From NCBI GenBank assembly GCA_973895155.1, contig OZ316899.1, positions 3,617,455 to 3,681,454 of the forward strand: 64,000 bases of DNA. The letters run 5' to 3'. Of this stretch, positions 1 through 64,000 are shown piece after piece. A program made the translations under genes and the position numbers. The notes beneath the pieces were generated by a model. It searched no databases and was not told the DNA's origin. It saw only the letters and a list, made by a program, of their open reading frames with translations. Origin of the DNA: Marsupella aquatica (Eukaryota > Plantae > Marchantiophyta). The stretch's first letter is position 1; each line of letters opens with the position of its first letter.

Positions 1-1327
1 CCCTGCATGTGGCATGCCACGACCACGTCCACCGCCTCTACCTCCTCCTCCTCTTCCCTAATCATGTGTACGGGATCCTCCTCTCCGTAACTCAGGATGG
101 AGTGAGAAACACCTATCCTTGGTGTGTCCAGGAGCTCCACAGTGATCATACTGTCACTGATCAAGCGCTGATGCTCCCCCTGATCCTCTATGATCTGGGC
201 AATATCTCTGTGCATGATCCCCACCACAGGTCCAACATCCTGACTACTGTCCAGCATAAGAGGGCACAGGTCTCTGGCTGGTAGACTCTCGTGCAGTAGG
301 CTTCTCCCTCTGGCTCTTCCGTGTAGTAGGCTGTGGTGTGGATGTGGATGCAGCCTTTGGTGCTTCCTTGGCAAATCTGGAAGTCACCACCTTCTCATTC
401 ACCATATTGAGCTCAATGCGCTCAGAAAGTGTAAAAACAACTGCTAATGTGGGATCTGCATCCCTAAGCAGAGTGACATCTCTCACTCTGCGTCGCAATT
501 CTCTGTCCAGAATTGCATACCAAAACTGGACTGCCTGAGCCTCTGTCACTCCCTTGGTGACAGTGATCAATCTGCGCATACGAGTGTATGCCTCACGTAG
601 ACTCTCTCCAGTCTTGCGTTGGAACTCCTGAAGACCCTTCAACTTATCAATTCTTACACCCTGATAGTTCTGCTTCAGTACCTCAAAGAATTCCACCACA
701 GGGTTAAATGCTGGCGCAACTCCAATTCCTGTCACAATCACACCGGCAGGAGTAGCGGTGGATGTTGCTGGAGTGCTACTGGTGGATGGTGTGCCACTCT
801 GGCTAGTGCTGCTAGAAGAAGCAGCAGCTGTGGCAATGGGTTGGGCAACCGCACTAGTGCCATAGGTGATGGACACTAGGCGACCAATGCTGCCTCCATG
901 CCTCAATCTCAATTAAATGAGCCTTCCGAAACTCATGGTAGGCATCCATGGGTGGCCCCTCCAAATGCTGAAATAATCCCTTCCATGCCATGAAAGGGGT
1001 AAACAATGTGGCGTTATGCAATGTCTGCATATCGCACCACGTATCAAACTCCTGGATGAAGTCATCCAGATCAATCGTGCTAACTGCACCAAAGTATCGT
1101 CGTGGGCCCTTTGTAGCCCCTTACATCTCGTCCATATTCCACAACAAAGGTGCAACCACCTGATGATGAGGAGAACTGGTCACTGAGTCCTCATCAGAAT
1201 CACTGTCTAAAGCTGCACTGCTGACTGCTACCAATGCCGCTGGCCGAAACTGTGCCCCACTCCGAGTGAAACCGGTCCGTCGTCCATCGGGTAATCCAGT
1301 AGCACCAGAAGAATCCGTGGTGGCCAA
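1..1327 (-). pseudogene. Gypsy gag (retrotransposon gag domain + two CCHC zinc knuckles), disrupted
   Basis: ORFs 1121-1327 and 244-912 read KLKGLQEFQRKTGESLREAYTRMRRL...QFWYAILDRELRRRV. At 181-240 the minus strand reads GCWTCGGDHAQRYCPDH (CX2CX4HX4C). A degenerate second knuckle (DHCGAPGHTKDRC) lies near 105-150. Stops or frameshifts separate the pieces. Confidence 0.8.
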
Positions 1328-1509
1328 CCCTAACCTAATCTATATGCTAACCCTAAGGGCAAACTATCCCTGTCAGCACCACAAGCACTCACCATGGTGT
1401 GTTGGGCATCACTCCAACATCACCAGGAGAGAAATACACAGCACACTAGAATGTCCAGTTGCAAACCCGGATCACTCCTATGGAATCAAGCGCCCACACC
1501 GAACCAACA

Positions 1510-2845
1510 TGGTGCATAAATAGGAAACAAGTGTGGAGAGGATCCAATCAACAAGAATAGTCAAACACTAACTCTCCACACCAAGAGTGATCACACATTG
1601 ATCAAACAAATATTCATAATGTTCAATGAAAGGCCTTCATAATAGGCTTCATGATGTCCCAATGTTATAGATGAGAAACCATGCACAATTGGTTCAATCT
1701 GTGTATTTAGATGAACTCAGATTTATCAAAAACCTCTAAAGAGCCTCTGATTTGGCCCGAAACAAGGCTCTAAGCAAACCGGAAAGTGTATAAAGCCCCC
1801 TGGCGCTTGAATCTAAACAACAAGTTGTGAAAACTTGTGTGTACACAAGGTGGGATGAGAACTTGTCAGTAAGCGCTTGCGGCTGGGAATAGCCCCGGGA
1901 TGGGTGACCTCGACCTCGCGCCTGCTTGCGCTCGTGATGGATGACTTTGCGCTCGCGGTTGGGAGCACTTTCGGGATGGGTGACCTCACGCGTCGCCTTA
2001 TGCGCGCACAGTTGTGTGTGTACACAAAACAGAAGAAATGGTAACATTTGCTACTCAAAAGCAGCGATTTCCTTCACAAAAACGGCAACGTCGATGGCTC
2101 TCAACCTCTGCAAACTTGTCGTGCACGGTTCTGGGATATTTTGCGAGCGTCCCTTGACAATAGAACGCTGCAAGCACTCAAAATTCCAACAGATCTGTCC
2201 ACAAAACAGCAGTGCGATACAAGCAGCAACCTTCGGCCATCTCTTTCCAGATCCAGATCTAGACTCCAACTCAATCCAGATCCAGATCTAGACCAGATCC
2301 GGATCCAACAACGTTCAAGCTTGGCCAGAACCAGATTGAATAGCAACAGAGTACTCAAATAATAGAACCAACGATTCAAGAAACATGAATCCACGTCAAA
2401 CACAAATCCAATTGATTCGAGCTACCACGAACCGTCACCGTCAACGACAAACTCAGATTGAGCTTCTGTCCGCACAACAGAGTTTGAAGCTCATGATCTT
2501 TCAATGTAATCTCCATACAATCGGCACAACGATCCCGGTCAACTATACCCCATCGATCCCGCACCAATCCGATCACACACGTATGTCAAGCCAATGCACC
2601 TTGCACTACTCAAGGAATCCACGTTACACAAGCGGAGCTCACAGCCACCATAGCCACACTCAAGCTCCTCAAGCTCCTCTCTCTCCAAGGTTCAACATTG
2701 AAAGATGACCTTTCAATGCCTCACAAGTGAGAAGTACCCTCTCACACAAACCTGACGGAACCTTATCGGCTCATATAGCACACATACCAAACATACGGAT
2801 CTAGATAGTACGATACACTCTAACACTACCTAGAATGGTGTGACA
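1510..2845 (-). repeat. Probable 5' LTR of the Gypsy element
   Basis: The 2845 end is TGTCAC on the minus strand. The inner end is tentative: ...GCACCA-tgt-TGGTTCGG resembles an LTR end plus PBS near 1500-1515. Internal short direct repeats include CGGGATGGGTGACCTC x2 and CAGATCCAGATCTAGAC x2. Confidence 0.45.
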
Positions 2846-2847
2846 GG

Positions 2848-5511
2848 TCAGAGAATGAGTCAGAGTCAACAAGTTTAGAAGGTGGAGTTGAACCAACCAA
2901 CGATGATGTTGAGAGTAGGATGGAAATCTCCAGAATTTCAGGTAGGTTCTCCATGAGAGTTGTGAACAAAATTCAGACACTTTGTCCTTCTCTCCTTTCT
3001 ACGCGAGAGTAGTGTAGAGCCTTTCCAGTATTTTGGGTTAACTTTGAGTTGTTTGGTCTTTCCTCCCAGGAGTATGAAACACTTGCAAAAGTTACGTTAA
3101 AGGTGAATAGCATCAGCGAGTACAATTGGATTTTGTTTGCTCCAAAGAAGCTCTACTCTTTATGGAGGGAGGTTTGCAATACTTGGCTCAAGGGTAATCT
3201 TTTGGATTCAACCGGACAAATGATAGGAAAATCGAAAGAAGCAAAATAGTTGACAGGGACAACATTCCGGGTTTTTGAGGGTGCCGTAGAATCCGACATC
3301 TTGGAAATCCTCCACAAAGTGAATTTGGGGGAGGTGCTTTTGATGAAAAAGAAACATGCTCTGATTGATCTTCCCGCCATGTCAGAATTGACAAGAAAAG
3401 CAAAGTATATTGACAAACTTAAGGGGGCAATACTTCGATTCTATCGGGAGAAGTACGAAGGGGTTTTCTTGCAAGGATCAACTTGGGGTGATGTAGTTCA
3501 GCAATATAATTTCACTGATGAGGAATTGGATCGTTGTTGTGCAATGGTGGACATTGGATATTTCAAGAGCCTTGTGAAGGTGTCATTAAAAGCAGAGATG
3601 TCGGAGCCACTGAAAAATAGGTTGAGAAATATTCACCAAAAGAGGTTTGGCGGCCATCTCCGCGCAAGGATGGATCCTTACCGAGTTTTCTATACTGGAA
3701 ATTTGCTCGCGTCTGCTGATCCTCCTTTGATTCGGCTAGCTGCAAGGAGTCAATATTGGCATCTCTAGCGATTGTTGATTTGACCCATACTGGAAAACCG
3801 GTTTGGACGCAGTCCGAAATCTTGAACTTCTTGAAGATCGTCGTGAATATCCCAACAAATGATCTGGTAACAGTTGTTTTTTTTGTTCGTCCTGGTATTA
3901 TTCTTGCAAGAATAATTGAAGTTGTTCGAGATCTCCCAAAGAACTCTAATGCGCACCTTGAATATGGTTTGTTCATGAGGAGTTCTTTGGTTAATGCTCC
4001 TTTGCAACACATGAGAGGCAATGCGGACATGGTTCTTTTCCTTGGCGTCTCCCAAGATCGGGTTCTTGATTGGGAAAAGCATTTCAAGGATTTTACCGGT
4101 CACTTTGTGTTGGAGGAGTCCGACCTCGAGGAGACAATCAAGCCAAGTCGATAGGATTATTCCGATATTTCGAAGGAAGATATGTAGGAGAAAAAAGGGA
4201 CACATTGATCTCACGACTTGAAGGCCTTGTTCCTTTCAAGTTGACGACTGGACGGCCATTCATAGTGAATATTAAGCCCAGTCGCATCCTACAGAGTTTT
4301 ATTCATGCATTTTCTTCAAGGGAGGAAATTATCCTGGATTTTTTCACAGGAGGGCAGGTACTGAAGAATGCATTGATGCTTGAGCGGGGTATAGCAACGG
4401 AGACAAGAAACAGGTAAACAAGAATTTTTTTTCCTGTTTTTAATATGCTGTTACCAGGAAAAAATCACTGTTACTAGGAAAAATGACAATTTAAAAATGT
4501 CTCCTAAAACATGTTATTTCCAACAAAAATTAACAATGCAACATTTTTGGCTAGCTTTGGGCGCTACTATTAGCAGCACCGGGCGCTAGCAAAAAAAACT
4601 GGTCGACCGAAAAAAAAATTATTTCAAAAAAAATTCAAAAAAAATTTCCACCCATTTTCTTGTAACCAGTTTTTTTTCCTGTTACCAATTTCTGTTATTA
4701 AATCCTGTTTCCTATTTGCTGTCTTTTGTAAACACCTCCTTGAGCGTGAGTGTTTTTCATTCTGCTATGACCATGAGGATGTCTCTGACCTCACGGCTTA
4801 TGCAAAGAATCTTAAATTGTTAGTTCCGGTTGCACAGTTTGCCAAATCATTTTGGAAACCTCCTGGCCTTGAAGGGAGTTCAACTCAGAACTCCAATGCT
4901 AGTGGAGCAAAAGAGGGCCAGCATTATCAGATTGCCGATACAGTTTTACATTACGTCGGGGTGGAAGCGGAGGAAAAGTTTCTAAGTTCCATTGGGGAGA
5001 TGAGAATTGGTCCATCAGTCGTTCCAATTGCAAGTCGTGAAGGATTTCCTCTTCTTATGGCTGAAGGAGGGTATGGTTTGGCAGATAATTCTGAAAACTT
5101 ACAGACGAGCACGGGGTTGATTGCGTTCAACAAAACTCTGGAAGATGTTGTGGATGATGTCTCCCTACACACGTATCGTGTAGATCCTCAAAATTTGTTT
5201 GACCCTCCAGGGTTAGAGTGCAACAGAGGTGTTGAGCAATCTCTTCTAGATGATGCTTCAGTTCTTCCAAGTACCCAATTTTTGATGATTGTGAGGCAAA
5301 AACTACACTCGAGGATGTCAAGAAGGGGTTGGTGGATTGTGGACCCTTAAAAGAGATTGTTGTGGAGGAGGTTGGGATTGTGGAAAAATATCACACTCCG
5401 ATTGAATTTCAATGCAATGACAATGTTGACTCTCGTAGCGCTGAAGTAACAGGAGAGAATGATAACTCATTTTCTCTCACATCGAATCTTCCTGAGGTGT
5501 CAGAGAGGTGA
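2848..5511 (+). pseudogene. Cassette 1: helical middle domain + beta-class N6A/N4C DNA methyltransferase-like domain + acidic linker (5' truncated by the Gypsy; stops, frameshifts and a MITE insertion)
   Basis: Frames 3049/3250, 3756, 4070 and 4817 join up. The C-terminus reads KPSRILQSFIHAFSSREEIILDFFTGGQVLKNALMLER|ECFSFC, matching the beta-class pattern KPxxLxxxlIxxxSxxGDxVLDPFxGSGTTxxAAxxLGRxFIGxE. Removing the 352-bp MITE plus one 8-bp TSD (360 nt) restores the frame into ORF 4817-5350. Confidence 0.65.
4387..4738. mobile_element. MITE-like non-autonomous element, copy 1 (8-bp TSD, hAT-like by TSD length)
   Basis: Flanked by the perfect direct repeat CTTGAGCG (4379-4386 and 4739-4746). 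A near-identical copy is at 19107-19432. The terminal inverted repeats are imperfect (AGACA...GAAACAGG / CCTGTTTC...TGTCT). Confidence 0.85.
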
Positions 5512-5619
5512 GTTGATCGTGCGGAGGCAACCAATGAGGCAAGTGCCAATTTCCTCTCTCTTGTCTCAAGTCATAAAGTTCTAAACATAAACAAATGTCC
5601 TCTCCCGTCTCCGGATCTA

Positions 5620-6339
5620 ATGGATAACAAAACGAGGATTGACAATTGCCTTAGTGATCTGTTGGATCAGGATGTGGTTCTAGTCAGGACTAATGGGTGC
5701 CTAATAACTCGTGGACAGATGAGGTGCCTGAGTCCTAGAAATTGGATAAGTTCTGATATTCTAAATGCCTACTTAAGTCTCATAGTGGAGAGGAATGAAC
5801 ATTCCGACAGGGAGCTTCTGAAATACCATGTGTTTGACACTTGGTTCTATACTGCATTGACGTCGAATGGCTACTCTTACCGATCCGTGGAGGCTTGGAC
5901 TTCACAACTGAAATATTTCTTAATTGATTGTCATCGAATATTCGTCCCCATTCACGAAGGTGGCGATCATTGGGCGTTAGTTGTGATTGACATGGAACAC
6001 AAGTATTTAGAATATCTCGATTCTCTGCATAACAATAGGCCAGAGGTTCTTGAAAACTTAGCCAGATATGTCGAGGATGAAATTCAAAGCAGAAGTCACA
6101 AGCAAGTCTTAGCTACTCTATGACCAAAACATAGTCCCAAGGACATCCCAAGACAAACTGATTACTATAATTGTGGTGTGTTCGTTATGAAGTTTGTGAA
6201 CTACCGTAGTTTGGACCTTCCTTTTGATTTCACAGGAGAGGACATAGATTTGGAGAGGAGAGAAATCGTTTTAAGTCTATTCAGGAATAGATTGAGCTTT
6301 CCTCCGCAATACAGTGATTTCTGCACGAGACGCATGTAG
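5620..6339 (+). pseudogene. Ulp1/SENP-type SUMO protease (peptidase C48) domain with one in-frame TGA at 6121-6123
   Basis: Reads WISSDILNAYL, FDTWFY, PIHEGGDHWALVVID...YLDSL, then after the stop PRQTDYYNCGVFVMKF. His, Asp, Gln and Cys catalytic positions are all present. The frame continues to TAG at 6339. Confidence 0.9.
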
Positions 6340-6450
6340 AGGGTGACAGACGGGTTATTTGATTTCAAGGACTGACTTGACTTCAAATGGTCTTTGGTCA
6401 AGACTGTTCCAATGAATAACCATTTGGATTTGATATTTTTATGTTTGCAG

Positions 6451-7508
6451 AGTTTGTTCCCAAACTCCACTCAGAGATCAAGCAAAAGCTCTTGATTTTT
6501 GACCTTAATAAGGTTTGTTTCAATTCCGTAAAGAGTAAAAGCTCCGGACCATTTTGGAGGCTCACATCTGTGAGGGGCGTTCACTGGGGAAGACGGGGCG
6601 GGAACACATTTATGTATGTGGAGCGTCCAGGACTTCACAAATTTTTACAAGTGATTTTCAGGTATTACGATGTCGCGATTTGGACTTGCGCGGGAAGGCC
6701 GAGAACAAATGAAATGATGGATCTTGTTTTCAATGATGCTGAATGAAAGCAATTCAAGTTTGTATTCACCCAAGAAGAAACGTTTGACACTGGCTTTTTG
6801 AGGTTAGATATTACGGATGGGAAGGCAAACATACTTCTCAAGGAAATCCAAACTGTTTGGGATCGTTTTGGCAATAGATATGGTCCGACAAATACTGTTC
6901 TCATCGATGACTCTCCTCTAAAGTGTTTTGCGAATCCAAATGTTAACACGTTGTTTCCAGTTCCATTTGTTCACAACATGGGAGGCGACACTTTTCTGAT
7001 GGAGATATTGCTTCCACTTCTTCAAAGAATGCACAATGCTTTTGATGTAAGACACTTTCTGAATGTTAACTACCCAAAATGGTCCGCCTACAATAAGGGT
7101 GAAGCCCAAAGGAGGCATGGTGATATCTTTGCAGGACTCACTCAAGCCTGGGGGCACCGCGTTGCTGGCATCGTCGATAATTTCACTATCCTTGATCACA
7201 CGGCAGACGAGATTTCCTGGGAAGTGAAGCATACCGTGCAAAGTTTGCCACCGGTGCAGGATATGAGTGACCGTGACATCAATTCAATTGCTAAAGGTCT
7301 ACTTGGAGATGGTTATTCTGGCCCATATTTGCAAAATAAGTGGCAATTTGTTTGGGAAGTCCTAAAAACTAGGGACCTTACTTCTAAGTTTAAAAACTTG
7401 TATCCTAAAGACGCTTGCAACCGAGATAGAAAGGTTGATAAGTCAGGAAGTAGACTTACTTGCTCAAATATGTTTTGTAGCAACACACATTCAATGATCG
7501 TTATTTAA
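6451..7508 (+). pseudogene. FCP1/NIF-like HAD phosphatase domain, copy 1, with C-terminal Cys/His motif; one in-frame TGA at 6744-6746
   Basis: Reads KQKLLIFDLNKV, ERPGLHKFL...YDVAIWT and NTVLIDDSPLKCFANP, the NIF/FCP1 motifs. ORFs 6441 and 6798 are one gene. A phase-1 acceptor TTTGCAG ends at 6450. Confidence 0.85.
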
Positions 7509-7698
7509 AAATTTGGAGACTTGTAACATTGAGGGGAGGCCTATTACAAGTAAACAATTGTTATGGACTTCTGTATGGTTCCTGTTAGTGGGTGACAATG
7601 ACAATGTGACATTACTCATGTGACTATTCTCCACCAAATTTGTACGCCAAAAATGTATTTTACATGGATTTGGAAATTTCAACTGGTGTTTAGGAAAC

Positions 7699-8988
7699 TT
7701 GAAAGAGTGTTCTAGAAATTCCAGTTCCAAGTTTTGGAAACTTCATTTAAGGTTGTTGGATAATGTATTTATTGAATTTGGAAATTTTACCAAGCCACTT
7801 TGGAAAAAAGAATTTCCAGACTTAGTGAAATTACTGATGTCGGAGGAGCCTGGTGTTTTAATTGATAAGGATGTTGCATTTGCTCCCAAGTTTGATTTAG
7901 TCAAAGCAAAGCAGTGGATAGAATCTTTGTCCAAGGCGAGAAAGCTTCCAGCGGTGAATACAAACCCTGTGCCCGAGCAAGCGCCAGAGAAAGCTCCAGA
8001 ACCTACAACAGAGACCGCGGGAACTACAGCAGCAACCTCTCAAAGAGCAGTGGGAAAACAAAAACAAAGCCAAAGGAAACCTCCGGTTGAGAAGAAACTT
8101 CCAGTTGAGAAGCCGGTTGAGAAGCCGAGTACAAGAAGCCAAGTTGAGAAGCCAGTTGAGAAGCCAGTTGAGAAGCCAAGTATGAGAAGCCGAGTTGAGA
8201 AGCCAGTTGAGAAGAAACTTCCGGTTGAGAAGCCAAGTGCAAGTGAAAAGAGACCAAGACAGAAGAAGAAACAGAAAATTGACAGTGCCATCATGGATGA
8301 CACTACAGAAAACCTGACAATGCATTCACAAGATGTGGATGAGCAATTGGACGCTCCTGAGGAGAAGAAGGTCTTAGAAGGTAATGAGGTACTACAACAA
8401 ATGGAGCAATATTATATGTTTGGGATCAATTCGATATTTTCTATTCCCGTAGAGAGTATTTTCCCTGCGTTGGCAAGACTCTGTTACAGAATGTTGAATG
8501 CAGACCATGTAAAGGAGGTGGCCAATTCCATGATAAGAAATCTGGGGCATGAACCACACATAGCAGACTTGATTCCTTACACTGCAAAACATAGAAACCT
8601 AATGCAGTATGACAACATGGAATCAGATAGGAGGGACTTTGTAGCAACCGTGAAAAAGGGCGAGGTTCAATTCCTTGCCATTAGCGGTCAACATTCGGCC
8701 AGAGCAACCAGATGGATTCAAGAATGCGCAAACAAGGATGCCAAGCTAACAACATTGGTGAAAAAGCTGGAATTTTGAAAGTCAAGAATATTATCTCCTC
8801 GAACACCATCGTCAATATTAGTTGAGCATTCAATGCGATCTAATGCTATCAATAGCACGATGGTGTTTCAGTCCTGCTTCAAAGATACAGTCGTTCATGC
8901 CAGGCGACAATTTGTGGAATGTGGAAGACCTAGCCGGCCAAAACATGGGGACAACAAAACAAACGCTCAAGACAATCAAAAGTTTCAA
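7699..8988 (+). pseudogene. Cassette 2, 5' part: N-terminal region, VEKP repeats and ParB/sulfiredoxin-like N-terminal domain; TGA at 8776-8778
   Basis: Reads FSIPVESIFPALARLCYRMLNADHVKEVANSMIRN...QFLAISGQHSARA, resembling ParB-N (ipi..I.p...R.......eLa.SI...G...P....iidG.rR..A). The frame continues past the stop (KSRILSPRTPSSILVEHSMRSNAIN...) to a candidate phase-0 donor at 8989. Confidence 0.6.
8083..8235 (+). repeat. Coding minisatellite, 12-bp core GTTGAGAAGCC(A/G) encoding VEKP repeats
   Basis: Visible tandem copies; the protein reads PPVEKKLPVEKPVEKPSTRSQVEKPVEKPVEKP... Confidence 0.85.
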
Positions 8989-9039
8989 GTACGAAGTGTT
9001 ACTGCTTGATGGGTACAATACCGTAGTTTCTCCATATGT

Positions 9040-9430
9040 GGTTACAATTGAGATGGTAGTCTTTGACCACAAAGCTTCAAGTTTGGTTTGGATTGAGATG
9101 GTCCGAGTCCAAATGGATACATGCACATTCAGTAGAATATTTCCACTGATATCATCTAGTTTTGTGTTGGACTGGGATGGTCCCAGTCCAAATGGATTCA
9201 TGCACATTCAATAGACTATTTCCAATGATATTGTCTAGTTTTGTGTTGGACTAGGATGGTCCCAGTCCAAATGGATTCATGCACATTCAATAGAATATTT
9301 TTCCACTGATACTGTCTAGTTTTGTTTTGGACTAGGATGGTCCCAGTCCAAACTAAATCATGCACATTCAATAGAATATTTCCACTGATATTGTCTAGTT
9401 CTGTGTTGGACTGGGATGATCTCAGTCCGC
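9040..9430. repeat. Tandem array of ~79-bp units, each containing an 11-bp-stem palindrome
   Basis: Units start TGCACATTCA at 9122, 9201, 9280 and 9361, with a degenerate unit before 9122. The first unit has the perfect hairpin TTGGACTGGGA-TGG-TCCCAGTCCAA at 9167-9191. Confidence 0.9.
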
Positions 9431-9492
9431 ACCTGAGTGCATTCAAACAATTGAGTTATGGAGAACTAACAGACTTTCCTTTGCAATTGTAG

Positions 9493-11802
9493 GATTGGTT
9501 GGCTCTTGCAAGAATGACCATGGGAAGGAAAGATTGTCAAAATGTTTACTGGTTACTGTTTGCGGACAATGCTCTTTTTGATTTATGGAGTTTGGTATGC
9601 CAGTCGTGGTTGGATGGGAAACTTCCCGATGGAGTTGGGGTAGAAGGAAATGAGAAGTCTGAAAAAGCAATTATTGTTGCCATGTTTTGATGGTGAGTTG
9701 ATCTCACAACGAGACATCACAAGAATACTGACGCGGGTGAAGTTAGGAAAGGTATTGCTAAAGAAAGATGCCTCTAATAAATCAGACATGCCATCTATAG
9801 AGGAGTTGGCAAAAGATGTGAAGATCGTGCAGAAACTGAAGTCCCTTATTGAAGACTACTATTGCACCAAGGATGCGGTGAATTTCCCGACAAATACTAA
9901 TTGGGGGAAAGTAGTTGAGGTTCTTCCTACGCTAGCAATTGATTCAGAGTTCAGCAGGTGTTGAAGAGCCGCTGGCAAGGTCTATCTTGCCAACCTTTTA
10001 AAGCCAAATCATACACGGGAGAGCGCAATCTTGCCGACGACATTGGTATTCCGCCTAGATGATATATACTACCAGAAATTTGGCGGAGGATCACGTTCTC
10101 GGACCCTACCATGGGTTACATTTTTTAGCAACAATCTCATGAAGACCATTGATCCAAAGTCATTGCAAGAAGCTCCTCCGACCTGCCCTCTTGCCAGTGT
10201 TGATTTTAGCCGGCTTCTGCAAAAATAGTGGACTGAAGAAGAGATTCTTGTTCTCTTTGAATACATTGTGGAGCTTCCACAAAATCCCACGATTGTTGTG
10301 ACGATAACAATTCATCCTGGACAACTTGCACTGAATGTCCATGGTGCCCTTTGTAAATTGGGACAAGAGAAAGCTTTGACCATTCACATTGAGTATGGGA
10401 GTTATTCCCGAGATGATCAACCGCACCCTCATGACTCATGTTGGGGTGGGGGGATTGAAGAAGTTATCTTTGCGGGGATTTCTTGAGATGAAGACGTCAA
10501 TTGGAATGAAGTTTTCAAGCCCAACTATCCAAAGCCAAAATTCTTGTATACTTCAAAGGATGTTGATTACAAAGTATGCAAGATTGACAAGGGAAAGGGG
10601 AAGGCTAAGGAATCAGATGAGGGGACACAAAACGATGACCTAAAAGTGGTTTTGGACCCGGAAGAGACCATCAAGATTATGAATATGGCCCCTCGATTTG
10701 AGACAATTGGCAGTCGCGGAGGGTGGGTTAATCCTCATGCCAAACCCACGCGGATGATCCAAAGGATTATTGAATCCTTGTCAGAACCGGGAGATTTGGT
10801 TCTAGATTTTTTTTCCGGTGGCCAAGTCATGAAGACATCTTTTTTTTGCGATAGGGAATGCTTTGTTTATTGTGACTCTCAGTCTGAGAGGCATTTTGTG
10901 GAAGCTTTTTCTTCCTACCTTTGCGAGAGAGTTCCCTCACTTAAAGCCCATTGTGAATCACTTGCTGAAAATTCTTGACAATGGGCTACCACTGTTGCGG
11001 CTTTAGCTGTCGCTGTTGAATCCGACGGTTATGAGTTTGAAGATGTTGCTGACAAAGTGGCTGAAGGCGTAGAGGCATCAGACGAGGCATATGTCAAGAA
11101 TTTGGATGACCGTGTTGGTCAAGGTGAGCCTTACGATGTAGATGATGATATTGGACTTGCACCAAACCGTTCATCTAGTTTAGATGACATCCCTCCAGGG
11201 CCCAATGAAGTTCAAGTTGATGATAACTTGGACAAGGATGATCCCAATCCAACAACGTCGGGAGGACAGATAGAGCAAATGGAAGGAGCAAGGGTTGATA
11301 TGTTTGATCATCTTTCTTCAACCAATGTGATCAATGAAGGCGCAACGAGGCTTGGAGATTCAAATGAAGCTGAAACTCAAGAATTGACTTTGGGGGAGAT
11401 TGGCGGATTGCCTGACATTCCCATCAATCCAGGAGAAATGCATCAACGGCTGTTGACAACCAGGCAGGTGCTTCAACTTGTCCTAACACACTCTTTTCAG
11501 CTTCTGATGACAAATTGGTGTTCGTTCGTTCACACACGGGGAGTCCTGTTGTCCTTCCGCTCTCAAAAAAGAAAGGGAATAGAGTTGGATCAATTGGATG
11601 GAGGTCATTGGAACGCGACTCACGATGTTACGTGTGGAAAAGTGGGCCAAATAGAGGCCAAGAAATATCATTGGATGTTGCTCCTTCAATTCTCAATAAG
11701 GAGGAGTATAAGAGGGCAAAATTGGGGTTGTTAACTCCTGTTTGGACTTCACCTTATTGGGTAGAACAAAGTACTTCAGATATCAATTTTGAAATCCAAT
11801 AG
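9493..11802 (+). pseudogene. Cassette 2, 3' part: helical middle domain + beta-class N6A/N4C DNA methyltransferase-like domain + acidic linker
   Basis: After one frameshift near 9680, a single frame runs 9650-11734 with four in-frame stops (9964, 10228, 10486, 10978). It reads NPHAKPTRMIQRIIESLSEPGDLVLDFFSGGQVMKTSFFCDRECFVYC. It is collinear with cassette 1, e.g. YWLLFADNALFDLWSLVCQSWLDG vs NWILFAPKKLYSLWREVCNTWLKG. Confidence 0.7.
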
Positions 11803-12943
11803 GAGCTTGGTGCTGACATGATTATTGATGAATATGGATCTCTTATTTCAGAATGAAATTCAGCTTTTGACTTTCTATTTATTCATACCAATCTAAAATA
11901 CTTCTCGGTCTCACAGAATGTGCTCACCAATTAAAGTCTCCATATCCGTCTACACATTGTGAGGCTTCTAAAAATGGTATGTAGGTTAATTTTCTTTTTT
12001 GTCAGCCATTGTCTTGTATTTTTGGACTGAGACAATCCTAATCCAAAGTTCACTTTGGTCTTTTCTCTGAGAATGGTGTTTGGTGCACTTGCAGAATCAA
12101 GACCTGGTCCCGTCAACACTACTACACTATCGGCCCCTTTTGCGAACCCATACACATCACAATCAACAAAGGCCCGATAAACAGAATTCCGGCACTTGCG
12201 AACTAACACGCATCGCTACACCATCCCAAATTGCGAAGTTAAAACCTTCGCACGCGGACCATCGCAACGCCATCGCAACACCATGGCAACTTCCCAACCG
12301 AATTCCCTCGCAACTTGCCGAACACTTGCGAGTTCAAAATTGTTGCAGACGCTTTGCATTATGCCGCACGGTCCTTTGTTACCGACGTTGATTTTTGTGA
12401 AGCTGGAAGGTTCGCTACATGTTTGTGATGGGAATGCGTTCGGTATTTGCGATGTCATGGTGTTGGCAACTAGCAAGCCTTATAAGATCACTCTTATGCA
12501 AAATAAATTTGATGGGGACTTTTGAAACAAATTGGATCGGAACTTGTGATATAGTTTAGGCCAGAAGTTGTGAAGCGTTTGCATTCGCAACTTGTGATGT
12601 TACTTGGTTCTATAATAGCGATCCGAGTCATTTCAGTCTTTCCTAGTTATCCAAGTTCGCAATGGGTTTGCACTTTCATGGGAACATGACTTTCAATCAA
12701 TGTTTTGCGAGGGATTTCTCTTGGCAGTGGACCCAATGTGGAAGGCAAATGTTTTTTATAAGATGGCAAGTATATAGGTGGATATACCAAAATGTTAGGG
12801 CTTGAAGGAACCCAATACACAAGAGGGGTGGCATATCTGATGCCAAGTCACCCTACTCAACATATGCTATCCTAGCTAAGCTCCAGCACGGCTAGTCAGT
12901 GACATATATCTCATGAGCCCGGTCATGAGATTCTACAAGCTAA

Positions 12944-15002
12944 CTAAAATGGACTCTTCCGACCCCGCTTTGTCGGCTTCTTTGCCGGCTTCTTGCCCTT
13001 ATCCTTCCGTGGATGTACAGCCTGGTGCTGACGGGTGTGCGGTGCCTTTCAGCACTGCTGCTCCTACTGCTCCTCCTGCTCCTCCTGCTCCTGCCCATCC
13101 TCCTCCTCATCACCTCCCTCCTGCTCCCCCTCATCATCAACCTGTCTCGATGATGCACGACTACTACCACTACCGCGATGGGATGAACCTACCTCCCAGC
13201 TACTGCCCCCCTCCCTAGAACCACTGGTAAGAGGAGTAGCCCCCTCATCCTCATCATCACTACTACTTGCGTCAGCACCCGACCCCTCAGGCTCATCCAA
13301 ATCATGCATCCGTACACTTAATCAGTTTCTACAAATTAAAAAGGGTCATCCACAATGTTGGCATCACAATTAATTAAACCTTGAACACCTAGATACTTAC
13401 AGTAGCCAACTCGGCATCCACCATCTGAAAGAGGTACTTTCTCCCATGCTCCATCCCTATCTCAATATGTTTCTTGGATATCTTCCTCTTATATTTCCGG
13501 TACTACCATCCACCATAAAACCAAAAATTAAACCCATAGGCTAAACCAAAATTCACAATGCGAGAGGCCTTAGGCCTACAAAAGTTAAACTACTTTGAAA
13601 ACAACTCAAATTCACATTTGCAAAGCTGATGCGTTCACAAAATGCAAAGCCCTAATTTTTGCAAAGGCATTGCGATGGCTTTTGCGATGCAAGTACCTTC
13701 GCAACAGCATCAGAAAATCCAAAAAGAAAAAAGTGCATAATAGATTTTGCGAGGCTCTTGCAAACGGATACGCATTGCAATGGGATCGCAAACTATGATC
13801 CCAAGAGGTTTTTAAAAATGCACAAATTTCCAAGTGTCAATCGTGACCTAAAACAGTGCACAAGCAAGCACATGAGAGCATGGACATTCATGACATTCTG
13901 TTCACTTGCATTACCTCAACTGAGAAAGTAAGGAGGAAAGAGCTTAGGGAGGAGAGGAGACACTCACAAAGTGGGCCTTGAGACCGCGGAGCCCGCCTTG
14001 ACCCAGCTTGTGGACTGGATTGGGGGTGGCTTTCACTCGCTTGGCTGCATCCATGAAATGTTTGGGTGGTCTTCCTTCTTCGTCGACCACCTTTTGCACA
14101 TCAGCTACCTTCTGCTTGAGTCCCTTCAGGTCATGGTCAAGGGGGAGCTTCCCGGTCTCCTTTGCTTTCAGGGATCGAGCTAGTGTATCCTTCCACTGTT
14201 CCAACTCGTGAGTTGCTTTGATTTGCACCTCAATCTTGTAAAATGCATTCCAGATGTCCTCAGTGAATTGGAGGGGCCTGCGCAAACTCCTGTACAATCT
14301 CAAGTCTCTCAGGTGGGCTCTAATCTTCATCCTATCATGGTATCTCATTTGAGACATGGAATTAGAAATCTTGTCTGCCAGCCATTGCTCATCTATGTCA
14401 GCTCCATTACGAAATGCATCCTTGATCTGATTCATCACTCTCTTTCCCTCTGCCTTCTCAACCTTTCCCCATTGCATGCCTTGTGAGAAATTGCTTGTGA
14501 TGATCTGTTTGATGGTGCTCTTAGCCCCTGCATAGGCTAGCTCAGTTGGAGTCCCAGTTGTCTCCAAGGCAATGAATGGAAGATTTTTCCTTGCATCCTC
14601 TTTCTGACGTTGCTCATCTCATTGTTTTCGAATTGCATCCCTCTCCTCTCTTCTCTTCTGTTTTTCTATGGCTTGAGGAGAGGCAACTCCCGACTTAGCC
14701 CTCTCCTCCCTCTTCCTTCTTTTCTCTCTAGCCTTCTCCTCAGCTGCGACCCTCTCTTCCTCGTCTCTAGTAGCTTGCCCTGCCACAATTCCTGTTTGTA
14801 AAACCTGGCCTAAAATGGCACTCAAGGAGGCAAGCCTTGCTGGAGTATTCAAATTTACTTCACCCAACTGTGCAGCACTGAGATGTTGGGCTACTAAGTC
14901 GCTCCATGCATTCTGTTGCTTCTCCTGATTTGCCCCATTGCCACTACCACCAGCACCATGTCCTCCACTCCCACCGTGCTCTCCACTCCCACCGGTAGCC
15001 AT
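12944..15002 (-). pseudogene. TnpA-like (Ptta/En/Spm-type) accessory gene of the nested CACTA, spliced, with stops
   Basis: ORFs 14619-15002 and 13944-14567 are one frame across a TGA. It reads ...RRPLQFTEDIWNAF...PVHKLGQGGLRGLKAHF, followed by a GTGAGT donor. Later small exons end in an acidic/basic tail with TAG at 12944. It shares the H-x-G-x-G-G motif with the outer TnpA (KEHFGRGG). Confidence 0.65.
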
Positions 15003-15354
15003 AGCTCAATCCCTCTCAGGTCTCTCTCGATATTCTCCCCGCGGCCCCTTCTCCTCTCGCTCTCCCGATCAAACAAGGAATGAGCTCGACCCGAGCTCCT
15101 GCCGACACATACGTATTTAAAAAAAAGCTCCTTGCGATCACATTCGCATCACAAACTGCCACCCTATTACCTTCGCAAACTGTCTCGCAACTTGCGATAC
15201 TTTTGTGAAGAACATACCCTCGCTAATCCATCGCAACCCGCAGAAACGCCCAAACATTGCTCTCGGCCTCTGTATTTGCAAAGATGTTGCGAACCCGGGA
15301 GGTTCGCAAAATGTATCTCTAATTTGTGAAGCAATTTGCAAGGCAGGTGATCTC

Positions 15355-16125
15355 GGTTTAGGGTGGGAAACTATCCCAGGTGTTTAAACGGCTCTACAAG
15401 GGTATAACCTAAACCCTTTTAACTCAACATGGATTTGTGAATGGCCAATTACTTTGAAGAAGAGGATTTTAGGTTGTAGTTGGGCTTTGTGTTTTTGTTT
15501 TTGAATCTTAATTGGGTTCTAATTTAACAAAGGGTTTGAGTTTTAATTTGGGGTTTGGATTTAGAAAGGGTTTAGTTTAGGGAGGGTTGTGTTTCAATTG
15601 AAGGGGTTAATTTGGGTTTAGGTTTTAATGTAAGGGTTGGGTTTGACTTTTCACTGATTTCATATTTTTTGCTCTATACATATTTCAGTTTAGGGACATG
15701 GTTTTAATAGAGGGCTTTAGGTTAGGGTCTAAGGTAGGGGTTTGGGTAAGGTTGTAATTGAGAAGTTTGGGTTAGGGTTTAGGGTAGGGGCTTGATTTTG
15801 GTTTAAGTTTAGGGGTTTGGGTTAGGTTTTAGCTGAGGGGTTTGGGTTAGGTATTGAATATAGGGGATCGATGGGTTCAATTATAATTCAGGGTTGTGTT
15901 TAATTTTTAATTTAGATATTTGGGTTAGGATTTAGGGTAAAGGCTTCATAGGTAATGAGGGAGTTTGGGTTATGGTTTCAGATGGGGTTAGAGTTAGGTT
16001 TTAGCTGAGGGATTTGGGTTAGGGTTTGAATGTAGCAGTTGGGTTTTTAGCGTAGGGGTTTTGGCTAGGGTTTAGGGTTTAGGGTTTGGGTAAGGGTTTT
16101 ATATGTTCATGTTTAGGGTAGGTTT
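15355..16125 (+). repeat. Degenerate telomere-like (TTTAGGG/TTAGGG-like) G-rich tract
   Basis: Dense GGGTTT/TTAGGG variants, with a perfect run TAGGGTTTAGGGTTTAGGGTTT near 16066-16087. Confidence 0.8.
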
Positions 16126-16563
16126 TTTTTTCTAATTGAGGTTATGCTTTCTTTATTTCATTAACATGAAGGGGTGGAACACTCTAGGAGTTGCAGGGCA
16201 CTTCCCCATTGTTTTGAAAGTTTTGGGTAATGCATATGCATTGCGAGAGCTCGGGCATCTGAAAGGTAAAGCTTGTTTTCCTGGCATTTTGTATTTTTAC
16301 TGTAACTTGAGGGTCTATCACCCCTTTCTATAGTTTACCATAAGTCATTGCTTAATTCATTGTATATTTGCAGATTTTTCCCTCCTACTTCCAGATTGGG
16401 TTCATCAAGTTTGGACCAAAAGACCTATAGGCATTGTTGAGCCCGGGTCTCATAAAGGTATTTTTTCCTTTCATTTTAGTTTAATATGTCTACGTAGGGA
16501 TTACAAATGATCGTTTTAGCTATTTTTTTACTAACTTGCTATTCCAAATCTTCCACTTGCCAG

Positions 16564-17715
16564 ATGTCTTCATCCTCTACAACTTCCACCACATCAGACT
16601 CCTCCTCTGATGAGGACATAGATCCTCCTCCTCAGCCTGAAACAGCCGCTCGTCGACCTAGTGGTCCACCACACCAACTTTGCAATTGTAAAAAATGTGT
16701 GGGGATGGTTGTCCAAAAGTCATATGTATGTGCAGACCATATTTCTTGATATGGACAACATCGAGGTCTTACACCCAGAGCCTCTTCATCCCATACGGTG
16801 AGTTGTAAACTTACTATGGTTTATTTTTTATTCAATAAATATTGCTAGCGTGATAAGTTGGGGAAGTTCACAATCACTTTGTTAGATTTGTTCCTATAGG
16901 TATCTAATAGGCCTACACCCACGGCACCAACACCCTATGTTCCTTCACAAGGAGTTCTAGATGCTATAGGCTTGGCCCTTTCACAAGCTTTTCGTTTAGT
17001 TGCAGCAGAGCGAAGTGGTGTTGGGACAGTTCAGGATGATGGTATTGTTACATGAGGGAAAAAATGGTCTAAAAGGCAACCTAGAGGGGAAGTTGATCAG
17101 TACACCTGTAGGGTTGATGGTAGGTGGGGACCTTGTACATTCACAAGGAAATGTGTTCCTATCATAAAGGATTGGAATCCTGATTGCCTTGGTTTTCCAT
17201 GTGATATAACCTATGGTGAGGAAATAGAGGTTTGGGGAAGACATTGGATTGTCAAAAGTTCTACACTAGGGGCGAGACATGGGTATGGAATTTTTTCTTG
17301 CCAGGACATCATTGTGGATGATATGGGTGGAAAAGGGCGCTCTCAAGATGGACCAACGTTGTTCCCATATGGTGGACCCATTTACAAGCGGAGACATTGG
17401 AACATGCTCCTTGTACAACACCTTGAGTGGAAGACTTGTGCATTGGACATGGATACTTTTGATGGTTGCACTAGGAAGTATAGTGAACAACGTATAATTG
17501 ATGGTGATCCCATCCATAGTGGAAATATAGCCGGTTTCCTTAACAGTACTGTGGGGACCCGGCCTAAGCGTAGGAAAAACTGTGAATGGGTTTTTGTTGA
17601 TGGTCCCCCTCCAACACCATATGGGCAGAGATATCATCATGGCCATTGTCTAGTTGTAGCTACTAGGACCATCAAGGCCGGAGAGGAGTTGTTTACACAT
17701 TATGAGTGGGATTAG
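16564..17715 (+). pseudogene. Transposase-associated Zn-binding exon (16564-16797) spliced to a SET-domain exon (16900-17715); two TGA stops
   Basis: Exon 1 reads CNCKKC...CADHIS*YG (transposase-associated C/H motif). Exon 2 reads VKSSTLGARHGYGIFSCQDI...GNIAGFLNS...NCEW...VVATRTIKAGEELFTHY, i.e. SET motifs GxG, (R)FxNH-like and GEELxxxY. GTGAGT donor at 16798; TAG acceptor ends at 16899; phase 0 and in frame. Confidence 0.8.
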
Positions 17716-17911
17716 GCTTATTTTAGGGATATGTATTATTTATATGTTCCTTCATGCTTTGTGAACATATATTTTGTAAGTTAGGGTTTACACCCTAAAC
17801 CTATGATGTTCTTTCACATTGTATGTTAATAACATGTGTCGATATTGTTTTTGTTTTATGAGGGATTTAATTTGGAGTTTGATTGTGAATGCTTTATTGT
17901 ATTGTCCATAG

Positions 17912-20900
17912 AATGTGCGACCTAGTCAAGATATGTTGCCAAGGAGGTTGAGAGCTACATATGAAGAAATGGGCATGCCACAAGACGGAGTCACATCATC
18001 AACAAATTCTTCATCCAATGACAGTGACAATGAGGGTTTGCATGAAGGGGCACCTAGGACAGATTTTGAGGTCATGTAGGACCAGGAGACAACCATGGAT
18101 GACTTCATGACAGATTGGTTTGGTGTGGATGTTGATGGTGAAGGACGTGGACCACCCAATGAAGGAGCTCCTCCACCAAATGCTGCACGTGACCCCCAAC
18201 CTCAACATACACCAGAAGGTCAATAACAATGGGAAGAAGCAGAGGCACATGCTAGAACACCTATTTATGGGGGTGCTCGTTTGAATAGACTCTCTGCCAT
18301 CTTGGCATTGATGAATCTTCAGGCAAAACACAAGGCAAGCAATGCCCTTCTATCGGATTTGTTTGCAATTTTCCATGACCTCATGTTACCCAGTGACAAT
18401 GTATCGCCAGGAACTTGGAAGGAGGCAAAGAGAGTTCTATCATTCATTAGTATGGAATATCATATCATTCATGCTTGTGTGAATGACTGCATCCTATATC
18501 ATGAGACCAATGCCAACATAACTAAGTGTCCAATTTGTCATGAGCCTCGATATGACAACAACATGTTGACGGAAAAGGTGCCCAGGAAAACTGTCCGTTG
18601 GTTTCCCATTATTCCTCGATTGTTGCATATGTATCGATGTTCTGACTTGGCAGAATTGATGGTATGGCATAAGACACATCGATCAGAGGCTGGTGTCATG
18701 CGGTTGCCAGTTGACTCCCCTGCTCATAAGCATGTGGAGGCACAATGGTCAGAGTTTGCACATGACCCTCGTCATGTGAGGTTGGGGTTGGCATCAGATG
18801 GGGTTAGCCCCCACTCCCTTGGTGGGAAAGGACGCCCAACATCAGTTTGGCCGGTGGTTGTTATGAATTACAATCTTCCACCATGGTTGTCCATGAAAAA
18901 GGGCTTCTTATTGTTATCATTGATTATCCCATGTCCATCTAAGGTAAAAAACATGGACACCTATTTGACACTATTGGTTGGGGAACTCCAAAAATTATGG
19001 GACGATGTGTGGGCCTATGATGCTCGGAAAACTACAAGGGGATTACCACGTGTCTTCAAATTGAAGGGAATTAATATGTGGACCATGCATGACTATCCTG
19101 GTAAGGGGATATAGCAACGTAGACAGGAAACAGGTAAACAAGAATTTTTTTTCCTGTTTTTAATATGTTGTTACCAGGAAAAAATCACTGTTACCAGGAA
19201 AAATGACAATTTAAAAATGTCTCATAAAACATGTTATTTCCAAAAAAAATTAACAATGCAACATTTTTGGCTAGCTTTGGGCGCTACTATTAGCAGCGCC
19301 GGGCGCTCGCAAAAAAACTGGTCGACCAAAAAAAATAAATTCAAAAAATAAATTCAAAAAAATTCCATTTTCCTGTTACCAGTTTCTGTTATTAAATCCT
19401 GTTTCTTGTTTGCTGTCTTTTGTAAACACCTCCAATAAGGGGTATGGATTGGTGTTTTTTTATGTATTAGAGAGTTTGTTTTAAAAGAAGTCCCTCATAT
19501 TTATGAATGTACATGAACTTTTTAAATCCTTTGACTCTAATTGAGAAAGTTGTTTTGGTTTGGCTTTGTTGCAGGGTTTGGATTTGTTTCAGGGTTACAA
19601 ACTCAAGGGTATAAGGCATGCTCCACTTGTGGTCCAAGCCTTGAAGATATGGCCAAGTACTCAAGATGGCTTCGCAAGATAATCTACCTTGGGCATACCA
19701 AGTTTCTTCCACTTGGACATGAGATGAGGTCTGACCCCCTTCTATTTTAAGACTTTGACATGATCAATGGTGATGAGCGTGACATACCTAAGCGTACATC
19801 CTTTGCACATTGGAAATCCATAGTTGATAGGGTGGCAGACCCTAACGACCCCATGACATTTGATGGAAGTGGGTTGACGAGGTGGAGTATACTAGCCACA
19901 TTGCCGTATTGGCCAGAGTTGAAGATTCATCATTTGTTAGACCCCATGCATATAGAGGGAAACGTTGGGAAGGCTTTGATCAAGCATTTTTATGGAGAAA
20001 AGGACCATAATTTTAGGGAGGCATGCCAGGATCTAGAACGACATCCAGATGTATGCATAACAATTGATGCATCAACAGGGATGGAACACCGTCCTTCAGC
20101 TCCTTGGGTTTTGAGTGTTGGTGAAAGAAGAGAGTTTCGACAACGCATAGGTCAGATGCGGTTTCCTACAGGCTATGGTGCCAATCTCCGGAAAGCTTTT
20201 GGGATGGAGGACAGTCATAAGTGGCCAATGTATCTAAAGACACATGACTATCACCGTTTACTACAACATATACTTCCTGTGGCAATCATAGGCTTGGGCA
20301 GTGAAGAAGTGCAAGACGCCCTATGGTCATTGGAAATATATGAAGAAGAGATCCCACGGATGGAGTATTGGCAGCAGAGGTAGTGTGCAAGTTAGAGAAG
20401 GCCCTCTCTCCTTCCTTCTTTGATTGTCAAGTGCATTTACTTATTCATCTTGTGAGGGAGGTTGCCATTGCTGGTCCAGTGCATTGTCGTTGGATGTATT
20501 GGTTGGAAAGGTATATGGCTGTGTTAAAGGCTTATGTACGGAATCGTGCACGAGTGGAGGGGAGCATGGCAATAGGATACTTGGCAGCTGAGAGTATGTT
20601 CTATTGCAGCAACATCTTAGCTACCATTGATCCTAGTTGTCCACGCAGTTGGATGGAAGAGAAAGAAATGGAGGAGGATCGTTTAACAGGAGCCAAAAAA
20701 ACACGCTTATTCGAGTACTGACCGGAGTGGAGTTGACACAGATGACTACTTTCATGTTGAGTAATAGTACTGTGATGGAAGAATGGAGAGAGTTTTATGA
20801 GGATGCAAAGAGGGAGAGTCATCGCCCAAGGATTTTTCCAAAGTTCCTTGAGTATATGAGGGAGAAAGTACTTTAGTTGGATGCTATGGTGGCCCAAGGT

Positions 20901-21500
20901 GAGAGTGTATCACATTTTCCAGATATGACTCTTGAGGTTCAAACAATTGTTCATGGCCCTTTGAGACTTGTTCAGACCAGAACAACAATGTGGACACAAG
21001 GGAGACATTTCAGGATTTCTGACCTTGATGAGAAGAGGGGTAGAACTTTGACTGTGGAGTTCAAGGGCAGTTCATGCAGGATTCACAAAGTAGCCGCCAT
21101 GACACCAATGTCATCCAAGATGTGGTGCCTCACTATGGGAAGATAGAGGAGATCTTGATTGTATCCTATGATGTGGATACAAAATTTGAAGAGTATGTCT
21201 TCAAGTGTAAGTGGTTCAAAATTCACTTGGTTGGTGAGAATCGCACGGTACTTCTTGATGATTGTGGGTTTACTCGACTGAAGACATCAGCAACTAGCTT
21301 TCAACCATCTCATTGGCAAACATCTAAACCGTTTATATTCCCAAGTCACCTTGAGTAGTGTTTCTATATTCCGTACCCACCAGACCCAGAGGAGTGGTCG
21401 GTTGTTATATCGTATGTGCCACAATCTCATTCCATTATCTGAGAAAAACCTGAAGTTATTATTGTGTCAAACGGAGGAGAGGATGAGGACCAAGTTTGAT
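17912..21500 (+). pseudogene. TnpD-like CACTA transposase (Transposase_21, DUF4218, DUF4216 regions), disrupted
   Basis: Reads IHACVNDCILY...CPICHEPRY, RWFPIIPRL, PRHVRLGLASDG, WPVVVMNYNLPPW, MHDYPG|FGFVSGLQTQGYKACSTC (intron 19101-19574), LDPMHIEGNV, LKTHDYH, FFDCQVHLLIHL, RWMYWLER and YGKIEEI...FKCKWF. Confidence 0.95.
19107..19432. mobile_element. MITE-like element, copy 2, in the transposase intron
   Basis: Near-identical to 4387-4738. The flanks TGGTAAGG and CAATAAGG form a decayed 8-bp TSD with 5 of 8 bases matching. Confidence 0.85.
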
Positions 21501-22253
21501 GCATCACTAGTAGTAAAACTTGTTGTGAGCGTATAATTGTGATTATATTAACTATCATGGTTTTATTTATATTTACCTATTTATTTTCTTCTTTTGTCTT
21601 ACAAACACTTGGACTTTGAAATTTCATTTTACTGCTATATAAGCAACCCTAGCCACTAGAAAAGTTATCCTCATGCATGCCACCTTTTTGAAATCCCTAG
21701 CTTATAACCTAAACACATGCATTCTCCATCTTCTAAAGTATTATCTCAAAAATTTCCATTCTGAAAACTTTGCAAACAACTCTCTTTGCGAAACATTTTT
21801 TGAACCAGTCGGGAATGAATTTATGAACCTCTTGTGAATCCAATTCCATTGGTACTTGTGATACAAATACGTTCTCAAACTTGTGACCAAATTGGCTTTG
21901 GTACTTTGCAACCCAACGTTTTTCACAACACTTTCCAAACATAATAGGTTCACCAACCACTTGTGATCGTATTAGTATCGCTAAATTATGAACCAAAATG
22001 TATCTGAATACGGTCGCGATGGTTGCGGACTCACAAAATCGTTACGAGACAACTAGTATCTAAATGTGTTGCGAAGTCAATAACATCAAAAATTAATTGC
22101 GATGTATGTAGCTTTGCAACGTGAATTTGCGACGATAAGAGCATGGGATATTGTGATGCCTGTTGCATCACAAAATATCTGAAGGTTCTAACATCGCAAG
22201 GCCTTCCCGATGTCAAAAAACACCTTCGCAAAAGGGGCCGATCTGTAGTAGTG

Positions 22254-23270
22254 CAAGCGGAAGTTGCTGATTTTGGACCTTAATAAAATACTTTGGGATT
22301 TTGTTGAATTCCAAAGCAAGGGCACATCCAAGGATATTGTCACCTCAAGTGGAGTGCATTGGGATAGAAAAATGGTATTAGTCGCATGTATACAAAATGA
22401 CCAGGGCTCCATGAGTTTCTTAAGTTGGTTTTTGACAGATTTGACGTTGCAATTTGGACATGTGCTGGGATACCGCAAACAATGAAAATGTTGAACATGA
22501 TGTTCATTGATGAGGAGAGGTCAAAACTCCAGTTCGTATTCACACAGGTGGAAGCTTTTGACACAGGCATTCAAAGGGGTGACATTACAAACGGAAAGGC
22601 AAATGTGCTACTGAAGGATTTTTGGGTGGTATGGAATGCATTTGGAAATCTATATGATGAAACCAACACCCTCCTTGTGGATGACTCCCCCCTTAAGGCC
22701 TTTGCCAACCCAGACATGACCGGATTATTTCCAGTGCCCTACACGCATGCCAATCGTGGAGATAATTTTCTTCTAGCAATTCTTTGGCCATGTCTTGAGA
22801 AACTTTCACATGCAAGTGATATTCGATGTTATCTTCTTCTGAACTCTCCAAAGTGGTCTCTTTTGCACATGAAGAGAGACAAGGCAAAAAATGAGATTAC
22901 TTATGATCAACTTAGCAAGAAATTTGCAGCAAAAATTTGGAAGTCACACTTTACGCATAGTGTGTTGGACCTCAACAACAATGAGATCCCTTGGAATGTA
23001 AAGCACCGTATATGTAGTTTACGTCCTGAGGAGGAACTTGACAATGCACTTGTGAACTCACTTGCTAAATCATTTTTAGGAAATGACTATTCAGGTCCAT
23101 ATAGAGAAAATCCCAGACACTTTTTGCGGGAGATTATAGCCATTAGAAACAACACCACCAAATTTCAACTCCCTGAAAATAAAGGGCATTGCAACCGTGA
23201 CAATAGGGTAGATAGGAAAGGAGACAGGGGCACATGCTCAAATACACATTGTACAAAGCACTTGGTTTAG
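22254..23270 (+). pseudogene. FCP1/NIF-like HAD phosphatase domain, copy 2 (exon begins at 12095, split by the nested CACTA), with C-terminal Cys/His motif
   Basis: Reads KLLILDLNKIL, (R)PGLHEFL...FDVAIWTCAG, NTLLVDDSPLKAFANP, CNRDNRVDRKGDRGTCSNTHCTKH. It is collinear with copy 1 and has a frameshift near 22395. Confidence 0.85.
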
Positions 23271-23489
23271 ATATTTCATTGACTCGTGTTAAGCCCCTTG
23301 GATAGTACTAGAAATGTGTTCGTATTCATTGTAGATTTGCAGATAATTGTATAAAAATATTTTATAATCTATTTGGAATGATGTTATTTTGTTCACACAA
23401 TATCAATGGTCCTTAAATGGGGATGTAATATTTTTATAAGTTACATTTTTATATGTATTATTTATTAATATAATACTAATGTGATTTGG

Positions 23490-23622
23490 CCTATAAAGTG
23501 TACATTTAGAGACACAAAAGTGTACATTTGGGTGTCTTGAAGTGTACATTTGGGGCCATGAAATTGTACATTTCAAGACTCATTTGTGAACAAAAGAAAA
23601 TACATCTTTAATGAATAGATTG
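23490..23622. repeat. Fragment related to the 34001-34338 MITE (AAGTGTACATTT tandem motif)
   Basis: Four AAGTGTACATTT-like copies plus AAAATACATCTTTAATGAATAG, matching the right arm of the MITE at 34250-34332. Confidence 0.6.
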
Positions 23623-23647
23623 ATCAATAGAAAGATATACAAAGACC

Positions 23648-24875
23648 TTGAAGGGTTATGTTCGAAACAAGGCACGTCCAGAGGCTTCTATGGCTGAAGG
23701 CTACCTTCTAGATGAATCTTTAGGATTCCTTTCTGAATACATGATCGATGTTAAGGGGACAGGAATGAGAACATGGGACTTGGAGGAGAATCCTGGTGTT
23801 GCAGGCATTGTCTTGGAAGGAGCTGGAAAGCAGATCACCTTGGAGTGGAATGATATGATAGCTATGCATCATTACATACTGGAGAATGAAGAGCTGGTGG
23901 AACCATGGTATAGGTATGAACATGGTTTATATTGTTAAGTTCTTTGTTGTTTATTATTAAACATAATTGAGTTTTGAGCAAAAATTGTGTGGGCCTAGGA
24001 GCTGACTGTCATTCTTGCCATGCAGGGTTTATGATGATCAAAAGGAGGCAATTACCAAGCACAGAGCAGATTTCCGGAAAGAATGGATGAAGAATCCAGG
24101 AAATCGGAGGAATCCTGTGCCATATCCCTATGATTTGGATGAGTTGCCTCCTTTTAGAGAATGGTTTGAAGTGACAATTAGAAGACATAATTTTGAGAAT
24201 GAGTTTGAACGAATGGTGTTGGCAGCGTATAGTGTACCACCTAGTCTAAAGGCACTGTGGTACAGGGCCTGCAGAGCCTGCAGAGCCTATGGGCACCATT
24301 GGAGGACCATTCCATCACTAGGTTCCTTGATTGATTGTGACTCATTTGGGTTCAAGACTTTTGATTCTGGGATGGCTTGTACATTCACTGAGAAGCGGGT
24401 CATTAGGTCAGGGGCAACAGTAGATGAATCTGTACAATATGTGGGGGTGTTGATAGACATCTTAGTGTTGAACTATGGGCCTCTGATAAAGGAAGTGGTC
24501 ATTTTCAAAGGAAGGTGGGCAAACCCATCTTGGACTCCCAAAGCCACTGCAAGTATGAGATATGATGTGTCTGGATTGTGGCAAGTAAATTTTCAGAAGG
24601 AGCTGGGTGCTTCCAAGAAAATGGACTATGTATTGCCACGACAGATAGAACAAGTGTTTTTTTACCCAAATGATAAGGGGATTGCATGGAGGACAATCCT
24701 CCACAAGGAATCCAGGTCTACAAGGGTGCTAGGTGATTACATGGAAGTTGATTTCCATGATACTATGGATGACAATGCTAAGTTTCACATAGAGTTGGCA
24801 AAAGCCTGTACAACTAGACAGGAGCCCGGACCAAGTACTACAGACAAAGGAAAAAGAAAGTATAAAAGGAAATGA
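23648..24875 (+). pseudogene. 3' remnant of the outer element's TnpD-like transposase (end of DUF4218 + DUF4216)
   Basis: Reads LKGYVRNKARPEASMAEGYLLDESLGFLSEY, YVGVLIDILVLNYG...VIFKGRW and YVLPRQIEQVFFYP. No upstream Transposase_21 domain is seen for this copy. Confidence 0.85.
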
Positions 24876-25105
24876 ATTGTTTGAAGATACTGTATAGTTC
24901 GGTTTCATTTAGTTGGGAGTGGGATCATACTAACATGGCATGCCATGGTCTAGCAGTGAATGCAGCGAATACCTCCATATCTCTTTCAATATGTCACCAA
25001 ATCCGGATCTGTAAAGAGCATTGGAAAGATCTGGTCAAGGCAAGTAAAATTAATATAAAACACTTGGGAAACGGAGGTGTATTAAGGAAGATACAGCCTG
25101 ATTAG

Positions 25106-27079
25106 TGTGACGGGTTAACTTGTGGTCGGAATTAGCGGATTCGGCTTCAGTTTCGGGTTAACCCAAGCTCGGCCACGGCTTAGCTTAGGTAAGCACGGCT
25201 TCAGCTTAGCTCAGGTAAGCATGGCTTCAGCTTAGCTCAGGTCAGCACAGCTTTAGCTTAGGCTTAACCTGGGTTCAGATTAGATTGATCCTGGGTTAGA
25301 CTGAACTTGGGTTAGCCTAAACTCAGGCTCGGGTTAGCATAGGCAAGCTCGGGTTCGGGCTCAGCTTAGCCTAGGTTAGCAGATAGTGGGTAGCGGTCTA
25401 ACCCGAGACCACGGGTTAGCTCTACTCGGGTTAGATAGGATAGCTAGGTTAGCCAAACTCGGGTTAGCTATGTAACTCGGGTTAGCGCAGTAGTGAGTAC
25501 CCTCTCTCGGTTGCGGGGGCATAACTCTCTGTGTATTTAACAAAATTGGCTATAATTGACCTCGTTGGAAAGAGGAGCTCAAGCCGCTTCCAACGCTGCT
25601 ATCCACGCAGCAAATGGTTGAATAGAGAAATTGGGAGAGGAGGCGCAAGCTTGCAAAAACCATGGAGGAGGGCCAAATCCGAAGTACATAGCCAATTCGA
25701 GATAGAAATAAAGTTGCGAGTTAGGGTTCAGTAGTTAGAGATAGTGGCAGCTCTATTAGGGCTGGGATGGGGCTCCAGCAACGTAATATCCACCCATTTG
25801 GGCTCAGTATGAGAGTATATAGAGCAGCCTCCCGGTAGAGGCAAGGGGGGGCAACTTCAGTTGTGTGATCTCACGTAGATTGAGCAGCAGGGAGGAGCTC
25901 TGTGCAAGGAAGGCTGGGCTTGGAAGCTATGTGTTGGGGAGAGCTTGGTTGTGCTATTACTCAGGGAGTAATCAGCCATGCTTCACAACAACGTTGGCCA
26001 GGTTTGCAAGCTGGATTGTGGCTCTTTCTAGTAGGCAACACAACTGGGTTCTTTTCCCCCGATACAGAGCCTTGGTGATAGATGACGTGTTGGTGATTGT
26101 AAACTGTGGGGAGGATTTCAATGTGATTTGCGGTGAGCACATTAGGGAGGCTGAGATACTGATTGAGGGGTAGCAGGAGGAGCATTTACAGTTTAGTCTA
26201 GCAAGGCTACATGATCCATGGGGAGTCCCGGCCTTTGTCTGGTAGAGAGCACTAAGGGATTTATGGCCAGAGCTGAGCTTGCAGGGCAAGCATGAGGCCG
26301 GGCCTCATTATAGTCTGGGGTAGATCGCCGTTAGGCCTGGTACCAGCTTTGAAGTTGAGTCAACTGTGCATGCGTACTTGACATTCTGAAATGGAGGTGT
26401 GAGATCTGTACGTGCCCCCAAGAATGAAGTGCAGTGAAGGAGGTTGAGTTCAGGATTGAGTTTGCAAGGCAAGTACGGGATTGGTTCGAGTCCAATTTGC
26501 CATCGCAATCCGGAGTGAGCCGGGCTCAGGTTCAAGATTGAGCTTGCATGGCAAGCACGGGGCTTGCGGGGCAAGCACGTTGCAATCTGGAGGAGACAAC
26601 CTTCGGGCCTAGTGTTCAGATCAAGTGTTCTCAGTGAACTATTGTGCACATCTTTGAATCTAATTGAGTTTTCCTCTCAGTCCTCATTTCTCTCATGGAT
26701 GTGTGTGTGTGAGGCAATCTGAGTGTATGATGGGACTAGCAGCGCCACTGAGAGGTGTACCGAGTGCATTGAAGTGGGTTGGGTGAGGGCTATCACAGCT
26801 CTGATTGCTGACAGTGGAATGGCAGAGTGGTGGGGCAATGGCTTAGAAGTCCTTAAGCCGGGAATCAGTCAGGAGTCACTGGTTTATGGGTACATTCCGG
26901 CGGCGAAATAGAAATATACCTATGACAATAAGCATACGTATAGACATATGCGCACCGTAGCGCTAGGCCCTGTGTGTACGGGCCCGATATGAATACCTCT
27001 TCTCACCAGAACTATCATGAGCACAAGATCTGATTCCCAACCTTGGTTCCTAGGGATTGAGCTTGGGTGATGTGTGACA
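25106..27079. mobile_element. Probable solo LTR (~2 kb) inserted into an outer-CACTA reading frame
   Basis: Termini are TGTGAC... and ...GTGACA. Internal degenerate GGTTAGC/AGCTTAG tandem repeats lie at 25140-25490. Coding-like frames abut both sides. No clean TSD was found. Confidence 0.55.
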
Positions 27080-30007
27080 GAGTCTTGCTATGATAGTCTG
27101 GTGTTAAGGGCATAAATTGGTGTTTACCGGCCTTCACAACATCCCTAAGTGATCCTCAGGTACAAGGAGATGGTTTTGGCACCCAATAGTGACAGTTTTG
27201 GTGTTGAGACCCATGTCATTCGCGTGACAGATGTAGACTGGGCGCAACATAGACCGTAGGGCGCAAGAAGGAAACAAGTGCACGTCGAACTCCTAGAAGT
27301 GAGGTTACCGCACAGAGGAGACAGAGCTCCAGACTATCAAGAATTGTCTCTGTGAGTATGGTAGAGTCTGGTGATGAGGGCTCTGAATCAGATTATGACA
27401 CTGATGCTGAGTACAGTGAAGATGAGAAACTAGAAAGTTCATCCAAGGTGAGATTCCTATTACATTTCACCAACATTATGAGGAAACTATAGACATTGGT
27501 AGTGATTCTGTTTAATAACATTGGTTTTAACTTGATCTGGATAGGAACATCTGCAACCTCCATCTAAGAGCTTGGCAGATACAAAAGGAACCCCTACAAA
27601 GGTTGGACCTTCCATGAGTGGCATGGTGCAATGTTACAAAAACCCTGTGACTAGCTAGCTATTTGAATGTAAATAATTTCAAAAAATTTCAATGTATTTT
27701 TCAATGTTAATCTATGTCTCATAACTTCAGTGGTTTGCATATGTATAGTGGTGGTTCCATCAACATCGATTGGAAAATCTGGACACTCTACAGTAGTGAC
27801 ATCTAGTCAGGGTTCAGGTAAGTCAATTTCAATGAAGCCTCCTAGGTATTGTATTGTAATATTTCTTGTCCCTCATTTTGCAATTGTGGATGATCAATAT
27901 TGGATGCTCATTGTGTATGTAGAGGGAAGAAAGATTGCACAGAGCAACGCAGGGAATCTAGGCAAGCCAAGAAACAATTTTAGAGAATTGGTAGTGCAAG
28001 AAGGGCTGACAATAAGAAGAAAAAATTGATAACAATAAGATTTTCATTGCACATTTCACATTTGTGACCTATAATTTGTGTACTCAGAAGCAATTGGGTG
28101 TTTGTTTCATTCCCAATGTTGATGACTATCATTTGTGGTGTTTTTTTCAGATTCATGACAATGATATTGATGATTCTCATCCTAATAAACCATATTGGAT
28201 GGAGGAGCTATGTGCCAATGTCTTGAGGTATTTTGATGTATCAGAACCTGATTGGAACAAACAAGATCCAAATATAATTGAGGATGTGCAGAAATTGATG
28301 GATGCAGATTGGGAGTATCCAGATAAGCATTTAGTGTCTGGCAAGAAATTTATTAGTTAGTATCGGACGTTATTGAAGAGAGAACATCACAAACTAAATA
28401 CTTATTGGAAGGATGTATGTAAACATGATCGCTCCAAACCAGGACCTCAATATGTTGACCCATTGAAATGGGCACGACTGGTGGATCATTTTGATAGTCC
28501 TGCTTTGCTTGCAAGGACTGTTGTGATGAAAGCAAGGAGGGCAGAAGTGGTGAACAAAGAGCATTTTGGGAGAGGAGGGGTTGTTGGAGCAAAAAAAAGA
28601 TTGGTAAGAATCTTCAGATGGTCCATCTCACTGCCCAGACTATCATTTGAATTCAAGTGTTTATCTAGTATAGGAATAAACAATGGCATGATAAGTTCTC
28701 ATTAACATTTCATTTGCTTTGAATGTGATTATGTGTTTTTAGAAAGCAAGAGGAATGACAAGTCCTGTTATATCAAAACTTGTGTCTAGTAGTCTAGTCC
28801 CCCCAGTGCAGATCAGTCCATCTTTGGGCAGTGGTGAACATCGAGGCAGTAGTTTTGTTGGAATTGGATCTGCACATGGATCAGCGGTATGTAAATGAAA
28901 ACTTGTGTGTATATTCAATTTGATTATCAGGTATCCATGATGTTCAAATTGTCTTTGATGATTGACATTGTATGGTGTGTTTGTGTATGTAGACTCCGCT
29001 GTCGAGGGAAACTACAATTCAGGAACCAGCTCGGTTACTCAAGCTTGAACAGTCTGTGGAGAATTTGACCAAGTTTGAGTTCAAAGTGGACAATTTAACA
29101 TCTATGATGACTTCTTTCATTGCACAAAGTCAACAAAATCAGTTCCATATGCAATTATCAAATGCAATTGCTACTAAGGTGGTGGTTGAGCCTGAAGGTA
29201 GTAGCAGGAAGCGTTCTCTTACTTTCTCAGACGATGGTGGTGTTAAGAACATACAAGCTTATACTCTATTCATGTTATGCTATAGTTTATTTTTCAATTT
29301 AGAATTAAGTTTTCTAAGCATTCATTGTTTTGTTTTGTTGTAGCTTCTTTAGGGGAGAATCCTGTATCACAGCGAGAGAAATCGGATACCTTAACAAGGC
29401 AGAAGCCAAAGCCAAGTATGGGAGAAACAAATTTGGGAGCACTACAGGAACCTTGCATTGTACAAAGCAGCATTGGTAATGGTGAGAGTGATGAGATTGC
29501 TGTCACAGATGAATAGATAGTGTCAAATGCAATTCAGGAACAAGAGGCTACACCACCTAGGCCTTCAAAGAGGTTCAAGAAATCAACCTCTATCATTATC
29601 TCACCTAGTGAACGAGTACTAGTTCTCTCCCCAAATCCAGCAACAAAGGTGAAATTGTCTTTAGTTGGCTCATGTTGTTAAATTGATGATATGTCCAAAT
29701 CAGTACTACAAGTATTTTGTTCTAACAATTTTGTGTGTGGCAATTTTCAAAAGGAGATGCTGTAGAAGTACAAAGCGTTGTGGATCGCTCTACAGTTGTT
29801 GCTAGAGGTGAAGTGACAAGGTTACCAGGAGAGGATAAATTTCATTGTGTCATGATTGAGAACCCTTGGGTGTGAGTATTAGTTAAGGCATTGTATTGTG
29901 ATGATGCAGCATTGCCAATGCCCAACAAAGAAGAGAAACAACTCTGCTTACGGGATGTGTTAGGAATGAATACATTGTGGAATGCTAGGTTTCTTCGGAA
30001 GTGTTGA
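27080..30007 (+). pseudogene. TnpA-like accessory gene of the outer CACTA, multi-exon, decayed
   Basis: Reads WMEELCANVLRYFDV...PQYVDPLKWARLVDHF...KEHFGRGGVVG. The last exon reads VVARGEV...FHCVMI...V*VLVKALYCDDAALPMP...LRDVLGMNTLWN, a Tnp1/En/Spm-like C-terminal domain. GT-AG introns are visible between exons. Confidence 0.7.
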
Positions 30008-30297
30008 ACATTTTCTTTGATCATGTAGAACAAACAATTTTTGAATGTTTTGGTTACCATTGTTTCACTCATGCGAGTGGAAAATGAGTACTTTCTATCA
30101 TTTCATCATAAAGACTTATGTTTTTTCAATTGTTCTATATTAGAGCTTGTGAATGGTGGAGTGTGAATTTCCAAATACAATGATGAATGATGGATAAAGT
30201 GATGTTTTTGTTTACCGTTTTAAGTGGATTCATTGTATGTGATTTTGAATATAACTATGAGCACCTCTTAGATACATCCCAAATGACATTACTTAAA

Positions 30298-30570
30298 GAC
30301 ACCTTGTATGACACCCTATATGACACCCTATATGACACCCTGTATGACACCATGTATGACACCCTCAATGACACTCTGTATGACACCCTATATGACACTC
30401 TGTATGACACCATGTATGACACCCTCAATGACACCATGTATGACACCATGTATGATACCCTCAATGACACCATGTATGACACCCTCAATGACACCCTCAA
30501 TGACACCTTGTATGATATTTTTAATGACACCATGTATGACATCCTCAATGACACCCTCAATGACACCTTA
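30298..30570 (+). repeat. Subterminal tandem array, 12-bp unit (T/A)ATGACACC(C/A)T(G/A/C), ~22 copies
   Basis: Directly visible. Dispersed ATGAC/GTCAT copies continue to the TIR. The ORFs 30187, 30255 and 30308 are artefacts of this array. Confidence 0.9.
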
Positions 30571-30898
30571 AATGGTTTATTATTGTGTCATTTACAACAT
30601 GTCTGATATGACATATAATGACAACCGTGCATACTTGCCACGTGTTGTGATATGATTTGTTTAAATATGTGTCATTAAAGACATGACCAAATGACCGACG
30701 GTCGTTCATTCAGTCATTTAAGACAACATGTCATTTCAGAAATATTGTGTCATTTAGGACTACCATAAATGACTAATGAGAGTTTTAGTCATTTGTCTTA
30801 ATTGACTGTCCTAAAAGACAAGGCATGTATGACAAGAAAGCTCTAGTCATATATTGGTACATATGACTCATTTTTCAGCCCTCATTCTAGTCCTTTAA

Positions 30899-30918
30899 GA
30901 CACTATTTTTCACTAGTG
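30899..30918 (-). repeat. Right terminal inverted repeat of the outer CACTA
   Basis: ...CACTATTTTTCACTAGTG ends at 30918, followed by TTC (predicted TSD). Confidence 0.8.
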
Positions 30919-30969
30919 TTCAGGCCAATATATGTACAATTTCTTTGTGCAAATCAATGATGTTGTTTA

Positions 30970-31800
30970 TCAAGTGTGGGAAGAAGCCGACTGCCAATTG
31001 TTTGGAGTCATTGGGCATGAGTTTCATATGCAAGTTGGCACATAGGAAAGAGATTGTTTCCGTGTCATGAATGAGTGTTGGGCAATGAGAATTGTGGAGA
31101 ACAAGAGCAAGAAAACTAAACAGATATTAGGGATTCAGAAGATGAGAACCAACCCAACATACCAACAAACAGGGGAAGGAGCCAAGGAAACAAGAGTGGA
31201 ACAAGTGGAGGTCGCAATACAAGCACTTAACCTTGGAGCAGTGGAAATAGAGGACAAAATTCAAGAACGATCGCTCAGGAGAACTATTAACTGAAGAACA
31301 ACCAGCAAGGAGATGCAATATCCAGTAACAAGTAATAGTTAAGAATTACTTGTTTTATTAGACCAACATAATAGATAACCATTAACAAGTAACCTTAGTG
31401 GAATAAAACGATTATAGAAATCAAATAAACAGTTTGGCAGTTACAACTGCTGATAGTTAGGAGAAGTTAGGAAAAACCAGTTTGTATGAAAGATATGGTG
31501 TAGTAAAGTAGGAGTGAGAAGGGTATTTTGTTGTGGAAACTTTTAGGATCAGGAAGCTAGAGAGGCAGCCCAAGAAGAGGTAGTGCCGAATTGCTAGACC
31601 TGGAGGTAGAGAGATGGGAGCTCATGCAAGAAAAACCATGTAAAGAAATTGATGTGTTCATGGAATGAAAGATGCAGTCAATACATATTGGCAAAACTAT
31701 AGGGAGTATCAGATTCCATAGCTTGTATATGTTGTATGTCAGTAGAGTTAAAGTTAAGAAGTTAATTGTAAAGAAAAGATGGTTAGAAATATTGACATTT
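30970..31800 (+). other. Possible decayed LINE-like or retroelement fragment
   Basis: A-rich plus strand with a degenerate knuckle-like CQLFGVIGH near 30990-31016 and short charged ORF pieces. There is no diagnostic domain. Confidence 0.2.
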
Positions 31801-31914
31801 GACAATGGGAAAATTTATTTGGATTTGGTTGGAACGTGTTAAAGGGAGAATAAGTATTGTATGGCATGTAGAAATTGAGATTGTACACTATTAAGAAAAT
31901 TCCTGCAAGATTAG

Positions 31915-33561
31915 TGTGGCACGGTTCCCAAGACCTCTAACACCGAGAACTACCCTCAACCGATCATAAACCACTTGGTTATGTCGGTCCTCTTTCCTTA
32001 CGGCAGCTATTTAGCTTGGAAACGCGATACTCTCCTTGGGTCCACACTTACCAGACCGATTCTTTCACTGGGCTTGTGAATTGTGCACAACTGAGACACC
32101 TAATTCCTCTTTAACTTCTTCAGGTATATTTGTATTTCGCCCCCGGAATGTACCTCTACGGCTTAATTTCTTAAGCCGGCTGAAGGTCTTTTTCAGACTG
32201 ACTCAACCCACACTTCACCGACTAACACTCTCAATCCTCACTGTTCTCTCAGAGTTTGATTTGGGCAGTCTCCAATCAAGGCAATGCAATTGTATTTTGC
32301 TCAACAGTTCACCCTATCTGACTTTAATCGATCAAGCAACAGATATCATAACACTCAACTTCTTGGATGGCAAGAATCTGCAAACTATGCAATGAAGCCA
32401 ACTCAATTCAAACAATTGCTCAGAAATCCAAGGGAACTGGTGGTTTACTGATACCCTGCGGTCTAGATTTAGCCGAGAGCTTCCTGTGTTTACAACAATA
32501 CACATTAACACTAAAGCCTTGACTAAGAAAAAGCCCCTGAAACCACGCTGCCCAGGTTTTTATCCTTGCAGCGCTTTAAAAAACAACAACAGAGATCCTA
32601 ACCACCACACATGGCCTTCCACCGCGATAATCCTAAAAAAAACTATCACCTAAAAACTTGAATAGCTCGGAACCCTGTGTGAACCGAGCATCTACTACTA
32701 TCTAAGCCGACAGGGCACTACTTGCCCTGTCCCATCCTACAACGGTCGCGCCCTTCTGGCCCAAGCCCTTCTCCTGCCGCCACGTCCTCCTTCCAACCGA
32801 TGATTGGCCCTCCTTAATTGTCAAATGACCGGGGGTAAGTCCGAATCTTCCGACTCTGCACCTTCTCCTGCCATCAGCCCCGGCCTGACCCCTTCGGCTT
32901 CTGTTTTGCCGGCCCCGGCATCGGTCTCGGCATCGGCATCTGCATCTGCATCCGCATCCTCCTGGGAAACGGCTTGGAGAGCCTTTGCCTTAACTTCCTC
33001 AATCCAAGCCTTTTCCCCGATGCGCTCGGTCTCGATAACCCATGGTTTCACGTTCTGTGTGTCCATAGAAGCAGTACCATCGTCTAAACCTATTACCGCA
33101 GCTCCAAGTTGATCCGCAGTACTTACCTCTACCACCGCTGCCTTCAGGGCCACAGTACCACAAATGTGAGCAGCCATGCTCTCGACTTCCTCCGGAGTGG
33201 CTTTAAGGGTTTTAACTTTATTATCGCCTGGCCCCATGAACGTCTTTGCCAAGTCTGCCACCAACTACATGGCTTTGCCCCCAGTCACACTTGACAACAG
33301 AGAGCTTGGCTTCGGCTTCGGCTTCACTATATTTCCGCCTACCATACTACTGTCGGGAAGCCTTTCAGTTGGTGACCCATATCCCGCTTCGGCATACTTC
33401 TTCAATTTCTGCGTTTGATTGTCGGCACGCCTCTGTAGCGCGATCATCTTATCCTTGGCATCCTCCAATTCTTGAGATACGTCTTCAACTTCATCGTTAA
33501 GCCATAGTATCTCGGCCTTGGCCGTCTTCAACTCCTCATTTAAGATCTGCACGATCTCCAA
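31915..33561 (-). mobile_element. 3' end of a Gypsy-like element: coiled-coil/acidic accessory ORF (33561-32821, one stop) + purine tract + ~827-bp LTR (32741-31915)
   Basis: On the minus strand a purine-rich tract precedes TGTAGGATG at 32741, and the LTR ends ...GTGCCACA at 31915. The last ~280 bp match 34880-35157 in inverted orientation. Confidence 0.55.
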
Positions 33562-33639
33562 CTTGCTTATCTACGGCTGCTTTCAAGGAGTCGTTGATAC
33601 CTTCCAGTTTTGTGACCTCACACCAAGGGAAGGTCGAGC

Positions 33640-34966
33640 AGCACAAAGGGAAGAATCGCAATTGCAGCAAATTCAGAAGTGGAAGGAGTCATGGAGAGTT
33701 AAGGTTGCAACCGGCAACGGCGATTCACAAATTGCTTTTGAAGAAGAACTGGTGAGTGAAGAAGGGGATCTGTCGAGTAGCAATGTGCCCAGTACCCAAC
33801 CCAATTCACCAGTACAAGTAATGGGTGAGCCAGACCCACAATTTGGTGGTCGAGCAGCACCACGGCTCAGCCAGAGATCACGAATCCATTATAAAGCATT
33901 TCATGGAAAGCATGAGGAGGATCCAGATGACTGGCTTGAGAAGTTTGATGGTACGGCAACTGCTAATGGAGAGTCGGTTATCAAGATGTAGATCCTAGTA
34001 TCTATTCATTAAAAGTGTATTATTATTCAATTTATGAACATTTGGGCAATAGAAAGTGTACATTTGGCTTTCAAAAAGTGTACATTTGGGCAAGATATAA
34101 AGGTGACGGCCATCAGATGTACCACCATGTTCATCCTTTGTAAATGAACTAGGATGAGACTCCTTCTAGTAAAGATCATTTTTGTCCCCTTAAGTTTACA
34201 ATTAACCATTTGGGTGAAGAGTATTGTACTATAGTGTACCTTTTGGGGTTAAAAAGTGTACATTTAGAGACCAAAAAGTGAACATTTAGAAGACTAAAAG
34301 TGAATAAAATAAAATACACTTTTAATGAATAGGGTGAGTACCTGGGTTGTTTAAGGGTGAGTCTCGACCGTGGTACTCTAATTTGGAACCAGGAGAGCAG
34401 AATGAGAGCAGAATGAGTGGGTCACCTTTAAATAGCTATTTGTCAAAGAATTCTGTCCCATTGGGACATCTGAATTGGCAATGTTGAAGCTAGGACGGCT
34501 TCAATTCAAGGAGAACAAGTCTTTCAGGAAGTTTTTGCAGCAATTCTACAAATTGGTGCGGCGAACCAAGACCAATGCATCAGACAAAATGCAGTTGCAA
34601 TGGTTGGTTAATGCTTTACCACAGAAGATGAGCTTTGCGATTTGGAAGGGGAATCCGGAGTCTCTAGCCGAAGTAATTTGTGATATTCAGCTCTACATCA
34701 ATGCAAATATCACGAGCAGGAAAAAACACTATAAGTCCAAGGACTCATCTTCTGAAGAGGGATCAGGCAAGAAAGAAGAAAAGAAGAAGCGATCCAAGAA
34801 AGCCAAGGAGGGGAGTAGCAGCTCTGAGGATGATACCAGTAAGAGTGAAACATCTTCCAGTTTGGAGGATGGAGAAAAGAGAAAAACCTTCAGTCGGCTT
34901 AAGAGATTAAGCCGTAGGGGTACATTCCGGGGGCAAAATACAAACATACCCAACGAAGTCAATTGA
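33640..34966 (+). pseudogene. Retrotransposon gag-like remnant interrupted by a MITE
   Basis: Reads FHGKHEEDPDDWLEKF...ILV|PGLFKGESRPWY...KLGRLQFKENKSFRKFLQQFYKL...WLVNALP, followed by a Ser/Lys/Glu-rich tail. The frame is restored across the MITE. Confidence 0.75.
34001..34338. mobile_element. Stowaway/Tc1-mariner-like MITE
   Basis: TA flanks at 33999-34000 and 34339-34340. A perfect 20-bp inverted repeat pairs CTATTCATTAAAAGTGTATT with AATACACTTTTAATGAATAG. The right end reads CTCACCCTATTC on the minus strand and the left end lacks its first bases. Confidence 0.75.
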
Positions 34967-35157
34967 GGAATTAGGCGTCTCAACAATACACAATTCAAAG
35001 CCTAGTGAAAGAATCAGTCCAGCATAGTGTGGATCAAAGAGTAGACCGCGTTTCCAAGCCAAATAGTAGCCAAACCACCATAAGCCGACCATAAGTAGTG
35101 GTTCATAGCCGATTGCGGATGGTTCTTGGGGTTAGAGGTGTTGGGAAACGCGCCACA
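34880..35157 (+). repeat. Partial LTR (3' end) of the same family as 31915-32741, inverted relative to it
   Basis: Aligns by eye with the reverse complement of 31915-32195. Both copies stop at ...GCCACA. Confidence 0.75.
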
Positions 35158-37483
35158 TGCGGTCTTATTACAAAATTAAAAAGTTTAAAGTGTTGCAACC
35201 CCTAGGACAAGTCTACCTAAGGTTAGGACTAAACCCCTAACCCATGGGGGTTACACCACCAACCACCTAGACAGCCACCTATGTATATGAAGGGATTGGA
35301 TGAGTAAAGAAGTTGGAGTTATTGTGATGTTGAACACGTTATCAACACAAGCGTGCTCACTGGATTTTTTAAGCCATGGGTGCACATCGATTCCAATGAC
35401 AATCCCGATTTCAATTTGAGGCCTCAATTCTAGACTGAAGTTCCATTTTTTTTACTCCCCATTAATAATTTGATGGAGGGAATATGATTGTGGACGACCA
35501 ATATACATCCTCGACAACAATCCAGGAAATTTCAATCATTACAATCTGAGGCAAATACATCTGCCAAATGTTACACATCACAAAATATCCTTGAGCATAG
35601 AAGGATCTGCACCAAGATGATAAGAAACTACACTCATCATTGGACACAATAACAACAAATGCAATCGAGAAGTTGTATTTCCAAGCATTATGCATTGATG
35701 GATCCAATTTCCTATCTTGGACCTTGGATGTCAGGGCCCACCTCGCATCAAAGAATCTAGAAGACACAATCCTAACAGACAATGGCCCTACCCTACAGGA
35801 GAAGGCCAAGGCCTTGATCCTAATCCACCACCACCTTGCTGATTCTTTGAAGCGCCAATATATGAATGCCTACAACCCTCAAGTCCTTTGGGACAAGCTT
35901 CATGCAAGATTCGATCATGCACGCACAATTTTCCTCCCGGTAGCGAGGCATGACTGGATTAATCTCCGCATTTAAGCACATTAAGAAAACATGTCGAGCC
36001 CTAGCACATTTAGTCGCATTATACCAGAAGAGTCTGAACACTGATTGACAAATACGAAGCACATGGAGCATTCTTAGAGACACCAGAAATCTTACCTGAA
36101 GTACATCTCGTTTCCCCATTGGAAAGGTCTCAGGCACTAGATGACCCTAATTGCTGCATACTGGATAGTGGGAACTCACACTTGATATTAAGAACCAAAT
36201 TTTATTTCACTCACATCGTACCTTCCCAATTACGTAGAGTTACCACAATTATGGGCAATCACCAGTTAGAGGAGGGCAATGGCCCAGCCAACCTGGTACT
36301 GCCCAAGGCCACAATCATACACATCAAATCCGCAATATATGCCCCGAAGGCTACATGTAACCTTTTGAGTTTTAAGGACATACAGGAGAACGGCCTATAC
36401 ATCCACACCAACATCCACGAATCCCAAGAGGTATTACACATAGTAGCCAAGACCTAGCATGGCATAGAAATAAAAGAGACACTGATAGCTTTTCCTCTGG
36501 GATTCTATGCCATTAGAATATTACACACCTTTTTCACTAACACCCCCACACAGACAATAACTGAAACATGGCACCGCCGTCTAGGGCACCCAGGCACACA
36601 GATGTTTCACAAGATCCTCAAAGACACGCAGGGAATACCAAATATAGTACGCCCAACCTCCATGCAATCCCCTTGCTTCGCATGCTCACAGGGAAAGCTC
36701 ACAATGAGACCTTCCCCATCCACAACAGATAAGAATATACCCAGATGCCTTGAGCAAATCCATGCAGACATATGCGGCCCAGTAGATCACCCAAGTGGAC
36801 CCTTCAGGTTCTTCTTAGCCACCATTGACGCGTCATCAAAATGGTCCCAAGTCTCACTTCTTTCAACACGCAACTTAGTCTTCTCCTGCCTACTAGCTCA
36901 CATCCTGCGACTAAAAGCACAATTTCCAGACCACCCTATTAAAACACTAAGAGTAGACAACGTGGGAGAATTCACATCACATACATTTGATGATTTCTAC
37001 ACTGCATCTGGGATCGAAGTTGAATATCATGTAGCCTATGTCCACTTCCAAAATGGGATTGCAGAATCCCTCATTAAACATTTATAGACAATAGCCCAAC
37101 CACTCCTTATGCAAACCAGTCTCCCACCTTCTGCCTTGGGCCACGCCATTCTACATGTTGCAACACTCCTCAAATACAGGCCATCCGCTTTCAACACCAG
37201 TTCTCCACATCACCTTGCATTTGGAACCTCACCTAACCTGGCACATCTCCGAACATTCGGCTGCCAGGTCTTGGTTCCCATAATGGGACCCAAGAGGACT
37301 ATATTGGGACCCCAGAGGCAGAAGGGGTTTTACATTGGCTTTGACTCCACATCCATTATCAGATACCTGGAACCTACAACTGCCGATGTATATAAAGCCA
37401 GATTTGCCGATTGCCACTTCGATGAGGCAGTATTTCCAGCTTTAAATACAACACAGAAGGCAACAGAAGCTACAACTAAACAA

Positions 37484-37778
37484 TGTTAGGAATTGACTCT
37501 AGTTCCCGACATAGTTAGCTTGGCCTTACTAGGGTTAGTTTTAACCCTAGATTACATTAGGATAAGATCCGCTTAGTTTAGGCCCACTCATCTTGGCCCC
37601 CTTGGGGGGTATAGGCTGGAGGGAGAGCACTCTCTCCCTCATTCTTCACATGTACTCTCATTTGCTATGGAGCCTTCAGGAGTTTCTCCACTCGGGGTGT
37701 CTCGTCGGTGTAGCGTCTGATTGAGTGTCTCTCATGTTTCCGCATTGCTGTCTAGTCCGGAGCCGACGGTTTCTTACA
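37484..37778 (+). repeat. 5' LTR of the young Copia
   Basis: TGTTAGGAATT...TTCTTACA; identical to 43495-43789 except one G/A difference seen near the 3' end. Confidence 0.97.
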
Positions 37779-37780
37779 AG

Positions 37781-37792
37781 TGGTATCAGAGC
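37781..37792 (+). promoter_or_regulatory. Primer-binding site (initiator tRNA-Met)
   Basis: TGGTATCAGAGC lies 2 nt after the 5' LTR. Confidence 0.95.
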
Positions 37793-39414
37793 TTCGTGTT
37801 CGTGGTTCGGTGGCCTGGGCAGTGATGAGAGCGATCGTTGTGTTGGATCGTGGTGAAAGATTGAATCGTCGTCGACGGTTGCGTGATCTTTTCACTGGCC
37901 GTTTCATTTTGAAGGATTCGTGTTCAGAAAGGGTGACGGTTTTCCAATTGTAACTTCTCTGAAGTGTTGGATGTGTCACTGTGTTTTTCTGAAGGGATTG
38001 TTGGGTGTCCAGTCCAACGATCTTCTATGCACGTCGGTATGCACTAAGTTCTGGCGAAAGTTTCATTACTTTTCGTTTTCCGAGTGCGGAGTAATCTCAT
38101 CTTGAGTTTGCTGTTAAGAGCTTGATGCTCTAGGTTATGCTTTGTTTATGTTTCGACTCTTCTCGTTGTGGGGCCAGTGGGGCCGTTTTCCTTCTCGTTA
38201 AAAGTCAAGTTTTTGTAAGCCAAAGTTGCGAAATTTTGCTTGTTGGGCTTTTCTCTCGAGGTCGCCGCTGCGCAACATTTTTTGGCGGAGCGGCAGGAGA
38301 AAGTACGAGAGGACTACCAGGGCGAGTGTACAAGCCCCATCATACGTACGCCGGTACATGGCGGTACGAGGCCAAAGGCACAAGCAGGTGGGCGGGGTAC
38401 AACTGTACCCGAAGGTACAGTGGGGAGAGGGAGCTCCCTCCTCACGGGAGTATTTTCCTGCAGGGCCCAAGGTGTGAGCAGGTACAACTGTACCTGCAGG
38501 TACAGTACTTGAAAGTACTGCATTAAGTGGGAAGGGAAGGATTTGTGCTCCCTTCTTACGGGAGTCATTTTCTTTGGGCACAAGGCCCTATGAGCATTGA
38601 AGAGGGGGAGAGGGGGAGCGAGCACTCCTTTCCCTTGGGAGTTTTTAATTAGGCTCAAGGCCCTATGCTGCAGCTTGGAGAAGGGGTGAGATGGGAGTTT
38701 TAATGCTCCCTCCTTTCGGGAGCACTTAAGTGGTTTCAAGGGCACGAGGCCCTATAAATGTACGAGCTAGCCAGGAGGGCTCGGGTGCATTTAAGGAGGG
38801 TACGAGGAAGTATTTAAAGGGTCAATGCGCGACCCTATGCGCGGGAGGGCAAGGCACGGAAAAGTTTTTTTTAAAGTTTTTTTTTGAGGTCGGTAGGGAC
38901 GAACGCTCGTCCCTAGTCTTCATTTTTTTTCTTTGTTCTTTTCTTTTTCTCTCCACGATTACTCTTACTTCCCAGGTGGACAGGTGTTGGCTCCACATTT
39001 CTTCTGCTATAAAATTCGACTGTACTTTGATTCCCTCCAAAAGATACTTTTCCAGAGAGCTGAATTTTGGCCGAAATTTCCGAATTCGGCGGTTGTCGAG
39101 GCAGAATTTTTTTGCACTGCTTTGCAAGGGGATACTCAAGGGAGTTGAGCACGGGCCTGTGAAATCGATTTGCATTTAACTATTGCGAAATTTTTTCGGG
39201 ACCTAAGATACCCGACGGGGGTCAAAACGGCCATTTTGACCCCCCTCCGGTCCGGGTTGAATAAGTTTTCGCTGGAGAAGTTTTTTGCCAAATCATTTTC
39301 AGATCTTGGTAGTGTACCTTGCAGGCTACGCGGCAGTGCATTCCATTTCCACTTTCACCAACTTTCATTTTTTGGTGACTTTTTGGGTGGAGGTATTTCG
39401 GTTGTGTTTCCTGT

Positions 39415-42400
39415 GTGTTTGTGGCAGCACAAGTGATTTCAAGAAAGCTTGCGGCGCCAAAGTTTGAGGTGGAGAAGTTTGATGGGAAGGTCAGCTTCAG
39501 CCTCTGGACTCGGAAGGTGACCAATGTGTTGATCCAGCAGGGTCTTGAGAAGACCCTCACTGGAGTGAAACCCTCGAATCTAACAGATGAGGAGTGGGAG
39601 GACATGTCGGTGCAGGCGTGTAGCACAATTGAGTTGTTCTTGGCAAACAACATTCTCAAGAACGTGTTGGGGATGGATCGGAATGCCAAGAAAATCTGGG
39701 ATATGCTTACTCAGCTATACCAGAGTATTTCGTTGACTACTCGCATTTATCACTTGGAGCGGCTGTTCAGGTTGAAGTTGAAGGATGGTGGCAACATGCG
39801 TGATCACCTCAGTCTCTTTGATGAGATTGTGCATGACGTGGCCACGGCGGGAGACAAGTTGACCGATGAGTATCTTGCGATGCATTTGTTGATGTCGCTT
39901 CCTCAGAGCTATTCGACGTTGGTGACAGTCATCACACATGACAAGTCTACGTTGAAGCTGGATGAGGTAAAGGCTACCATTCTTGCAGAATGGGGCAAGC
40001 GACAACTTTCTGGCCGTGACAATGAGTCTGCTGCCTTAGTGGTTAGAGGCAGATCGATGGAGCGTACTACGGATCAGTCTAGATCTAAATCACATAGTAG
40101 ATCTAAATCTAAGTCCCGTAGTAAGAAAGTGCAGTGTTGGCATTGCCATGAGAAGGGCCACACCAAGTGGAATTGTCCTTCTCTGTCAAAGTAGAAGCGT
40201 CCAGCTTCCAATGGTGCATCCTCATCGTCGGCTGGTATTGTGATTGCTGATAATGAGGATGCTGCTGAAGTGCTATGTATTGGTGCTGTGAATTCTGTGT
40301 ATGACAATAAATGGATGTTGGATTCGGGTTCCTCTTATCACGTGTGTCCAACGCAATCGTATTTCTCCACTTACCAACCTTGTACCGGTACTGTGGAAAT
40401 CGGAAATGGAGTCCGATGTGCGATTGTTGGCATGGGGACTATCAAATTCCGGATGTTTGATGGTGTTGTGCGAGCACTGACGGGAGTCAGACACATACCA
40501 GACATCTCTAAGAATTTGATTTCTCTTGGTGCTTTGGAAGCTGGTGGATCTCATTTCACTGCACGTGATGGTGCGCTTTTTGTCGTCAAAGATGATGTAT
40601 CTTTGATTAAGGCGCTACGGCAGAATAATTTGTACATCTTGGAAGGAGATGTCATTGCTCCTAGAGTGGAGCATGTGGATTCTGTGGTGGAACGTTCGGA
40701 TGCAGCGGCAACATCTGTTGTAGAGTCATCTACGGCTGCTTCAATTGAAGCACCCTCAACATCTGGTCGCACACAAGCCATAGATTTGTGGCATGCACGG
40801 TTGGGGCACTTGAGTGGAAAAGGATTGGCGGCCTTGGCAAACAGAGATTTGTTGCAAGGCGCTCAATCTGGTAAACTCTCTTTCTATGAAGATTGCATCT
40901 TCGGCAAGCAGAGGAGAGTGAGTTTCAGTTCTAGTTCATACCATTCTCATGAAATTCTTGAGTATGTACATTCGGATGTTTGGGGTCCAGCGCCGGAGCC
41001 ATCGTTGGGTGGAGCCAGATATTTTGTGACGTTTGTAGATGATTACTCTCGAATGTGTTGGTTGTACTACATGAAGGAGAAGTCTCAAGTCTTTGAGATT
41101 TTCAAGGAGTGGAAAGCCATGGTAGAACTACAAACTGGGAAGGAGTTGAAGTGTGTTCGGTCCGATAACGGTGGCGAGTATAAGTCCAATGAGTTTGATC
41201 AATTTGGTCGGGACCTTGGCCTCAAGCGTCATTACACTATACCGGAGACCCCGCAGCAGAATGGAGTTGCAGAACGGTTGAATCGGACATTACTGGAGAA
41301 AGCACGCAGCATGCTATGTAAGTCCAAGTTGCCCAACAACTTTTGGGCTGAAGCTGTCAACCAAGCTGCATACGTCTACAATCTGTCACCGCATAGTAGT
41401 AAGTTGATGCAGACTCCATTTGAGTTGTGGTATAAGAGACCTGTTGATTACTCTAGACTCCGAGTTTTTGGTTGTGCTGCCTATGTTCACATTGAGCAGA
41501 CACACGGGTCTAAGTTGGATCCCAAGTCTAAGAAATGTATTTTTCTCGGCTTTAGTCCTGGGCAGAAGGGCTATAAATTGTGGGATCCTGTCGATTGCAA
41601 GGCAGTTGTGAGCAGAAATGTTGTTTTTGACGAAGAATGGTTGTCAAGACCCCGGGATATTTAGGAGGAACAGGTGGAGGAACCCACTACGGTGGAGCTT
41701 GGTGGCGATGAGGAAGCTGCTGGTCCCTCTGGTAGAGGTGCAATTCCTCAACCAAGGCGCTCCACCAGGGCCAATTTTGGCCAACCCCCTGATAGATTTG
41801 GTTTTGCAAATCCTCGTGTTCACGTTGTTGAGCATGACGATGATCCCGGTGTTATTTTGCTTACTGAAGATGGAGACCCCTCTAGCTATGAAGAAGCTAT
41901 GGCCTCTCCAGAGAAGGATAAGTGGATGGAGGCGATGTTGAAGGAGATGAATTCTTTGAAGAAGAATTCAACTTGGCGCTTAACTGACATGCCTCGCGGG
42001 AAAACACTGGTTCCGTGTAGATGGTTGTACAAGAAGAAGCAGGATGGCACTTACAAGGCTCGCCTTGTGGCCAAAGGGTACACCCAGAAGGAGGGCTTGG
42101 ACTACACGGAAATTTTCTCACCAGTTGTCAAACTCACTACTATCCGTGTTTTACTTGCGATTGTGGCATTCTATGATCTTGAGTTAGATCAGATGGATGT
42201 AATTACTGCTTTCCTGCATGGATTGCTTGATGTGGAGATTTATATGACTCAGCCTCCAGGTTTTATTGATGAGAAGACCAGACACTTGGTGTGTAAGCTC
42301 TTGCGCTCGTTATACGGATTGAAGCATAGTCCCAGACAGTGGAATAAGCGTTTTGATTCCTTCATGTTATCTCAGGGGTTCACACGAAGTGAACATGATT

Positions 42401-43427
42401 GTTATATTTACATGAAGGAGGTGGAGAATTACTCACGCTTTTGTTACATTGTGCTGGCATTGTACGTGGATGACATGCTGATCCTGGCTGAGAATAAGTC
42501 TGATGTTGCCCATCTGAAAGCAATGCTGAGTAAGGAGTTTTCAATGAAGGACTTGGGTCAGGCCAAGAAGATACTAGGGATGGAGATTCATCGTGACAGG
42601 GAGCAAAGGCAATTATGGTTGTCTCAGAGGCAGTATTTGGAGAAGGTACTTGCCAAGTATGGAATGGAGAATGCAAAACCAGTTGGTACTCCATTGGCCT
42701 CCCACTTTAAACTCTCAAAGAATGATTGCCCTTCTAGTGAGAGTGATAGACTGGCGATGAAACATGTTCCCTATGATAGTGTTGTGGGTAGTTTGATGTA
42801 TGCAATGACATGCACTAGACCTGACATTGCCCACGCTGTTAGCGTTTTGAGTAGATTTATGGCAAATCCTGGTAAGCTTCACTAGGAAGCAGTGAAGTGG
42901 GTTTTGCGGTATTTGAAAGGTACCTTAGATTGTGGGATCTTATTTGACGGTAAAGCAGACTCTACATTAGAGTTGGAAGGTTTTGTAGATTCAGATTATG
43001 CTGGTAACTTGGATAACAGAAAGTCTACTACAGGCTATGTGTTTATGCTGGGTGGAGGTTGTATCAGCTGGAAGTCGGCAACTCAATCTTGTGTTGCGTT
43101 GTCTACTACTGAGGCTGAGTACATGGCTGCATGTGAGGCAACCAAGGAGCTGATCTGGCTACGGAGATTGGTGAGTGATCTGGGTCTTTCACCTGAAAGA
43201 CCGGTGCTTTGCATCTGGCTAAGAACCCTGTGTTCCATGCCAGGACAAAGCACATTGATATTCGTTATCACTTCATCCGTGAGGTGATTGAGACGAAGCA
43301 GATGTTTCTGGAGAAGGTGGCTTCAAAGGAGAATGCGGCAGACATGCTTACCAAAGTTTTACCTACCAGTAGCTTTAGTCATTGTGTGGATATTATTAAT
43401 GTTAGGGCCAAACCAGTGACTATGTAA
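39415..43427 (+). pseudogene. Copia gag-pol polyprotein with three in-frame TAG stops (40194, 41664, 42885) and a frameshift near 43205
   Basis: Reads KFEVEKFDGKVSFSLW, CWHCHEKGHTKWNC, WMLDSGSSYH, WHARLGH, VHSDVWGP, RSDNGGEY, PQQNGVAER, YKARLVAKG, LYVDDML, GFVDSDYAG...RKSTTG, LSTTEAEY, TKHIDIRYH, ADMLTK. Confidence 0.95.
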
Positions 43428-43479
43428 ATATGTTACTTAGTTACATATTGTATATCACCTGACTCATTGTGTGAACTTG

Positions 43480-43494
43480 AGTCAAGGTGGAGAT
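43480..43494 (+). promoter_or_regulatory. Polypurine tract of the young Copia
   Basis: AGTCAAGGTGGAGAT lies immediately before the 3' LTR. Confidence 0.8.
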
Positions 43495-43789
43495 TGTTAG
43501 GAATTGACTCTAGTTCCCGACATAGTTAGCTTGGCCTTACTAGGGTTAGTTTTAACCCTAGATTACATTAGGATAAGATCCGCTTAGTTTAGGCCCACTC
43601 ATCTTGGCCCCCTTGGGGGGTATAGGCTGGAGGGAGAGCACTCTCTCCCTCATTCTTCACATGTACTCTCATTTGCTATGGAGCCTTCAGGAGTTTCTCC
43701 ACTCGGGGTGTCTCGTCGGTGTAGCGTCTGATTGAGTGTCTCTCATGTTTCCGCATTGCTGTCTAGTCCAGAGCCGACGGTTTCTTACA
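43495..43789 (+). repeat. 3' LTR of the young Copia
   Basis: Direct repeat of 37484-37778, followed by the AACAA TSD. Confidence 0.97.
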
Positions 43790-45269
43790 AACAACTAGTC
43801 TAGCAAACCAACTCCCAATTCTGGAACGACCCTAGAACTGCCCAAACAGATACTGAGGTCCAACGAATACTACACCTCACCAGAGTCATGGAGGAACTAC
43901 CCGATGCATTTGTGGATGTTGCCAAAGTGACTAGATCCCATGTATTTGCCACAAACACCCCATCACAAATCAATATCAACAATCAACCAGCCATAAATAT
44001 CGAACCACGGAAGAAGAGAGGACGACCACCCGGAGCTGTGGATAAACACCCACGCCAGAGGAGGGCCCAGCAGACCACCCCAACCAAACCTACAAACAAT
44101 CCAAACAATATGACAATCCCAACAAAGAACAAAGAAATAGCCATCAACTACAACTATATAGGCAAAATCCACTACAGAACCATAATACCACCCAATAATA
44201 CTTTTGCATTCCAAATATCACAAGAGATCATGGAGGACTTACCTGATCCCACAACCATAATAGACGCAAGAAAGCAACTTGATTGGCAAGAATGGCAGAA
44301 GGCAATCAATTCAGAATTGGACTCCTTGATCTCACGACAAGTATTCGGACCAATAAAGCCAGCACCCCTTGATACCCATCTTACCGGATACAAATGGACA
44401 GTTGTCAAAAAGAGGAATGCACAAGGCAAGACCATCAGATACAAGGCCCGCTTAGTGGCCAAAGAATTCACTCAGATCCCTGGCAAAGACTACAACCTCA
44501 CCTATTCAGCCGTCATGGACGTGATTACATATAGATACTTAATAGCGTTCGCGATCCACCATAAACTAACAATGCATCAACTGGACATTGTCACTGCTTA
44601 CCTATATGGACATCTTGACACCATTATCTACATGGGAGCCCCCCTGAATTACTGACCAGAGTTCATTACCATATTCAGGGGGAGTGCAAACAACAAAATG
44701 CTACCACCCAGGACGCAGGCCCTTTTGGCCATACAAACAAGGCAGTGCTACACACTGCAGCCAAAGCAATTGCATGGGAAGCACCTGTTAGACAAGGACC
44801 AGATCAGAAAGCACTTACTGCTTGGACCCGATTCGCTGTCCAAGTCCTCAGATCCATGTATGGACTCAAACAAAGTGGGCGTACTTGGTACAGGCATTTC
44901 AAGACAGAGATGCTGGCTTTGGGTTTTAAAACTTAAGACCTGACCCCATGCTTATTTATTAAACAAGACAGGCAAAAGATCATTATAGTAGCAATATATG
45001 TGGACGACCTGAACTTATTCGGCACACTAATGATCTTGCAGGAAACAATCAAGCAACTAAACAAGGCATTTGAGATTAGGGATTTAGGCAGAACTACCTT
45101 CTGCCTTGGATTGCAATTCAAATACCTACCACATGGAACACTACTCCATCAATCTACTTATACACGCAGGATGCTAAGGAAATTCAACATGCATACTGAA
45201 AAAGCAGTCAAATCACCAATGGATACAAGTTCTCTGGATAAACTCCTTGCGTATCTGTTGAACCCGGTT

Positions 45270-47920
45270 TAGGTGATCATTGGCCGCCGTGCACATGGCG
45301 TCATCATACTTTTCACGCATGGTCTCCAACCGGTCGAGTAACTTATCATACTTCCTTTGGGCTTCTACCAAGGCCTTTTCGCTCTGGGTGGCCTGCTCCT
45401 TAGCCGTCTTTCTGAGCCTCTCAACTTAGCGATTTAAACCCTGTACCTCTACTTTTGAATCGGCTAACTCCAGCTCTATCTTCATCAACTTTTCCTTGAT
45501 CTGCTGGTTATCCAATTGGTAGTTTTCCAATTGGTTGTTTGCCATGTCCAATTCCTGCTGCCTAGCCAAGAGATCCTGCTGAGTTGGTTGAGCAGACTTC
45601 GTCTTAGCAACTTCAGCCTCCATGGAGCGAAGCCGAGAGATTACTTCCTCCTTCTTCAATCGCTCCAATGTCATTGCCTCCTCCAGTCTCGTTTGATCAG
45701 CCATTTCTTTTCTAAGAAATGGCCCGGATTCCAACTCGTTGCCGAAGATTTCTAAGGCTAAGAGTCCACACATGTCTCCATACTCCTTAGCCCGATTTCT
45801 TGCATAGTTTGACCTCCCAGGTGATACTGGCATCTGCCATCGAGGTCATCTCTCCCAAGCTTCAGCCCATAATTGGTCAAAATTAGTGAGAGGTTCGGCT
45901 TGCCTCTCACTAAGCCGTCTTATTCCTTCTGGCCACTCACCTCCTGGTAGCTGGCATTCGTGTTCTGCATTCCGGGCCCCCCACTCCTTAATCTTCTCAT
46001 GTAGCCCGGCTTCAGCTTCCTTCATCTTGTCGAATTCCAATGGCGTCACATCTGGTGGAGGAGATTTTGGCATTTTCTGGTCCTCCGGTTTGCCATAGAA
46101 GACCGCGGGAAGTCTTCTACAAAACCTTCCCATCGTTCCAACTCCTGGGACCGGCCTCTCCCCATGATCGTCATAGTCGTCATCGTAATCATCCACATTG
46201 ACCTGACTACCTAACATGTCGGCCTCTCCTCCAAAGCCCCCAATCTCCTCCTCTGAAAATTGTTGGGCTGCAGCTGGTTGACCTTCCACCACGGATCCGT
46301 TCACTTGGGCTCTGTTAGAAGCTTTTACAACCGGCCTCTCCTGGCCTCGGCTTACCTCCTCGTCTGTCTCCGAATCCATTCGCTCATCATATTTCTTTCT
46401 CTCTTCGGCAGTCATCTTCCTCTCGACCAACTGGATGCCTGCATGTGGATTATTGCGAGTAGGCCGGCGTAACAGATTTCTCACTATATCATATGTTACT
46501 ACCTCTGGCTCCTTGATAGGGGAATGCTCCCGTTCTCGTGTTGCCTGTGTCGCCGACCTCCTCCTGTGGCGTCGTATGTTTAGAGGCTCCTCGTCCTCCT
46601 CCACTTCCTCAAGTGGTGCAGTGATCTGCATCCGCTCCTGTATAGGCAACACTGGTGCAAAAGACTGGCTTCTTGCATAACGGCAAAGCAATTGCAGATG
46701 GTACCCTAGTCTGGATACCGCTCCCTCCCCAATGCTCTGCTTCTCTTCGTTTAATGCCTTCTTTAACTGCATTAAGAGATAGCCATTGTAGTCTCGGCTT
46801 GCATCGATATTCTCTACCAAAAATACCAGGCTTTGCCGATTTCTGCTCTCGGCAAGGTACAATGCAATGTGACTCTCAGGAAATCAATCAGCTGCCCTAT
46901 ATGTGGGTTGGTACATTGATTCCTAAAAAACCCATTCTTAGTGGAAGGCCCTAGAAATGACCTGAACTGGTCGTCTGACAACGTCTTCCTCTGCTCCACC
47001 TTTGTTTTCCTTCCTGTTGGTAAAGCGAACACGGCTTCGAGAAGCGCAGGAGTTAATTCGAACACCTTTCCATACAGCAGCGTTGTGTTGGAAGAAGCCT
47101 CCTAGCATCCCACGAAGTCCAACAGATCCTCATCCGGTATGTCTACCATTCTCCAGGGCAACCTGACAAAGCCCTCCAAGCTAGTGTCATTCATATATCC
47201 TGCATATTTGTTATCCTGAACGGCACTGAAGACCTCATCCTCATCTCTTGCGAACTGTAATTGTAAATTGGCAGGTAACCTGTTCGCCCACCCTGTCATG
47301 TTTTTATCTTCTACAGCCCGGTCTCTAATTGGCCCGGATTCCATCTTGATTGGTCTCTCCAACCTAGTTCGCTTTGCTGGAGTTGCAGATGCCGAACCTC
47401 CCTTGCGCTTCATCTCTTCAGTGCCTGAATACTCCCCAAGAATAGCTGCCTTCGTCCACTTTGCAGTGTGACCCTTCAATTCCCAAAGTGGTTGCCCGAC
47501 GTTCTTGATTGCCTCCCTGATCCCCACGACCTTATTCTCCCGAATTAGCAATTCGTCAAGCTCCGCACTGGTGGGTGTCCACGAGAACTTTTCTAATACC
47601 TCCTCCGTATCTACGAATGCCGATTTGTGAATTCCCCACAATCGCGCAAGCTCTGCTCGTTCTCTGGCTGCGCGCTCCGGCTCAACGTCTTCATACGTAC
47701 CTAGCTGCCTTGATTCTTCAAGCAAACAACCCCAAAACTTCCCTGCCTGATTCACCGTGTTCATTCCACCGAATGCCAAGAACCTGCGCAATTTCTCAAA
47801 CCACCTCCCCCGTTCGATCGGCAGCTGATTCGCTAGGTTGATCGAACAAGCAATTGCACTAGTGTACAGAGTGTCGGTCCCCTCCTTACGAAGCCGCCTC
47901 CTGATGGCTTGCGTGATCAA
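45270..47920 (-). pseudogene. Long transposon accessory ORF of unknown function (helical N-terminus, acidic middle, C-terminal coiled coil), broken into ORFs 47102-47920, 46814-47065, 45846-46862 and 45426-45833
   Basis: Consecutive minus-strand ORFs with protein-like composition and a heptad-rich end (QTRLEEAMTLERLKKEEVISRLRSMEAEV...). It lies between TE remnants and resembles Gypsy accessory ORFs in general layout; no family was recognised. Confidence 0.45.
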
Positions 47921-48168
47921 GCCCTGATTAGGTCATAACCCTAATCCCACTTAATCGCGACCGTTGGATCAGATCCCATCATAATTTCCCCCGAACATAT
48001 TGAAATCGGCTTCGATCTTTATAACTCCCTAATTATATCTACCTAATCTTTATTTAGCCATTATTTTAGGCTTAACTAAGTACTTCGTGATCCTGGCACG
48101 GCATCACAATTAGAATAAAGAGTAATTGACAAGGAATGTGATACAAGGGAGGCCCAAAGTAGTGAAAT

Positions 48169-48360
48169 ATGGAATTAACTACCTTTGATTGGTCGTTTAA
48201 ATTTGAAAGCATTCCATTTGGGCTACATAACGCACCAAATGAATGTAAACACATGATTGAAAGTTGGATAAGAGTTATTGAAGAAGAAGAATCAATAATT
48301 GATGAATCTACCACAATGGGTCTTGAGATTCACTTTGAAGAAACATTAGTTGAAGATTAA
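48169..48360 (+). pseudogene. Short Gypsy reverse-transcriptase remnant
   Basis: FKFESIPFGLHNAP resembles the Gypsy RT motif fe(w)xvMPFGLxNAP. Confidence 0.45.
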
Positions 48361-48625
48361 ATGAAACTTAACCTTCAATTTAGGTGACAGGCAAGGTCTG
48401 CGGCTAGGGAAAGTTGGATCAATGTCTCGAGTAATTGCACAAGTTGTCACTATCTAATTGTCAAAAATGCTAGATAGCAAGCCAAAAGTGCACAAGAAAT
48501 TAAGTAAATTGAAGCCATATAATGTTTAATTGATACAAGAAAGAACATAAATGAAGTTAGAAATTATGTTGGATAATTAATTCAAGGATTTGACAACTAG
48601 TCAACTCCAACGATTAATAGAGACC

Positions 48626-49150
48626 TGTCACCCCCGGACCTACTTTGGTCCCCAAATTTTGGCCCCTCACCTGGACCCCAACCTGCATGTTATCATTTGA
48701 CAATGCCCATAACTTTCTAGTTAGGCTTCCGTAAACGGAGTGTCTTAGCATGTTGTGATCGGGCTGACCCAGTGCTCATGCCTAGGCCCTTAGATCCCAT
48801 TGTCGCCTGAGACCCCGATCAGGCCATAACTCGTGCCCCAAGCGTCTGTTGCCCATGGAGTAAACTCCATTGGCCTTGGGCCCAAGAGGAGCTCTCACAC
48901 GAGCTGTTAGAACTCAAAGTCCGTCTGGGGGTGCGGATGGTAGACCTTGAGTCCGGCCTTTTCCCCGTGACTCGACTAGCCTTCAACTAGTCTAAGTCCT
49001 TAGTGTGTGTTGTCAGCTTAGCGCCTTGTGCCTTTGTCAGTTCCACGCCCCATTGCCCACAAGTCTCCCTATGCTAAGTCCCCGGATGATTGTTCCGGGC
49101 CTGGATCATAGAGGAGCTCGACGTCGGAGTCAGCGATGCCGAAACTAGAG
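48626..49150 (+). repeat. Probable partial Gypsy LTR
   Basis: Starts TGTCACCCCC and contains CATAACTTT...TCCGTAAACGGAGTG, similar to plant Gypsy LTR motifs. The right boundary is uncertain. Confidence 0.4.
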
Positions 49151-49794
49151 TAAGTGTTAAAATAATCGAGAGTTCAACGACTTACTAAGAACAGCCCAAA
49201 AAAAAATCTTTTCAGCAATTTTTTTTCCTGTTTCCCCAAATCGGACTCATACCCCCCCACACATACTTGTTAGAGTTGTTTGGCACCGGCAAGAGGGCCC
49301 TTAGTTTTGATCCTCTAGTTTTGATCGGAGAGCACCTTACAAGTTTTGCAATCCCACTCCGACAGAACCGATTTGAATCAAAGGTCAGCAAAGCGGAAGT
49401 TGGCAAACAAGGCGTAACAAAATGCTACCCCGTGACCTGACTTAAAGTCTTGAGCAAGTTCTGTAGCTGATGACCCGGAAACTACGTCATCCCATGGACC
49501 ATGTTGCTCACCAGTTTGTCGAAGATCGCTGCCATGTCATGTCTTTCTACGTTGCAAGTAGACAGATTACACGTTCGACCATGAAGCGAATATAAGGATA
49601 TTCATTGCTCTTGACTTTGCAACATTCGTTACAATCTAACAACAATCTACACATATGCAGCTTAGTTCGCTGGGGACATTTAGCCCAGTCTCCTAACGCA
49701 TGCTACTTAGACCCTAGGCCCTTGCTTCGTTTCACTTTGGTTACACATTGAGTAGGTTTCATCTTTGCCGATGTCCTTGGTGTGAAAGAACGCT

Positions 49795-52700
49795 ATGGAG
49801 GACGCTATAGAGCAAATCCAGACTAAGGACACGAAAGAGAGGATGGCTGGAGTAGAGCGACTTCTGAGTATCCTTGAACACAGTCGGAAGGGTCTTTCAG
49901 CGCATGAAGTGGAAATCCTGGTCGACGCATCGCTGGTGTTGCTTGAAGACAACAATTTCAGAGTGTCACAAGGAACATTACAGGCCCTTGCGTCCGCAGC
50001 AGCTTTAGCGGGGGAGCATTTAAAGTGTCATTTTAACTCTTTGTTACCTGCCATCATCGAGCGCCTCGGTGATGGCAAGCAACCTGTTCGTGATGCTGGT
50101 CGACAGCTCCTTCTAGCACTCATGGAGGTATTTGTACTGTGACGAAATAACGAATGAAACGATGGACTAAGAATTTTGTCTCGTGTCATTCATCGTCTGA
50201 AACAGTATTTTCCGATATCGTTCGAGACGTTGAAGTTCTCAGTAGTAAGTTCATTGCAGCCGTTTCTGCTCCTAGCCAGTCTGCATTGATCAAGATTTGC
50301 GAAACTTGATAGGCGTGTTCCGGTCCGATCTCGGTCGTCACTCGTCATCTCCCATATCACTCCTTGGAGATTCAATGATTACGTCGAGTTCTCTTGAAAT
50401 TCGAGGCTCATGTGCTTTGCGTTATTCTGTAACTTCCTGATACTTTCTCTCCGAGTGGAGTAAATGTGAAGAAGTTGGGGCATTGTATGGGTGTACACGG
50501 AAAGCAGCAGACAGACTTCAGGTTGAAGATCCGTCGCACTGCCTCTATGAAACGGCTTGGCAGAGTATGCCTGCTCCGAAATTCAGGCTTATTTTTCTCC
50601 TCAGACAGTCTCGGAGATGATCATAGTTTTACTCCAGCTTAACCTAGACGTTATGGAAATTTTAGCCTATATGACCTACTTTATTTCTAGCGTCTAATCG
50701 ATCCCCATTAGCGTGCTGTAAGCTCGTGCTCTCGAAAATACACGTCTCGATAAGTCTCGCTGGCTACTGGCATGGGATGGTTCTGTCTTTTCATCTCTTT
50801 CGATCGGGCTTCACTAAACAGTCTCATTGTCTGATATTCGATTGTAGATATCATCTCCCACCGTTATTGTCGAGAGAGCCAGGAGCTTTGCTTGGGGGCA
50901 TCGAAAATGGAGAGTCAGAGAAGAGTTTGCACGCACTGTAGCGTCAGCTGTCAATTTGTTTGCCGCAACTGAGCTCCCCTTCCTGAGGATGCTTTTACCT
51001 TCGGTACGTTCCAATTAATTTGCCCAGTTGTTCAAAATGGAAAAAGTATTCATACATTGTTAATTTACTCTTCAATCTTCATATCTTTAAAAAGTTTAAC
51101 CCCATTCAGACATGAGAACCTACTTTAGTGGAGGTTTAGGTTTTTTTTAAAATTGTTTACAACCACTGTGAACAGTTGCAATAAGATTGGTTTCGTGCTT
51201 TTCTTAATCTCTGTCGCGAAGATTTTTTGGTATGACTGTAGTTTCCATGCTGGCGTAGTTCTAGACCAGACTTTAGCCATCTATTCAGAGAAGCACAGCA
51301 ATCAGTATGCACGTTCTATCTCATTTTATATAAAATCACGAGGTCAGTATGTTGGGACCTCTAGTTGAGGGCCAGGAGTCTGTTCGACTTCCGCGCACTT
51401 GTGTCTTGTTTTGCTGATCACAACTAACTTGTTTTGCATTTCTTGATTTTGCGTGGCTTGTGTATATGTCGGTCTTAGAACTTGATGGGTCCCATTCGAA
51501 AAGACGATTCAGCCATTGATTCGTTCTGTAGTTGATTCGGTCTGTAGTCTACGGCGATTGCCTACTCTTTTTGATCAAATGGGTTGTATTATAAGTGCAC
51601 TGTCCAGTGTTATAAGTGCACAGACACATATACTGCATGTGAATAAGGAGTTTAATGTTGTCGTGGCAGGTTTTACGGCTTTTGGAAGACTCTAATAGTT
51701 GTGTAAGAGAGGCAGCAATGCTCTGCTTGGAGGTGACTTCCTCGTCCGATTTTGTTTCATAGGTCGTCAGTGCTCTTGCGCGTGAGTTGGTCGTGCCTAG
51801 TGATTCCGTTGTTTTTTTCTCCTTCATCTGGGTACCCTAGATCTATCTTTCCTTTCCGAGCAGATTTCAGGTCAATAAATATACAAGTTTCAAGTTTTGC
51901 TGCTAGGAGGGTTTTTTACTCAACAGCTCATATCATTGTTTGTATTTCTTCTATTGAATCTAGGAAATGTATCGACAAGGGGGTTCTCAGTTCAGAGATG
52001 ACCTTCAATGCCATCAGTTACGACCAGCACAGGTTGTATTTCGCGTCCGTCCCATTCTTTGGGCCAAATTGTGGGAGGGATTCTCAAGAACTAATTCTCA
52101 TCTAAACGAATTATTCTCCTTGACTTTGCCCTATATTTACTGCAGCTTTGCCCAAAATATTCCGCTATGTTTTGCACAGCTGGTTGGACTCTGATCGACA
52201 CGTGAGATGGTGCCTTTCCTAGACATTGTATGCTTTCTCGAGTTTTGCATAAGCAGTTTTTAGTAATTTAAGTAACCTCAATTGCATTATATGGGCTACG
52301 TTATGTCAGTACCTTTCAGCTTCAATTTTCTAAATTGTAGGTGCTTCTCTCAACAGTTCAAAGATATCACTTGTCGCTTCAACAATATCGAGCCCGTGCG
52401 GTGTTCTTTTGAGAATATGGCAAACCAAATCGTACCAGATAAAGAAGTCAGGGACTTAGGACAATGTGCGACATCTGAGCGTAAGTTGAGTTTGGTAGCA
52501 GCAACTGCTCGCCGAAGCAGTTTTAGGGTTAAGTCTGCTCAGACCGAGACCACAATTGGAGGTACGTAGTAAAGAATCTCAGGTTTCCTCCCAAACTCTG
52601 TTACTCAAATACAGTTTTGACTTGTCTCTTGTTTGTAAGGTTGTCCTATTTTAAAAGTCAAGGTGAAAGAAGTCTTTTGCTAATGTTGAGCTGTTGGTCT

Positions 52701-55700
52701 AAGAGTTGATGTATCTTCACTTCTCCCTGATGGTGATAATTAATAAACTGAGAATTTGGACTTTTAGTCGGGAATGACTCGGACAAGTATGGCAACCAAT
52801 TTCTCGATGTCAAGTTACCCCATTCTCTTACTTTCGAACTTTACAATACACGATGGACTGTTGAAAGCTTGGCTTTGTGATTTTCTTTGACAAATTCTCC
52901 TGGCTCTCCAAGGTGGCCGCGACGTTGCAGAGTTCCAAGCTGATTCAATCCGAGTGTATTCTGACAAAGAACTTGTCAAAGAGATAGAAAAAGCTGCGGG
53001 CCTGCTTGCACCAGAGCAAGATTGGTCCGTGCGGATAGCTGCCATGCAAAGAATTGAAGGACTTGTTGCTGGAGGTGAGTCAAGGCAGATAAGAACGTTT
53101 GAGCTTGGATTGCCCTCGGTCACTAAACTTGCTCTAAGCTTACCTCCATGTGATTGTCTTTATGGACGGGATTCCTATGTTCAAGTCAAGTTGAATCCAT
53201 TTTGGGGAAGACTTGAAATGCTGATTCGGCTGTATCCCTGGAAGGTTGCTGCTCGAGTTGTACGGTATTTTGCAAAGATAATTTGTGCTCAGGAAGGAAT
53301 AGATCTGAAACCAAGCTTCTTGCCGTGCTTTGGAAGGGTGCTTTCAAGCCTGAAGCGGGAATAACACTTGAGCCACTTTCTGTTGTCAGCGAGTTCACAT
53401 GATTTTCTTGTGTAAGTCCTTTCTTGTGGCACCGAGTTTGGGTATCTTGGTCTAGAATCGCTCAGGGTTGTCCCTGAGATTCCAGATCAAATTGGAGCTC
53501 TCCCTTGTTAGACTTCGATAGTTGAGGAGCCGCCTGCTGCATTTATCTGCAATGTTCCCAATGACCAGAATTGTTTCTGTACAACACAACAGTTTCTCTC
53601 AAGCTGCCTACCTTTTGTGATAGCAGCCTTCATGGGGTAGACCACCAGCCCACTGCCCTACCGGACACGATAAGGTCCTGACCATATTTCTTCTCTGGAA
53701 CATGATACACAGTCTTCCCTGTGAAAAACCGTATGAACTGAACCTGGCAATATCCAAACCTCTCGTTACGGATTTGCGTTTGATTGTCATACCGATCAAG
53801 CTGCGAGTCATTGTAACAATCCCAGATGGTGTCTGAAGTGCCCATGCCTGTTCCGAGAGTGAGTGAAGAGGTGCTCCTCACCAGAATGCCGGATTCCATC
53901 CAGGATTCGCATCCCAAGTTGCTAATGCTTGACCCTGTTGGAGAAACTGTCATGTTGACTGTTCAAGAAAGAGGTGGAAGCGTCATGAGAAGTTTGATCA
54001 AACTTGGGCGATTCAAATTGGGTCTAGTATTCCTTAAAGCCCCAATTACACAAACCCAAGGTCGTTGCTAACACAGACCTCAGACTATTATGTTTTACTC
54101 AATTTAATACAGTGTAGCTTGACGCTGTCATACGCATGATTCCGATTTAATTTCATTGTACGTTTGCATCTGTAAACAACCAGCGAACGAATCTGAAGCC
54201 CTTGTGTCTTTTTGGACCTGCACCTATTTGCTGTGCTCTTAGGCGAGGCGATTAATGGTACTTCGCACCTGGCTGGAAGGAAGTCTGGAATGAAACAATT
54301 ACACCCCACGTACCTCTTTTGCTATGAGACTGACTAGAGTACATGTTTCCAAACCACCGTTAATGTGGCAACTGAAGGATGTGAGAGGGCACTGTGTTCG
54401 AGGTTTGTTTGCCGTCGGAATAGTGAGTGATGTTCTTGGCTAGGACTTTTTTCTCATTTAGCTGCTTTGTACCAGTGGGTGGCTTACAAATGTGGAAAAC
54501 TTACCAGATGCATTTCCCTGCTGTACTCTGACAAGACTTCTTGTTTCCTTTGTTCGCTGCCTGGTATGCCCGGAATCAATATGCTGTAATATTCCATCGC
54601 TCCTGCTACGTGTTATTAGTTACGTTATACGGGCCTTACTAACTTCAAAAATATGAGTTTACCCTTAGTAGGCATGCAGATGGGATATTTTAAAACACGT
54701 AGTAGTTGTCAGATTGCTTCTTGGATTATATATTGTCCTGCTGGGTGTTTTACCTTGATTACCTTGCAATATCTCTTGCTAGGACAGGCGACTTTCGTGT
54801 CTATATACGATGTTACGGAGTCAACTGCAGATCCTATGCAATGAGTTGTCTGTCTGATCTGATCATTTCATACTCAATTGACCTTAGACTTACCTCGATT
54901 GATCGTTTTCAGCGCCGCAGAGTCTCCACGAGCCTGGCCAGTTAGTATTGGTCGTATGTGTTTCTTTTTATCAGGTCATGCACTTCACCGCTGTCCCTTC
55001 TTGCAGGTGCTGCTGAATACGCAAGCTTCAATTCACTGATGAAGCAGCTTGTGTCCCCCCTCAATGGTCAATTATCTGATCGCCGCTCGAGCATTGTGAA
55101 GCAGGTTGGTGTTCATGCTTGAAGAGTTTGGTACTTAAGTGGATCCACGGCAATTATCACAGATTGTGGTCTATTACACTCAGATTTTAACTTAAGAGCC
55201 TTCTCACGGAGATTGGTTATCTTATTACGCGGAGGTTTTAGTCTTCATCACACAGAAATTTCTACTTCTCTTACAAATAATCTTGGTTCTATTGGTGTTC
55301 CAGGCGTGTCAGCTCTTAAACTTGTTGTCCAGGGAGCTTCGTGTCAATTTCGAAGCATTCGCTGAGTCCTTTATACCGGTGAGTTGGTATATTCCTTTCT
55401 AGTTTATGATAGCTTAGTGAAATAAATTCGGATGTTAAAAGAAAGGTAGGGATTTTTCTCTGAGGGTAACTGGAAATAATCTCATTGTTTCTGGAGAATG
55501 GTTTGTTGTAATAGCAAGGACAAGTGCCACGATTGCATTACTTTTGCGCAGATCTCTTTATATTGTTGTTACCCTGTTTCAGCTGTGATATTGTAAGTAT
55601 CAGATGCTTTGTCGAATTTTCTGCTATTTTAATCTTAGCATCTGTAACTCTTTTTTTAATACACAAAAGTCATGTAGTATTCATGCCAGCTGAATCGTTT

Positions 55701-58700
55701 TGCACGAACTTGCATCAGAATTACCCCTTTTCAGAGTAACCTCCCGTGGAGGTTGTCTTACAGTATCAGGCTTGCTGAGGTAACTAAGATATCTTGGGTC
55801 ATTTAACGGTAACCTTAAGTGCCTCCAAATAGTCTCAACTCTTGGTAGGTCACATTAGAAACTTACGCATTCTTAAGGATGTTTACGGGTTGGCGTTTTC
55901 AGGTTTTGTTCAAGTTGGTGGTCATAACTGTGCTGGTGATTGCAGACTCTGCAGATATCTGCATAAAAACTGTGAGTTTGCTGCTTATCTTTGTTTATCG
56001 TGCTCCAGCTAACCCAGTAATAAATAGGAGCACTCTTATAGTTCGTTATATGTCTGTTTCCTTATTGGTACTATGGTTTGATTTTTTTCCATGTCAAGAA
56101 TTCTGTGTTTTAATTTTCTTTTTAACGTAAAATCCTGCAGATGCTCCGTCACTGTCGTGTAAGTCGCGTCCTTCCAAAACTCATGGAGTGTGGTAAGCAT
56201 GATCGCAATGCAGTTTTGCGTGCCAGGTAAGAGGCTTAATAATTATAGAGATCATCACTTTCTTTTTGACACTGTGTTGGTTCATATGATTGTGGCGTTC
56301 AATTCACTGAAAAACCTCCCAAAACGTACAGGTGTTGTGAGTATGCCCTTTTGGTTTTAGAGCAGTGGAGTGATTCTCCTGAGATACAGCGGTCAGTTGA
56401 CCTATACGAAGATCTTATCAAATCTTGTGTTGGAGATGCTGTTAGTGAGGTAGTCGTCCTTACCCTTCTGGTTACATGAAGCAGTGTGTCATTGGTTTCG
56501 TGCATGAGCTACTGTTTTCTGTCATTGAGTTGGGTATACTGACAGATGCATTGACAAGCAGAGGGTCAATGGATCTCTCCAAAGAATATCTATTTTTAGC
56601 ATGAAGTAATTGATTTCGGGTTCTTAAGGGACAATTCACTGCAAGCGCACGTTCCTTAAGACGTTCAAAGCTAGTTTTAAGGTTTTTAACTGGGAACAAA
56701 CAATCTTGTTTATCAGGTTCGCTGTTCTGCAAGAATGTGTTATCGTGTGTTTTCCAAATGCTGGCCCGAACGAGCTCAACGAATTTTTGTAACATTCGAT
56801 GCTTCTGTACAACGGGTATGTCTCATGTATGCCGGGGTCCGTTTCTTTTCGTTATGGTCATCTTACCCGGTATCCAAACTTACGCAAGGTTGTGTAATGG
56901 TGGGTTTTGACGTGCTTGCTAGAATTGTTTCCGGATAAATTTATTACGAATTATTTTTGCTTCATCTTGGACTTCTTCTCCCTGATGTTTGACTGAGCTT
57001 CCCAATTTTGACAATTTTTGCCATCCGTAAATTTAAGCAGCTTTTGAATGAGGACAAAGGAGTATTCCAGAAATCCTATGCATTCCCATCTGCATTAGAA
57101 AGGGGGTGTGAGCACCACCAGCCAGTGAAGCAGTCCTCTACTATGGCAGTGACTGGTACTAGACATCAGTTAGCAACCTATGGTACATCAGCATATTCCA
57201 ATACAACGACAGGGAATGCTGACAAAAGTACGACCGGTCCAGCTGCATTGGGAAGCCCCATCATAAACAGGCCATATCAAGGGACATCGGCCGAGTTGGT
57301 GGCAGCAAGAACTCTAGAGAGGGTACTTCAAGCTAGTCAACAGCAAGTAATTGCCATAGAAAACATGCTAAGAGGGGGGGAAAAGATAGACAAAAGTGCA
57401 ACTCGTGCAACTGGGGGTCATGACCTCACGGCCGGAAGTAGTGACAAGAGGGCACCGTCAATGTCATCCAAGATGGCATTAAGAGACCCAGGTAGTTTGT
57501 CTTGAATTGAACCCTTTTTAACATGTTGCAGATTAAAATGGTCACGTCCAAGGTCATAGGATCGCATGTTTATTTAGCATATCAGTATTAGTTTCCTTTT
57601 TATTACTGGAGGGGCATGCCGTTTTTATTTCAGTGAATGTTTGGCTGACACATATATTTCATTGCTTTGATTCGCAGGTGGGAGCTACGCAGGCAAATTT
57701 AGTAACTCAGTTACTAATTATGTTGGCATGGATCATACATCTGCTTGTGATCCAGACTATCCTGCGTTGGTGCTTGCTCCTAAACAAATTGCCTCCCATG
57801 CTGCAAGTCGGCCGGCAGGAAATGCTACATTAGATCAAATTCAAGGACAAGGGAGTGTCAGCTCTGGAGATTTTAGTGGGGTTGACAACTCTACGGCCCA
57901 GCAGTTGGAAACCTTTGCTATAGCGAGGCACCCTCATTCTCAGATTATTGATGCTCACCACAGAGGGAATGAACTTGTGGGCAGCTTATCAACCGGAATT
58001 ACTGCACGGAGGGTACCACAACATAAATCCCTAGCAAATGGTAGCAATGCATATCTGGGGGAGCTGAAAGGACCTAAACGTGTCATGCGAACAGATAATG
58101 CAGACAAGGGTATTGAGAAGAAAGAATTGGATTCCGCTTGTATACCTGGGTTCCAAAGACCGTTGCTACGGCAAAGATCTTCAGGAAGTGCTAGAAGTAG
58201 TATGGATGAAAATCCTGTGCTTGCACAATTTGTTGCACGTGGGGAGATGCATAGATACACAGAAGTTCTCGTGCCATTGACGGATGCTTTGACCGAAGGT
58301 CTCAGTGTTAGTGCGGACTGGGCTGTTCGAGGAGCTGCCTTCATTTTTCTGGGAAAAGTTCTGCAGCAAGGTTCTAAAGGGTTGCAGGAAATTAATCAGA
58401 ATTTTGGAACGGTGATGAAACTGTTTTCTGCACATCTGGACGATCCTCATCACAAAGTGGCTCATGCTGCTTTGTCAACTTTAGCAGAACTTGTCCCTGT
58501 GTGTCGAAAGTCTTTTGAAGCGTACTTAGAGAGAATTGTGCCGCAAGTGTTCGGGCGATTGGTCGATGCAAAGGAGGTCATTCGGCAGCTTGGTAGCAAG
58601 GTTCTTGAAGTTGTTGGAAACACGTACAGTATTGACTCTTTGCTGCCTGCACTGCTCCGTTCACTTGATGAGCAGAGGTCACCAAAGGTCAAAATGAGGG

Positions 58701-61700
58701 TCATAGAATTTGCAATGGTTGCTTCTGCAAAGTTTGCTTTGCATGGTGAGACTTCTGGAGGGACTGGCCTGCTAAAATTATGGCTTGCAAAACTAGGCCC
58801 TCTTGCCCACGATAAAAACCCAAAGTTGAAGGAAGCAGCTGTCACAGGGATCATATCTGTGTACTCCCATTTTGACTCGACAATTGTTCTAAATTTCATC
58901 CTAGGGCTATCAATTGAAGAACAAAGCCTGCTTCGGCGGTCACTGAAGCAGTACACTCCACGTATTGAAGTTGATCTTATGACATACATACAAAACAAGA
59001 GTCAGCGAGCGAGGTCCAAATTTGTCCATGATCATTCAGATTCTACCTCAGCCATCCCAGGGATTTTTGCAGAGAATATGAAAAGTGGTTATTCTAACCT
59101 CACAGGTTACGAGTCTTTATTAAATTGCAGTTCAAGTTCCATAAACTGTGATGGTAGCAGGAAGTGGGAAAGCACACAACCTGATTCTACATTCACTGGA
59201 GATCGATTGCCTCCGCAAACAGCTGCAAGAGAGCTCATCGTGGAGACCTTTCAGAGTTGCGGAACCTCAGAAACCACAAAGGAGATCTCCGTTCATTTCA
59301 ACTCAGAATCTTTGCAGTCTAGGGGGATGAAGGAGGTGATGAACGAAGTCGAGGGCGTTGATCCCAGAGCTGACATATCATTAGTACGAGTAAAGGCGGC
59401 AGAAGATTATCAGTGTACCCTTGATTCAAGAATTGAATGCAGGAAGTGTCCCTCAGTTGAGTCTGTGGAACTCCTCAACTCTGATGAAAGGGTCATTCCT
59501 GAGGCATTTCATGGAGCAATTCGAGTAACTGAGCTGCAGTCAGAAACGCAAGTCAATCATGATGTCAAATTTATCAAGAAGGTCAACATTAAATCTCATT
59601 CACAAGAATCTCTCTCGTCTGTCCCTGAGCTTCTCCAGCAGGTACCAGTTTGTTTAGTGAACATGGACACTTCATGGTTGATTGGCATGTCAAAGAAGAA
59701 TGGAGTTCCATGCTTTAATGTGTATGACATTGCTTTTGAAGTTTACATTTTCTCCCCTTCCTGATAGCAGGACTGCGACATGGTTATTCTGCAGATAACA
59801 AGTTGGAGTAGTGTGAAGCCAACAAAGAACAAATACGAGACTCTTCTGCAGCTCATTTTGTCAAGAGTAAATGATCCTGCAGCATGGTGTGAGGTTGGTT
59901 TCCTTCACAAGATGTGAGCTGATGATTGTGGTAAAGTGTCAATTTGGTCGCGTCAATCTCCCTCCCTCAGTAAAGTCTCCTTCTGTGTACGTGACGAGGC
60001 ATACAGTACGGTATGGGTCTGATAAACATTTTGTTAAACACAATTTCTTACTTTCAACTGATGGTCTATTCAAGGCATGATGTAATTGTCATGTGCAGTA
60101 CTTCAACCAAATTTTAATGGTTATTCTTGAATCCATGGATGACACCGATATTGCAGTTAAAGAGCTTGCTCTGTCTGCTACCTTCGATATATTGAGCAAC
60201 CAGGTGGTCTTCTGACTTATGGATCCGTTAATCCATGGCTGCGTGTCTGCAAGTTGTAACTTGATGGTGGCAGTATGCATCTCTGAACACGGTCAACTCG
60301 TTTCTGACTTTCATGATATAGTGGCTTGGGGCTTCGAAGCTCTGTCGGATCTGAAGCGGAAATTATATATCTATTAAAAAGTACCGGTATAAATCCATGT
60401 GTCAAAAGCATTTCCTTGAAACAAACAAACCCGGCCCGTTCTCGGAACTGGAAAAAAGGTGGAGCCAAAGGCCTTATGTATATGAACGATTCTTGTAGAA
60501 ACCAAGACTGGACGAATCTACTGGGGTTTTGCTGGAGAAGCTCCTCCAAACAGCCATGGATCCAGATCCGAAGGTACATGAAAGGGGTTCATTGCTGGTG
60601 CTGAAATTTGTCAACAGATGTGTATAGGAAATATCTGTAGTTTGTCTAGTGGGATAGCATTGGGCTGGTTTGCATTTATGTACTCGCGTGTTGGACAAAA
60701 ATGAGTAATCACGAGAAGTTTACGCACTGGCCTTTGTTTCCAAATTCCCTATCTACCATCGAGCTATTGAATACGAGTTAATCAGCCCACGGTGTTGGAT
60801 GATTTACTTTCCAATCTTACTCTTTCGATGGTATGTAATAGTGAACTGCAGATTTTTCTGCTGGACTAACTTTTGGGGGTCATATCTTACAGATTTCCAC
60901 TGCTGCAGATCGTTGCAGAACTGTCATGTTGACGGAATTTGATCCCCATCGCTGCCTTTCGGTGTGTCTTGGAGCTGTCTAAAGGATAGTAGTTGTGTTG
61001 CGGCAGAACATATAGGCTTTTGCTCTAGGATGCGGAATATGGGAACTTTGAGCGATGTAGAACTAAGTTCGAGTTAGTTCTGTGTGAGTTGGTAATTATG
61101 AATGTAATCGAGCATTACTGACAGTGGTAACCTGTGATCAAGACTGGACCCAGAAGCGTAGGTAGACTTTATTTCGAAGTTTTGTAAACAATTACTTTGG
61201 GTTCATGTCAGCAATAGTTGGAATCTTGAACCGGGGCCCTTCGCCTGAGCTCGTTCCATTCGATTTTCGTCGTTGTATTAAGGTCGAAATTTTACCGTAC
61301 AGTATTTTCTTGCAGGTTTTGATACGGCAGTTAGTCTCTGATGATGAAAAGTCACTGATCACATGTATCGGCTCTTTGACTATGGTAACATGAATGTCAG
61401 TTTTTGTTTTTGACGTTGTTAGGATTCTTCTCTCACAAGAATGTCAACACCTTGGAGGCATTCACCCATTAGATGGCTATCATTTAATTTCTGGAGATGG
61501 GATTTAATTTCTGGAGATGGGAGGCATTCACCCATTAGATGGCAATGTCCTGCGTTGCAGTGGTTGCACTTGTTAAAAAGATGGGATGACTCTCCTTTAC
61601 TTCTCTGAGATTTTCGTGGACACTGCTGATAATTGCAAAAAACTATAGTGACTAATCTCTTCAGCTCGTAAGTTCGTAGTGGTTTGACAGTGCAGAGCCA

Positions 61701-62828
61701 TACTTGAATGGGCTACTGTGGTGTTACTTATCCCGGATGGTGTCTATGTGCAGCTGGTGAGTCGTCTTGCACCTGAGAAACTCCTCGCTCAGCTACCTAC
61801 CTTCCTCCCTGCTTTATTCGACGCATTTGGCAATCAAAATGCAGATGTGCGCAAGGTATACCGTTGTTAACTCCCATCAGAGTTACTGTCAATGATCGTT
61901 CTTGCGTAAGTAGGGTTCTACTGCCTTTTTGCACCAAATCATCTGACGTGAGCTAAAGAAGGCTTGACTTCTACGCAGGAAGCCCTTAAGCCAGTTCATT
62001 CAGGCATCGAGCCACTTGAGGGACTGTAGTACAGATGTTATTCACTTGATTCAATGTTTAAGCAGCGATTGACCATTTGCTCACGTTTTCGCTGAATTCT
62101 TGGGCCTAATCATTCAGCGATGACTGCGAATCAAGCGCTTGCAGTGTTTTTAAGCTCCTAGATTTTCCAGCTCTACATTGGCTAAACTGACGTATTCCGT
62201 TGAAGTCACAAACTTTTTCCGATCCTCCTTTTTTCGTTTAGATTTTGTTGCGGAGCGTCGTCTCAACGTGCCCCCGATTTGTATGATCGCTTTCTAACGT
62301 CTTTACAAAATAATTGAGTTAGCACACAAGAATATTCTTAACTTCTTGATGTGTCCATTGAACCTCAGACAGTTGTGTTCTGCTTAGTCGACATCTACAT
62401 TGTGCTCGGCGAGGCATTCGTGCCATATCTTGGTAGCCTTAGTAGTACACAACTTCGGCTTGTCACAATATATGCCACGAGAATCTCCCAGGTATGTCCT
62501 GAGTATTTTTTCATTTTGCTCTTCCACCTAAAGTGCCTTCCAACAACCCCGTATAGACACTCTCGTCAAATGCTACAACGATAAGAACAAAGGAATACTC
62601 TTGGGGAGTATGAGTAGGTTCAAAAGATTATAATATTTGAAATGAGAATGGGTACTGCAACTTCTTTGTAGGTCGATTTGCGGTTTTTCCTCCATTCCAA
62701 GAAAAAGATTTATGGTTTGTGATTCCTTGAATATGTACACCGACCTCAGGTGATGATCGTGTGCGAGTAACACAATCTCCATTCTGCAGGCAAGAACGGG
62801 CACATCTTTGGAATCAAGAAACTTGTAA
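49795..62828 (+). CDS. CLASP: CLIP-associated protein (CLASP), TOG/HEAT-repeat microtubule regulator; 22 exons
   Basis: Starts MEDAIEQIQTKDTKERMAGVERL; internal LSDRRSSIVKQAC, LFKLVVITVLVIA, LDDPHHKVAHAALSTL; ends FGNQNADVRK|TVVFCLVDIY...RLVTIYATRISQ|ARTGTSLESRNL*. Exons inferred with GT-AG borders: 49795-50127, 50848-51003, 51670-51732, 51964-52032, 52357-52561, 52913-53074, 55007-55104, 55304-55378, 55903-55971, 56141-56226, 56331-56449, 56717-56815, 57041-57491, 57678-59641, 59795-59893, 60099-60203, 60499-60573, 60893-60961, 61316-61384, 61754-61855, 62369-62491, 62790-62828. Confidence 0.95.
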
Positions 62829-64000
62829 CCAACTCCAGTTGCTGATCTGATCTAATGTTGAATTCGTTTACTTGTGGTTTCTCTGCGAGCCAGAGGCTTC
62901 ATATGTTCACCTTCTTATTATGGATGCAAAGGTTCAAATTGTTATCTTCGAGGATAATCTCGGTCTAGAATGCAATTACAATTATGTAAGAAACTGAATA
63001 GGAAGAACAGAGGATAGACATGAAAAAGTGGCACTTTGGTTATGACAGATTTGCAAATTTTTGAATCTATATTGTGGGAATCAGTTTGCACTTTTAAGTA
63101 CTTGCACACCTTCCTCTTATGGAGACCTCCATGTTATAATAGTCAGGACTCTCTCTTCTGGAGTCTGGCTATAGATCATATTCTTTTCAGTCGCTCTTTT
63201 ATCGAGTCCAGATTATGAAATCTTTTCCACCGTTGAAATGCATATGGTTGAATGCAAGTTGAGGACCTTCTCAGACAACCTGACTTGCTACTAGGCCGTT
63301 TTATCAGGAATGATCCTTTGGAATGTGGACTTGCTCGATCCTTGTAAAAAGTACGGAAACCTATTTTCAAAACTTAGTGTATGACACGATAGGTCGCACT
63401 TGGTCGCACTTGAACCCTTGATCACAAGGACTGAGGACTGAGGTGGAGTATTCAGCAGTCGAGATGGTGCCAGAACCATTAGGAACTTGCCAAATATCGT
63501 GCTTCATTATTGCCTCGCATTTTTGAAGGCTGTCTAGTGGACGGGCCGAGTACAGTACGGGAGCATTTGTAAGATTATGGTCTTACTTCAGCATTGTTGA
63601 CCTTCTTGGTTTCGATGAGAACCTGTTTACCAAGTTTGAGCTCACTACAAGCTGTTCAGACGCAGGAGGTATTTGTGTTAGGTAAGCCCCAGTTTATGGT
63701 TTCCATGAAATGCTGTTGGGGGTTGTAGCATGCGAGCAAACAGGAAAATTTTATAGTGAGAACAGGTCTAGCACTCAAGTCACATCCCTTCATGAAATCA
63801 CTACATTTGGGGAAGTTCTTGGATACCCTGGTTCTATAGCCAGGTTGCTAGCCTTTGGCAAGAATATGGCAAATGTTGTCCAAACACTCTGAACATGCAA
63901 CAGTGATGTAATCAACATTAAGCCAGCGAGCTAAACCCTGTTTTATTTCAATTATAAAAATCTCTAGAACATTTGTCAGGATTTCTTAAAAGTCCAAGCT

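Follow-up and report, generated by a model that had tools for sequence, protein, structure and literature searches.

As a whole, the region is probably best explained as a stack of nested transposons that includes two decayed accessory-gene copies of a liverwort DNA transposon. As read from sequence, each of the two cassettes in the window (the whole 64,000-nt stretch of DNA analyzed) represents one giant spliced accessory gene of such a transposon, in decayed form. The sequence also indicates that the cassettes came to lie side by side through insertion of one transposon into another, and not through joint retention by one CACTA element. The features are as follows, with + for the forward strand.

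1..2847, Gypsy-type LTR retrotransposon, 3' end (LTR), inserted into cassette 1 exon A; LTR end ..TGTGACA at 2847
2848..2941, +, last 94 nt of cassette 1 exon A, the tail past the ParB-like domain, ending ..PEFQ/GTAGGT
3070..6336, +, cassette 1 exon B: helical region, methyltransferase (MTase)-like fold, linker and SENP-type Ulp1; tblastn matches to P0005 and P0017
4379..4738, MITE-like insertion of 360 bp with an 8-bp target duplication; second copy at 19105-19385
5620-6336, +, SENP-type Ulp1 within cassette 1 exon B (Pfam C48, 7e-20)
6451..7508, +, cassette 1 NIF-like exon with Cys-rich tail (Pfam NIF; motifs DLNKV, AIWT, LIDDSP)
7509..7838, +, 3' subterminal region (TGGAAAYTT repeats) and right end of the cassette 1 transposon, terminus ..TTAGTGAAATTACTGAT
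7839..8988, +, cassette 2 exon A, encoding a ParB-like domain (..ISGQHSARA..) preceded by a Lys/Pro-rich N-terminal part; 5'-truncated by the cassette 1 element
9080..9428, array of a 79-bp unit, 4.4 copies, in intron 1 of cassette 2 (tandem repeat finder)
9493..11850, +, cassette 2 exon B: helical region, MTase-like fold, acidic linker (10979-11415, +) and C-domain (11416-11850, +)
11917..11976, +, predicted micro-exon of 60 nt separating the C-domain exon from the NIF exon, in phase 1 on either side
12095..12116, +, start of the cassette 2 NIF exon (22 nt), directly preceded by a TTGCAG acceptor
12117..22253, +, nested CACTA of 10,137 bp with TIRs and 3-bp TSD CAA, apparently coding-complete
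22257..23270, +, remainder of the cassette 2 NIF exon (KRKLLILDLNK..) and Cys-rich tail; frameshift near 22375-22400
23271..23624, +, 3' subterminal region and right end of the cassette 2 transposon, terminus ..AATGAATAGATTGAT
23625..30918, +, 3' portion of an older CACTA from a different family: transposase fragment from mid-DUF4218 and downstream ORFs

A spliced accessory gene in two copies

The two cassettes are co-oriented and share the same domain order, and their proteins are homologous but diverged (27-50% amino-acid identity), as the first-pass annotation had stated. By tblastn, 3013-4414 of cassette 1 is 27-42% identical to 9475-10855 of cassette 2, and the NIF region of cassette 1 (6420-7505) is 44-50% identical to 22255-23255. 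The predicted protein begins with a Lys/Pro-rich N-terminus, followed by the ParB-like domain, a helical region and a β-class N6A/N4C DNA-methyltransferase fold, and continues with a long acidic disordered linker, an Ulp1 or C-domain, a NIF/HAD domain and a Cys-rich tail. The variable slot is occupied by a SENP1/2-type Ulp1 in cassette 1 and by a ~100-aa β-rich C-domain in cassette 2. The gene forms the 3' end of its element, which terminates 330-354 nt past the NIF stop codon (at 7838 and 23624).

Both cassettes also have an upstream ParB-like exon that was missed earlier; it spans 7839-8988 in cassette 2, whereas the Gypsy element interrupts the cassette 1 exon at 2847. The exon A donor position is identical in cassette 1, cassette 2 (KFQ/GTAAGA) and homologous gene set L006 (KFQ/GTACTC). 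The TTGCAG acceptors described previously, with their last letters at 6450 and 12094, are both in phase 1, and the same phase-1 acceptor is present in L001, L003, L005, and L006. The micro-exon that precedes the cassette 2 NIF exon had been overlooked; its equivalent, flanked by AG and GTA and matching in phase, is found in L003, L005, and L006. None of the contigs of the four public runs, of unspecified library type, skipped an intron.

A search of 1.84 billion representative proteins yielded only 37 relatives, among them proteins of Calypogeia fissa and Riccia sorocarpa. The cassette family extends beyond the present locus, with the architecture and intron phases recurring in Calypogeia, Riccia and further contigs. 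L005 has the order ParB-like, MTase-like, C-domain and NIF, and the same four domains are present in L006 and L007; L003 encodes the MTase-like and C-domains in a single 914-aa open frame followed by NIF, and in L001 Ulp1 is followed by NIF. Intron positions and phases are conserved among homologs. Sequence comparison supports these genes as transposon-associated and ancient, their age being suggested by intact open reading frames and common intron positions in distant liverworts.

Both window copies are dead, broken by in-frame stops and frameshifts and by inserted Gypsy, MITE and CACTA elements. Exon B of cassette 1 contains stops at 3247 (TAG), 5509 (TGA) and 6121 (TGA), 1-nt deletions near 3725 and at 5273, a frameshift near 4088-4268 and the MITE; in sister copies from the runs, 3247 reads CAG, 5509 reads CGA, and an extra T at 3725 and an extra G at 5273 fill the deletions. 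The NIF exon of cassette 1 is 58.7% identical to P0001 (329 aa aligned) and is interrupted by an in-frame TGA at 6744. In cassette 2, exon A (59.6% identity to L006 170-607; 35% to L005) has a TGA at 8776 that is CGA in the L006 alignment, and exon B (45% identity to P0005 over 424 aa; C-domain, 39%) has in-frame stops at 9962, 10226, 10484, 10976, and 11800 and a frameshift near 9650-9687. Selection at the element level had been proposed; the differences from sister copies (24 non-synonymous vs 13 synonymous) look nearly neutral.

Domains and catalytic motifs

Pfam detects Peptidase_C48 at 5620-6123 (7e-20) in cassette 1 and NIF in both cassettes, and N6_N4_Mtase covers motif I only (3e-7 in cassette 2, 0.017 in cassette 1). 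The ParB-like assignment comes from weak language-model signals and an SGQHS motif resembling DGQHR; profile searches gave no ParB profile support for this exon. The segment of cassette 2 previously called unrecognized belongs to a conserved C-terminal family domain, 11416-11850, also found in P0005, P0017, P0014, L005, L006, and L007.

In the AlphaFold model of P0005, core residues 200-480 are well modeled (pLDDT 70-90), and Foldseek matches this core to CcrM, MboIIA, RsrI, PvuII, and M1.HpyAVI (E 2e-8, target TM up to 0.71). The fold and the permuted motif order (IV before I) are like those of CcrM, RsrI, MboIIA, and PvuII (PF01555), and the helix/loop NP..KP....(V/I)LDFF.GG is conserved. 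Motif IV, (D/N/S)PP(Y/F/W) in the β-class enzymes, is instead (V/L)DFxR or VDLTH in the liverwort family: cassette 1 has VDLTH with motif I DFFTGG, cassette 2 has VDFSR (near 10190-10210) with DFFSGG (near 10800). In the fold, the strand LAILD is followed by FSR at the DPPY position. The AdoMet-site motif DFFSGG is retained despite DFxR in the catalytic DPPY loop. Unlike the bacterial enzymes, the liverwort protein has a large helical N-terminal addition and the domain sits within a eukaryotic spliced multi-domain protein. From sequence and model, this is a β-class amino-methyltransferase fold that is predicted to be catalytically dead.

The NIF-like domain shares with FCP1/SCP/UBLCP1 (PF03031) the HAD core together with its nucleophile Asp and the Thr, Lys and DD of motifs II (AIWT), III and IV (LIDDSP), respectively, and its nearest solved structure is UBLCP1 (2.6e-8). 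It differs at the general acid/base position: the second Asp of DxDxT is Asn in the liverwort family (DxNxx) and Glu in one homolog. It also has an extension of ~130 aa that is specific to the family and carries a C..TC.N..C tail, and, relative to FCP1, it has no BRCT domain. Catalytic residues are retained in Ulp1 only, where H, D, Q, and C are all present; its match to SENP2 is at 2e-31. The MTase-like, Ulp1, and FCP1-like domains of the first-pass annotation are real, but its enzymes acting on DNA marks and phospho-proteins are doubtful, since motif IV and the second DxDxT Asp are replaced family-wide.

Element ends and nesting

Contigs of all four public runs end or break at 7838/7839, and most other cassette-2-type copies extend in frame upstream of 7839 with different sequence. 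The termini at 7838 and 23624 are homologous (14/23 letters, 26/40 letters); the terminal-motif pattern was derived from the same two ends that it matches, and the evidence is the 14/23 identity only (P about 0.002). The cassette 2 element carries 22-bp AAAGTGTACATTTGGGG.. repeats at 23495-23573 and abuts the truncated CACTA transposase, whose homology begins abruptly at 23625, mid-DUF4218. The branch and the homologous termini argue for two separate transposon copies and, together with the mid-DUF4218 start, for nested independent copies rather than cargo of one element. The older CACTA has 12/60-bp subterminal repeats at 30298-30574 and a right TIR CACTAGTGAAAAATAGTG (reverse complement) ending at 30918.

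The cassette 2 element would have inserted into the transposase gene of this CACTA, the cassette 1 element would then have inserted into exon A of cassette 2, and the Gypsy, MITE and second CACTA would have entered the cassettes later. The second CACTA splits the cassette 2 phosphatase exon, as first described, with termini CACTACTACA..ATCGGCCCCTTTTGCGAA at both ends and CAA at 12114-12116 and 22254-22256; it contains an ORF with a SET domain as well as Transposase_21 and DUF4218 homology at 18227-21355. Run contigs carry other sequence (..TTCAGAATCGGGCGG) before 2847, where depth up to 2847 is 50-100x higher, and the Gypsy is absent from sister copies. The interval 4379-4738, earlier taken as part of the cassette 1 linker, is instead the MITE, 92% identical to its second copy; it is skipped in all four runs by a joint 4378->4739 with 8 letters in common, and depth over it is 10-50x higher.

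It is quite improbable that a single large CACTA, with its right end at 30918 and its left end past the Gypsy, carries both cassettes as internal cargo and that element-level selection keeps them together as a counter-silencing toolkit, as had been proposed. A left CACTAGTGAAAAA terminus and TTC duplication around both cassettes would then be expected in several independent copies. Both cassettes do lie left of a CACTA right terminus, co-oriented with the transposase fragment; CACTAs of the same genome carry extra genes, e.g., the inner SET ORF, and plant DNA transposons are documented to have captured Ulp1 (PMC13317346). Against this, the transposase is cut mid-domain exactly at the end of the cassette 2 unit, no CACTA transposase or termini were found within 5-20 kb of the L005, L006, and L007 gene sets, and both window copies are pseudogenes. 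Of the ancient paralogous sets thought to be kept by the element, the ancient origin stands, but retention by one CACTA is contradicted by the 7838/7839 branch, the termini and the cut transposase.

Unequal recombination, deletion or local rearrangement might have joined separate copies, leaving scars at 7838 and 23624; the region is densely packed with dead transposons, both cassette 2 and the CACTA transposase lack their 5' parts, and the left ends and TSDs of the cassette elements are not visible within the window. This is nevertheless unlikely, as two independent breakpoints share 26/40 terminal letters, lie equally far from the NIF stop and are each preceded by their own subterminal repeat array, which is expected of true element ends and not of random scars. 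That these are ordinary liverwort host genes, a multi-copy nuclear family pseudogenized here in transposon-rich DNA, is very improbable: the Riccia copy is annotated as a gene and adjoins a UDP-glycosyltransferase gene, and the conserved-phase introns are gene-like, but one genome holds many diverged copies at varied depths, decay or interruption recurs in the window, L005, and L006, and a terminal and subterminal repeat structure lies immediately 3' of the gene.

The two cassette-bearing elements and the outer CACTA all have their left ends beyond the window. Nesting predicts the missing cassette 2 5' part upstream, flanked by duplicated target GTCGGAGGA (or a shorter TSD) and alongside a left terminus ATCAGTAATTTCAC.., and ATCA..TTCA.TAA termini with target duplications in sister copies of both elements.

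Related accessory proteins and possible role

ParB-plus-methylase accessory genes are already published for algal transposons. Ectocarpus Sola1-1_Ec32 encodes a 1104-aa ParB-like and DNA-methyltransferase accessory protein (PMC12477816), and the Plavaka accessory genes PAG2 and PAG3 of Bostrychia/Chondrus also combine ParB-like and DNA-methyltransferase domains (10.1101/2025.02.11.637652); inverted-repeat arrays lie alongside, and the proteins are proposed to bind and mark their own element (both sources). Compared by description, the liverwort genes are likewise carried by a large cut-and-paste transposon beside a transposase, with adjoining inverted-repeat arrays. They differ in their land plant host and in the DPPY loop, replaced throughout; what appears to be new is the extension with SENP-type Ulp1 or a novel C-domain, plus the NIF-like domain.

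Arabidopsis Kaonashi/KI-MULE and VANDAL VANC are transposon-encoded non-transposase anti-silencing factors, some fused to captured Ulp1 (C48), and VANC recognizes short motifs of its own element family and counteracts methylation (PMC13317346). The liverwort protein is also a transposon-encoded non-transposase, joined to Ulp1 (C48) in cassette 1; its partner domains and host lineage differ, and it is known from sequence alone. No similarity to VANC or DUF1985 was found, the only Pfam matches in the cassettes being C48, NIF, and N6_N4_Mtase. By analogy, comparison with a VANC-type element-encoded factor is a sensible guess at function. In an intact protein, the ParB-like and dead-methylase module may recognize its own element's DNA, and in cassette 2 a likely target would be the N3-spaced palindromes arrayed in intron 1: every 79-bp copy contains TTGGACTGGGA-N3-TCCCAGTCCAA, a pattern with seven matches, all within cassette 2, vs 0.02 expected. 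The module could deliver the SUMO protease and/or a phospho-protein-binding pseudo-phosphatase to element DNA or the transposition complex, as a self-recognition or anti-silencing helper rather than a DNA-methylating enzyme.

Polyvalent proteins of phages and conjugative elements, which are prokaryotic, delivered with DNA and, unlike the liverwort cassettes, usually keep their catalytic residues, combine ParB, methylase, peptidase and other conflict domains in one long polypeptide (PMC5512222); by analogy only, the liverwort cassettes resemble them as a multi-domain string on a mobile element.

Architecture and relatives of the two cassettes

Translated comparison of the window with itself aligned positions 3013-4414 to 9475-10855 with 27-42% amino-acid identity and 6420-7505 to 22255-23255 with 44-50% identity. 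Together with the Pfam Peptidase_C48, NIF and N6_N4_Mtase matches, these alignments confirm the first-pass annotation of two cassettes that share one domain order and are homologous yet diverged (27-50% identity, a distance at which synonymous sites are saturated). The co-oriented gene copies, numbered left to right, and the features that define them are as follows.

Features of the cassettes
5620-6123, cassette 1: Peptidase_C48 (Ulp1), Pfam E 7e-20
6441-7508, cassette 1: NIF, Pfam E 2.6e-8 and 1.2e-5
11917-11976, cassette 2: micro-exon, phase-1/phase-1
12117-22253, within the cassette 2 NIF exon: inner CACTA
22425-23270, cassette 2: NIF, Pfam E 2.7e-6

The segment of cassette 2 that the first-pass annotation left unrecognized is real and occupies the place of Ulp1, but it is not unique to this cassette: it is a conserved C-terminal domain of the family, of about 100 aa, here called the C-domain. 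A search with the motif-I piece of cassette 2 against 1.84 billion representative proteins returned only 37 relatives, and those with names belong to two liverworts, Calypogeia fissa and Riccia sorocarpa. The order of parts is common to the cassettes and homologue contigs L001, L003, L005, L006 and L007, and each of the two versions, with Ulp1 or with the C-domain, is represented outside the Marsupella aquatica genome.

Order of parts in homologue contigs
L001: intact SENP-like Ulp1, then NIF
L003: MTase-like and C-domain in a single open 914-codon frame, then NIF
L005: ParB-like, MTase-like, C-domain, NIF
L006 (Calypogeia fissa): ParB-like, LINE insertion, MTase-like, C-domain, NIF
L007 (Riccia sorocarpa): ParB-like, MTase-like, ..DEHGSF tail, NIF

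The LINE of C. fissa (L006:2173-7387, minus strand; DUF4283 ORF1, endonuclease, RVT_1) is inserted so as to separate the ParB-like from the MTase-like exon. In a tree of NIF domains the Ulp1-type and C-domain-type lineages were not separated, and cassette 1 grouped with the homologous protein P0001 (support 90/93).

The ParB exon ends at a phase-0 donor, ..(K/E)FQ directly followed by GT, in cassette 1, cassette 2 and L006, and the acceptor of the next exon lies immediately 5' of DW/EY. The NIF exon follows a phase-1 acceptor of the (T)TGCAG type in both cassettes and in L001, L003, L005 and L006. The phase-1/phase-1 micro-exon likewise belongs to the shared pattern. These common intron positions and phases, from which we infer splicing, argue for one spliced giant gene per cassette. 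Both sequencing-run searches gave the same four public runs, and none of their contigs, of unknown library type, skips a proposed intron. A splice donor hidden in the conserved ..DEYGSF tail was considered and rejected, as cassette 2 and others have no GT there.

Domain folds and their catalytic motifs

The Pfam N6_N4_Mtase match covers only the AdoMet-site motif (3e-7 in cassette 2, 0.017 in cassette 1). For the intact homologue P0005, an AlphaFold model with a confident core at residues 200-480 was searched with Foldseek and retrieved CcrM, MboIIA, RsrI, PvuII and M1.HpyAVI, with a best E of 2e-8; the matches to CcrM, RsrI, MboIIA and PvuII had E-values between 2e-8 and 4e-6 and target TM scores of 0.41-0.71, at a probability of 1.00. 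The fold is the permuted Rossmann-like fold of beta-class N6A/N4C methyltransferases (PF01555), with motif IV N-terminal to motif I. The AdoMet-binding motif I (FxGxG), present as DFFSGG, follows an HP.QKP helix, and NPHAKP..VLDFFSGG of cassette 2 aligns to RsrI 223-256. The loop that follows the first core strand, where the catalytic motif IV, (D/N/S)-P-P-(Y/F/W), belongs, instead carries D(F/L)x(R/H) in every homologue. In P0005 the strand LAILD (227-231) lies at the beta-4 position and is followed by FSR in place of PPY.

The HAD core of a NIF-type phosphatase is recognized by the family profile (PF03031), with E-values of 1.7e-19 in L005 and 2.3e-15 in L003, and the domain retains the nucleophile Asp, AIWT, Lys and LIDDSP. 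Motif I with two aspartates, DxDx(T/V), was not found in the cassettes or the aligned homologues, and in the alignment the Riccia sequence is missing motif I altogether. The nearest solved relative is UBLCP1, not FCP1, and the C-terminal extension of about 130 aa gave no Pfam match of any kind, including the BRCT domain present in FCP1 proper.

Sequences at the replaced catalytic motifs
Methyltransferase motif IV loop: DFSR in cassette 2, P0005 and P0017 (a further homologous protein); DLTH in cassette 1; DFAR, DFTR, DLLR and DLVR in other homologues
NIF motif I: DLNKV in cassette 1; DLNKI in cassette 2 and P0001; DLNG, DCNG and DLEK in homologues

The proposal that the cassettes encode enzymes acting on DNA marks and phospho-proteins therefore does not hold, as motif IV and DxDxT are replaced family-wide. 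Because these canonical catalytic motifs are replaced, the methylase- and phosphatase-fold domains probably bind or read rather than modify.

The Ulp1 domain of cassette 1 has the catalytic His, Asp and Cys and the oxyanion Gln of the Ulp1/SENP family (C48, PF02902), in the motifs GGDHWALVV, EYLDSL and RQTDYYNCGVF, and contains a single in-frame TGA (6121), at a position that is Trp in L001. The domain resembles SENP1/2, with the L001 Ulp1 matching SENP2 at 2.3e-31.

For the ParB-like domain, searches of Pfam to an E of 5, of NCBIfam to an E of 1 and of PDB profiles returned only noise, and language-model matches to ParB_N, DUF6551 and DUF3723 clusters were weak (scores 0.88-0.93). It has SGQHSA where ParB/Srx has the Gly-x-x-Arg / DGQHR-type phosphate-binding motif. 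The stand-alone model of the C-domain was poor (mean pLDDT 58), and Foldseek against PDB and AlphaFold clusters found nothing below E 0.4, its KOW- and Tudor-like hints not being usable.

A candidate transposon self-recognition helper

Helpers of transposons that combine ParB with a methylase were described in algae only recently. Algal Sola1, Plavaka and Mutator elements carry accessory proteins with ParB-like and N6A/N4C-methylase domains, whose genes have neighbouring inverted-repeat arrays, and their authors propose that they bind the DNA of their own element (PMC12477816; 10.1101/2025.02.11.637652). By the published description, the cassettes would be similar in joining a putative ParB-like domain and an amino-MTase fold in one transposon-borne protein, and this region would extend the family to land plants. 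Cassette 2 likewise has an inverted-repeat (palindrome) array, in intron 1, made up of 4.4 copies of a 79-bp unit, each with TTGGACTGGGA-N3-TCCCAGTCCAA. All seven matches to this palindrome in the 64-kb window (7/7; 0.02 expected) lie inside cassette 2.

The best reading of these sequences is that the gene product, when intact, would be a transposon self-recognition helper; in liverworts its canonical chemistry, as a methylase and as a phosphatase, would have been lost, and a SUMO protease or the C-domain would have been added. In some lineages the helper is fused to an apparently active SUMO protease. It is plausible that such a helper would counteract silencing. The cassettes had been compared to VANC-type anti-silencing factors; no cassette ORF gave a VANC/DUF1985 Pfam match. 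A more specific reading, which we consider rather unlikely, is that of a "polyvalent" transposon helper of about 1,500 aa in two ancient versions, Ulp1-type and C-domain-type, forming a VANC-like anti-silencing system of entirely different parts. In this reading a module made of the ParB-like domain and the dead methylase would recognize the palindromes of its own element and anchor two further domains, an active SUMO protease and a pseudo-phosphatase that traps its substrate, on the chromatin of the element. The helper would in this way remove SUMO-dependent silencing, or would either stall RNA polymerase II or recruit it. If the intact protein does target the palindromes of its own element, the coupling of transposon self-recognition to SUMO or phospho-signalling could be tested on it.

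Nested insertions and decay

The phosphatase exon of cassette 2 is split, as had been annotated, by the insertion at 12117-22253. It starts CACTACTACACTATCGGCCCCTTTTGCGAA, ends with a near-identical sequence in reverse complement, is flanked on both sides by CAA (a 3-bp TSD) and encodes Transposase_21, which identifies it as a CACTA (En/Spm) element. With the element and one CAA taken out, the frame reads ..SRPGPVKRKLLILDLNK.. over the junction. Upstream of its transposase the element contains a SET-domain ORF (16500-17912; Pfam 1e-6), itself preceded by runs of plant telomere-type repeat in both orientations (TTTAGGG/CCCTAAA, 15400-16080).

The first-pass annotation took both cassettes as the cargo of one CACTA, with a predicted left terminus TTC-CACTAGTGAAAAA; inner termini would not be expected under that model. 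The outer, older CACTA has only its right terminus (30918) within the window, and the two breakpoints, at 7838 and 23624, point to distinct elements. In all four runs, contigs stop at 7838 and others begin at 7839-7843, with depth rising 5-10 fold at the break. In alternative run contigs 7839 is preceded by ..GGATTGTTATCGTTGGA, which keeps the frame of cassette 2; the first exon of cassette 2 is therefore interrupted here. On the right-hand side of cassette 2, CACTA transposase homology begins abruptly mid-DUF4218, at about 23625. The reverse complements of the ends at 7838 and 23624 read ATCAGTAATTTCACTAAGTCTGG.. and ATCAATCTATTCATTAAAGATGT.., with identical letters at 14/23 and 26/40 positions, and each end lies 330-354 nt past a NIF stop, after its own subterminal repeat array. 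From the run breaks, the homologous termini and the mid-DUF4218 start, we conclude that each cassette probably belongs to a separate transposon copy, of which it is the 3' gene. The element of cassette 1 would be nested in that of cassette 2, and the latter in the older CACTA ending at 30918; the left ends lie beyond the window. Under this nested model the missing 5' part of cassette 2 would end ..GGATTGTTATCGTTGGA(GTCGGAGGA) and be followed directly by the left terminus of the cassette-1 element, ATCAGTAATTTCAC..; farther to the left, another left terminus, ATCAATCTATTCAT.., would come after the 5'-terminal half of the CACTA transposase, which runs from Transposase_21 to mid-DUF4218. No CACTA termini were found in L005-L007. 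Of the original interpretation, the domain content and the association with transposons stand, but retention by a single CACTA and active DNA-mark and phosphatase enzymes are not supported.

Both cassettes are dead in the window, and the locus is a graveyard copy, decayed and nested. The frame of cassette 2 is broken by stops at 8776, 9962, 10226, 10484, 10976 and 11800, by two frameshifts and by the inserted CACTA. That of cassette 1 is broken by stops at 3247, 5509, 6121 and 6744 and by frameshifts, and the cassette also carries a 360-bp MITE and, at 2847, a Gypsy. Sister copies, 95-99% alike, are present in contigs of the four runs (two organism labels). They have CAG at 3247 and CGA at 5509, regain T at 3725 and G at 5273, skip 4379-4738 with a joint of 8 common letters, and lack the Gypsy. 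A/T in the window where the sister copies have G/C (80 vs 37 sites) would fit decay by deamination. The differences from the sister copies comprise 24 non-synonymous and 13 synonymous changes, apparently close to neutral. These 37 classifiable differences are too small a set, and most of them stem from the decay of the window's own copy. This locus is a graveyard copy only, and the argument that one CACTA kept two sets should be dropped.

One conserved Arg codon is TGA both at 8776 and at L005:1266 and CGA in Calypogeia L006. The TGA shared by cassette 2 and the unrelated contig L005 looks like parallel CpG deamination but might also reflect programmed read-through.

A MITE-like repeat of about 290-360 bp, with very high depth in the runs, is present at 4379-4738 and 19105-19385 (92% alike). 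The former copy breaks the cassette-1 methylase fold and has an 8-bp target duplication; the latter lies just downstream of the Transposase_21 exon of the inner CACTA. A transposase-intron piece at 4386-4672 truncating the methylase was ruled out by the clean 360-bp insertion and 8-bp duplication seen in the runs.

Other features in the window
31915-35157: element of about 3.2 kb, terminal inverted repeats of about 280 bp, 79% identity
37484-43790: young LTR retrotransposon, 296-bp LTRs 99.7% identical, long ORFs at 39415-42885
57728-59764, plus strand: 678-codon ORF with ATG start

The GTGTACATTT repeat region resembles 34018-34337, inside the first of these elements, and the repeat motif of 34018-34337, AAAGTGTACATTT, is also present at the 3' end of cassette 2's element.

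Follow-up and report, generated by a model that had tools for sequence, protein, structure and literature searches.

The locus examined here raises the question of whether a gene joining a ParB-like domain to a DNA-methyltransferase-like domain belongs to the CACTA transposon beside it, and whether its product could act on its own DNA. The window, namely the whole 64,000-nucleotide stretch of Marsupella aquatica DNA that was analysed, had been interpreted in an initial annotation as evidence that a CACTA family captured a prokaryote-type ParB-methylase module. The reading preferred here, held with a probability of about 0.72, is that positions 7839-11802 represent a truncated, decayed copy of a multi-copy land-plant DNA-transposon accessory gene, and that its linkage to CACTA is a case of nesting.

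The region 7839-11802 on the plus strand is one spliced gene, comprising an exon 1 of ParB/sulfiredoxin fold, a phase-0 intron and an exon 2 of methyltransferase (MTase) fold. Both peptide blocks that the initial annotation had placed in a single plus-strand gene were recovered, IPVESIFP...YRMLNADHVKEVANSMIRN...LAISGQHSARA in the open reading frame (ORF) 7699-8778(+) and PHAKPTRMIQRIIESLSEPGDLVLDFFSGGQVMKTSFFCDRECF in ORF 10544-10978(+). The intron proposed to lie between them (8989..9492, with GT at 8989-8990 and AG at 9491-9492) joins the two parts in phase 0 and in frame, since the codons of both exons start at positions equal to 1 mod 3. Furthermore, the Riccia sorocarpa protein P0052 aligns contiguously over the junction, its residues 102-312 corresponding to 8359-8982 and 311-368 to 9496-9669. 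The 8988/9493 joint was not seen among the matching sequencing-run contigs, which are DNA-like and include the intron. The matches of exon 1 and exon 2 are not due to chance, because phmmer with the ParB-like piece returned 60 homologues (best E 7e-39) and Pfam N6_N4_Mtase (PF01555) exceeded its cut-off on the window (E 3.3e-7, 30.9 bits vs 26.7). It can be observed that the gene is larger than first described, starting at a breakpoint at 7839 and running beyond the TGA at 10976 to about 11802. The exon 1 remnant (7839..8988, +, truncated 5' of 7839) begins with the last helix of a PH-like N-domain and a K/E/P-rich linker containing 12-bp coding repeats (8101-8214, +). The ParB/Srx-fold domain comes next (about 8350-8775, +) and runs up to an in-frame TGA (8776-8778, +), after which the exon closes with a conserved helical stretch (8779-8988, +). 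Exon 2 (9493..10975, +) consists of a helical linker region and then the beta-class MTase-fold domain (about 10085-10975), in which the motif IV equivalent lies at 10202..10213 (+) and motifs X-I at 10733..10819 (+; NPHAKPTRMIQRII...LVLDFFSGG, PF01555 profile positions 163-191, E 3.3e-7). The gene end, on the same strand, starts with the in-frame TGA at 10976 and comprises an acidic tail (10979-11734) together with a conserved C-terminal region that is read in another frame (11515-11802); it is collinear with an intact 603-aa ORF of the Calypogeia copy L012 (11992-13800). The intact protein is about 1,300 aa long, is encoded by two exons and has the order PH-like N-domain, basic linker, ParB/Srx fold, helical region, beta-class MTase fold, acidic tail and small C-terminal domain; some 0.5 kb further downstream the cassette has a gene for a NIF/FCP1-type phosphatase. 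Besides this copy, referred to as copy 2, the window holds a divergent exon 2 paralogue of about 35% aa identity (copy 1; 3013..4414, +; PF01555 E 0.017), which is frameshifted, has no ParB part upstream and is broken at its 3' end by a small repeat (4386-4740) that is also present at 19106-19434.

The first block has the ParB/Srx superfamily fold, as had been proposed. The structural evidence comes from an AF2 model of the homologue P0001, 52% identical to the ParB domain of the window, and not from the window protein. The block-mean pLDDT of this model is at least 90 over about residues 310-460, and VIA superimposed it on ParB 7bnk with Z 9.9 and an rmsd of 2.3 A over 95 aa; its top 23 VIA matches were all ParB, Noc, KorB, PadC, SbnI or Srx. 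Pfam gave no match on the ParB-like piece, a search with the ParB family alignment gave no relatives in IMG/VR (at tblastn level) or JGI metagenomes, and profile searches of the ParB and MTase family alignments against PDB sequences gave low-complexity or chance matches only. The canonical CTP-binding box II GERRxRA is missing; the family consensus reads A-I-S-G-Q-H-S-A-x-A-A with invariant columns, both box II arginines being replaced, by H and S. Since box II reads GQHSxRAA rather than GERRxRA, CTP-clamp behaviour would be unlikely. Box II of the family more closely resembles GCHR, found in Srx, and DGQHR, found in DndB-like members.

Arrays of palindromes in and around the gene make binding of its own DNA by the ParB-like protein plausible. 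Within the intron, a 79-bp unit is tandemly repeated 4.4 times (9080-9428); every unit carries the palindrome GGACTGGGA-TGG-TCCCAGTCC, giving five sites (9090-9428). In total, the palindrome pattern had 7 matches vs 0.02 expected, and a weak site lies at 12024-12044, just upstream of the start of the NIF gene described below. The equivalent intron of the Calypogeia copy L012 is also filled by a palindrome array. It should be noted that the arrays are lineage-specific while their positions are alike, namely within the intron, in the divergent promoter region and in the spacer that precedes NIF. They are candidate parS-like sites, and could alternatively be transposase or promoter elements.

The second block represents the SAM-binding C-terminal portion of a beta-class amino-methyltransferase fold, which again agrees with the initial annotation. 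Apart from the Pfam match on the window, the fold evidence derives from an AF2 model of a fern ORF and not from the window protein. This model matched M.MboIIA with Z 16.6, in an alignment of 188 aa that begins at chain residue 1, and also CcrM, RsrI and PvuII; its top 50 Foldseek and VIA matches were all beta-class MTases or MT-A70 enzymes. The PF01555 matches of the window and of the Calypogeia copy L012 (27.4 bits) cover profile positions 163-215 only, the fern ORFs had no Pfam match, and among PDB sequences the window motifs X-I matched M.RsrI (E 3.6e-4). The beta permutation is visible in the window, where DFSR at 10202 precedes motifs X-I at 10733, in the same order as in the fern homologue. 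As for the SAM motifs, NPHAKP, DFFSGG and an acidic residue following strand 2 are retained; according to hhalign the GxG loop has a one-residue deletion, and the fern clade is without HPxxKP. In copy 1, motif I reads ILDFFTGGQ. When the fern alignment was compared with three phage PF01555 enzymes by hhalign, only motif I was aligned (E 0.025), and structure was therefore needed. A search with the pattern CACTACAAGAAAA gave nothing useful, and a word-based protein search with the exon 2 piece of contig L005 returned only the query itself.

In the fern AF2 model, the strand-helix-strand order puts D252-LHG at the DPPY position. At this motif IV position, DFSR is found in copy 2 and both Calypogeia copies, DFSW in L005, DLTH in copy 1, DLHG or DARG in ferns and DTTS in L006, vs DPPY or SPPY in the control phage enzymes; the catalytic (D/N/S)-P-P-(Y/F/W) is missing from every family member compared. 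SADPP in copy 1 (about 3745) was considered as motif IV and rejected, since the alignment of copy 2, Calypogeia and ferns puts the motif at DLTH, further downstream. Because DPPY is replaced by DFSR, DLHG or DARG, canonical 6mA/4mC activity appears doubtful, a loss of catalysis that is deduced from one motif only. Regarding the earlier proposal that the element could mark or bind its own DNA with a non-5mC system, binding is still plausible and marking is doubtful. The sharing of DFSR by the window and Calypogeia could also mean a working non-canonical site. On that explanation, the cassette belongs to a non-CACTA element and the MTase-like domain is an active enzyme that uses D-F-S-R/W as motif IV on DNA or another substrate. 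It is unlikely, even though the family conserves motif X (N/H-P-x-A-K-P), DFFSGG and an acidic residue following strand 2, the window and two Calypogeia copies share an identical DFSR, the DFSW of L005 resembles the DPPW of MT-A70 enzymes, and long intact ORFs of the family are maintained in ferns and liverworts. Motif IV varies by lineage (DLHG, DARG, DTTS), unlike a conserved catalytic site, and motif I has a GxG loop shortened by one residue. Moreover, degenerate motifs IV such as the EPPL of METTL14 are inactive, and we know of no characterised amino-methyltransferase without both motif IV prolines.

The claim that the gene lies inside a CACTA transposon did not stand. A complete CACTA element of 10.1 kb was located at 12117..22253 (+), with TIRs matching at 28/30 positions (CACTACTACA..ATCGGCCCCTTTTGCGAA; 30-bp inverted match, E 1.9e-5) and a 3-bp TSD, CAA/CAA. 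This pair was missed by a TIR scan at >=15/20 matches because of an indel, and was found by local inverted blastn. Within it, a SET exon lies at 17056-17712, and the TnpD transposase is represented by Transposase_21 (18281-19111) and DUF4218 (20344-20718). The ParB-MTase gene ends at about 11802, outside the TIRs, and the CACTA element interrupts the cassette's own NIF/FCP1-like phosphatase ORF. The first ~20 codons of the copy 2 NIF gene lie at 12055..12116 (+), where they are cut by the insertion, and the rest lies at 22257..23267 (+; Pfam NIF E 2.4e-10). The empty-site translation, MVFGALAESRPGPV joined to KRKLLILDLNKI, matches the Calypogeia NIF start MCFAE..SPRP..RRKLLILDLNKI, and the copy 2 NIF shares 60% aa identity with the NIF located ~500 bp downstream of the Calypogeia ParB-MTase gene. 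CACTA thus inserted into the cassette later and does not carry the ParB-MTase gene; it entered the NIF gene after decay, and the linkage is therefore nesting rather than cargo capture. Copy 1 also has a NIF phosphatase gene (6441..7508, +; Pfam NIF 2.6e-8 and 1.2e-5), preceded by a Ulp1/C48 protease fragment (5620-6123; Peptidase_C48, 7e-20). A motif block 3' of NIF (23485..23620, +) consists of AAAGTGTACATTTGG three times at 22-bp spacing, then ..CTTTTAATGAATAG; a like block follows NIF in the Calypogeia copy L013 and also occurs at the left end of L012 and L013. These flanking blocks are in direct orientation, not inverted. The AGTGTACATTT block was rejected as a CACTA subterminal repeat, since the same block flanks a Calypogeia cassette that is without CACTA.

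In the liverworts Calypogeia and Riccia, the cassette stands head-to-head with a divergent ~1,300-aa DUF7869 protein, and a DUF7869 gene adjoins it at four loci, including Calypogeia, Riccia and contig L005. The protein bears a DDE-like DN..NKN..GHTHEDVD signature and is probably the transposase of the home element. No DUF7869 gene occurs within the window, its ORF had no match among PDB sequences, and no mention of DUF7869 was found in the literature. Fern contig L008 links a SET gene to the cassette. Capture of a prokaryote-type ParB-methylase module by a CACTA family that marks its own DNA with 6mA or 4mC is very improbable, and for this copy it is already contradicted. Transposase_21 does lie 7 kb downstream on the same strand, and red-algal Plavaka elements of the CACTA superfamily carry PF01555 and ParB accessory genes. 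Against this, the gene is outside the TIRs and TSD of 12117-22253, the element splits the cassette's NIF ORF, DPPY is missing, and the Calypogeia, Riccia and L005 copies are paired with DUF7869, Transposase_21 being absent within the 4-10 kb flank on each side.

The preferred reading of a decayed transposon accessory gene is further illustrated by copy number. The window copy is 5'-truncated, with five in-frame stops and two frameshifts; exon 2 is frameshifted near 9682 and interrupted by stops in frame at 9962, 10226 and 10484. Other copies read C at 8776, 9962 and 10484, and at least three of the stops are CGA-to-TGA changes. One other copy has 8 extra bases at 9682, and loose ends were found at 7839 in three runs. 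Across four runs from two organisms, family depth reached 10^3-10^4, with 147-948 contigs at 90-99% identity. In L002, L003, L006 and L008, a ParB ORF is followed by an MTase-like ORF after a gap of 47-305 bp, and the Calypogeia loci are collinear with this arrangement. That these are host genes, or a gene fragment captured at random and without function for any transposon, is hardly credible, for although Riccia and Calypogeia members are annotated as ordinary hypothetical proteins and one Calypogeia copy lies 3 kb from the VIT1 host gene, the family reaches a depth in the thousands and hundreds of diverged contigs, each genome has several copies, retrotransposon and TE debris surrounds every copy examined, and linkage to NIF, DUF7869 and palindrome arrays is conserved across liverworts and ferns.

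Accessory genes of this kind are known from algal transposons. Red-algal CACTA-superfamily Plavaka elements encode PAG2 (PF01555 DNA methylase and SET) and PAG3 (ParB-like and 2OG oxygenase) (Petroll et al. 2025, 10.1101/2025.02.11.637652). The land-plant family resembles them in several respects: ParB-like and PF01555 domains occur in accessory genes of transposons, M. xanthus ParB (7BNR/7BNK) is the closest structural match of the ParB part, tandem inverted-repeat arrays adjoin the ParB gene, a SET gene is linked (here in L008), and the cassette moves between TE superfamilies. In contrast, the land-plant family fuses the ParB and MTase folds in one protein, has no 2OG oxygenase, has a NIF/FCP1 phosphatase partner, a degenerate motif IV and land-plant hosts, and its neighbouring putative transposase is the DUF7869 protein, not the Plavaka one. 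In Ectocarpus, the giant DNA transposon Sola1-1_Ec32 has its transposase on one strand and, on the other, a gene for a 1104-aa ParB-like and DNA methyltransferase accessory protein; this protein is described as a predicted active 4mC/6mA enzyme, and binding and modification of its own element were proposed (Dinatale et al. 2025, PMC12477816). Compared by description, it likewise joins ParB-like and N6A/N4C MTase domains in a single large protein, whereas the land-plant family is without DPPY and has an added PH-like N-domain and a NIF partner. Green-algal transposon proteins of this kind are attributed to Iyer et al. 2011, as cited in PMC12477816. Phage and plasmid ParB_N-N6_N4_Mtase fusions have the same domain order, a ParB N-terminal fold and then a beta-class MTase; the phage enzymes differ in being about 400 aa long, keeping DPPY and FxGSG, and having no PH-like domain, helical insert or acidic tail. 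An ESM Atlas feature search with the Riccia homologue returned, after its own Streptophyta clusters, phage clusters with these domains as the nearest named ones (scores 0.70-0.73, leads only). MpDN4MT1a/b of Marchantia and rotifer N4CMT share the beta-class MTase fold (8s9o vs the fern model, Z 14.2), and MpDN4MT1, like this family, occurs in a liverwort. MpDN4MT1 is a sperm-expressed host gene that keeps a TSPPY catalytic motif, with no ParB domain mentioned in the paper, whereas the family here is a repeat with DFSR. Since ParB and methylase accessory genes had been published for red, green and brown algal transposons, including the CACTA-superfamily Plavaka (PMC12477816; 10.1101/2025.02.11.637652), the novelty claimed in the initial annotation was overstated. 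What is new here is the occurrence in land plants, the degeneration of the motif, the pairing with NIF and the lineage-specific palindrome arrays in the intron and intergenic spacers.

The preferred reading suggests the following course. The cassette would have lost its 5' part at 7839 and gathered stops and frameshifts, and CACTA would then have inserted into the NIF gene. In intact members, the ParB-like module may bind the lineage-specific palindrome arrays (intron, divergent promoter region, pre-NIF spacer) in a parS-like manner. The MTase-like domain, keeping SAM-pocket motifs (N/H-P-x-x-K-P, DFFSGG and the acidic residue after strand 2) without DPPY, would most likely be a non-catalytic SAM- or DNA-binding module or act on a non-canonical substrate, and the cassette probably acts with the phosphatase to control the chromatin or transcription of the element itself. 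A bolder proposal, and a long shot, is a giant DNA-transposon lineage in liverworts, ferns and probably charophytes with a DUF7869-type transposase, in which the ParB-MTase-like protein loads on element-specific parS-like arrays, a non-canonical DFSR/W SAM-dependent activity and a CTD-phosphatase-like partner set a private chromatin or DNA mark on the element, and the 4mC enzymes of liverwort sperm (MpDN4MT1) could be domesticated relatives of such cargo.

Few transposons encode proteins that recognise and modify the element itself; the classic plant case is VANC of VANDAL, and to our knowledge all ParB/methylase cassettes described until now come from algae. The present results correct the annotation of this locus, with CACTA as a later insertion into the cassette and not its carrier, and extend the ParB-methylase kind of accessory gene to liverworts and ferns among the land plants. 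The land-plant methylase fold is found without its canonical catalytic motif while the gene is intact and conserved, and a phosphatase partner is fixed. Furthermore, the palindrome arrays provide a direct handle on whether eukaryotic ParB-like proteins bind parS-like sites.

The two peptide blocks on which the initial annotation rested were both found at their assigned positions in the window. The intron between them has its donor GT at 8989-8990 and its acceptor AG at 9491-9492, and both exons share one codon phase, so the proposed phase-0, in-frame splice was borne out. Alignment with an annotated 820-aa protein of Riccia sorocarpa (P0052, KAL3695087.1) is contiguous across the exon junction and extends onward to the methylase-like block at 10664-10921. 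The C-terminal block matched Pfam N6_N4_Mtase (E = 3.3e-7, 30.9 bits; Pfam threshold 26.7), and its matches among PDB sequences were M.RsrI, M.MboIIA, CcrM, and M.PvuII. For the ParB-like block, no match was obtained in Pfam or among PDB sequences, while scanning 1.8 billion representatives in full with HMMER yielded 60 homologues (best E = 7e-39, 52% identity). An AlphaFold2 model was interpreted for the closest of these, P0001, rather than for the window protein itself, with P0001 at the head of a 42-sequence alignment (mean pLDDT 81; block means at least 90 over about residues 310-460). Its best Foldseek matches in the PDB were Noc, ParB, KorB, PadC, SbnI, and sulfiredoxin; the top 23 VIA-align rows were exclusively ParB/Srx proteins, including Myxococcus ParB (Z 9.9, rmsd 2.3 Å over 95 residues). 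A second model, of an intact 593-aa fern ORF homologous to exon 2 (pLDDT 79.6), had only beta-class DNA amino-methyltransferases and MT-A70 enzymes among its top 50 matches, with M1.HpyAVI at E = 1e-6 and M.MboIIA at Z 16.6 over 188 aligned residues, starting at chain residue 1. CcrM, RsrI, PvuII, and rotifer N4CMT were further structural matches. In the AlphaFold DB, the best clusters from a fold search with the exon-2 homologue were eukaryotic proteins named “DNA methylase N-4/N-6 domain-containing”, covering nearly the whole query, including the helical region. Both domain calls, ParB-like and N6A/N4C methyltransferase-like, are therefore correct, as judged from the folds of the homologue models and the Pfam match of the window itself. 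Residues 12-222 of P0001 form a PH/PTB-like barrel, folded with high confidence and with weak PDB matches (Z about 4.5); the window counterpart, which would lie upstream of 7839, is absent.

The gene reaches approximately 11802 and ends in an acidic tail and then, in a further frame, a conserved C-terminal region; the leafy liverwort Calypogeia has a collinear ORF of 603 aa that is intact. Calypogeia fissa provides the closest named relatives (60-67% identity). A diverged paralogue of exon 2, copy 1, lies at 3013-4414 and is about 35% identical. Between it and its own NIF gene sits an Ulp1/C48 protease fragment (5620-6123, Pfam E = 7e-20) that is absent from the Calypogeia cassette. Copies of the main gene were compared in four public runs from two organisms, where this stretch is present as hundreds of short contigs of 90-99% identity, with summed depths of 10^3-10^4 from 7781 onward against 10^2-10^3 before that point; it is a high-copy repeat. 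Upstream of 7839, contigs from three runs diverge and encode the missing N-domain, indicating that the window copy is 5'-truncated at 7839. At the stops at 8776, 9962, and 10484, the T of the window TGA is C in other copies, and comparison of the sequences identifies these stops as CGA-to-TGA changes. At 9682, the site of the frame change, one other copy is longer by 8 bases. The reading frame is further interrupted by the stops TAG at 10226 and TGA at 10976.

The gene had initially been regarded as cargo of a CACTA transposon, a reading that is refuted at this locus. A complete CACTA element of 10.1 kb occupies 12117-22253. Its terminal inverted repeats, CACTACTACA..ATCGGCCCCTTTTGCGAA, agree in 28 of 30 positions, the 3-bp duplication on its flanks, CAA, is perfect, and it encodes a Transposase_21/DUF4218 transposase with an exon for a SET domain upstream (17056-17712, Pfam E = 1e-6). 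Homology to the NIF/FCP1-like phosphatase restarts only at 22255, and when the flanks are joined as if the element were absent, the NIF N-terminus is restored (MVFGALAESRPGPV|KRKLLILDLNKI, compared with MCFAE..SPRP..RRKLLILDLNKI in Calypogeia). From the repeats, the duplication, and the restored N-terminus it follows that the CACTA element was inserted into the NIF gene of the cassette. The element also bears minus-strand ORFs of no assigned family (13944-15002). A repeat of about 330 bp occurs twice at 95% identity, at the 3' end of copy 1 (4386-4740) and within one of the introns of the CACTA transposase (19106-19434), and is likely a small non-autonomous element. Elsewhere in the window, a Copia LTR retrotransposon at 37484-43790 has gag-pol ORFs that are intact (39415-42885) and two 296-bp LTRs (37484-37779, 43495-43790) of 100% identity, and it looks like a very recent insertion. 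A CLASP gene at 57728-59764 identifies the window as land-plant DNA.

Two Calypogeia loci, L012 and L013, share the gene order of the window: the ParB exon is followed by the intron, the MTase-like exon, and the tail, with the NIF/FCP1-like gene about 0.5 kb further. ParB ORF, MTase-like ORF, and NIF also stand in this order in the fern-like contigs L002, L003, and L008, in the related contig L006, and in Riccia. In L008 a SET-domain gene (9817-10296) follows NIF within the cassette, and in the 762-aa Adiantum gene model P0089 a SET domain is combined with part of the MTase-like region. Ferns thus have SET associated with the cassette, but in the genome of the window it is carried by the CACTA element. 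Head-to-head with the ParB gene in both Calypogeia loci, L005, and Riccia is a reading frame of about 1,300 aa with Pfam DUF7869 (E = 1e-38) and a DDE-like signature, DNSEKDNKN...GHTHEDVD. Minus-strand DUF7869 proteins in this arrangement were located in four loci: at 3867-7624 in L012, 3491-7247 in L013, 4-3603 in L005, and 3207-4991 in L001. This protein is probably the transposase of the home element, an unclassified giant liverwort DNA transposon. No DUF7869 homologue occurs within the 64-kb window. The ESM Atlas records DUF7869 clusters from Streptophyta and Haptophyta; from Chordata it has a look-alike cluster that lacks the family. A conserved non-coding block, composed of AAAGTGTACATTTGG repeats at 22-bp spacing and then ..CTTTTAATGAATAG, was found at 23485-23620 and 34021-34335 in the window, 16148-16335 in L013, and 3004-3397 in L012. 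It lies 3' of NIF in the window and Calypogeia; in the Calypogeia elements it occurs again, with unchanged orientation, at the left edge, and it may mark element ends. Directly after the block 3' of NIF begins a second, 5'-truncated CACTA transposase C-terminus (23624-24872, DUF4218, E = 2.5e-10).

Accessory genes of this kind have already been published, since algal ParB and methylase cases are in print. Red-algal CACTA-superfamily transposons carry PF01555+SET and ParB+2OG-oxygenase genes (Petroll et al. 2025, 10.1101/2025.02.11.637652), and an Ectocarpus Sola1 element has, on the other strand from its transposase, a gene for a ParB+DNA-methyltransferase protein of 1104 aa (Dinatale et al. 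2025, PMC12477816, where earlier green-algal cases are also cited). No report of ParB-methylase transposon genes in land plants was found in the literature searched. What is new here is the land-plant hosts, the fusion into a single protein whose motif IV is degenerate, the NIF partner, and the DUF7869 neighbour.

Motif IV, the DPPY position, was placed by one-to-one matching of the preceding strand-helix-strand between the model and canonical enzymes. It reads DFSR in the window gene (10202-10213) and in two Calypogeia copies, DFSW in L005, DLTH in copy 1, DLHG or DARG in ferns, and DTTS in L006; Marchantia MpDN4MT1 differs in keeping TSPPY, and a ParB domain is not mentioned in its paper. 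Motifs on the SAM side are better preserved (N/H-P-x-A-K-P, DFFSGG, and the acidic residue after strand 2), with the GxG loop shorter by one residue in hhalign. We read these motifs as loss of canonical N6A/N4C catalysis in the family, while the MTase-like domain probably retains SAM or DNA binding. Box II of the ParB-like domain is G-Q-H-S-x-R-A-A, and this departure from GERRxRA makes a CTP clamp unlikely. Regarding the initial proposal that the protein marks or binds its own DNA, self-methylation appears doubtful.

A 79-bp unit is repeated 4.4 times in the window intron, and every unit contains the palindrome GGACTGGGA-TGG-TCCCAGTCC. A search that tolerated up to three mismatches found seven such sites in the window, where 0.02 would be expected by chance; five lie in the intron. 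In L012 the palindrome is a different one, GCCTCGATAC-N-GTATCGAGGC, which occurs 25 times with a spacing of 36 bp, between the divergent genes, 5' of the ParB ORF, within the corresponding intron, and 5' of NIF. Each of L013, L005, the fern contig L008, and Riccia has its own recurrent palindrome in corresponding places. A likeness exists with the inverted-repeat arrays reported beside the ParB-like PAG3 gene in red-algal Plavaka elements (10.1101/2025.02.11.637652). Palindromes particular to each lineage at conserved positions are what would be expected of candidate parS-like sites for the ParB-like protein, and binding of the element's own DNA by this protein is, on such sequence patterns, plausible.

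Follow-up and report, generated by a model that had tools for sequence, protein, structure and literature searches.

A SET-fold exon within the transposase gene of a decayed CACTA transposon from Marsupella aquatica and its moss and liverwort relatives

The element and its genes

The window analysed here is a stretch of 64,000 nucleotides from Marsupella aquatica (contig OZ316899.1), and all positions given below are counted from its first letter. A CACTA transposon of the En/Spm, TNP2 type, full length but decayed, occupies 12117..22253 on the forward strand (10,137 bp). Its left end, CACTACTACACTATCGGCCCCTTTTGCGAA, begins at 12117, and its right end, TTCGCAAAAGGGGCCGATCTGTAGTAGTG, is the reverse complement of the left end except for a small indel. 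When 22224-22253 is reverse complemented it reads CACTACTACAGATCGGCCCCTTTTGCGAA, and the inverted ends, of ~30 bp each, open with CACTA. These terminal inverted repeats (left, 12117..12146, forward; right, 22224..22253, reverse) include a perfect 18-nt inverted repeat at 12129-12146 and 22225-22242. The target-site duplication, CAA at 12114..12116 and again at 22254-22256, was read directly from the sequence, and a duplication of 3 bp is a hallmark of CACTA elements. From the left end onward to ~13700 there are short subterminal repeats of the TTGCGA/CGCAA type, among them an 11-bp unit, ACCATCGCAAC, present three times at 12258-12290; repeats of the TTGCGA type recur on the right side from ~22020. 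Reads matching 16000-21900 assemble into thousands of short contigs of 88-99% likeness; these contigs and their huge summed depth point to a high-copy family. The value of the window copy is that it is a well-delimited, full reference copy with both ends and the target duplication.

Two transcription units can be recognized within these limits. The smaller, on the reverse strand at 13944..15002, consists of two ORFs (207 and 127 aa) without a known domain and is directed away from the transposase gene; no Pfam family matches it above threshold, and it matches the ORF at the corresponding relative position in a Sphagnum locus, L002 (tblastn, 51% identity, E=9e-10). All parts of the main unit lie on the forward strand; every exon was searched singly, and where a stop interrupts it the two flanking pieces were handled apart. 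Its first coding exon, 16564..16797, starts with the ATG at 16564 and has a Ser/Asp-rich head followed by a C-x-C-x2-C-x-G...H-I...G motif, which in this copy is translated as ...LCNCKKCVG...H (C-x-C-x2-C...H); it ends in phase 0 at the donor ACG/GTGAGT after 16797. The exon, the motif and the phase-0 GTGAGT donor are thus all present where the original prediction, made from the letters of the window, had placed them. Its description of the motif as transposase-associated fared less evenly, being weak in the Pfam comparison (hmmscan against PF13963, E=0.14, 12.8 bits with a cut-off of 27.7, profile positions 36-57 only) and better in a profile-profile comparison, where the exon-1 profile was set against TNP2 N-termini (hhalign, 87% probability, E=3.8e-6, 28 columns). 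Within the Transposase-associated domain it is the C-x-C-x2-C...H-x3-G core that aligns, and exon 1 lacks the stretches on either side of it.

A 102-nt GT...AG intron, 16798..16899, separates exon 1 from the SET-domain exon, and the annotations of P0001 and P0007 place the junction identically. The SET exon, 16900..17715, follows the acceptor ...CCTATAG/GTA and comprises 271 codons and a conserved natural stop at 17713-17715. The acceptor is in phase 0, as had been claimed; 17715, taken at the same time as the end of the frame, is not the first stop in it because of a premature TGA at 17053. Next comes an AT-rich, poorly conserved spacer, 17716..17911, with which the first coding intron of the transposase ends and in which a SET isoform is presumed to have its 3' UTR and poly(A) region. 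In alignment A1 conservation drops after the SET stop and resumes exactly at the ATAG acceptor, and other copies vary by indels within the spacer (read joints 17718-17897). A candidate donor at ~17777, a GTAAGT past the SET stop that would make the spacer an intron of its own, was rejected, being unconserved in L001 and L002.

Transposase exon A, 17912..19100, begins after the acceptor ...CCATAG/AAT and encodes an acidic N-terminal linker and the first part of Transposase_21; its donor is GTAAGG, in phase 1. Reading the sequence confirmed the earlier claim that the acceptor at 17912 is in frame with the ORF at 18281, and the Transposase_21 match (PF02992) spans 18281-19111 with E=3.5e-37. Exon B, 19575..21536 (3' limit approximate), carries the rest of Transposase_21 together with DUF4218 (PF13960, E=5.8e-31) and a weak DUF4216 match (PF13952, E=0.022), and its acceptor, TTGCAG/GG, restores DYPG-FGFVSGLQTQGYKAC. 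It contains several frameshifts, and an intact 679-aa ORF from the relative L007, in which Transposase_21, DUF4218 and DUF4216 all match, aligns with the window by tblastn as four collinear pieces in shifted frames.

There are four in-frame stops in the window copy: the TGA at 16747 in exon 1, the TGA at 17053 in the SET exon, and the TAG at 18077 and TAA at 18224 in transposase exon A. The original prediction had overlooked all four; with them, the window copy makes neither protein and is a pseudogene. For three of the stops, alignable homologues have an Arg or Gln-type codon at the same place, one C-to-T change away, and position 18077 is C in every other copy that was assembled from sequencing reads. 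The element in the window is therefore a full-length but mutationally dead transposon copy.

The SET exon and its conservation

The translated SET exon and the Calypogeia protein P0001 share 73% identity, and an HMM search recovered the SET domain (PF00856) at 17056-17712 with E=1e-6 and 29.5 bits (cut-off 22.4), in agreement with the original prediction. Intact relatives score near this cut-off (P0007, 22.9 bits; P0001, 21.7), and many database homologues of the exon carry a precomputed PF00856 match. Neither phmmer nor the family profile found anything significant among PDB sequences. An AlphaFold model of residues 130-351 of P0001, built with 62 sequences, reached a pLDDT of 86.1 and a pTM of 0.80 (an earlier model from 17 sequences, with a pLDDT of 49.6, was set aside), and its Foldseek comparison with the PDB returned 281 chains at E<=0.001, the best 50 of the 281 all being SET enzymes, with SET8, LegAS4, MLL1 and ATXR5 at their head. 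Matches to SET8, LegAS4, MLL1, ATXR5, EZH2 and NSD1 had a probability of 1.00 and E-values of 1e-7 to 1e-5. At the level of the predicted structure, then, the SET fold of the family protein is confirmed.

The conserved SET columns of the family are G-x-G, LFPY-G, IDGDP-R-GN-AG-INS, N-x-EW and G-[DE]-EL-x3-Y, of which G-x-G (in HGYGVF), N-x-E-W and G-[DE]-E-L-x3-Y, with positions read from alignments, are near- or fully invariant. The His of the NHS motif is missing, the family reading F/Y-I-N-S (INS) instead, and the protein ends three residues past the catalytic-type Tyr without a post-SET segment. Because of these two features catalytic activity is not assured, and we regard the product of the exon as a putative lysine methyltransferase.

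A finer placement among plant, bacterial and viral SET families, as the original prediction envisaged, went as far as SET matches by Foldseek: in searches of the PDB, of viral models and of the ESM Atlas, cellular, bacterial and viral SET proteins match at equally low identity, and no subfamily stands out. A feature-based Atlas match to a cluster of giant-virus SET proteins was recorded as a lead only. The best structural matches are small stand-alone SET proteins (SET8/SETD8, ATXR5, LegAS4 and giant-virus proteins; TM normalized by target 0.45-0.65), which share the G-x-G, N-x-E and EL-x3-Y motifs with the family at an identity of only 15-22%, again with no subfamily prominent. Unlike them, the family has INS rather than NHS, followed by a basic insertion of 8-12 residues, and a conserved beta-rich extension at the N-terminal side (V-x-GRWG...), and it lacks a post-SET segment.

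The succession of exon 1, SET exon and transposase is not peculiar to the window, and other copies of the family do carry the SET exon: the same layout was found in eight further moss and liverwort loci. These include two Calypogeia fissa lineages that are ~50% apart (L001 and L009), Sphagnum jensenii (L002) and Riccia sorocarpa (L011); L006, L003-L005, L007-L008 and L010 have the same three-part order. Identity of the SET part among the loci drops to ~40%. For most pairs the dN/dS of the SET exon is 0.15-0.26, with dS ~1 or saturated, and that of the transposase is 0.10-0.15; the SET exon is kept under purifying selection in both mosses and liverworts. The dS of only ~1 prompted us to consider horizontal transfer between mosses and liverworts, for which we make no claim. 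A word-based profile search, which applies a length window and requires shared 5-residue words, gave 102 matches, all of them from bryophytes or from metagenome or assembly contigs.

The first exon and its two acceptors

The original prediction proposed that exon 1 can be joined either to the SET exon or to the transposase. The first of these junctions, of the type 16797 to 16900, is exactly that of annotated Calypogeia and Sphagnum proteins, and it is used in P0001, P0007, P0014, P0025, P0148 and P0168. For the second the argument is comparative. The exon-1 donor is in phase 0 in all seven loci tested, and in the same number an in-phase AG preceded by a pyrimidine tract stands ahead of the transposase exon, giving a phase-0 acceptor whose TAG closes the incoming frame in five of the seven. 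Conserved protein sequence begins right at this acceptor (N-x-R-P-S-Q..LPRRLR, DEFVEPNPHVRPRRM, NQFVESDFGVLPRAM), and the first in-frame Met, which lies 1, 7, 14, 24 or >45 codons beyond it, is not conserved; the SET exon is likewise without a conserved Met. Taken together, the phase-0 junctions, the lack of conserved downstream starts and the resemblance of exon 1 to the Transposase-associated domain make the sharing of exon 1 by the transposase and the zinc-motif-SET protein well supported on comparative grounds. Of the architecture with a common N-terminus that had been proposed for the window, the position of the SET exon in the transposase's first coding intron stood, in eight further loci as well. 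The window copy itself proved to be broken.

A word search queried with the transposase exon of Calypogeia and an exhaustive search with the exon-1 profile found no clean model joining exon 1 to the transposase. These searches, the former with its length window, gave single-ORF calls (metagenome gene callers do not splice), models of exon 1 plus SET, and predictor chimeras, including P0230, which derives from a Riccia copy with an internal deletion in the SET exon. The four sequencing runs that contain family sequence, none of them recorded as RNA, behave as genomic DNA, and neither a 16797>16900 nor a 16797>17912 joint occurs in them, a result that favours neither view of the splicing. Joints seen in their reads were considered as splicing and rejected: their ends are non-GT..AG and they are located only in introns and spacers, so that they reflect indels between copies.

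We consider it likely that the window holds a dead copy of a moss and liverwort CACTA family in whose intact members exon 1 is spliced to either the SET exon or the transposase. The unit would open with a short exon whose C-x-C-x2-C...H motif, putatively zinc-binding, represents a shortened Transposase-associated domain, and the phase-0 donor of this exon would join one of two acceptors. Use of the near acceptor would add the SET-fold exon of ~270 codons with its own stop, yielding a zinc-motif-SET protein of ~340-350 aa. Use of the far acceptor, 144-222 nt past the SET stop, would add the transposase body and yield a canonical TNP2 protein, with associated-domain head, acidic linker, Transposase_21, DUF4218 and DUF4216. 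Enzyme and transposase would thus depend on a common promoter and start codon, much as TnpA and TnpD of maize En/Spm come from a single transcript, and the choice between the acceptors would be made in splicing.

The same layout might instead reflect two tandem genes, exon 1 and the SET exon ending at their own poly(A) site and the transposase having its own promoter in the spacer and its own Met. In the sub-lineage to which the window copy belongs there is such a Met (MLPRRLRA), seven codons past the acceptor and common to the window, L001, L002 and L006; transposase gene calls in the databases begin at or near it, and the Calypogeia and Riccia annotations give the transposase as a separate gene. 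Most of the calls that start there, however, come from non-splicing callers; in L003, L007, L009 and L010 the homologous Met is absent and the first Met comes 14 to >45 codons on, past conserved residues; and conservation resumes at the AG after the pyrimidine tract that ends the ~200-bp spacer, not at the Met. Canonical TNP2 proteins begin with a Transposase-associated domain, and a transposase started at this Met would be without that head, the motif of which is supplied by exon 1. We judge the tandem arrangement to be unlikely.

A single SET-transposase fusion resembling SETMAR, with the SET part as an internal cassette whose stop is bypassed by a late donor, appears very unlikely: the SET frame stops in every locus examined, 3-8 residues past a conserved Y-x-W, and no conserved donor precedes that stop in the window, L001 or L002. 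Two gene models do join the parts, P0166 (Riccia sorocarpa) just ahead of the SET stop and P0147 (Sphagnum jensenii) from inside the SET domain; since the SET domain is cut short in P0147 and a copy with an internal deletion underlies P0230, these models look like artefacts of the predictors. Plant DNA transposons often bear fragments of host genes, and the window copy is broken, as might be expected if the SET exon were a functionless fragment acquired by Pack-type capture. That a passenger should stay in the same position and retain its phase, its length and the SET motifs at only ~40% SET identity, with a dN/dS of 0.15-0.26 in most pairs that is near the transposase's own, is scarcely credible, and no ordinary host SET gene is among the 102 matches of the word-based profile search.

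To return to the preferred reading of an exon 1 spliced to either partner, the conservation of the layout under selection suggests that the family probably makes a chromatin-type enzyme of its own from the transposase promoter and first exon. The enzyme would be expected to benefit the element by acting on chromatin or on some protein, of either the host or the transposon, and our preferred guess for that benefit is a modulation of silencing; bryophyte transposons are marked by H3K9 and H3K27 methylation alike. The original prediction went further and suggested that the SET protein could be targeted to the element's own chromatin, which is speculation. Having the same head as the transposase, the protein might attach to the partner or the subterminal repeats that the transposase binds and there place a lysine-methyl mark that counters silencing or times transposition, a scheme that we hold to be rather improbable.

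Comparison with known systems

Transposons with chromatin- or DNA-modifying enzymes of their own are rare, and they reveal how mobile DNA fights or manages silencing. The present family has a SET-fold enzyme that is under selection inside a CACTA transposase gene, apparently with a start codon and zinc motif in common with the transposase. Should both the splice choice and the activity prove real, it would be a compact natural case of a co-regulated transposase and epigenetic-type enzyme, and a route to a lysine mark that helps a bryophyte DNA transposon.

In maize En/Spm, TnpA and TnpD are made by alternative splicing of one transcript, with one coding block inside an intron of the other. The family described here resembles En/Spm in its CACTA ends, 3-bp duplication, subterminal repeats and TNP2/TnpD-type transposase and, as the conserved junctions suggest, in having one unit that would give two proteins by splice choice. 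The second product of En/Spm is the DNA-binding TnpA, whereas here it would be a SET-fold enzyme that shares its N-terminal exon with the transposase, and the opposite-strand gene at 13944-15002 is an extra with respect to En/Spm. SETMAR, a primate SET gene that captured an Hsmar1 mariner transposase as a new exon, makes one fusion protein; it is similar in that a SET domain and a transposase would be brought into one transcription unit through splicing, and different in that in the present family it is the transposon that owns the SET exon, the stop is conserved in all loci and the products would be alternative rather than fused.

SET genes of transposons are already known, and the variant found here is a SET exon within the transposase gene. 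In two sources (PMC12730594; bioRxiv 10.1101/2025.02.11.637652), such genes are described on HarbingerS elements, Phytophthora MuDR elements, Helitrons and red-algal Plavaka elements, the first of these sources citing Kojima and Jurka 2014 on transposon SET genes. Plavaka belongs to the CACTA/EnSpm superfamily, and its accessory gene PAG2 is described there as having a SET plus a DNA-methylase domain. In all of these, as here, SET is an accessory function of a DNA transposon; by those descriptions they are separate genes, whereas in the present family the SET exon is lodged within the gene of the transposase, and the moss and liverwort hosts, the TNP2-type CACTA element and the apparently borrowed first exon likewise set the present family apart from the cases as described. 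A functional analogy may be drawn with VANC of the Arabidopsis VANDAL (Mutator) elements, which is element-encoded and believed to change the epigenetic state of the element itself (PMC12730594; bioRxiv 10.1101/2025.02.11.637652): both would be accessory proteins made by an element, the one here putative, with a possible epigenetic role. VANC has no known enzyme fold and works by sequence-specific binding and a loss of DNA methylation, in contrast to the putative SET enzyme of the moss and liverwort family.

The CACTA element and its decayed transposase unit

The CACTA element on the forward strand of the window is complete at 10,137 bp (12117-22253), and the value of this copy lies in its being so well delimited. 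Its ends were located through a perfect 18-nt inverted repeat (12129-12146 and 22225-22242) that pointed to them. The left end at 12117 reads CACTACTACACTATCGGCCCCTTTTGCGAA and the right end ...TTCGCAAAAGGGGCCGATCTGTAGTAGTG at 22253, both are flanked by CAA, a 3-bp target duplication, and the subterminal repeats are of the TTGCGA/CGCAA type. Two reverse-strand ORFs of 207 and 127 aa (13944-15002), directed away from the transposase gene and matching no Pfam family, are probably the element's second gene, located where one would look for TnpA or TNP1, yet unrelated to them by sequence; a related ORF occupies the equivalent relative place in the Sphagnum jensenii locus L002 (9092-9451, reverse strand). 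Between the divergent genes, just 5' of the exons presumed to form the 5' UTR of the transposase unit, lie degenerate telomere-like repeats of the TTTAGGG type in 25- and 50-bp units (15700-16120). Beyond the right end of the element by 170 bp begins a forward-strand ORF of 281 aa (22425-23270) that encodes an NLI-interacting-factor-like phosphatase domain (PF03031, FCP1/SCP-type HAD, E=2.7e-6). Also outside the element is a piece of a second TNP2-type transposase (23648-24875, forward strand), the remnant of another CACTA copy, in which a DUF4218 end (E=6.7e-8) is followed by a 286-aa ORF without a family match.

The original prediction had placed a SET-domain exon as an alternative terminal exon inside the first intron of the transposase gene, and its coordinates, phases and domain calls proved correct when 16000-19000 was read and translated and Pfam was searched. 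Exon 1 (16564-16797, forward strand, as are all exons of this unit) starts with ATG and a Ser/Asp-rich head, continues into LCNCKKCVG...H and ends at a phase-0 donor, ACG/GTGAGT. The SET exon extends from the acceptor CCTATAG/GTA at 16900 to a stop at 17713-17715, and its match to PF00856 in 17056-17712 (E=1e-6) scores 29.5 bits against a cut-off of 22.4. The transposase body is formed by two exons, the first (17912-19100) with the acceptor CCATAG/AAT, a frame shared with the ORF at 18281 and a phase-1 donor GTAAGG, and the second reaching from 19575 to about 21536; Transposase_21 is matched in 18281-19111 (E=3.5e-37), with DUF4218 and a weak DUF4216 farther along. Every exon, and each piece flanking a stop, was searched or folded separately and not as a spliced model. 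An acceptor-like CCAG stands immediately 5' of the exon 1 ATG (in the 16136-16563 region) and donor-like sites occur upstream, AAAG/GTAAAG at about 16267 and AAAG/GTATTT at about 16459, so that the 5' UTR probably includes one or two spliced exons ahead of the coding exon; in locus L007, from another assembly, GCAG likewise just precedes the ATG.

Every predicted feature was thus in place, but four in-frame stops had been missed: TGA at 16747 in exon 1, TGA at 17053 in the SET exon, and TAG at 18077 and TAA at 18224 in the first transposase exon. The second, C-terminal one is also frameshifted, and the window copy is a pseudogene. At 16747, 18077 and 18224 the alignable relatives carry codons of the Arg or Gln type, from which a single C-to-T change gives the stop, and position 18077 is C in every other copy seen in sequencing runs, a pattern that would fit the decay of a methylated, silenced element.

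Conservation of the layout and of the SET domain

With the SET piece as query, a word-based search of proteins returned 38 of 46-77% identity from the liverwort Calypogeia fissa, five species of the moss Sphagnum and metagenome contigs, some in clusters of hundreds of members. A family profile search added many proteins from the liverwort Riccia sorocarpa and, within the limits of that tool, no relatives beyond bryophytes and metagenome or assembly contigs. Eight loci were compared with the window (nine in all), drawn from two Calypogeia lineages (L001, L009) whose transposases are about 50% identical, from S. jensenii (L002), from R. sorocarpa (L011) and from further assemblies (L006; L003-L005; L007-L008; L010). 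All share one order, in which an exon with the C-x-C-x2-C-x-G...H-I...G motif and a short intron are followed by the SET exon (about 245-315 codons, closed by a stop), then by 144-222 nt of spacer and the transposase. Two annotated proteins, P0001 (Calypogeia, 351 aa) and P0007 (343 aa), have exon 1 and the SET exon joined precisely at the predicted junction.

Nei-Gojobori estimates on codon alignments gave dN/dS of 0.15-0.26 for the SET exon (0.44 for the closest pair) and 0.10-0.15 for the transposase exon, with dS about 1 or saturated. Among the window, Calypogeia and Sphagnum both exons align well and the intron and spacer barely at all; the SET exon has therefore long been a working part of this transposon family. 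Moss (Sphagnum) and liverwort (Calypogeia) copies differ by a dS of only about 1.0-1.4 (L001, L002 and the window, SET and transposase exons); slow rates in bryophytes may account for this, or the element may have been transferred horizontally.

A first structure model from 17 sequences had a pLDDT of 49.6, and a model of the SET region from 62 family sequences reached 86.1 (pTM 0.80). Foldseek found 281 PDB matches at E<=0.001, of which the best 50 listed are all SET enzymes, including SET8, LegAS4, MLL1, ATXR5, EZH2 and NSD1 (E 1e-7 to 1e-5, identity 15-22%); comparison with viral and ESM Atlas models agreed, no one subfamily being prominent. Judged by sequence alignment, the columns conserved across the family, among them G-x-G, LFPY-G-x2-Y, IDGDP-R-x-GN-x-G-x-INS, N-x-EW and G-[DE]-EL-x3-Y-x-W, appear to represent the cofactor and catalytic-Tyr motifs usual in SET enzymes. 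They depart from the norm in two ways: NHS lacks its His, and the protein stops three residues past Y-x-W, without a post-SET segment. The predicted enzyme is likely to be active.

Sharing of exon 1 with the transposase

Whether exon 1 also serves the transposase was addressed by comparison among loci. The exon 1 donor is in phase 0 in every one of the seven loci where it was tested. Likewise, in each of seven loci an in-phase AG follows a pyrimidine tract before the transposase exon; in five of these the acceptor's own TAG lies in frame as a stop and bars any extension of the frame upstream. Conserved protein sequence starts right at the acceptor. For the window's sub-lineage it is N-[VAI]-R-P-S-[QE]-[DK]-M-LPRRLR, in which the Arg and Ser codons vary synonymously; farther lineages have DEFVEPNPHVRPRRM, NQFVESDFGVLPRAM or FVSPNPLVLRGRA. 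The first in-frame Met beyond it is not conserved (1, 7, 14, 24 or >45 codons downstream), nor is there a conserved Met in the SET exon; both exons therefore need an upstream start, and no conserved candidate for it other than exon 1 is present. The match of exon 1 to PF13963, the Transposase-associated domain, is weak by hmmscan (E=0.14); its seven-lineage profile aligns with the C-x-C-x2-C...H-x3-G core of that domain (hhalign, 87%, E=3.8e-6; 81% with a shallower profile). Joining it to the transposase exons would thus restore the canonical TNP2 order of Transposase-associated domain, acidic linker and Transposase_21 region.

Against sharing counts the fact that no database protein cleanly joining exon 1 to the transposase was found; the four sequencing runs with family sequence behave as DNA and show no splice joints. 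In a rival arrangement of independent tandem genes, exon 1 would belong to the SET gene and the transposase would start at its own Met; we regard this arrangement as unlikely. A SETMAR-like protein, with SET domain and transposase fused, could appeal to P0147 (S. jensenii), P0166 (R. sorocarpa) and P0230 (a model on the Riccia copy L011), all of which link the two. These models, which cut through domains or come from a copy with a deletion, have the look of prediction artefacts, and we give such a fusion very little credence. In L011 (8459-8812) an internal deletion has cost the SET domain its N-terminal half, and the public annotation spans the gap with P0230, in which exon 1 and linker sequence runs on into the transposase exon; the case illustrates how alternative splicing can be mimicked when decayed copies are annotated. 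On balance, sharing of exon 1 by the SET protein and the transposase is the probable reading. Comparison supports both the structure and the sharing that the original prediction proposed.

SET genes on other transposons

That a splice choice is made, that the enzyme is active and that it is directed to the chromatin of the element itself are proposals. SET genes on transposons are known: they have been described on HarbingerS and Phytophthora MuDR elements (Kojima and Jurka 2014, as cited in PMC12730594) and on Helitrons. Full-text searches, in a collection without Repbase Reports and most subscription journals, turned up no description of TNP2-type CACTA elements of bryophytes with a SET exon, nor of such an exon nested in the first coding intron of a transposase. 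Within the CACTA/EnSpm superfamily, to which the present element also belongs, the red-algal Plavaka elements have an accessory gene, PAG2, that carries a DNA methylase plus SET (bioRxiv 10.1101/2025.02.11.637652).
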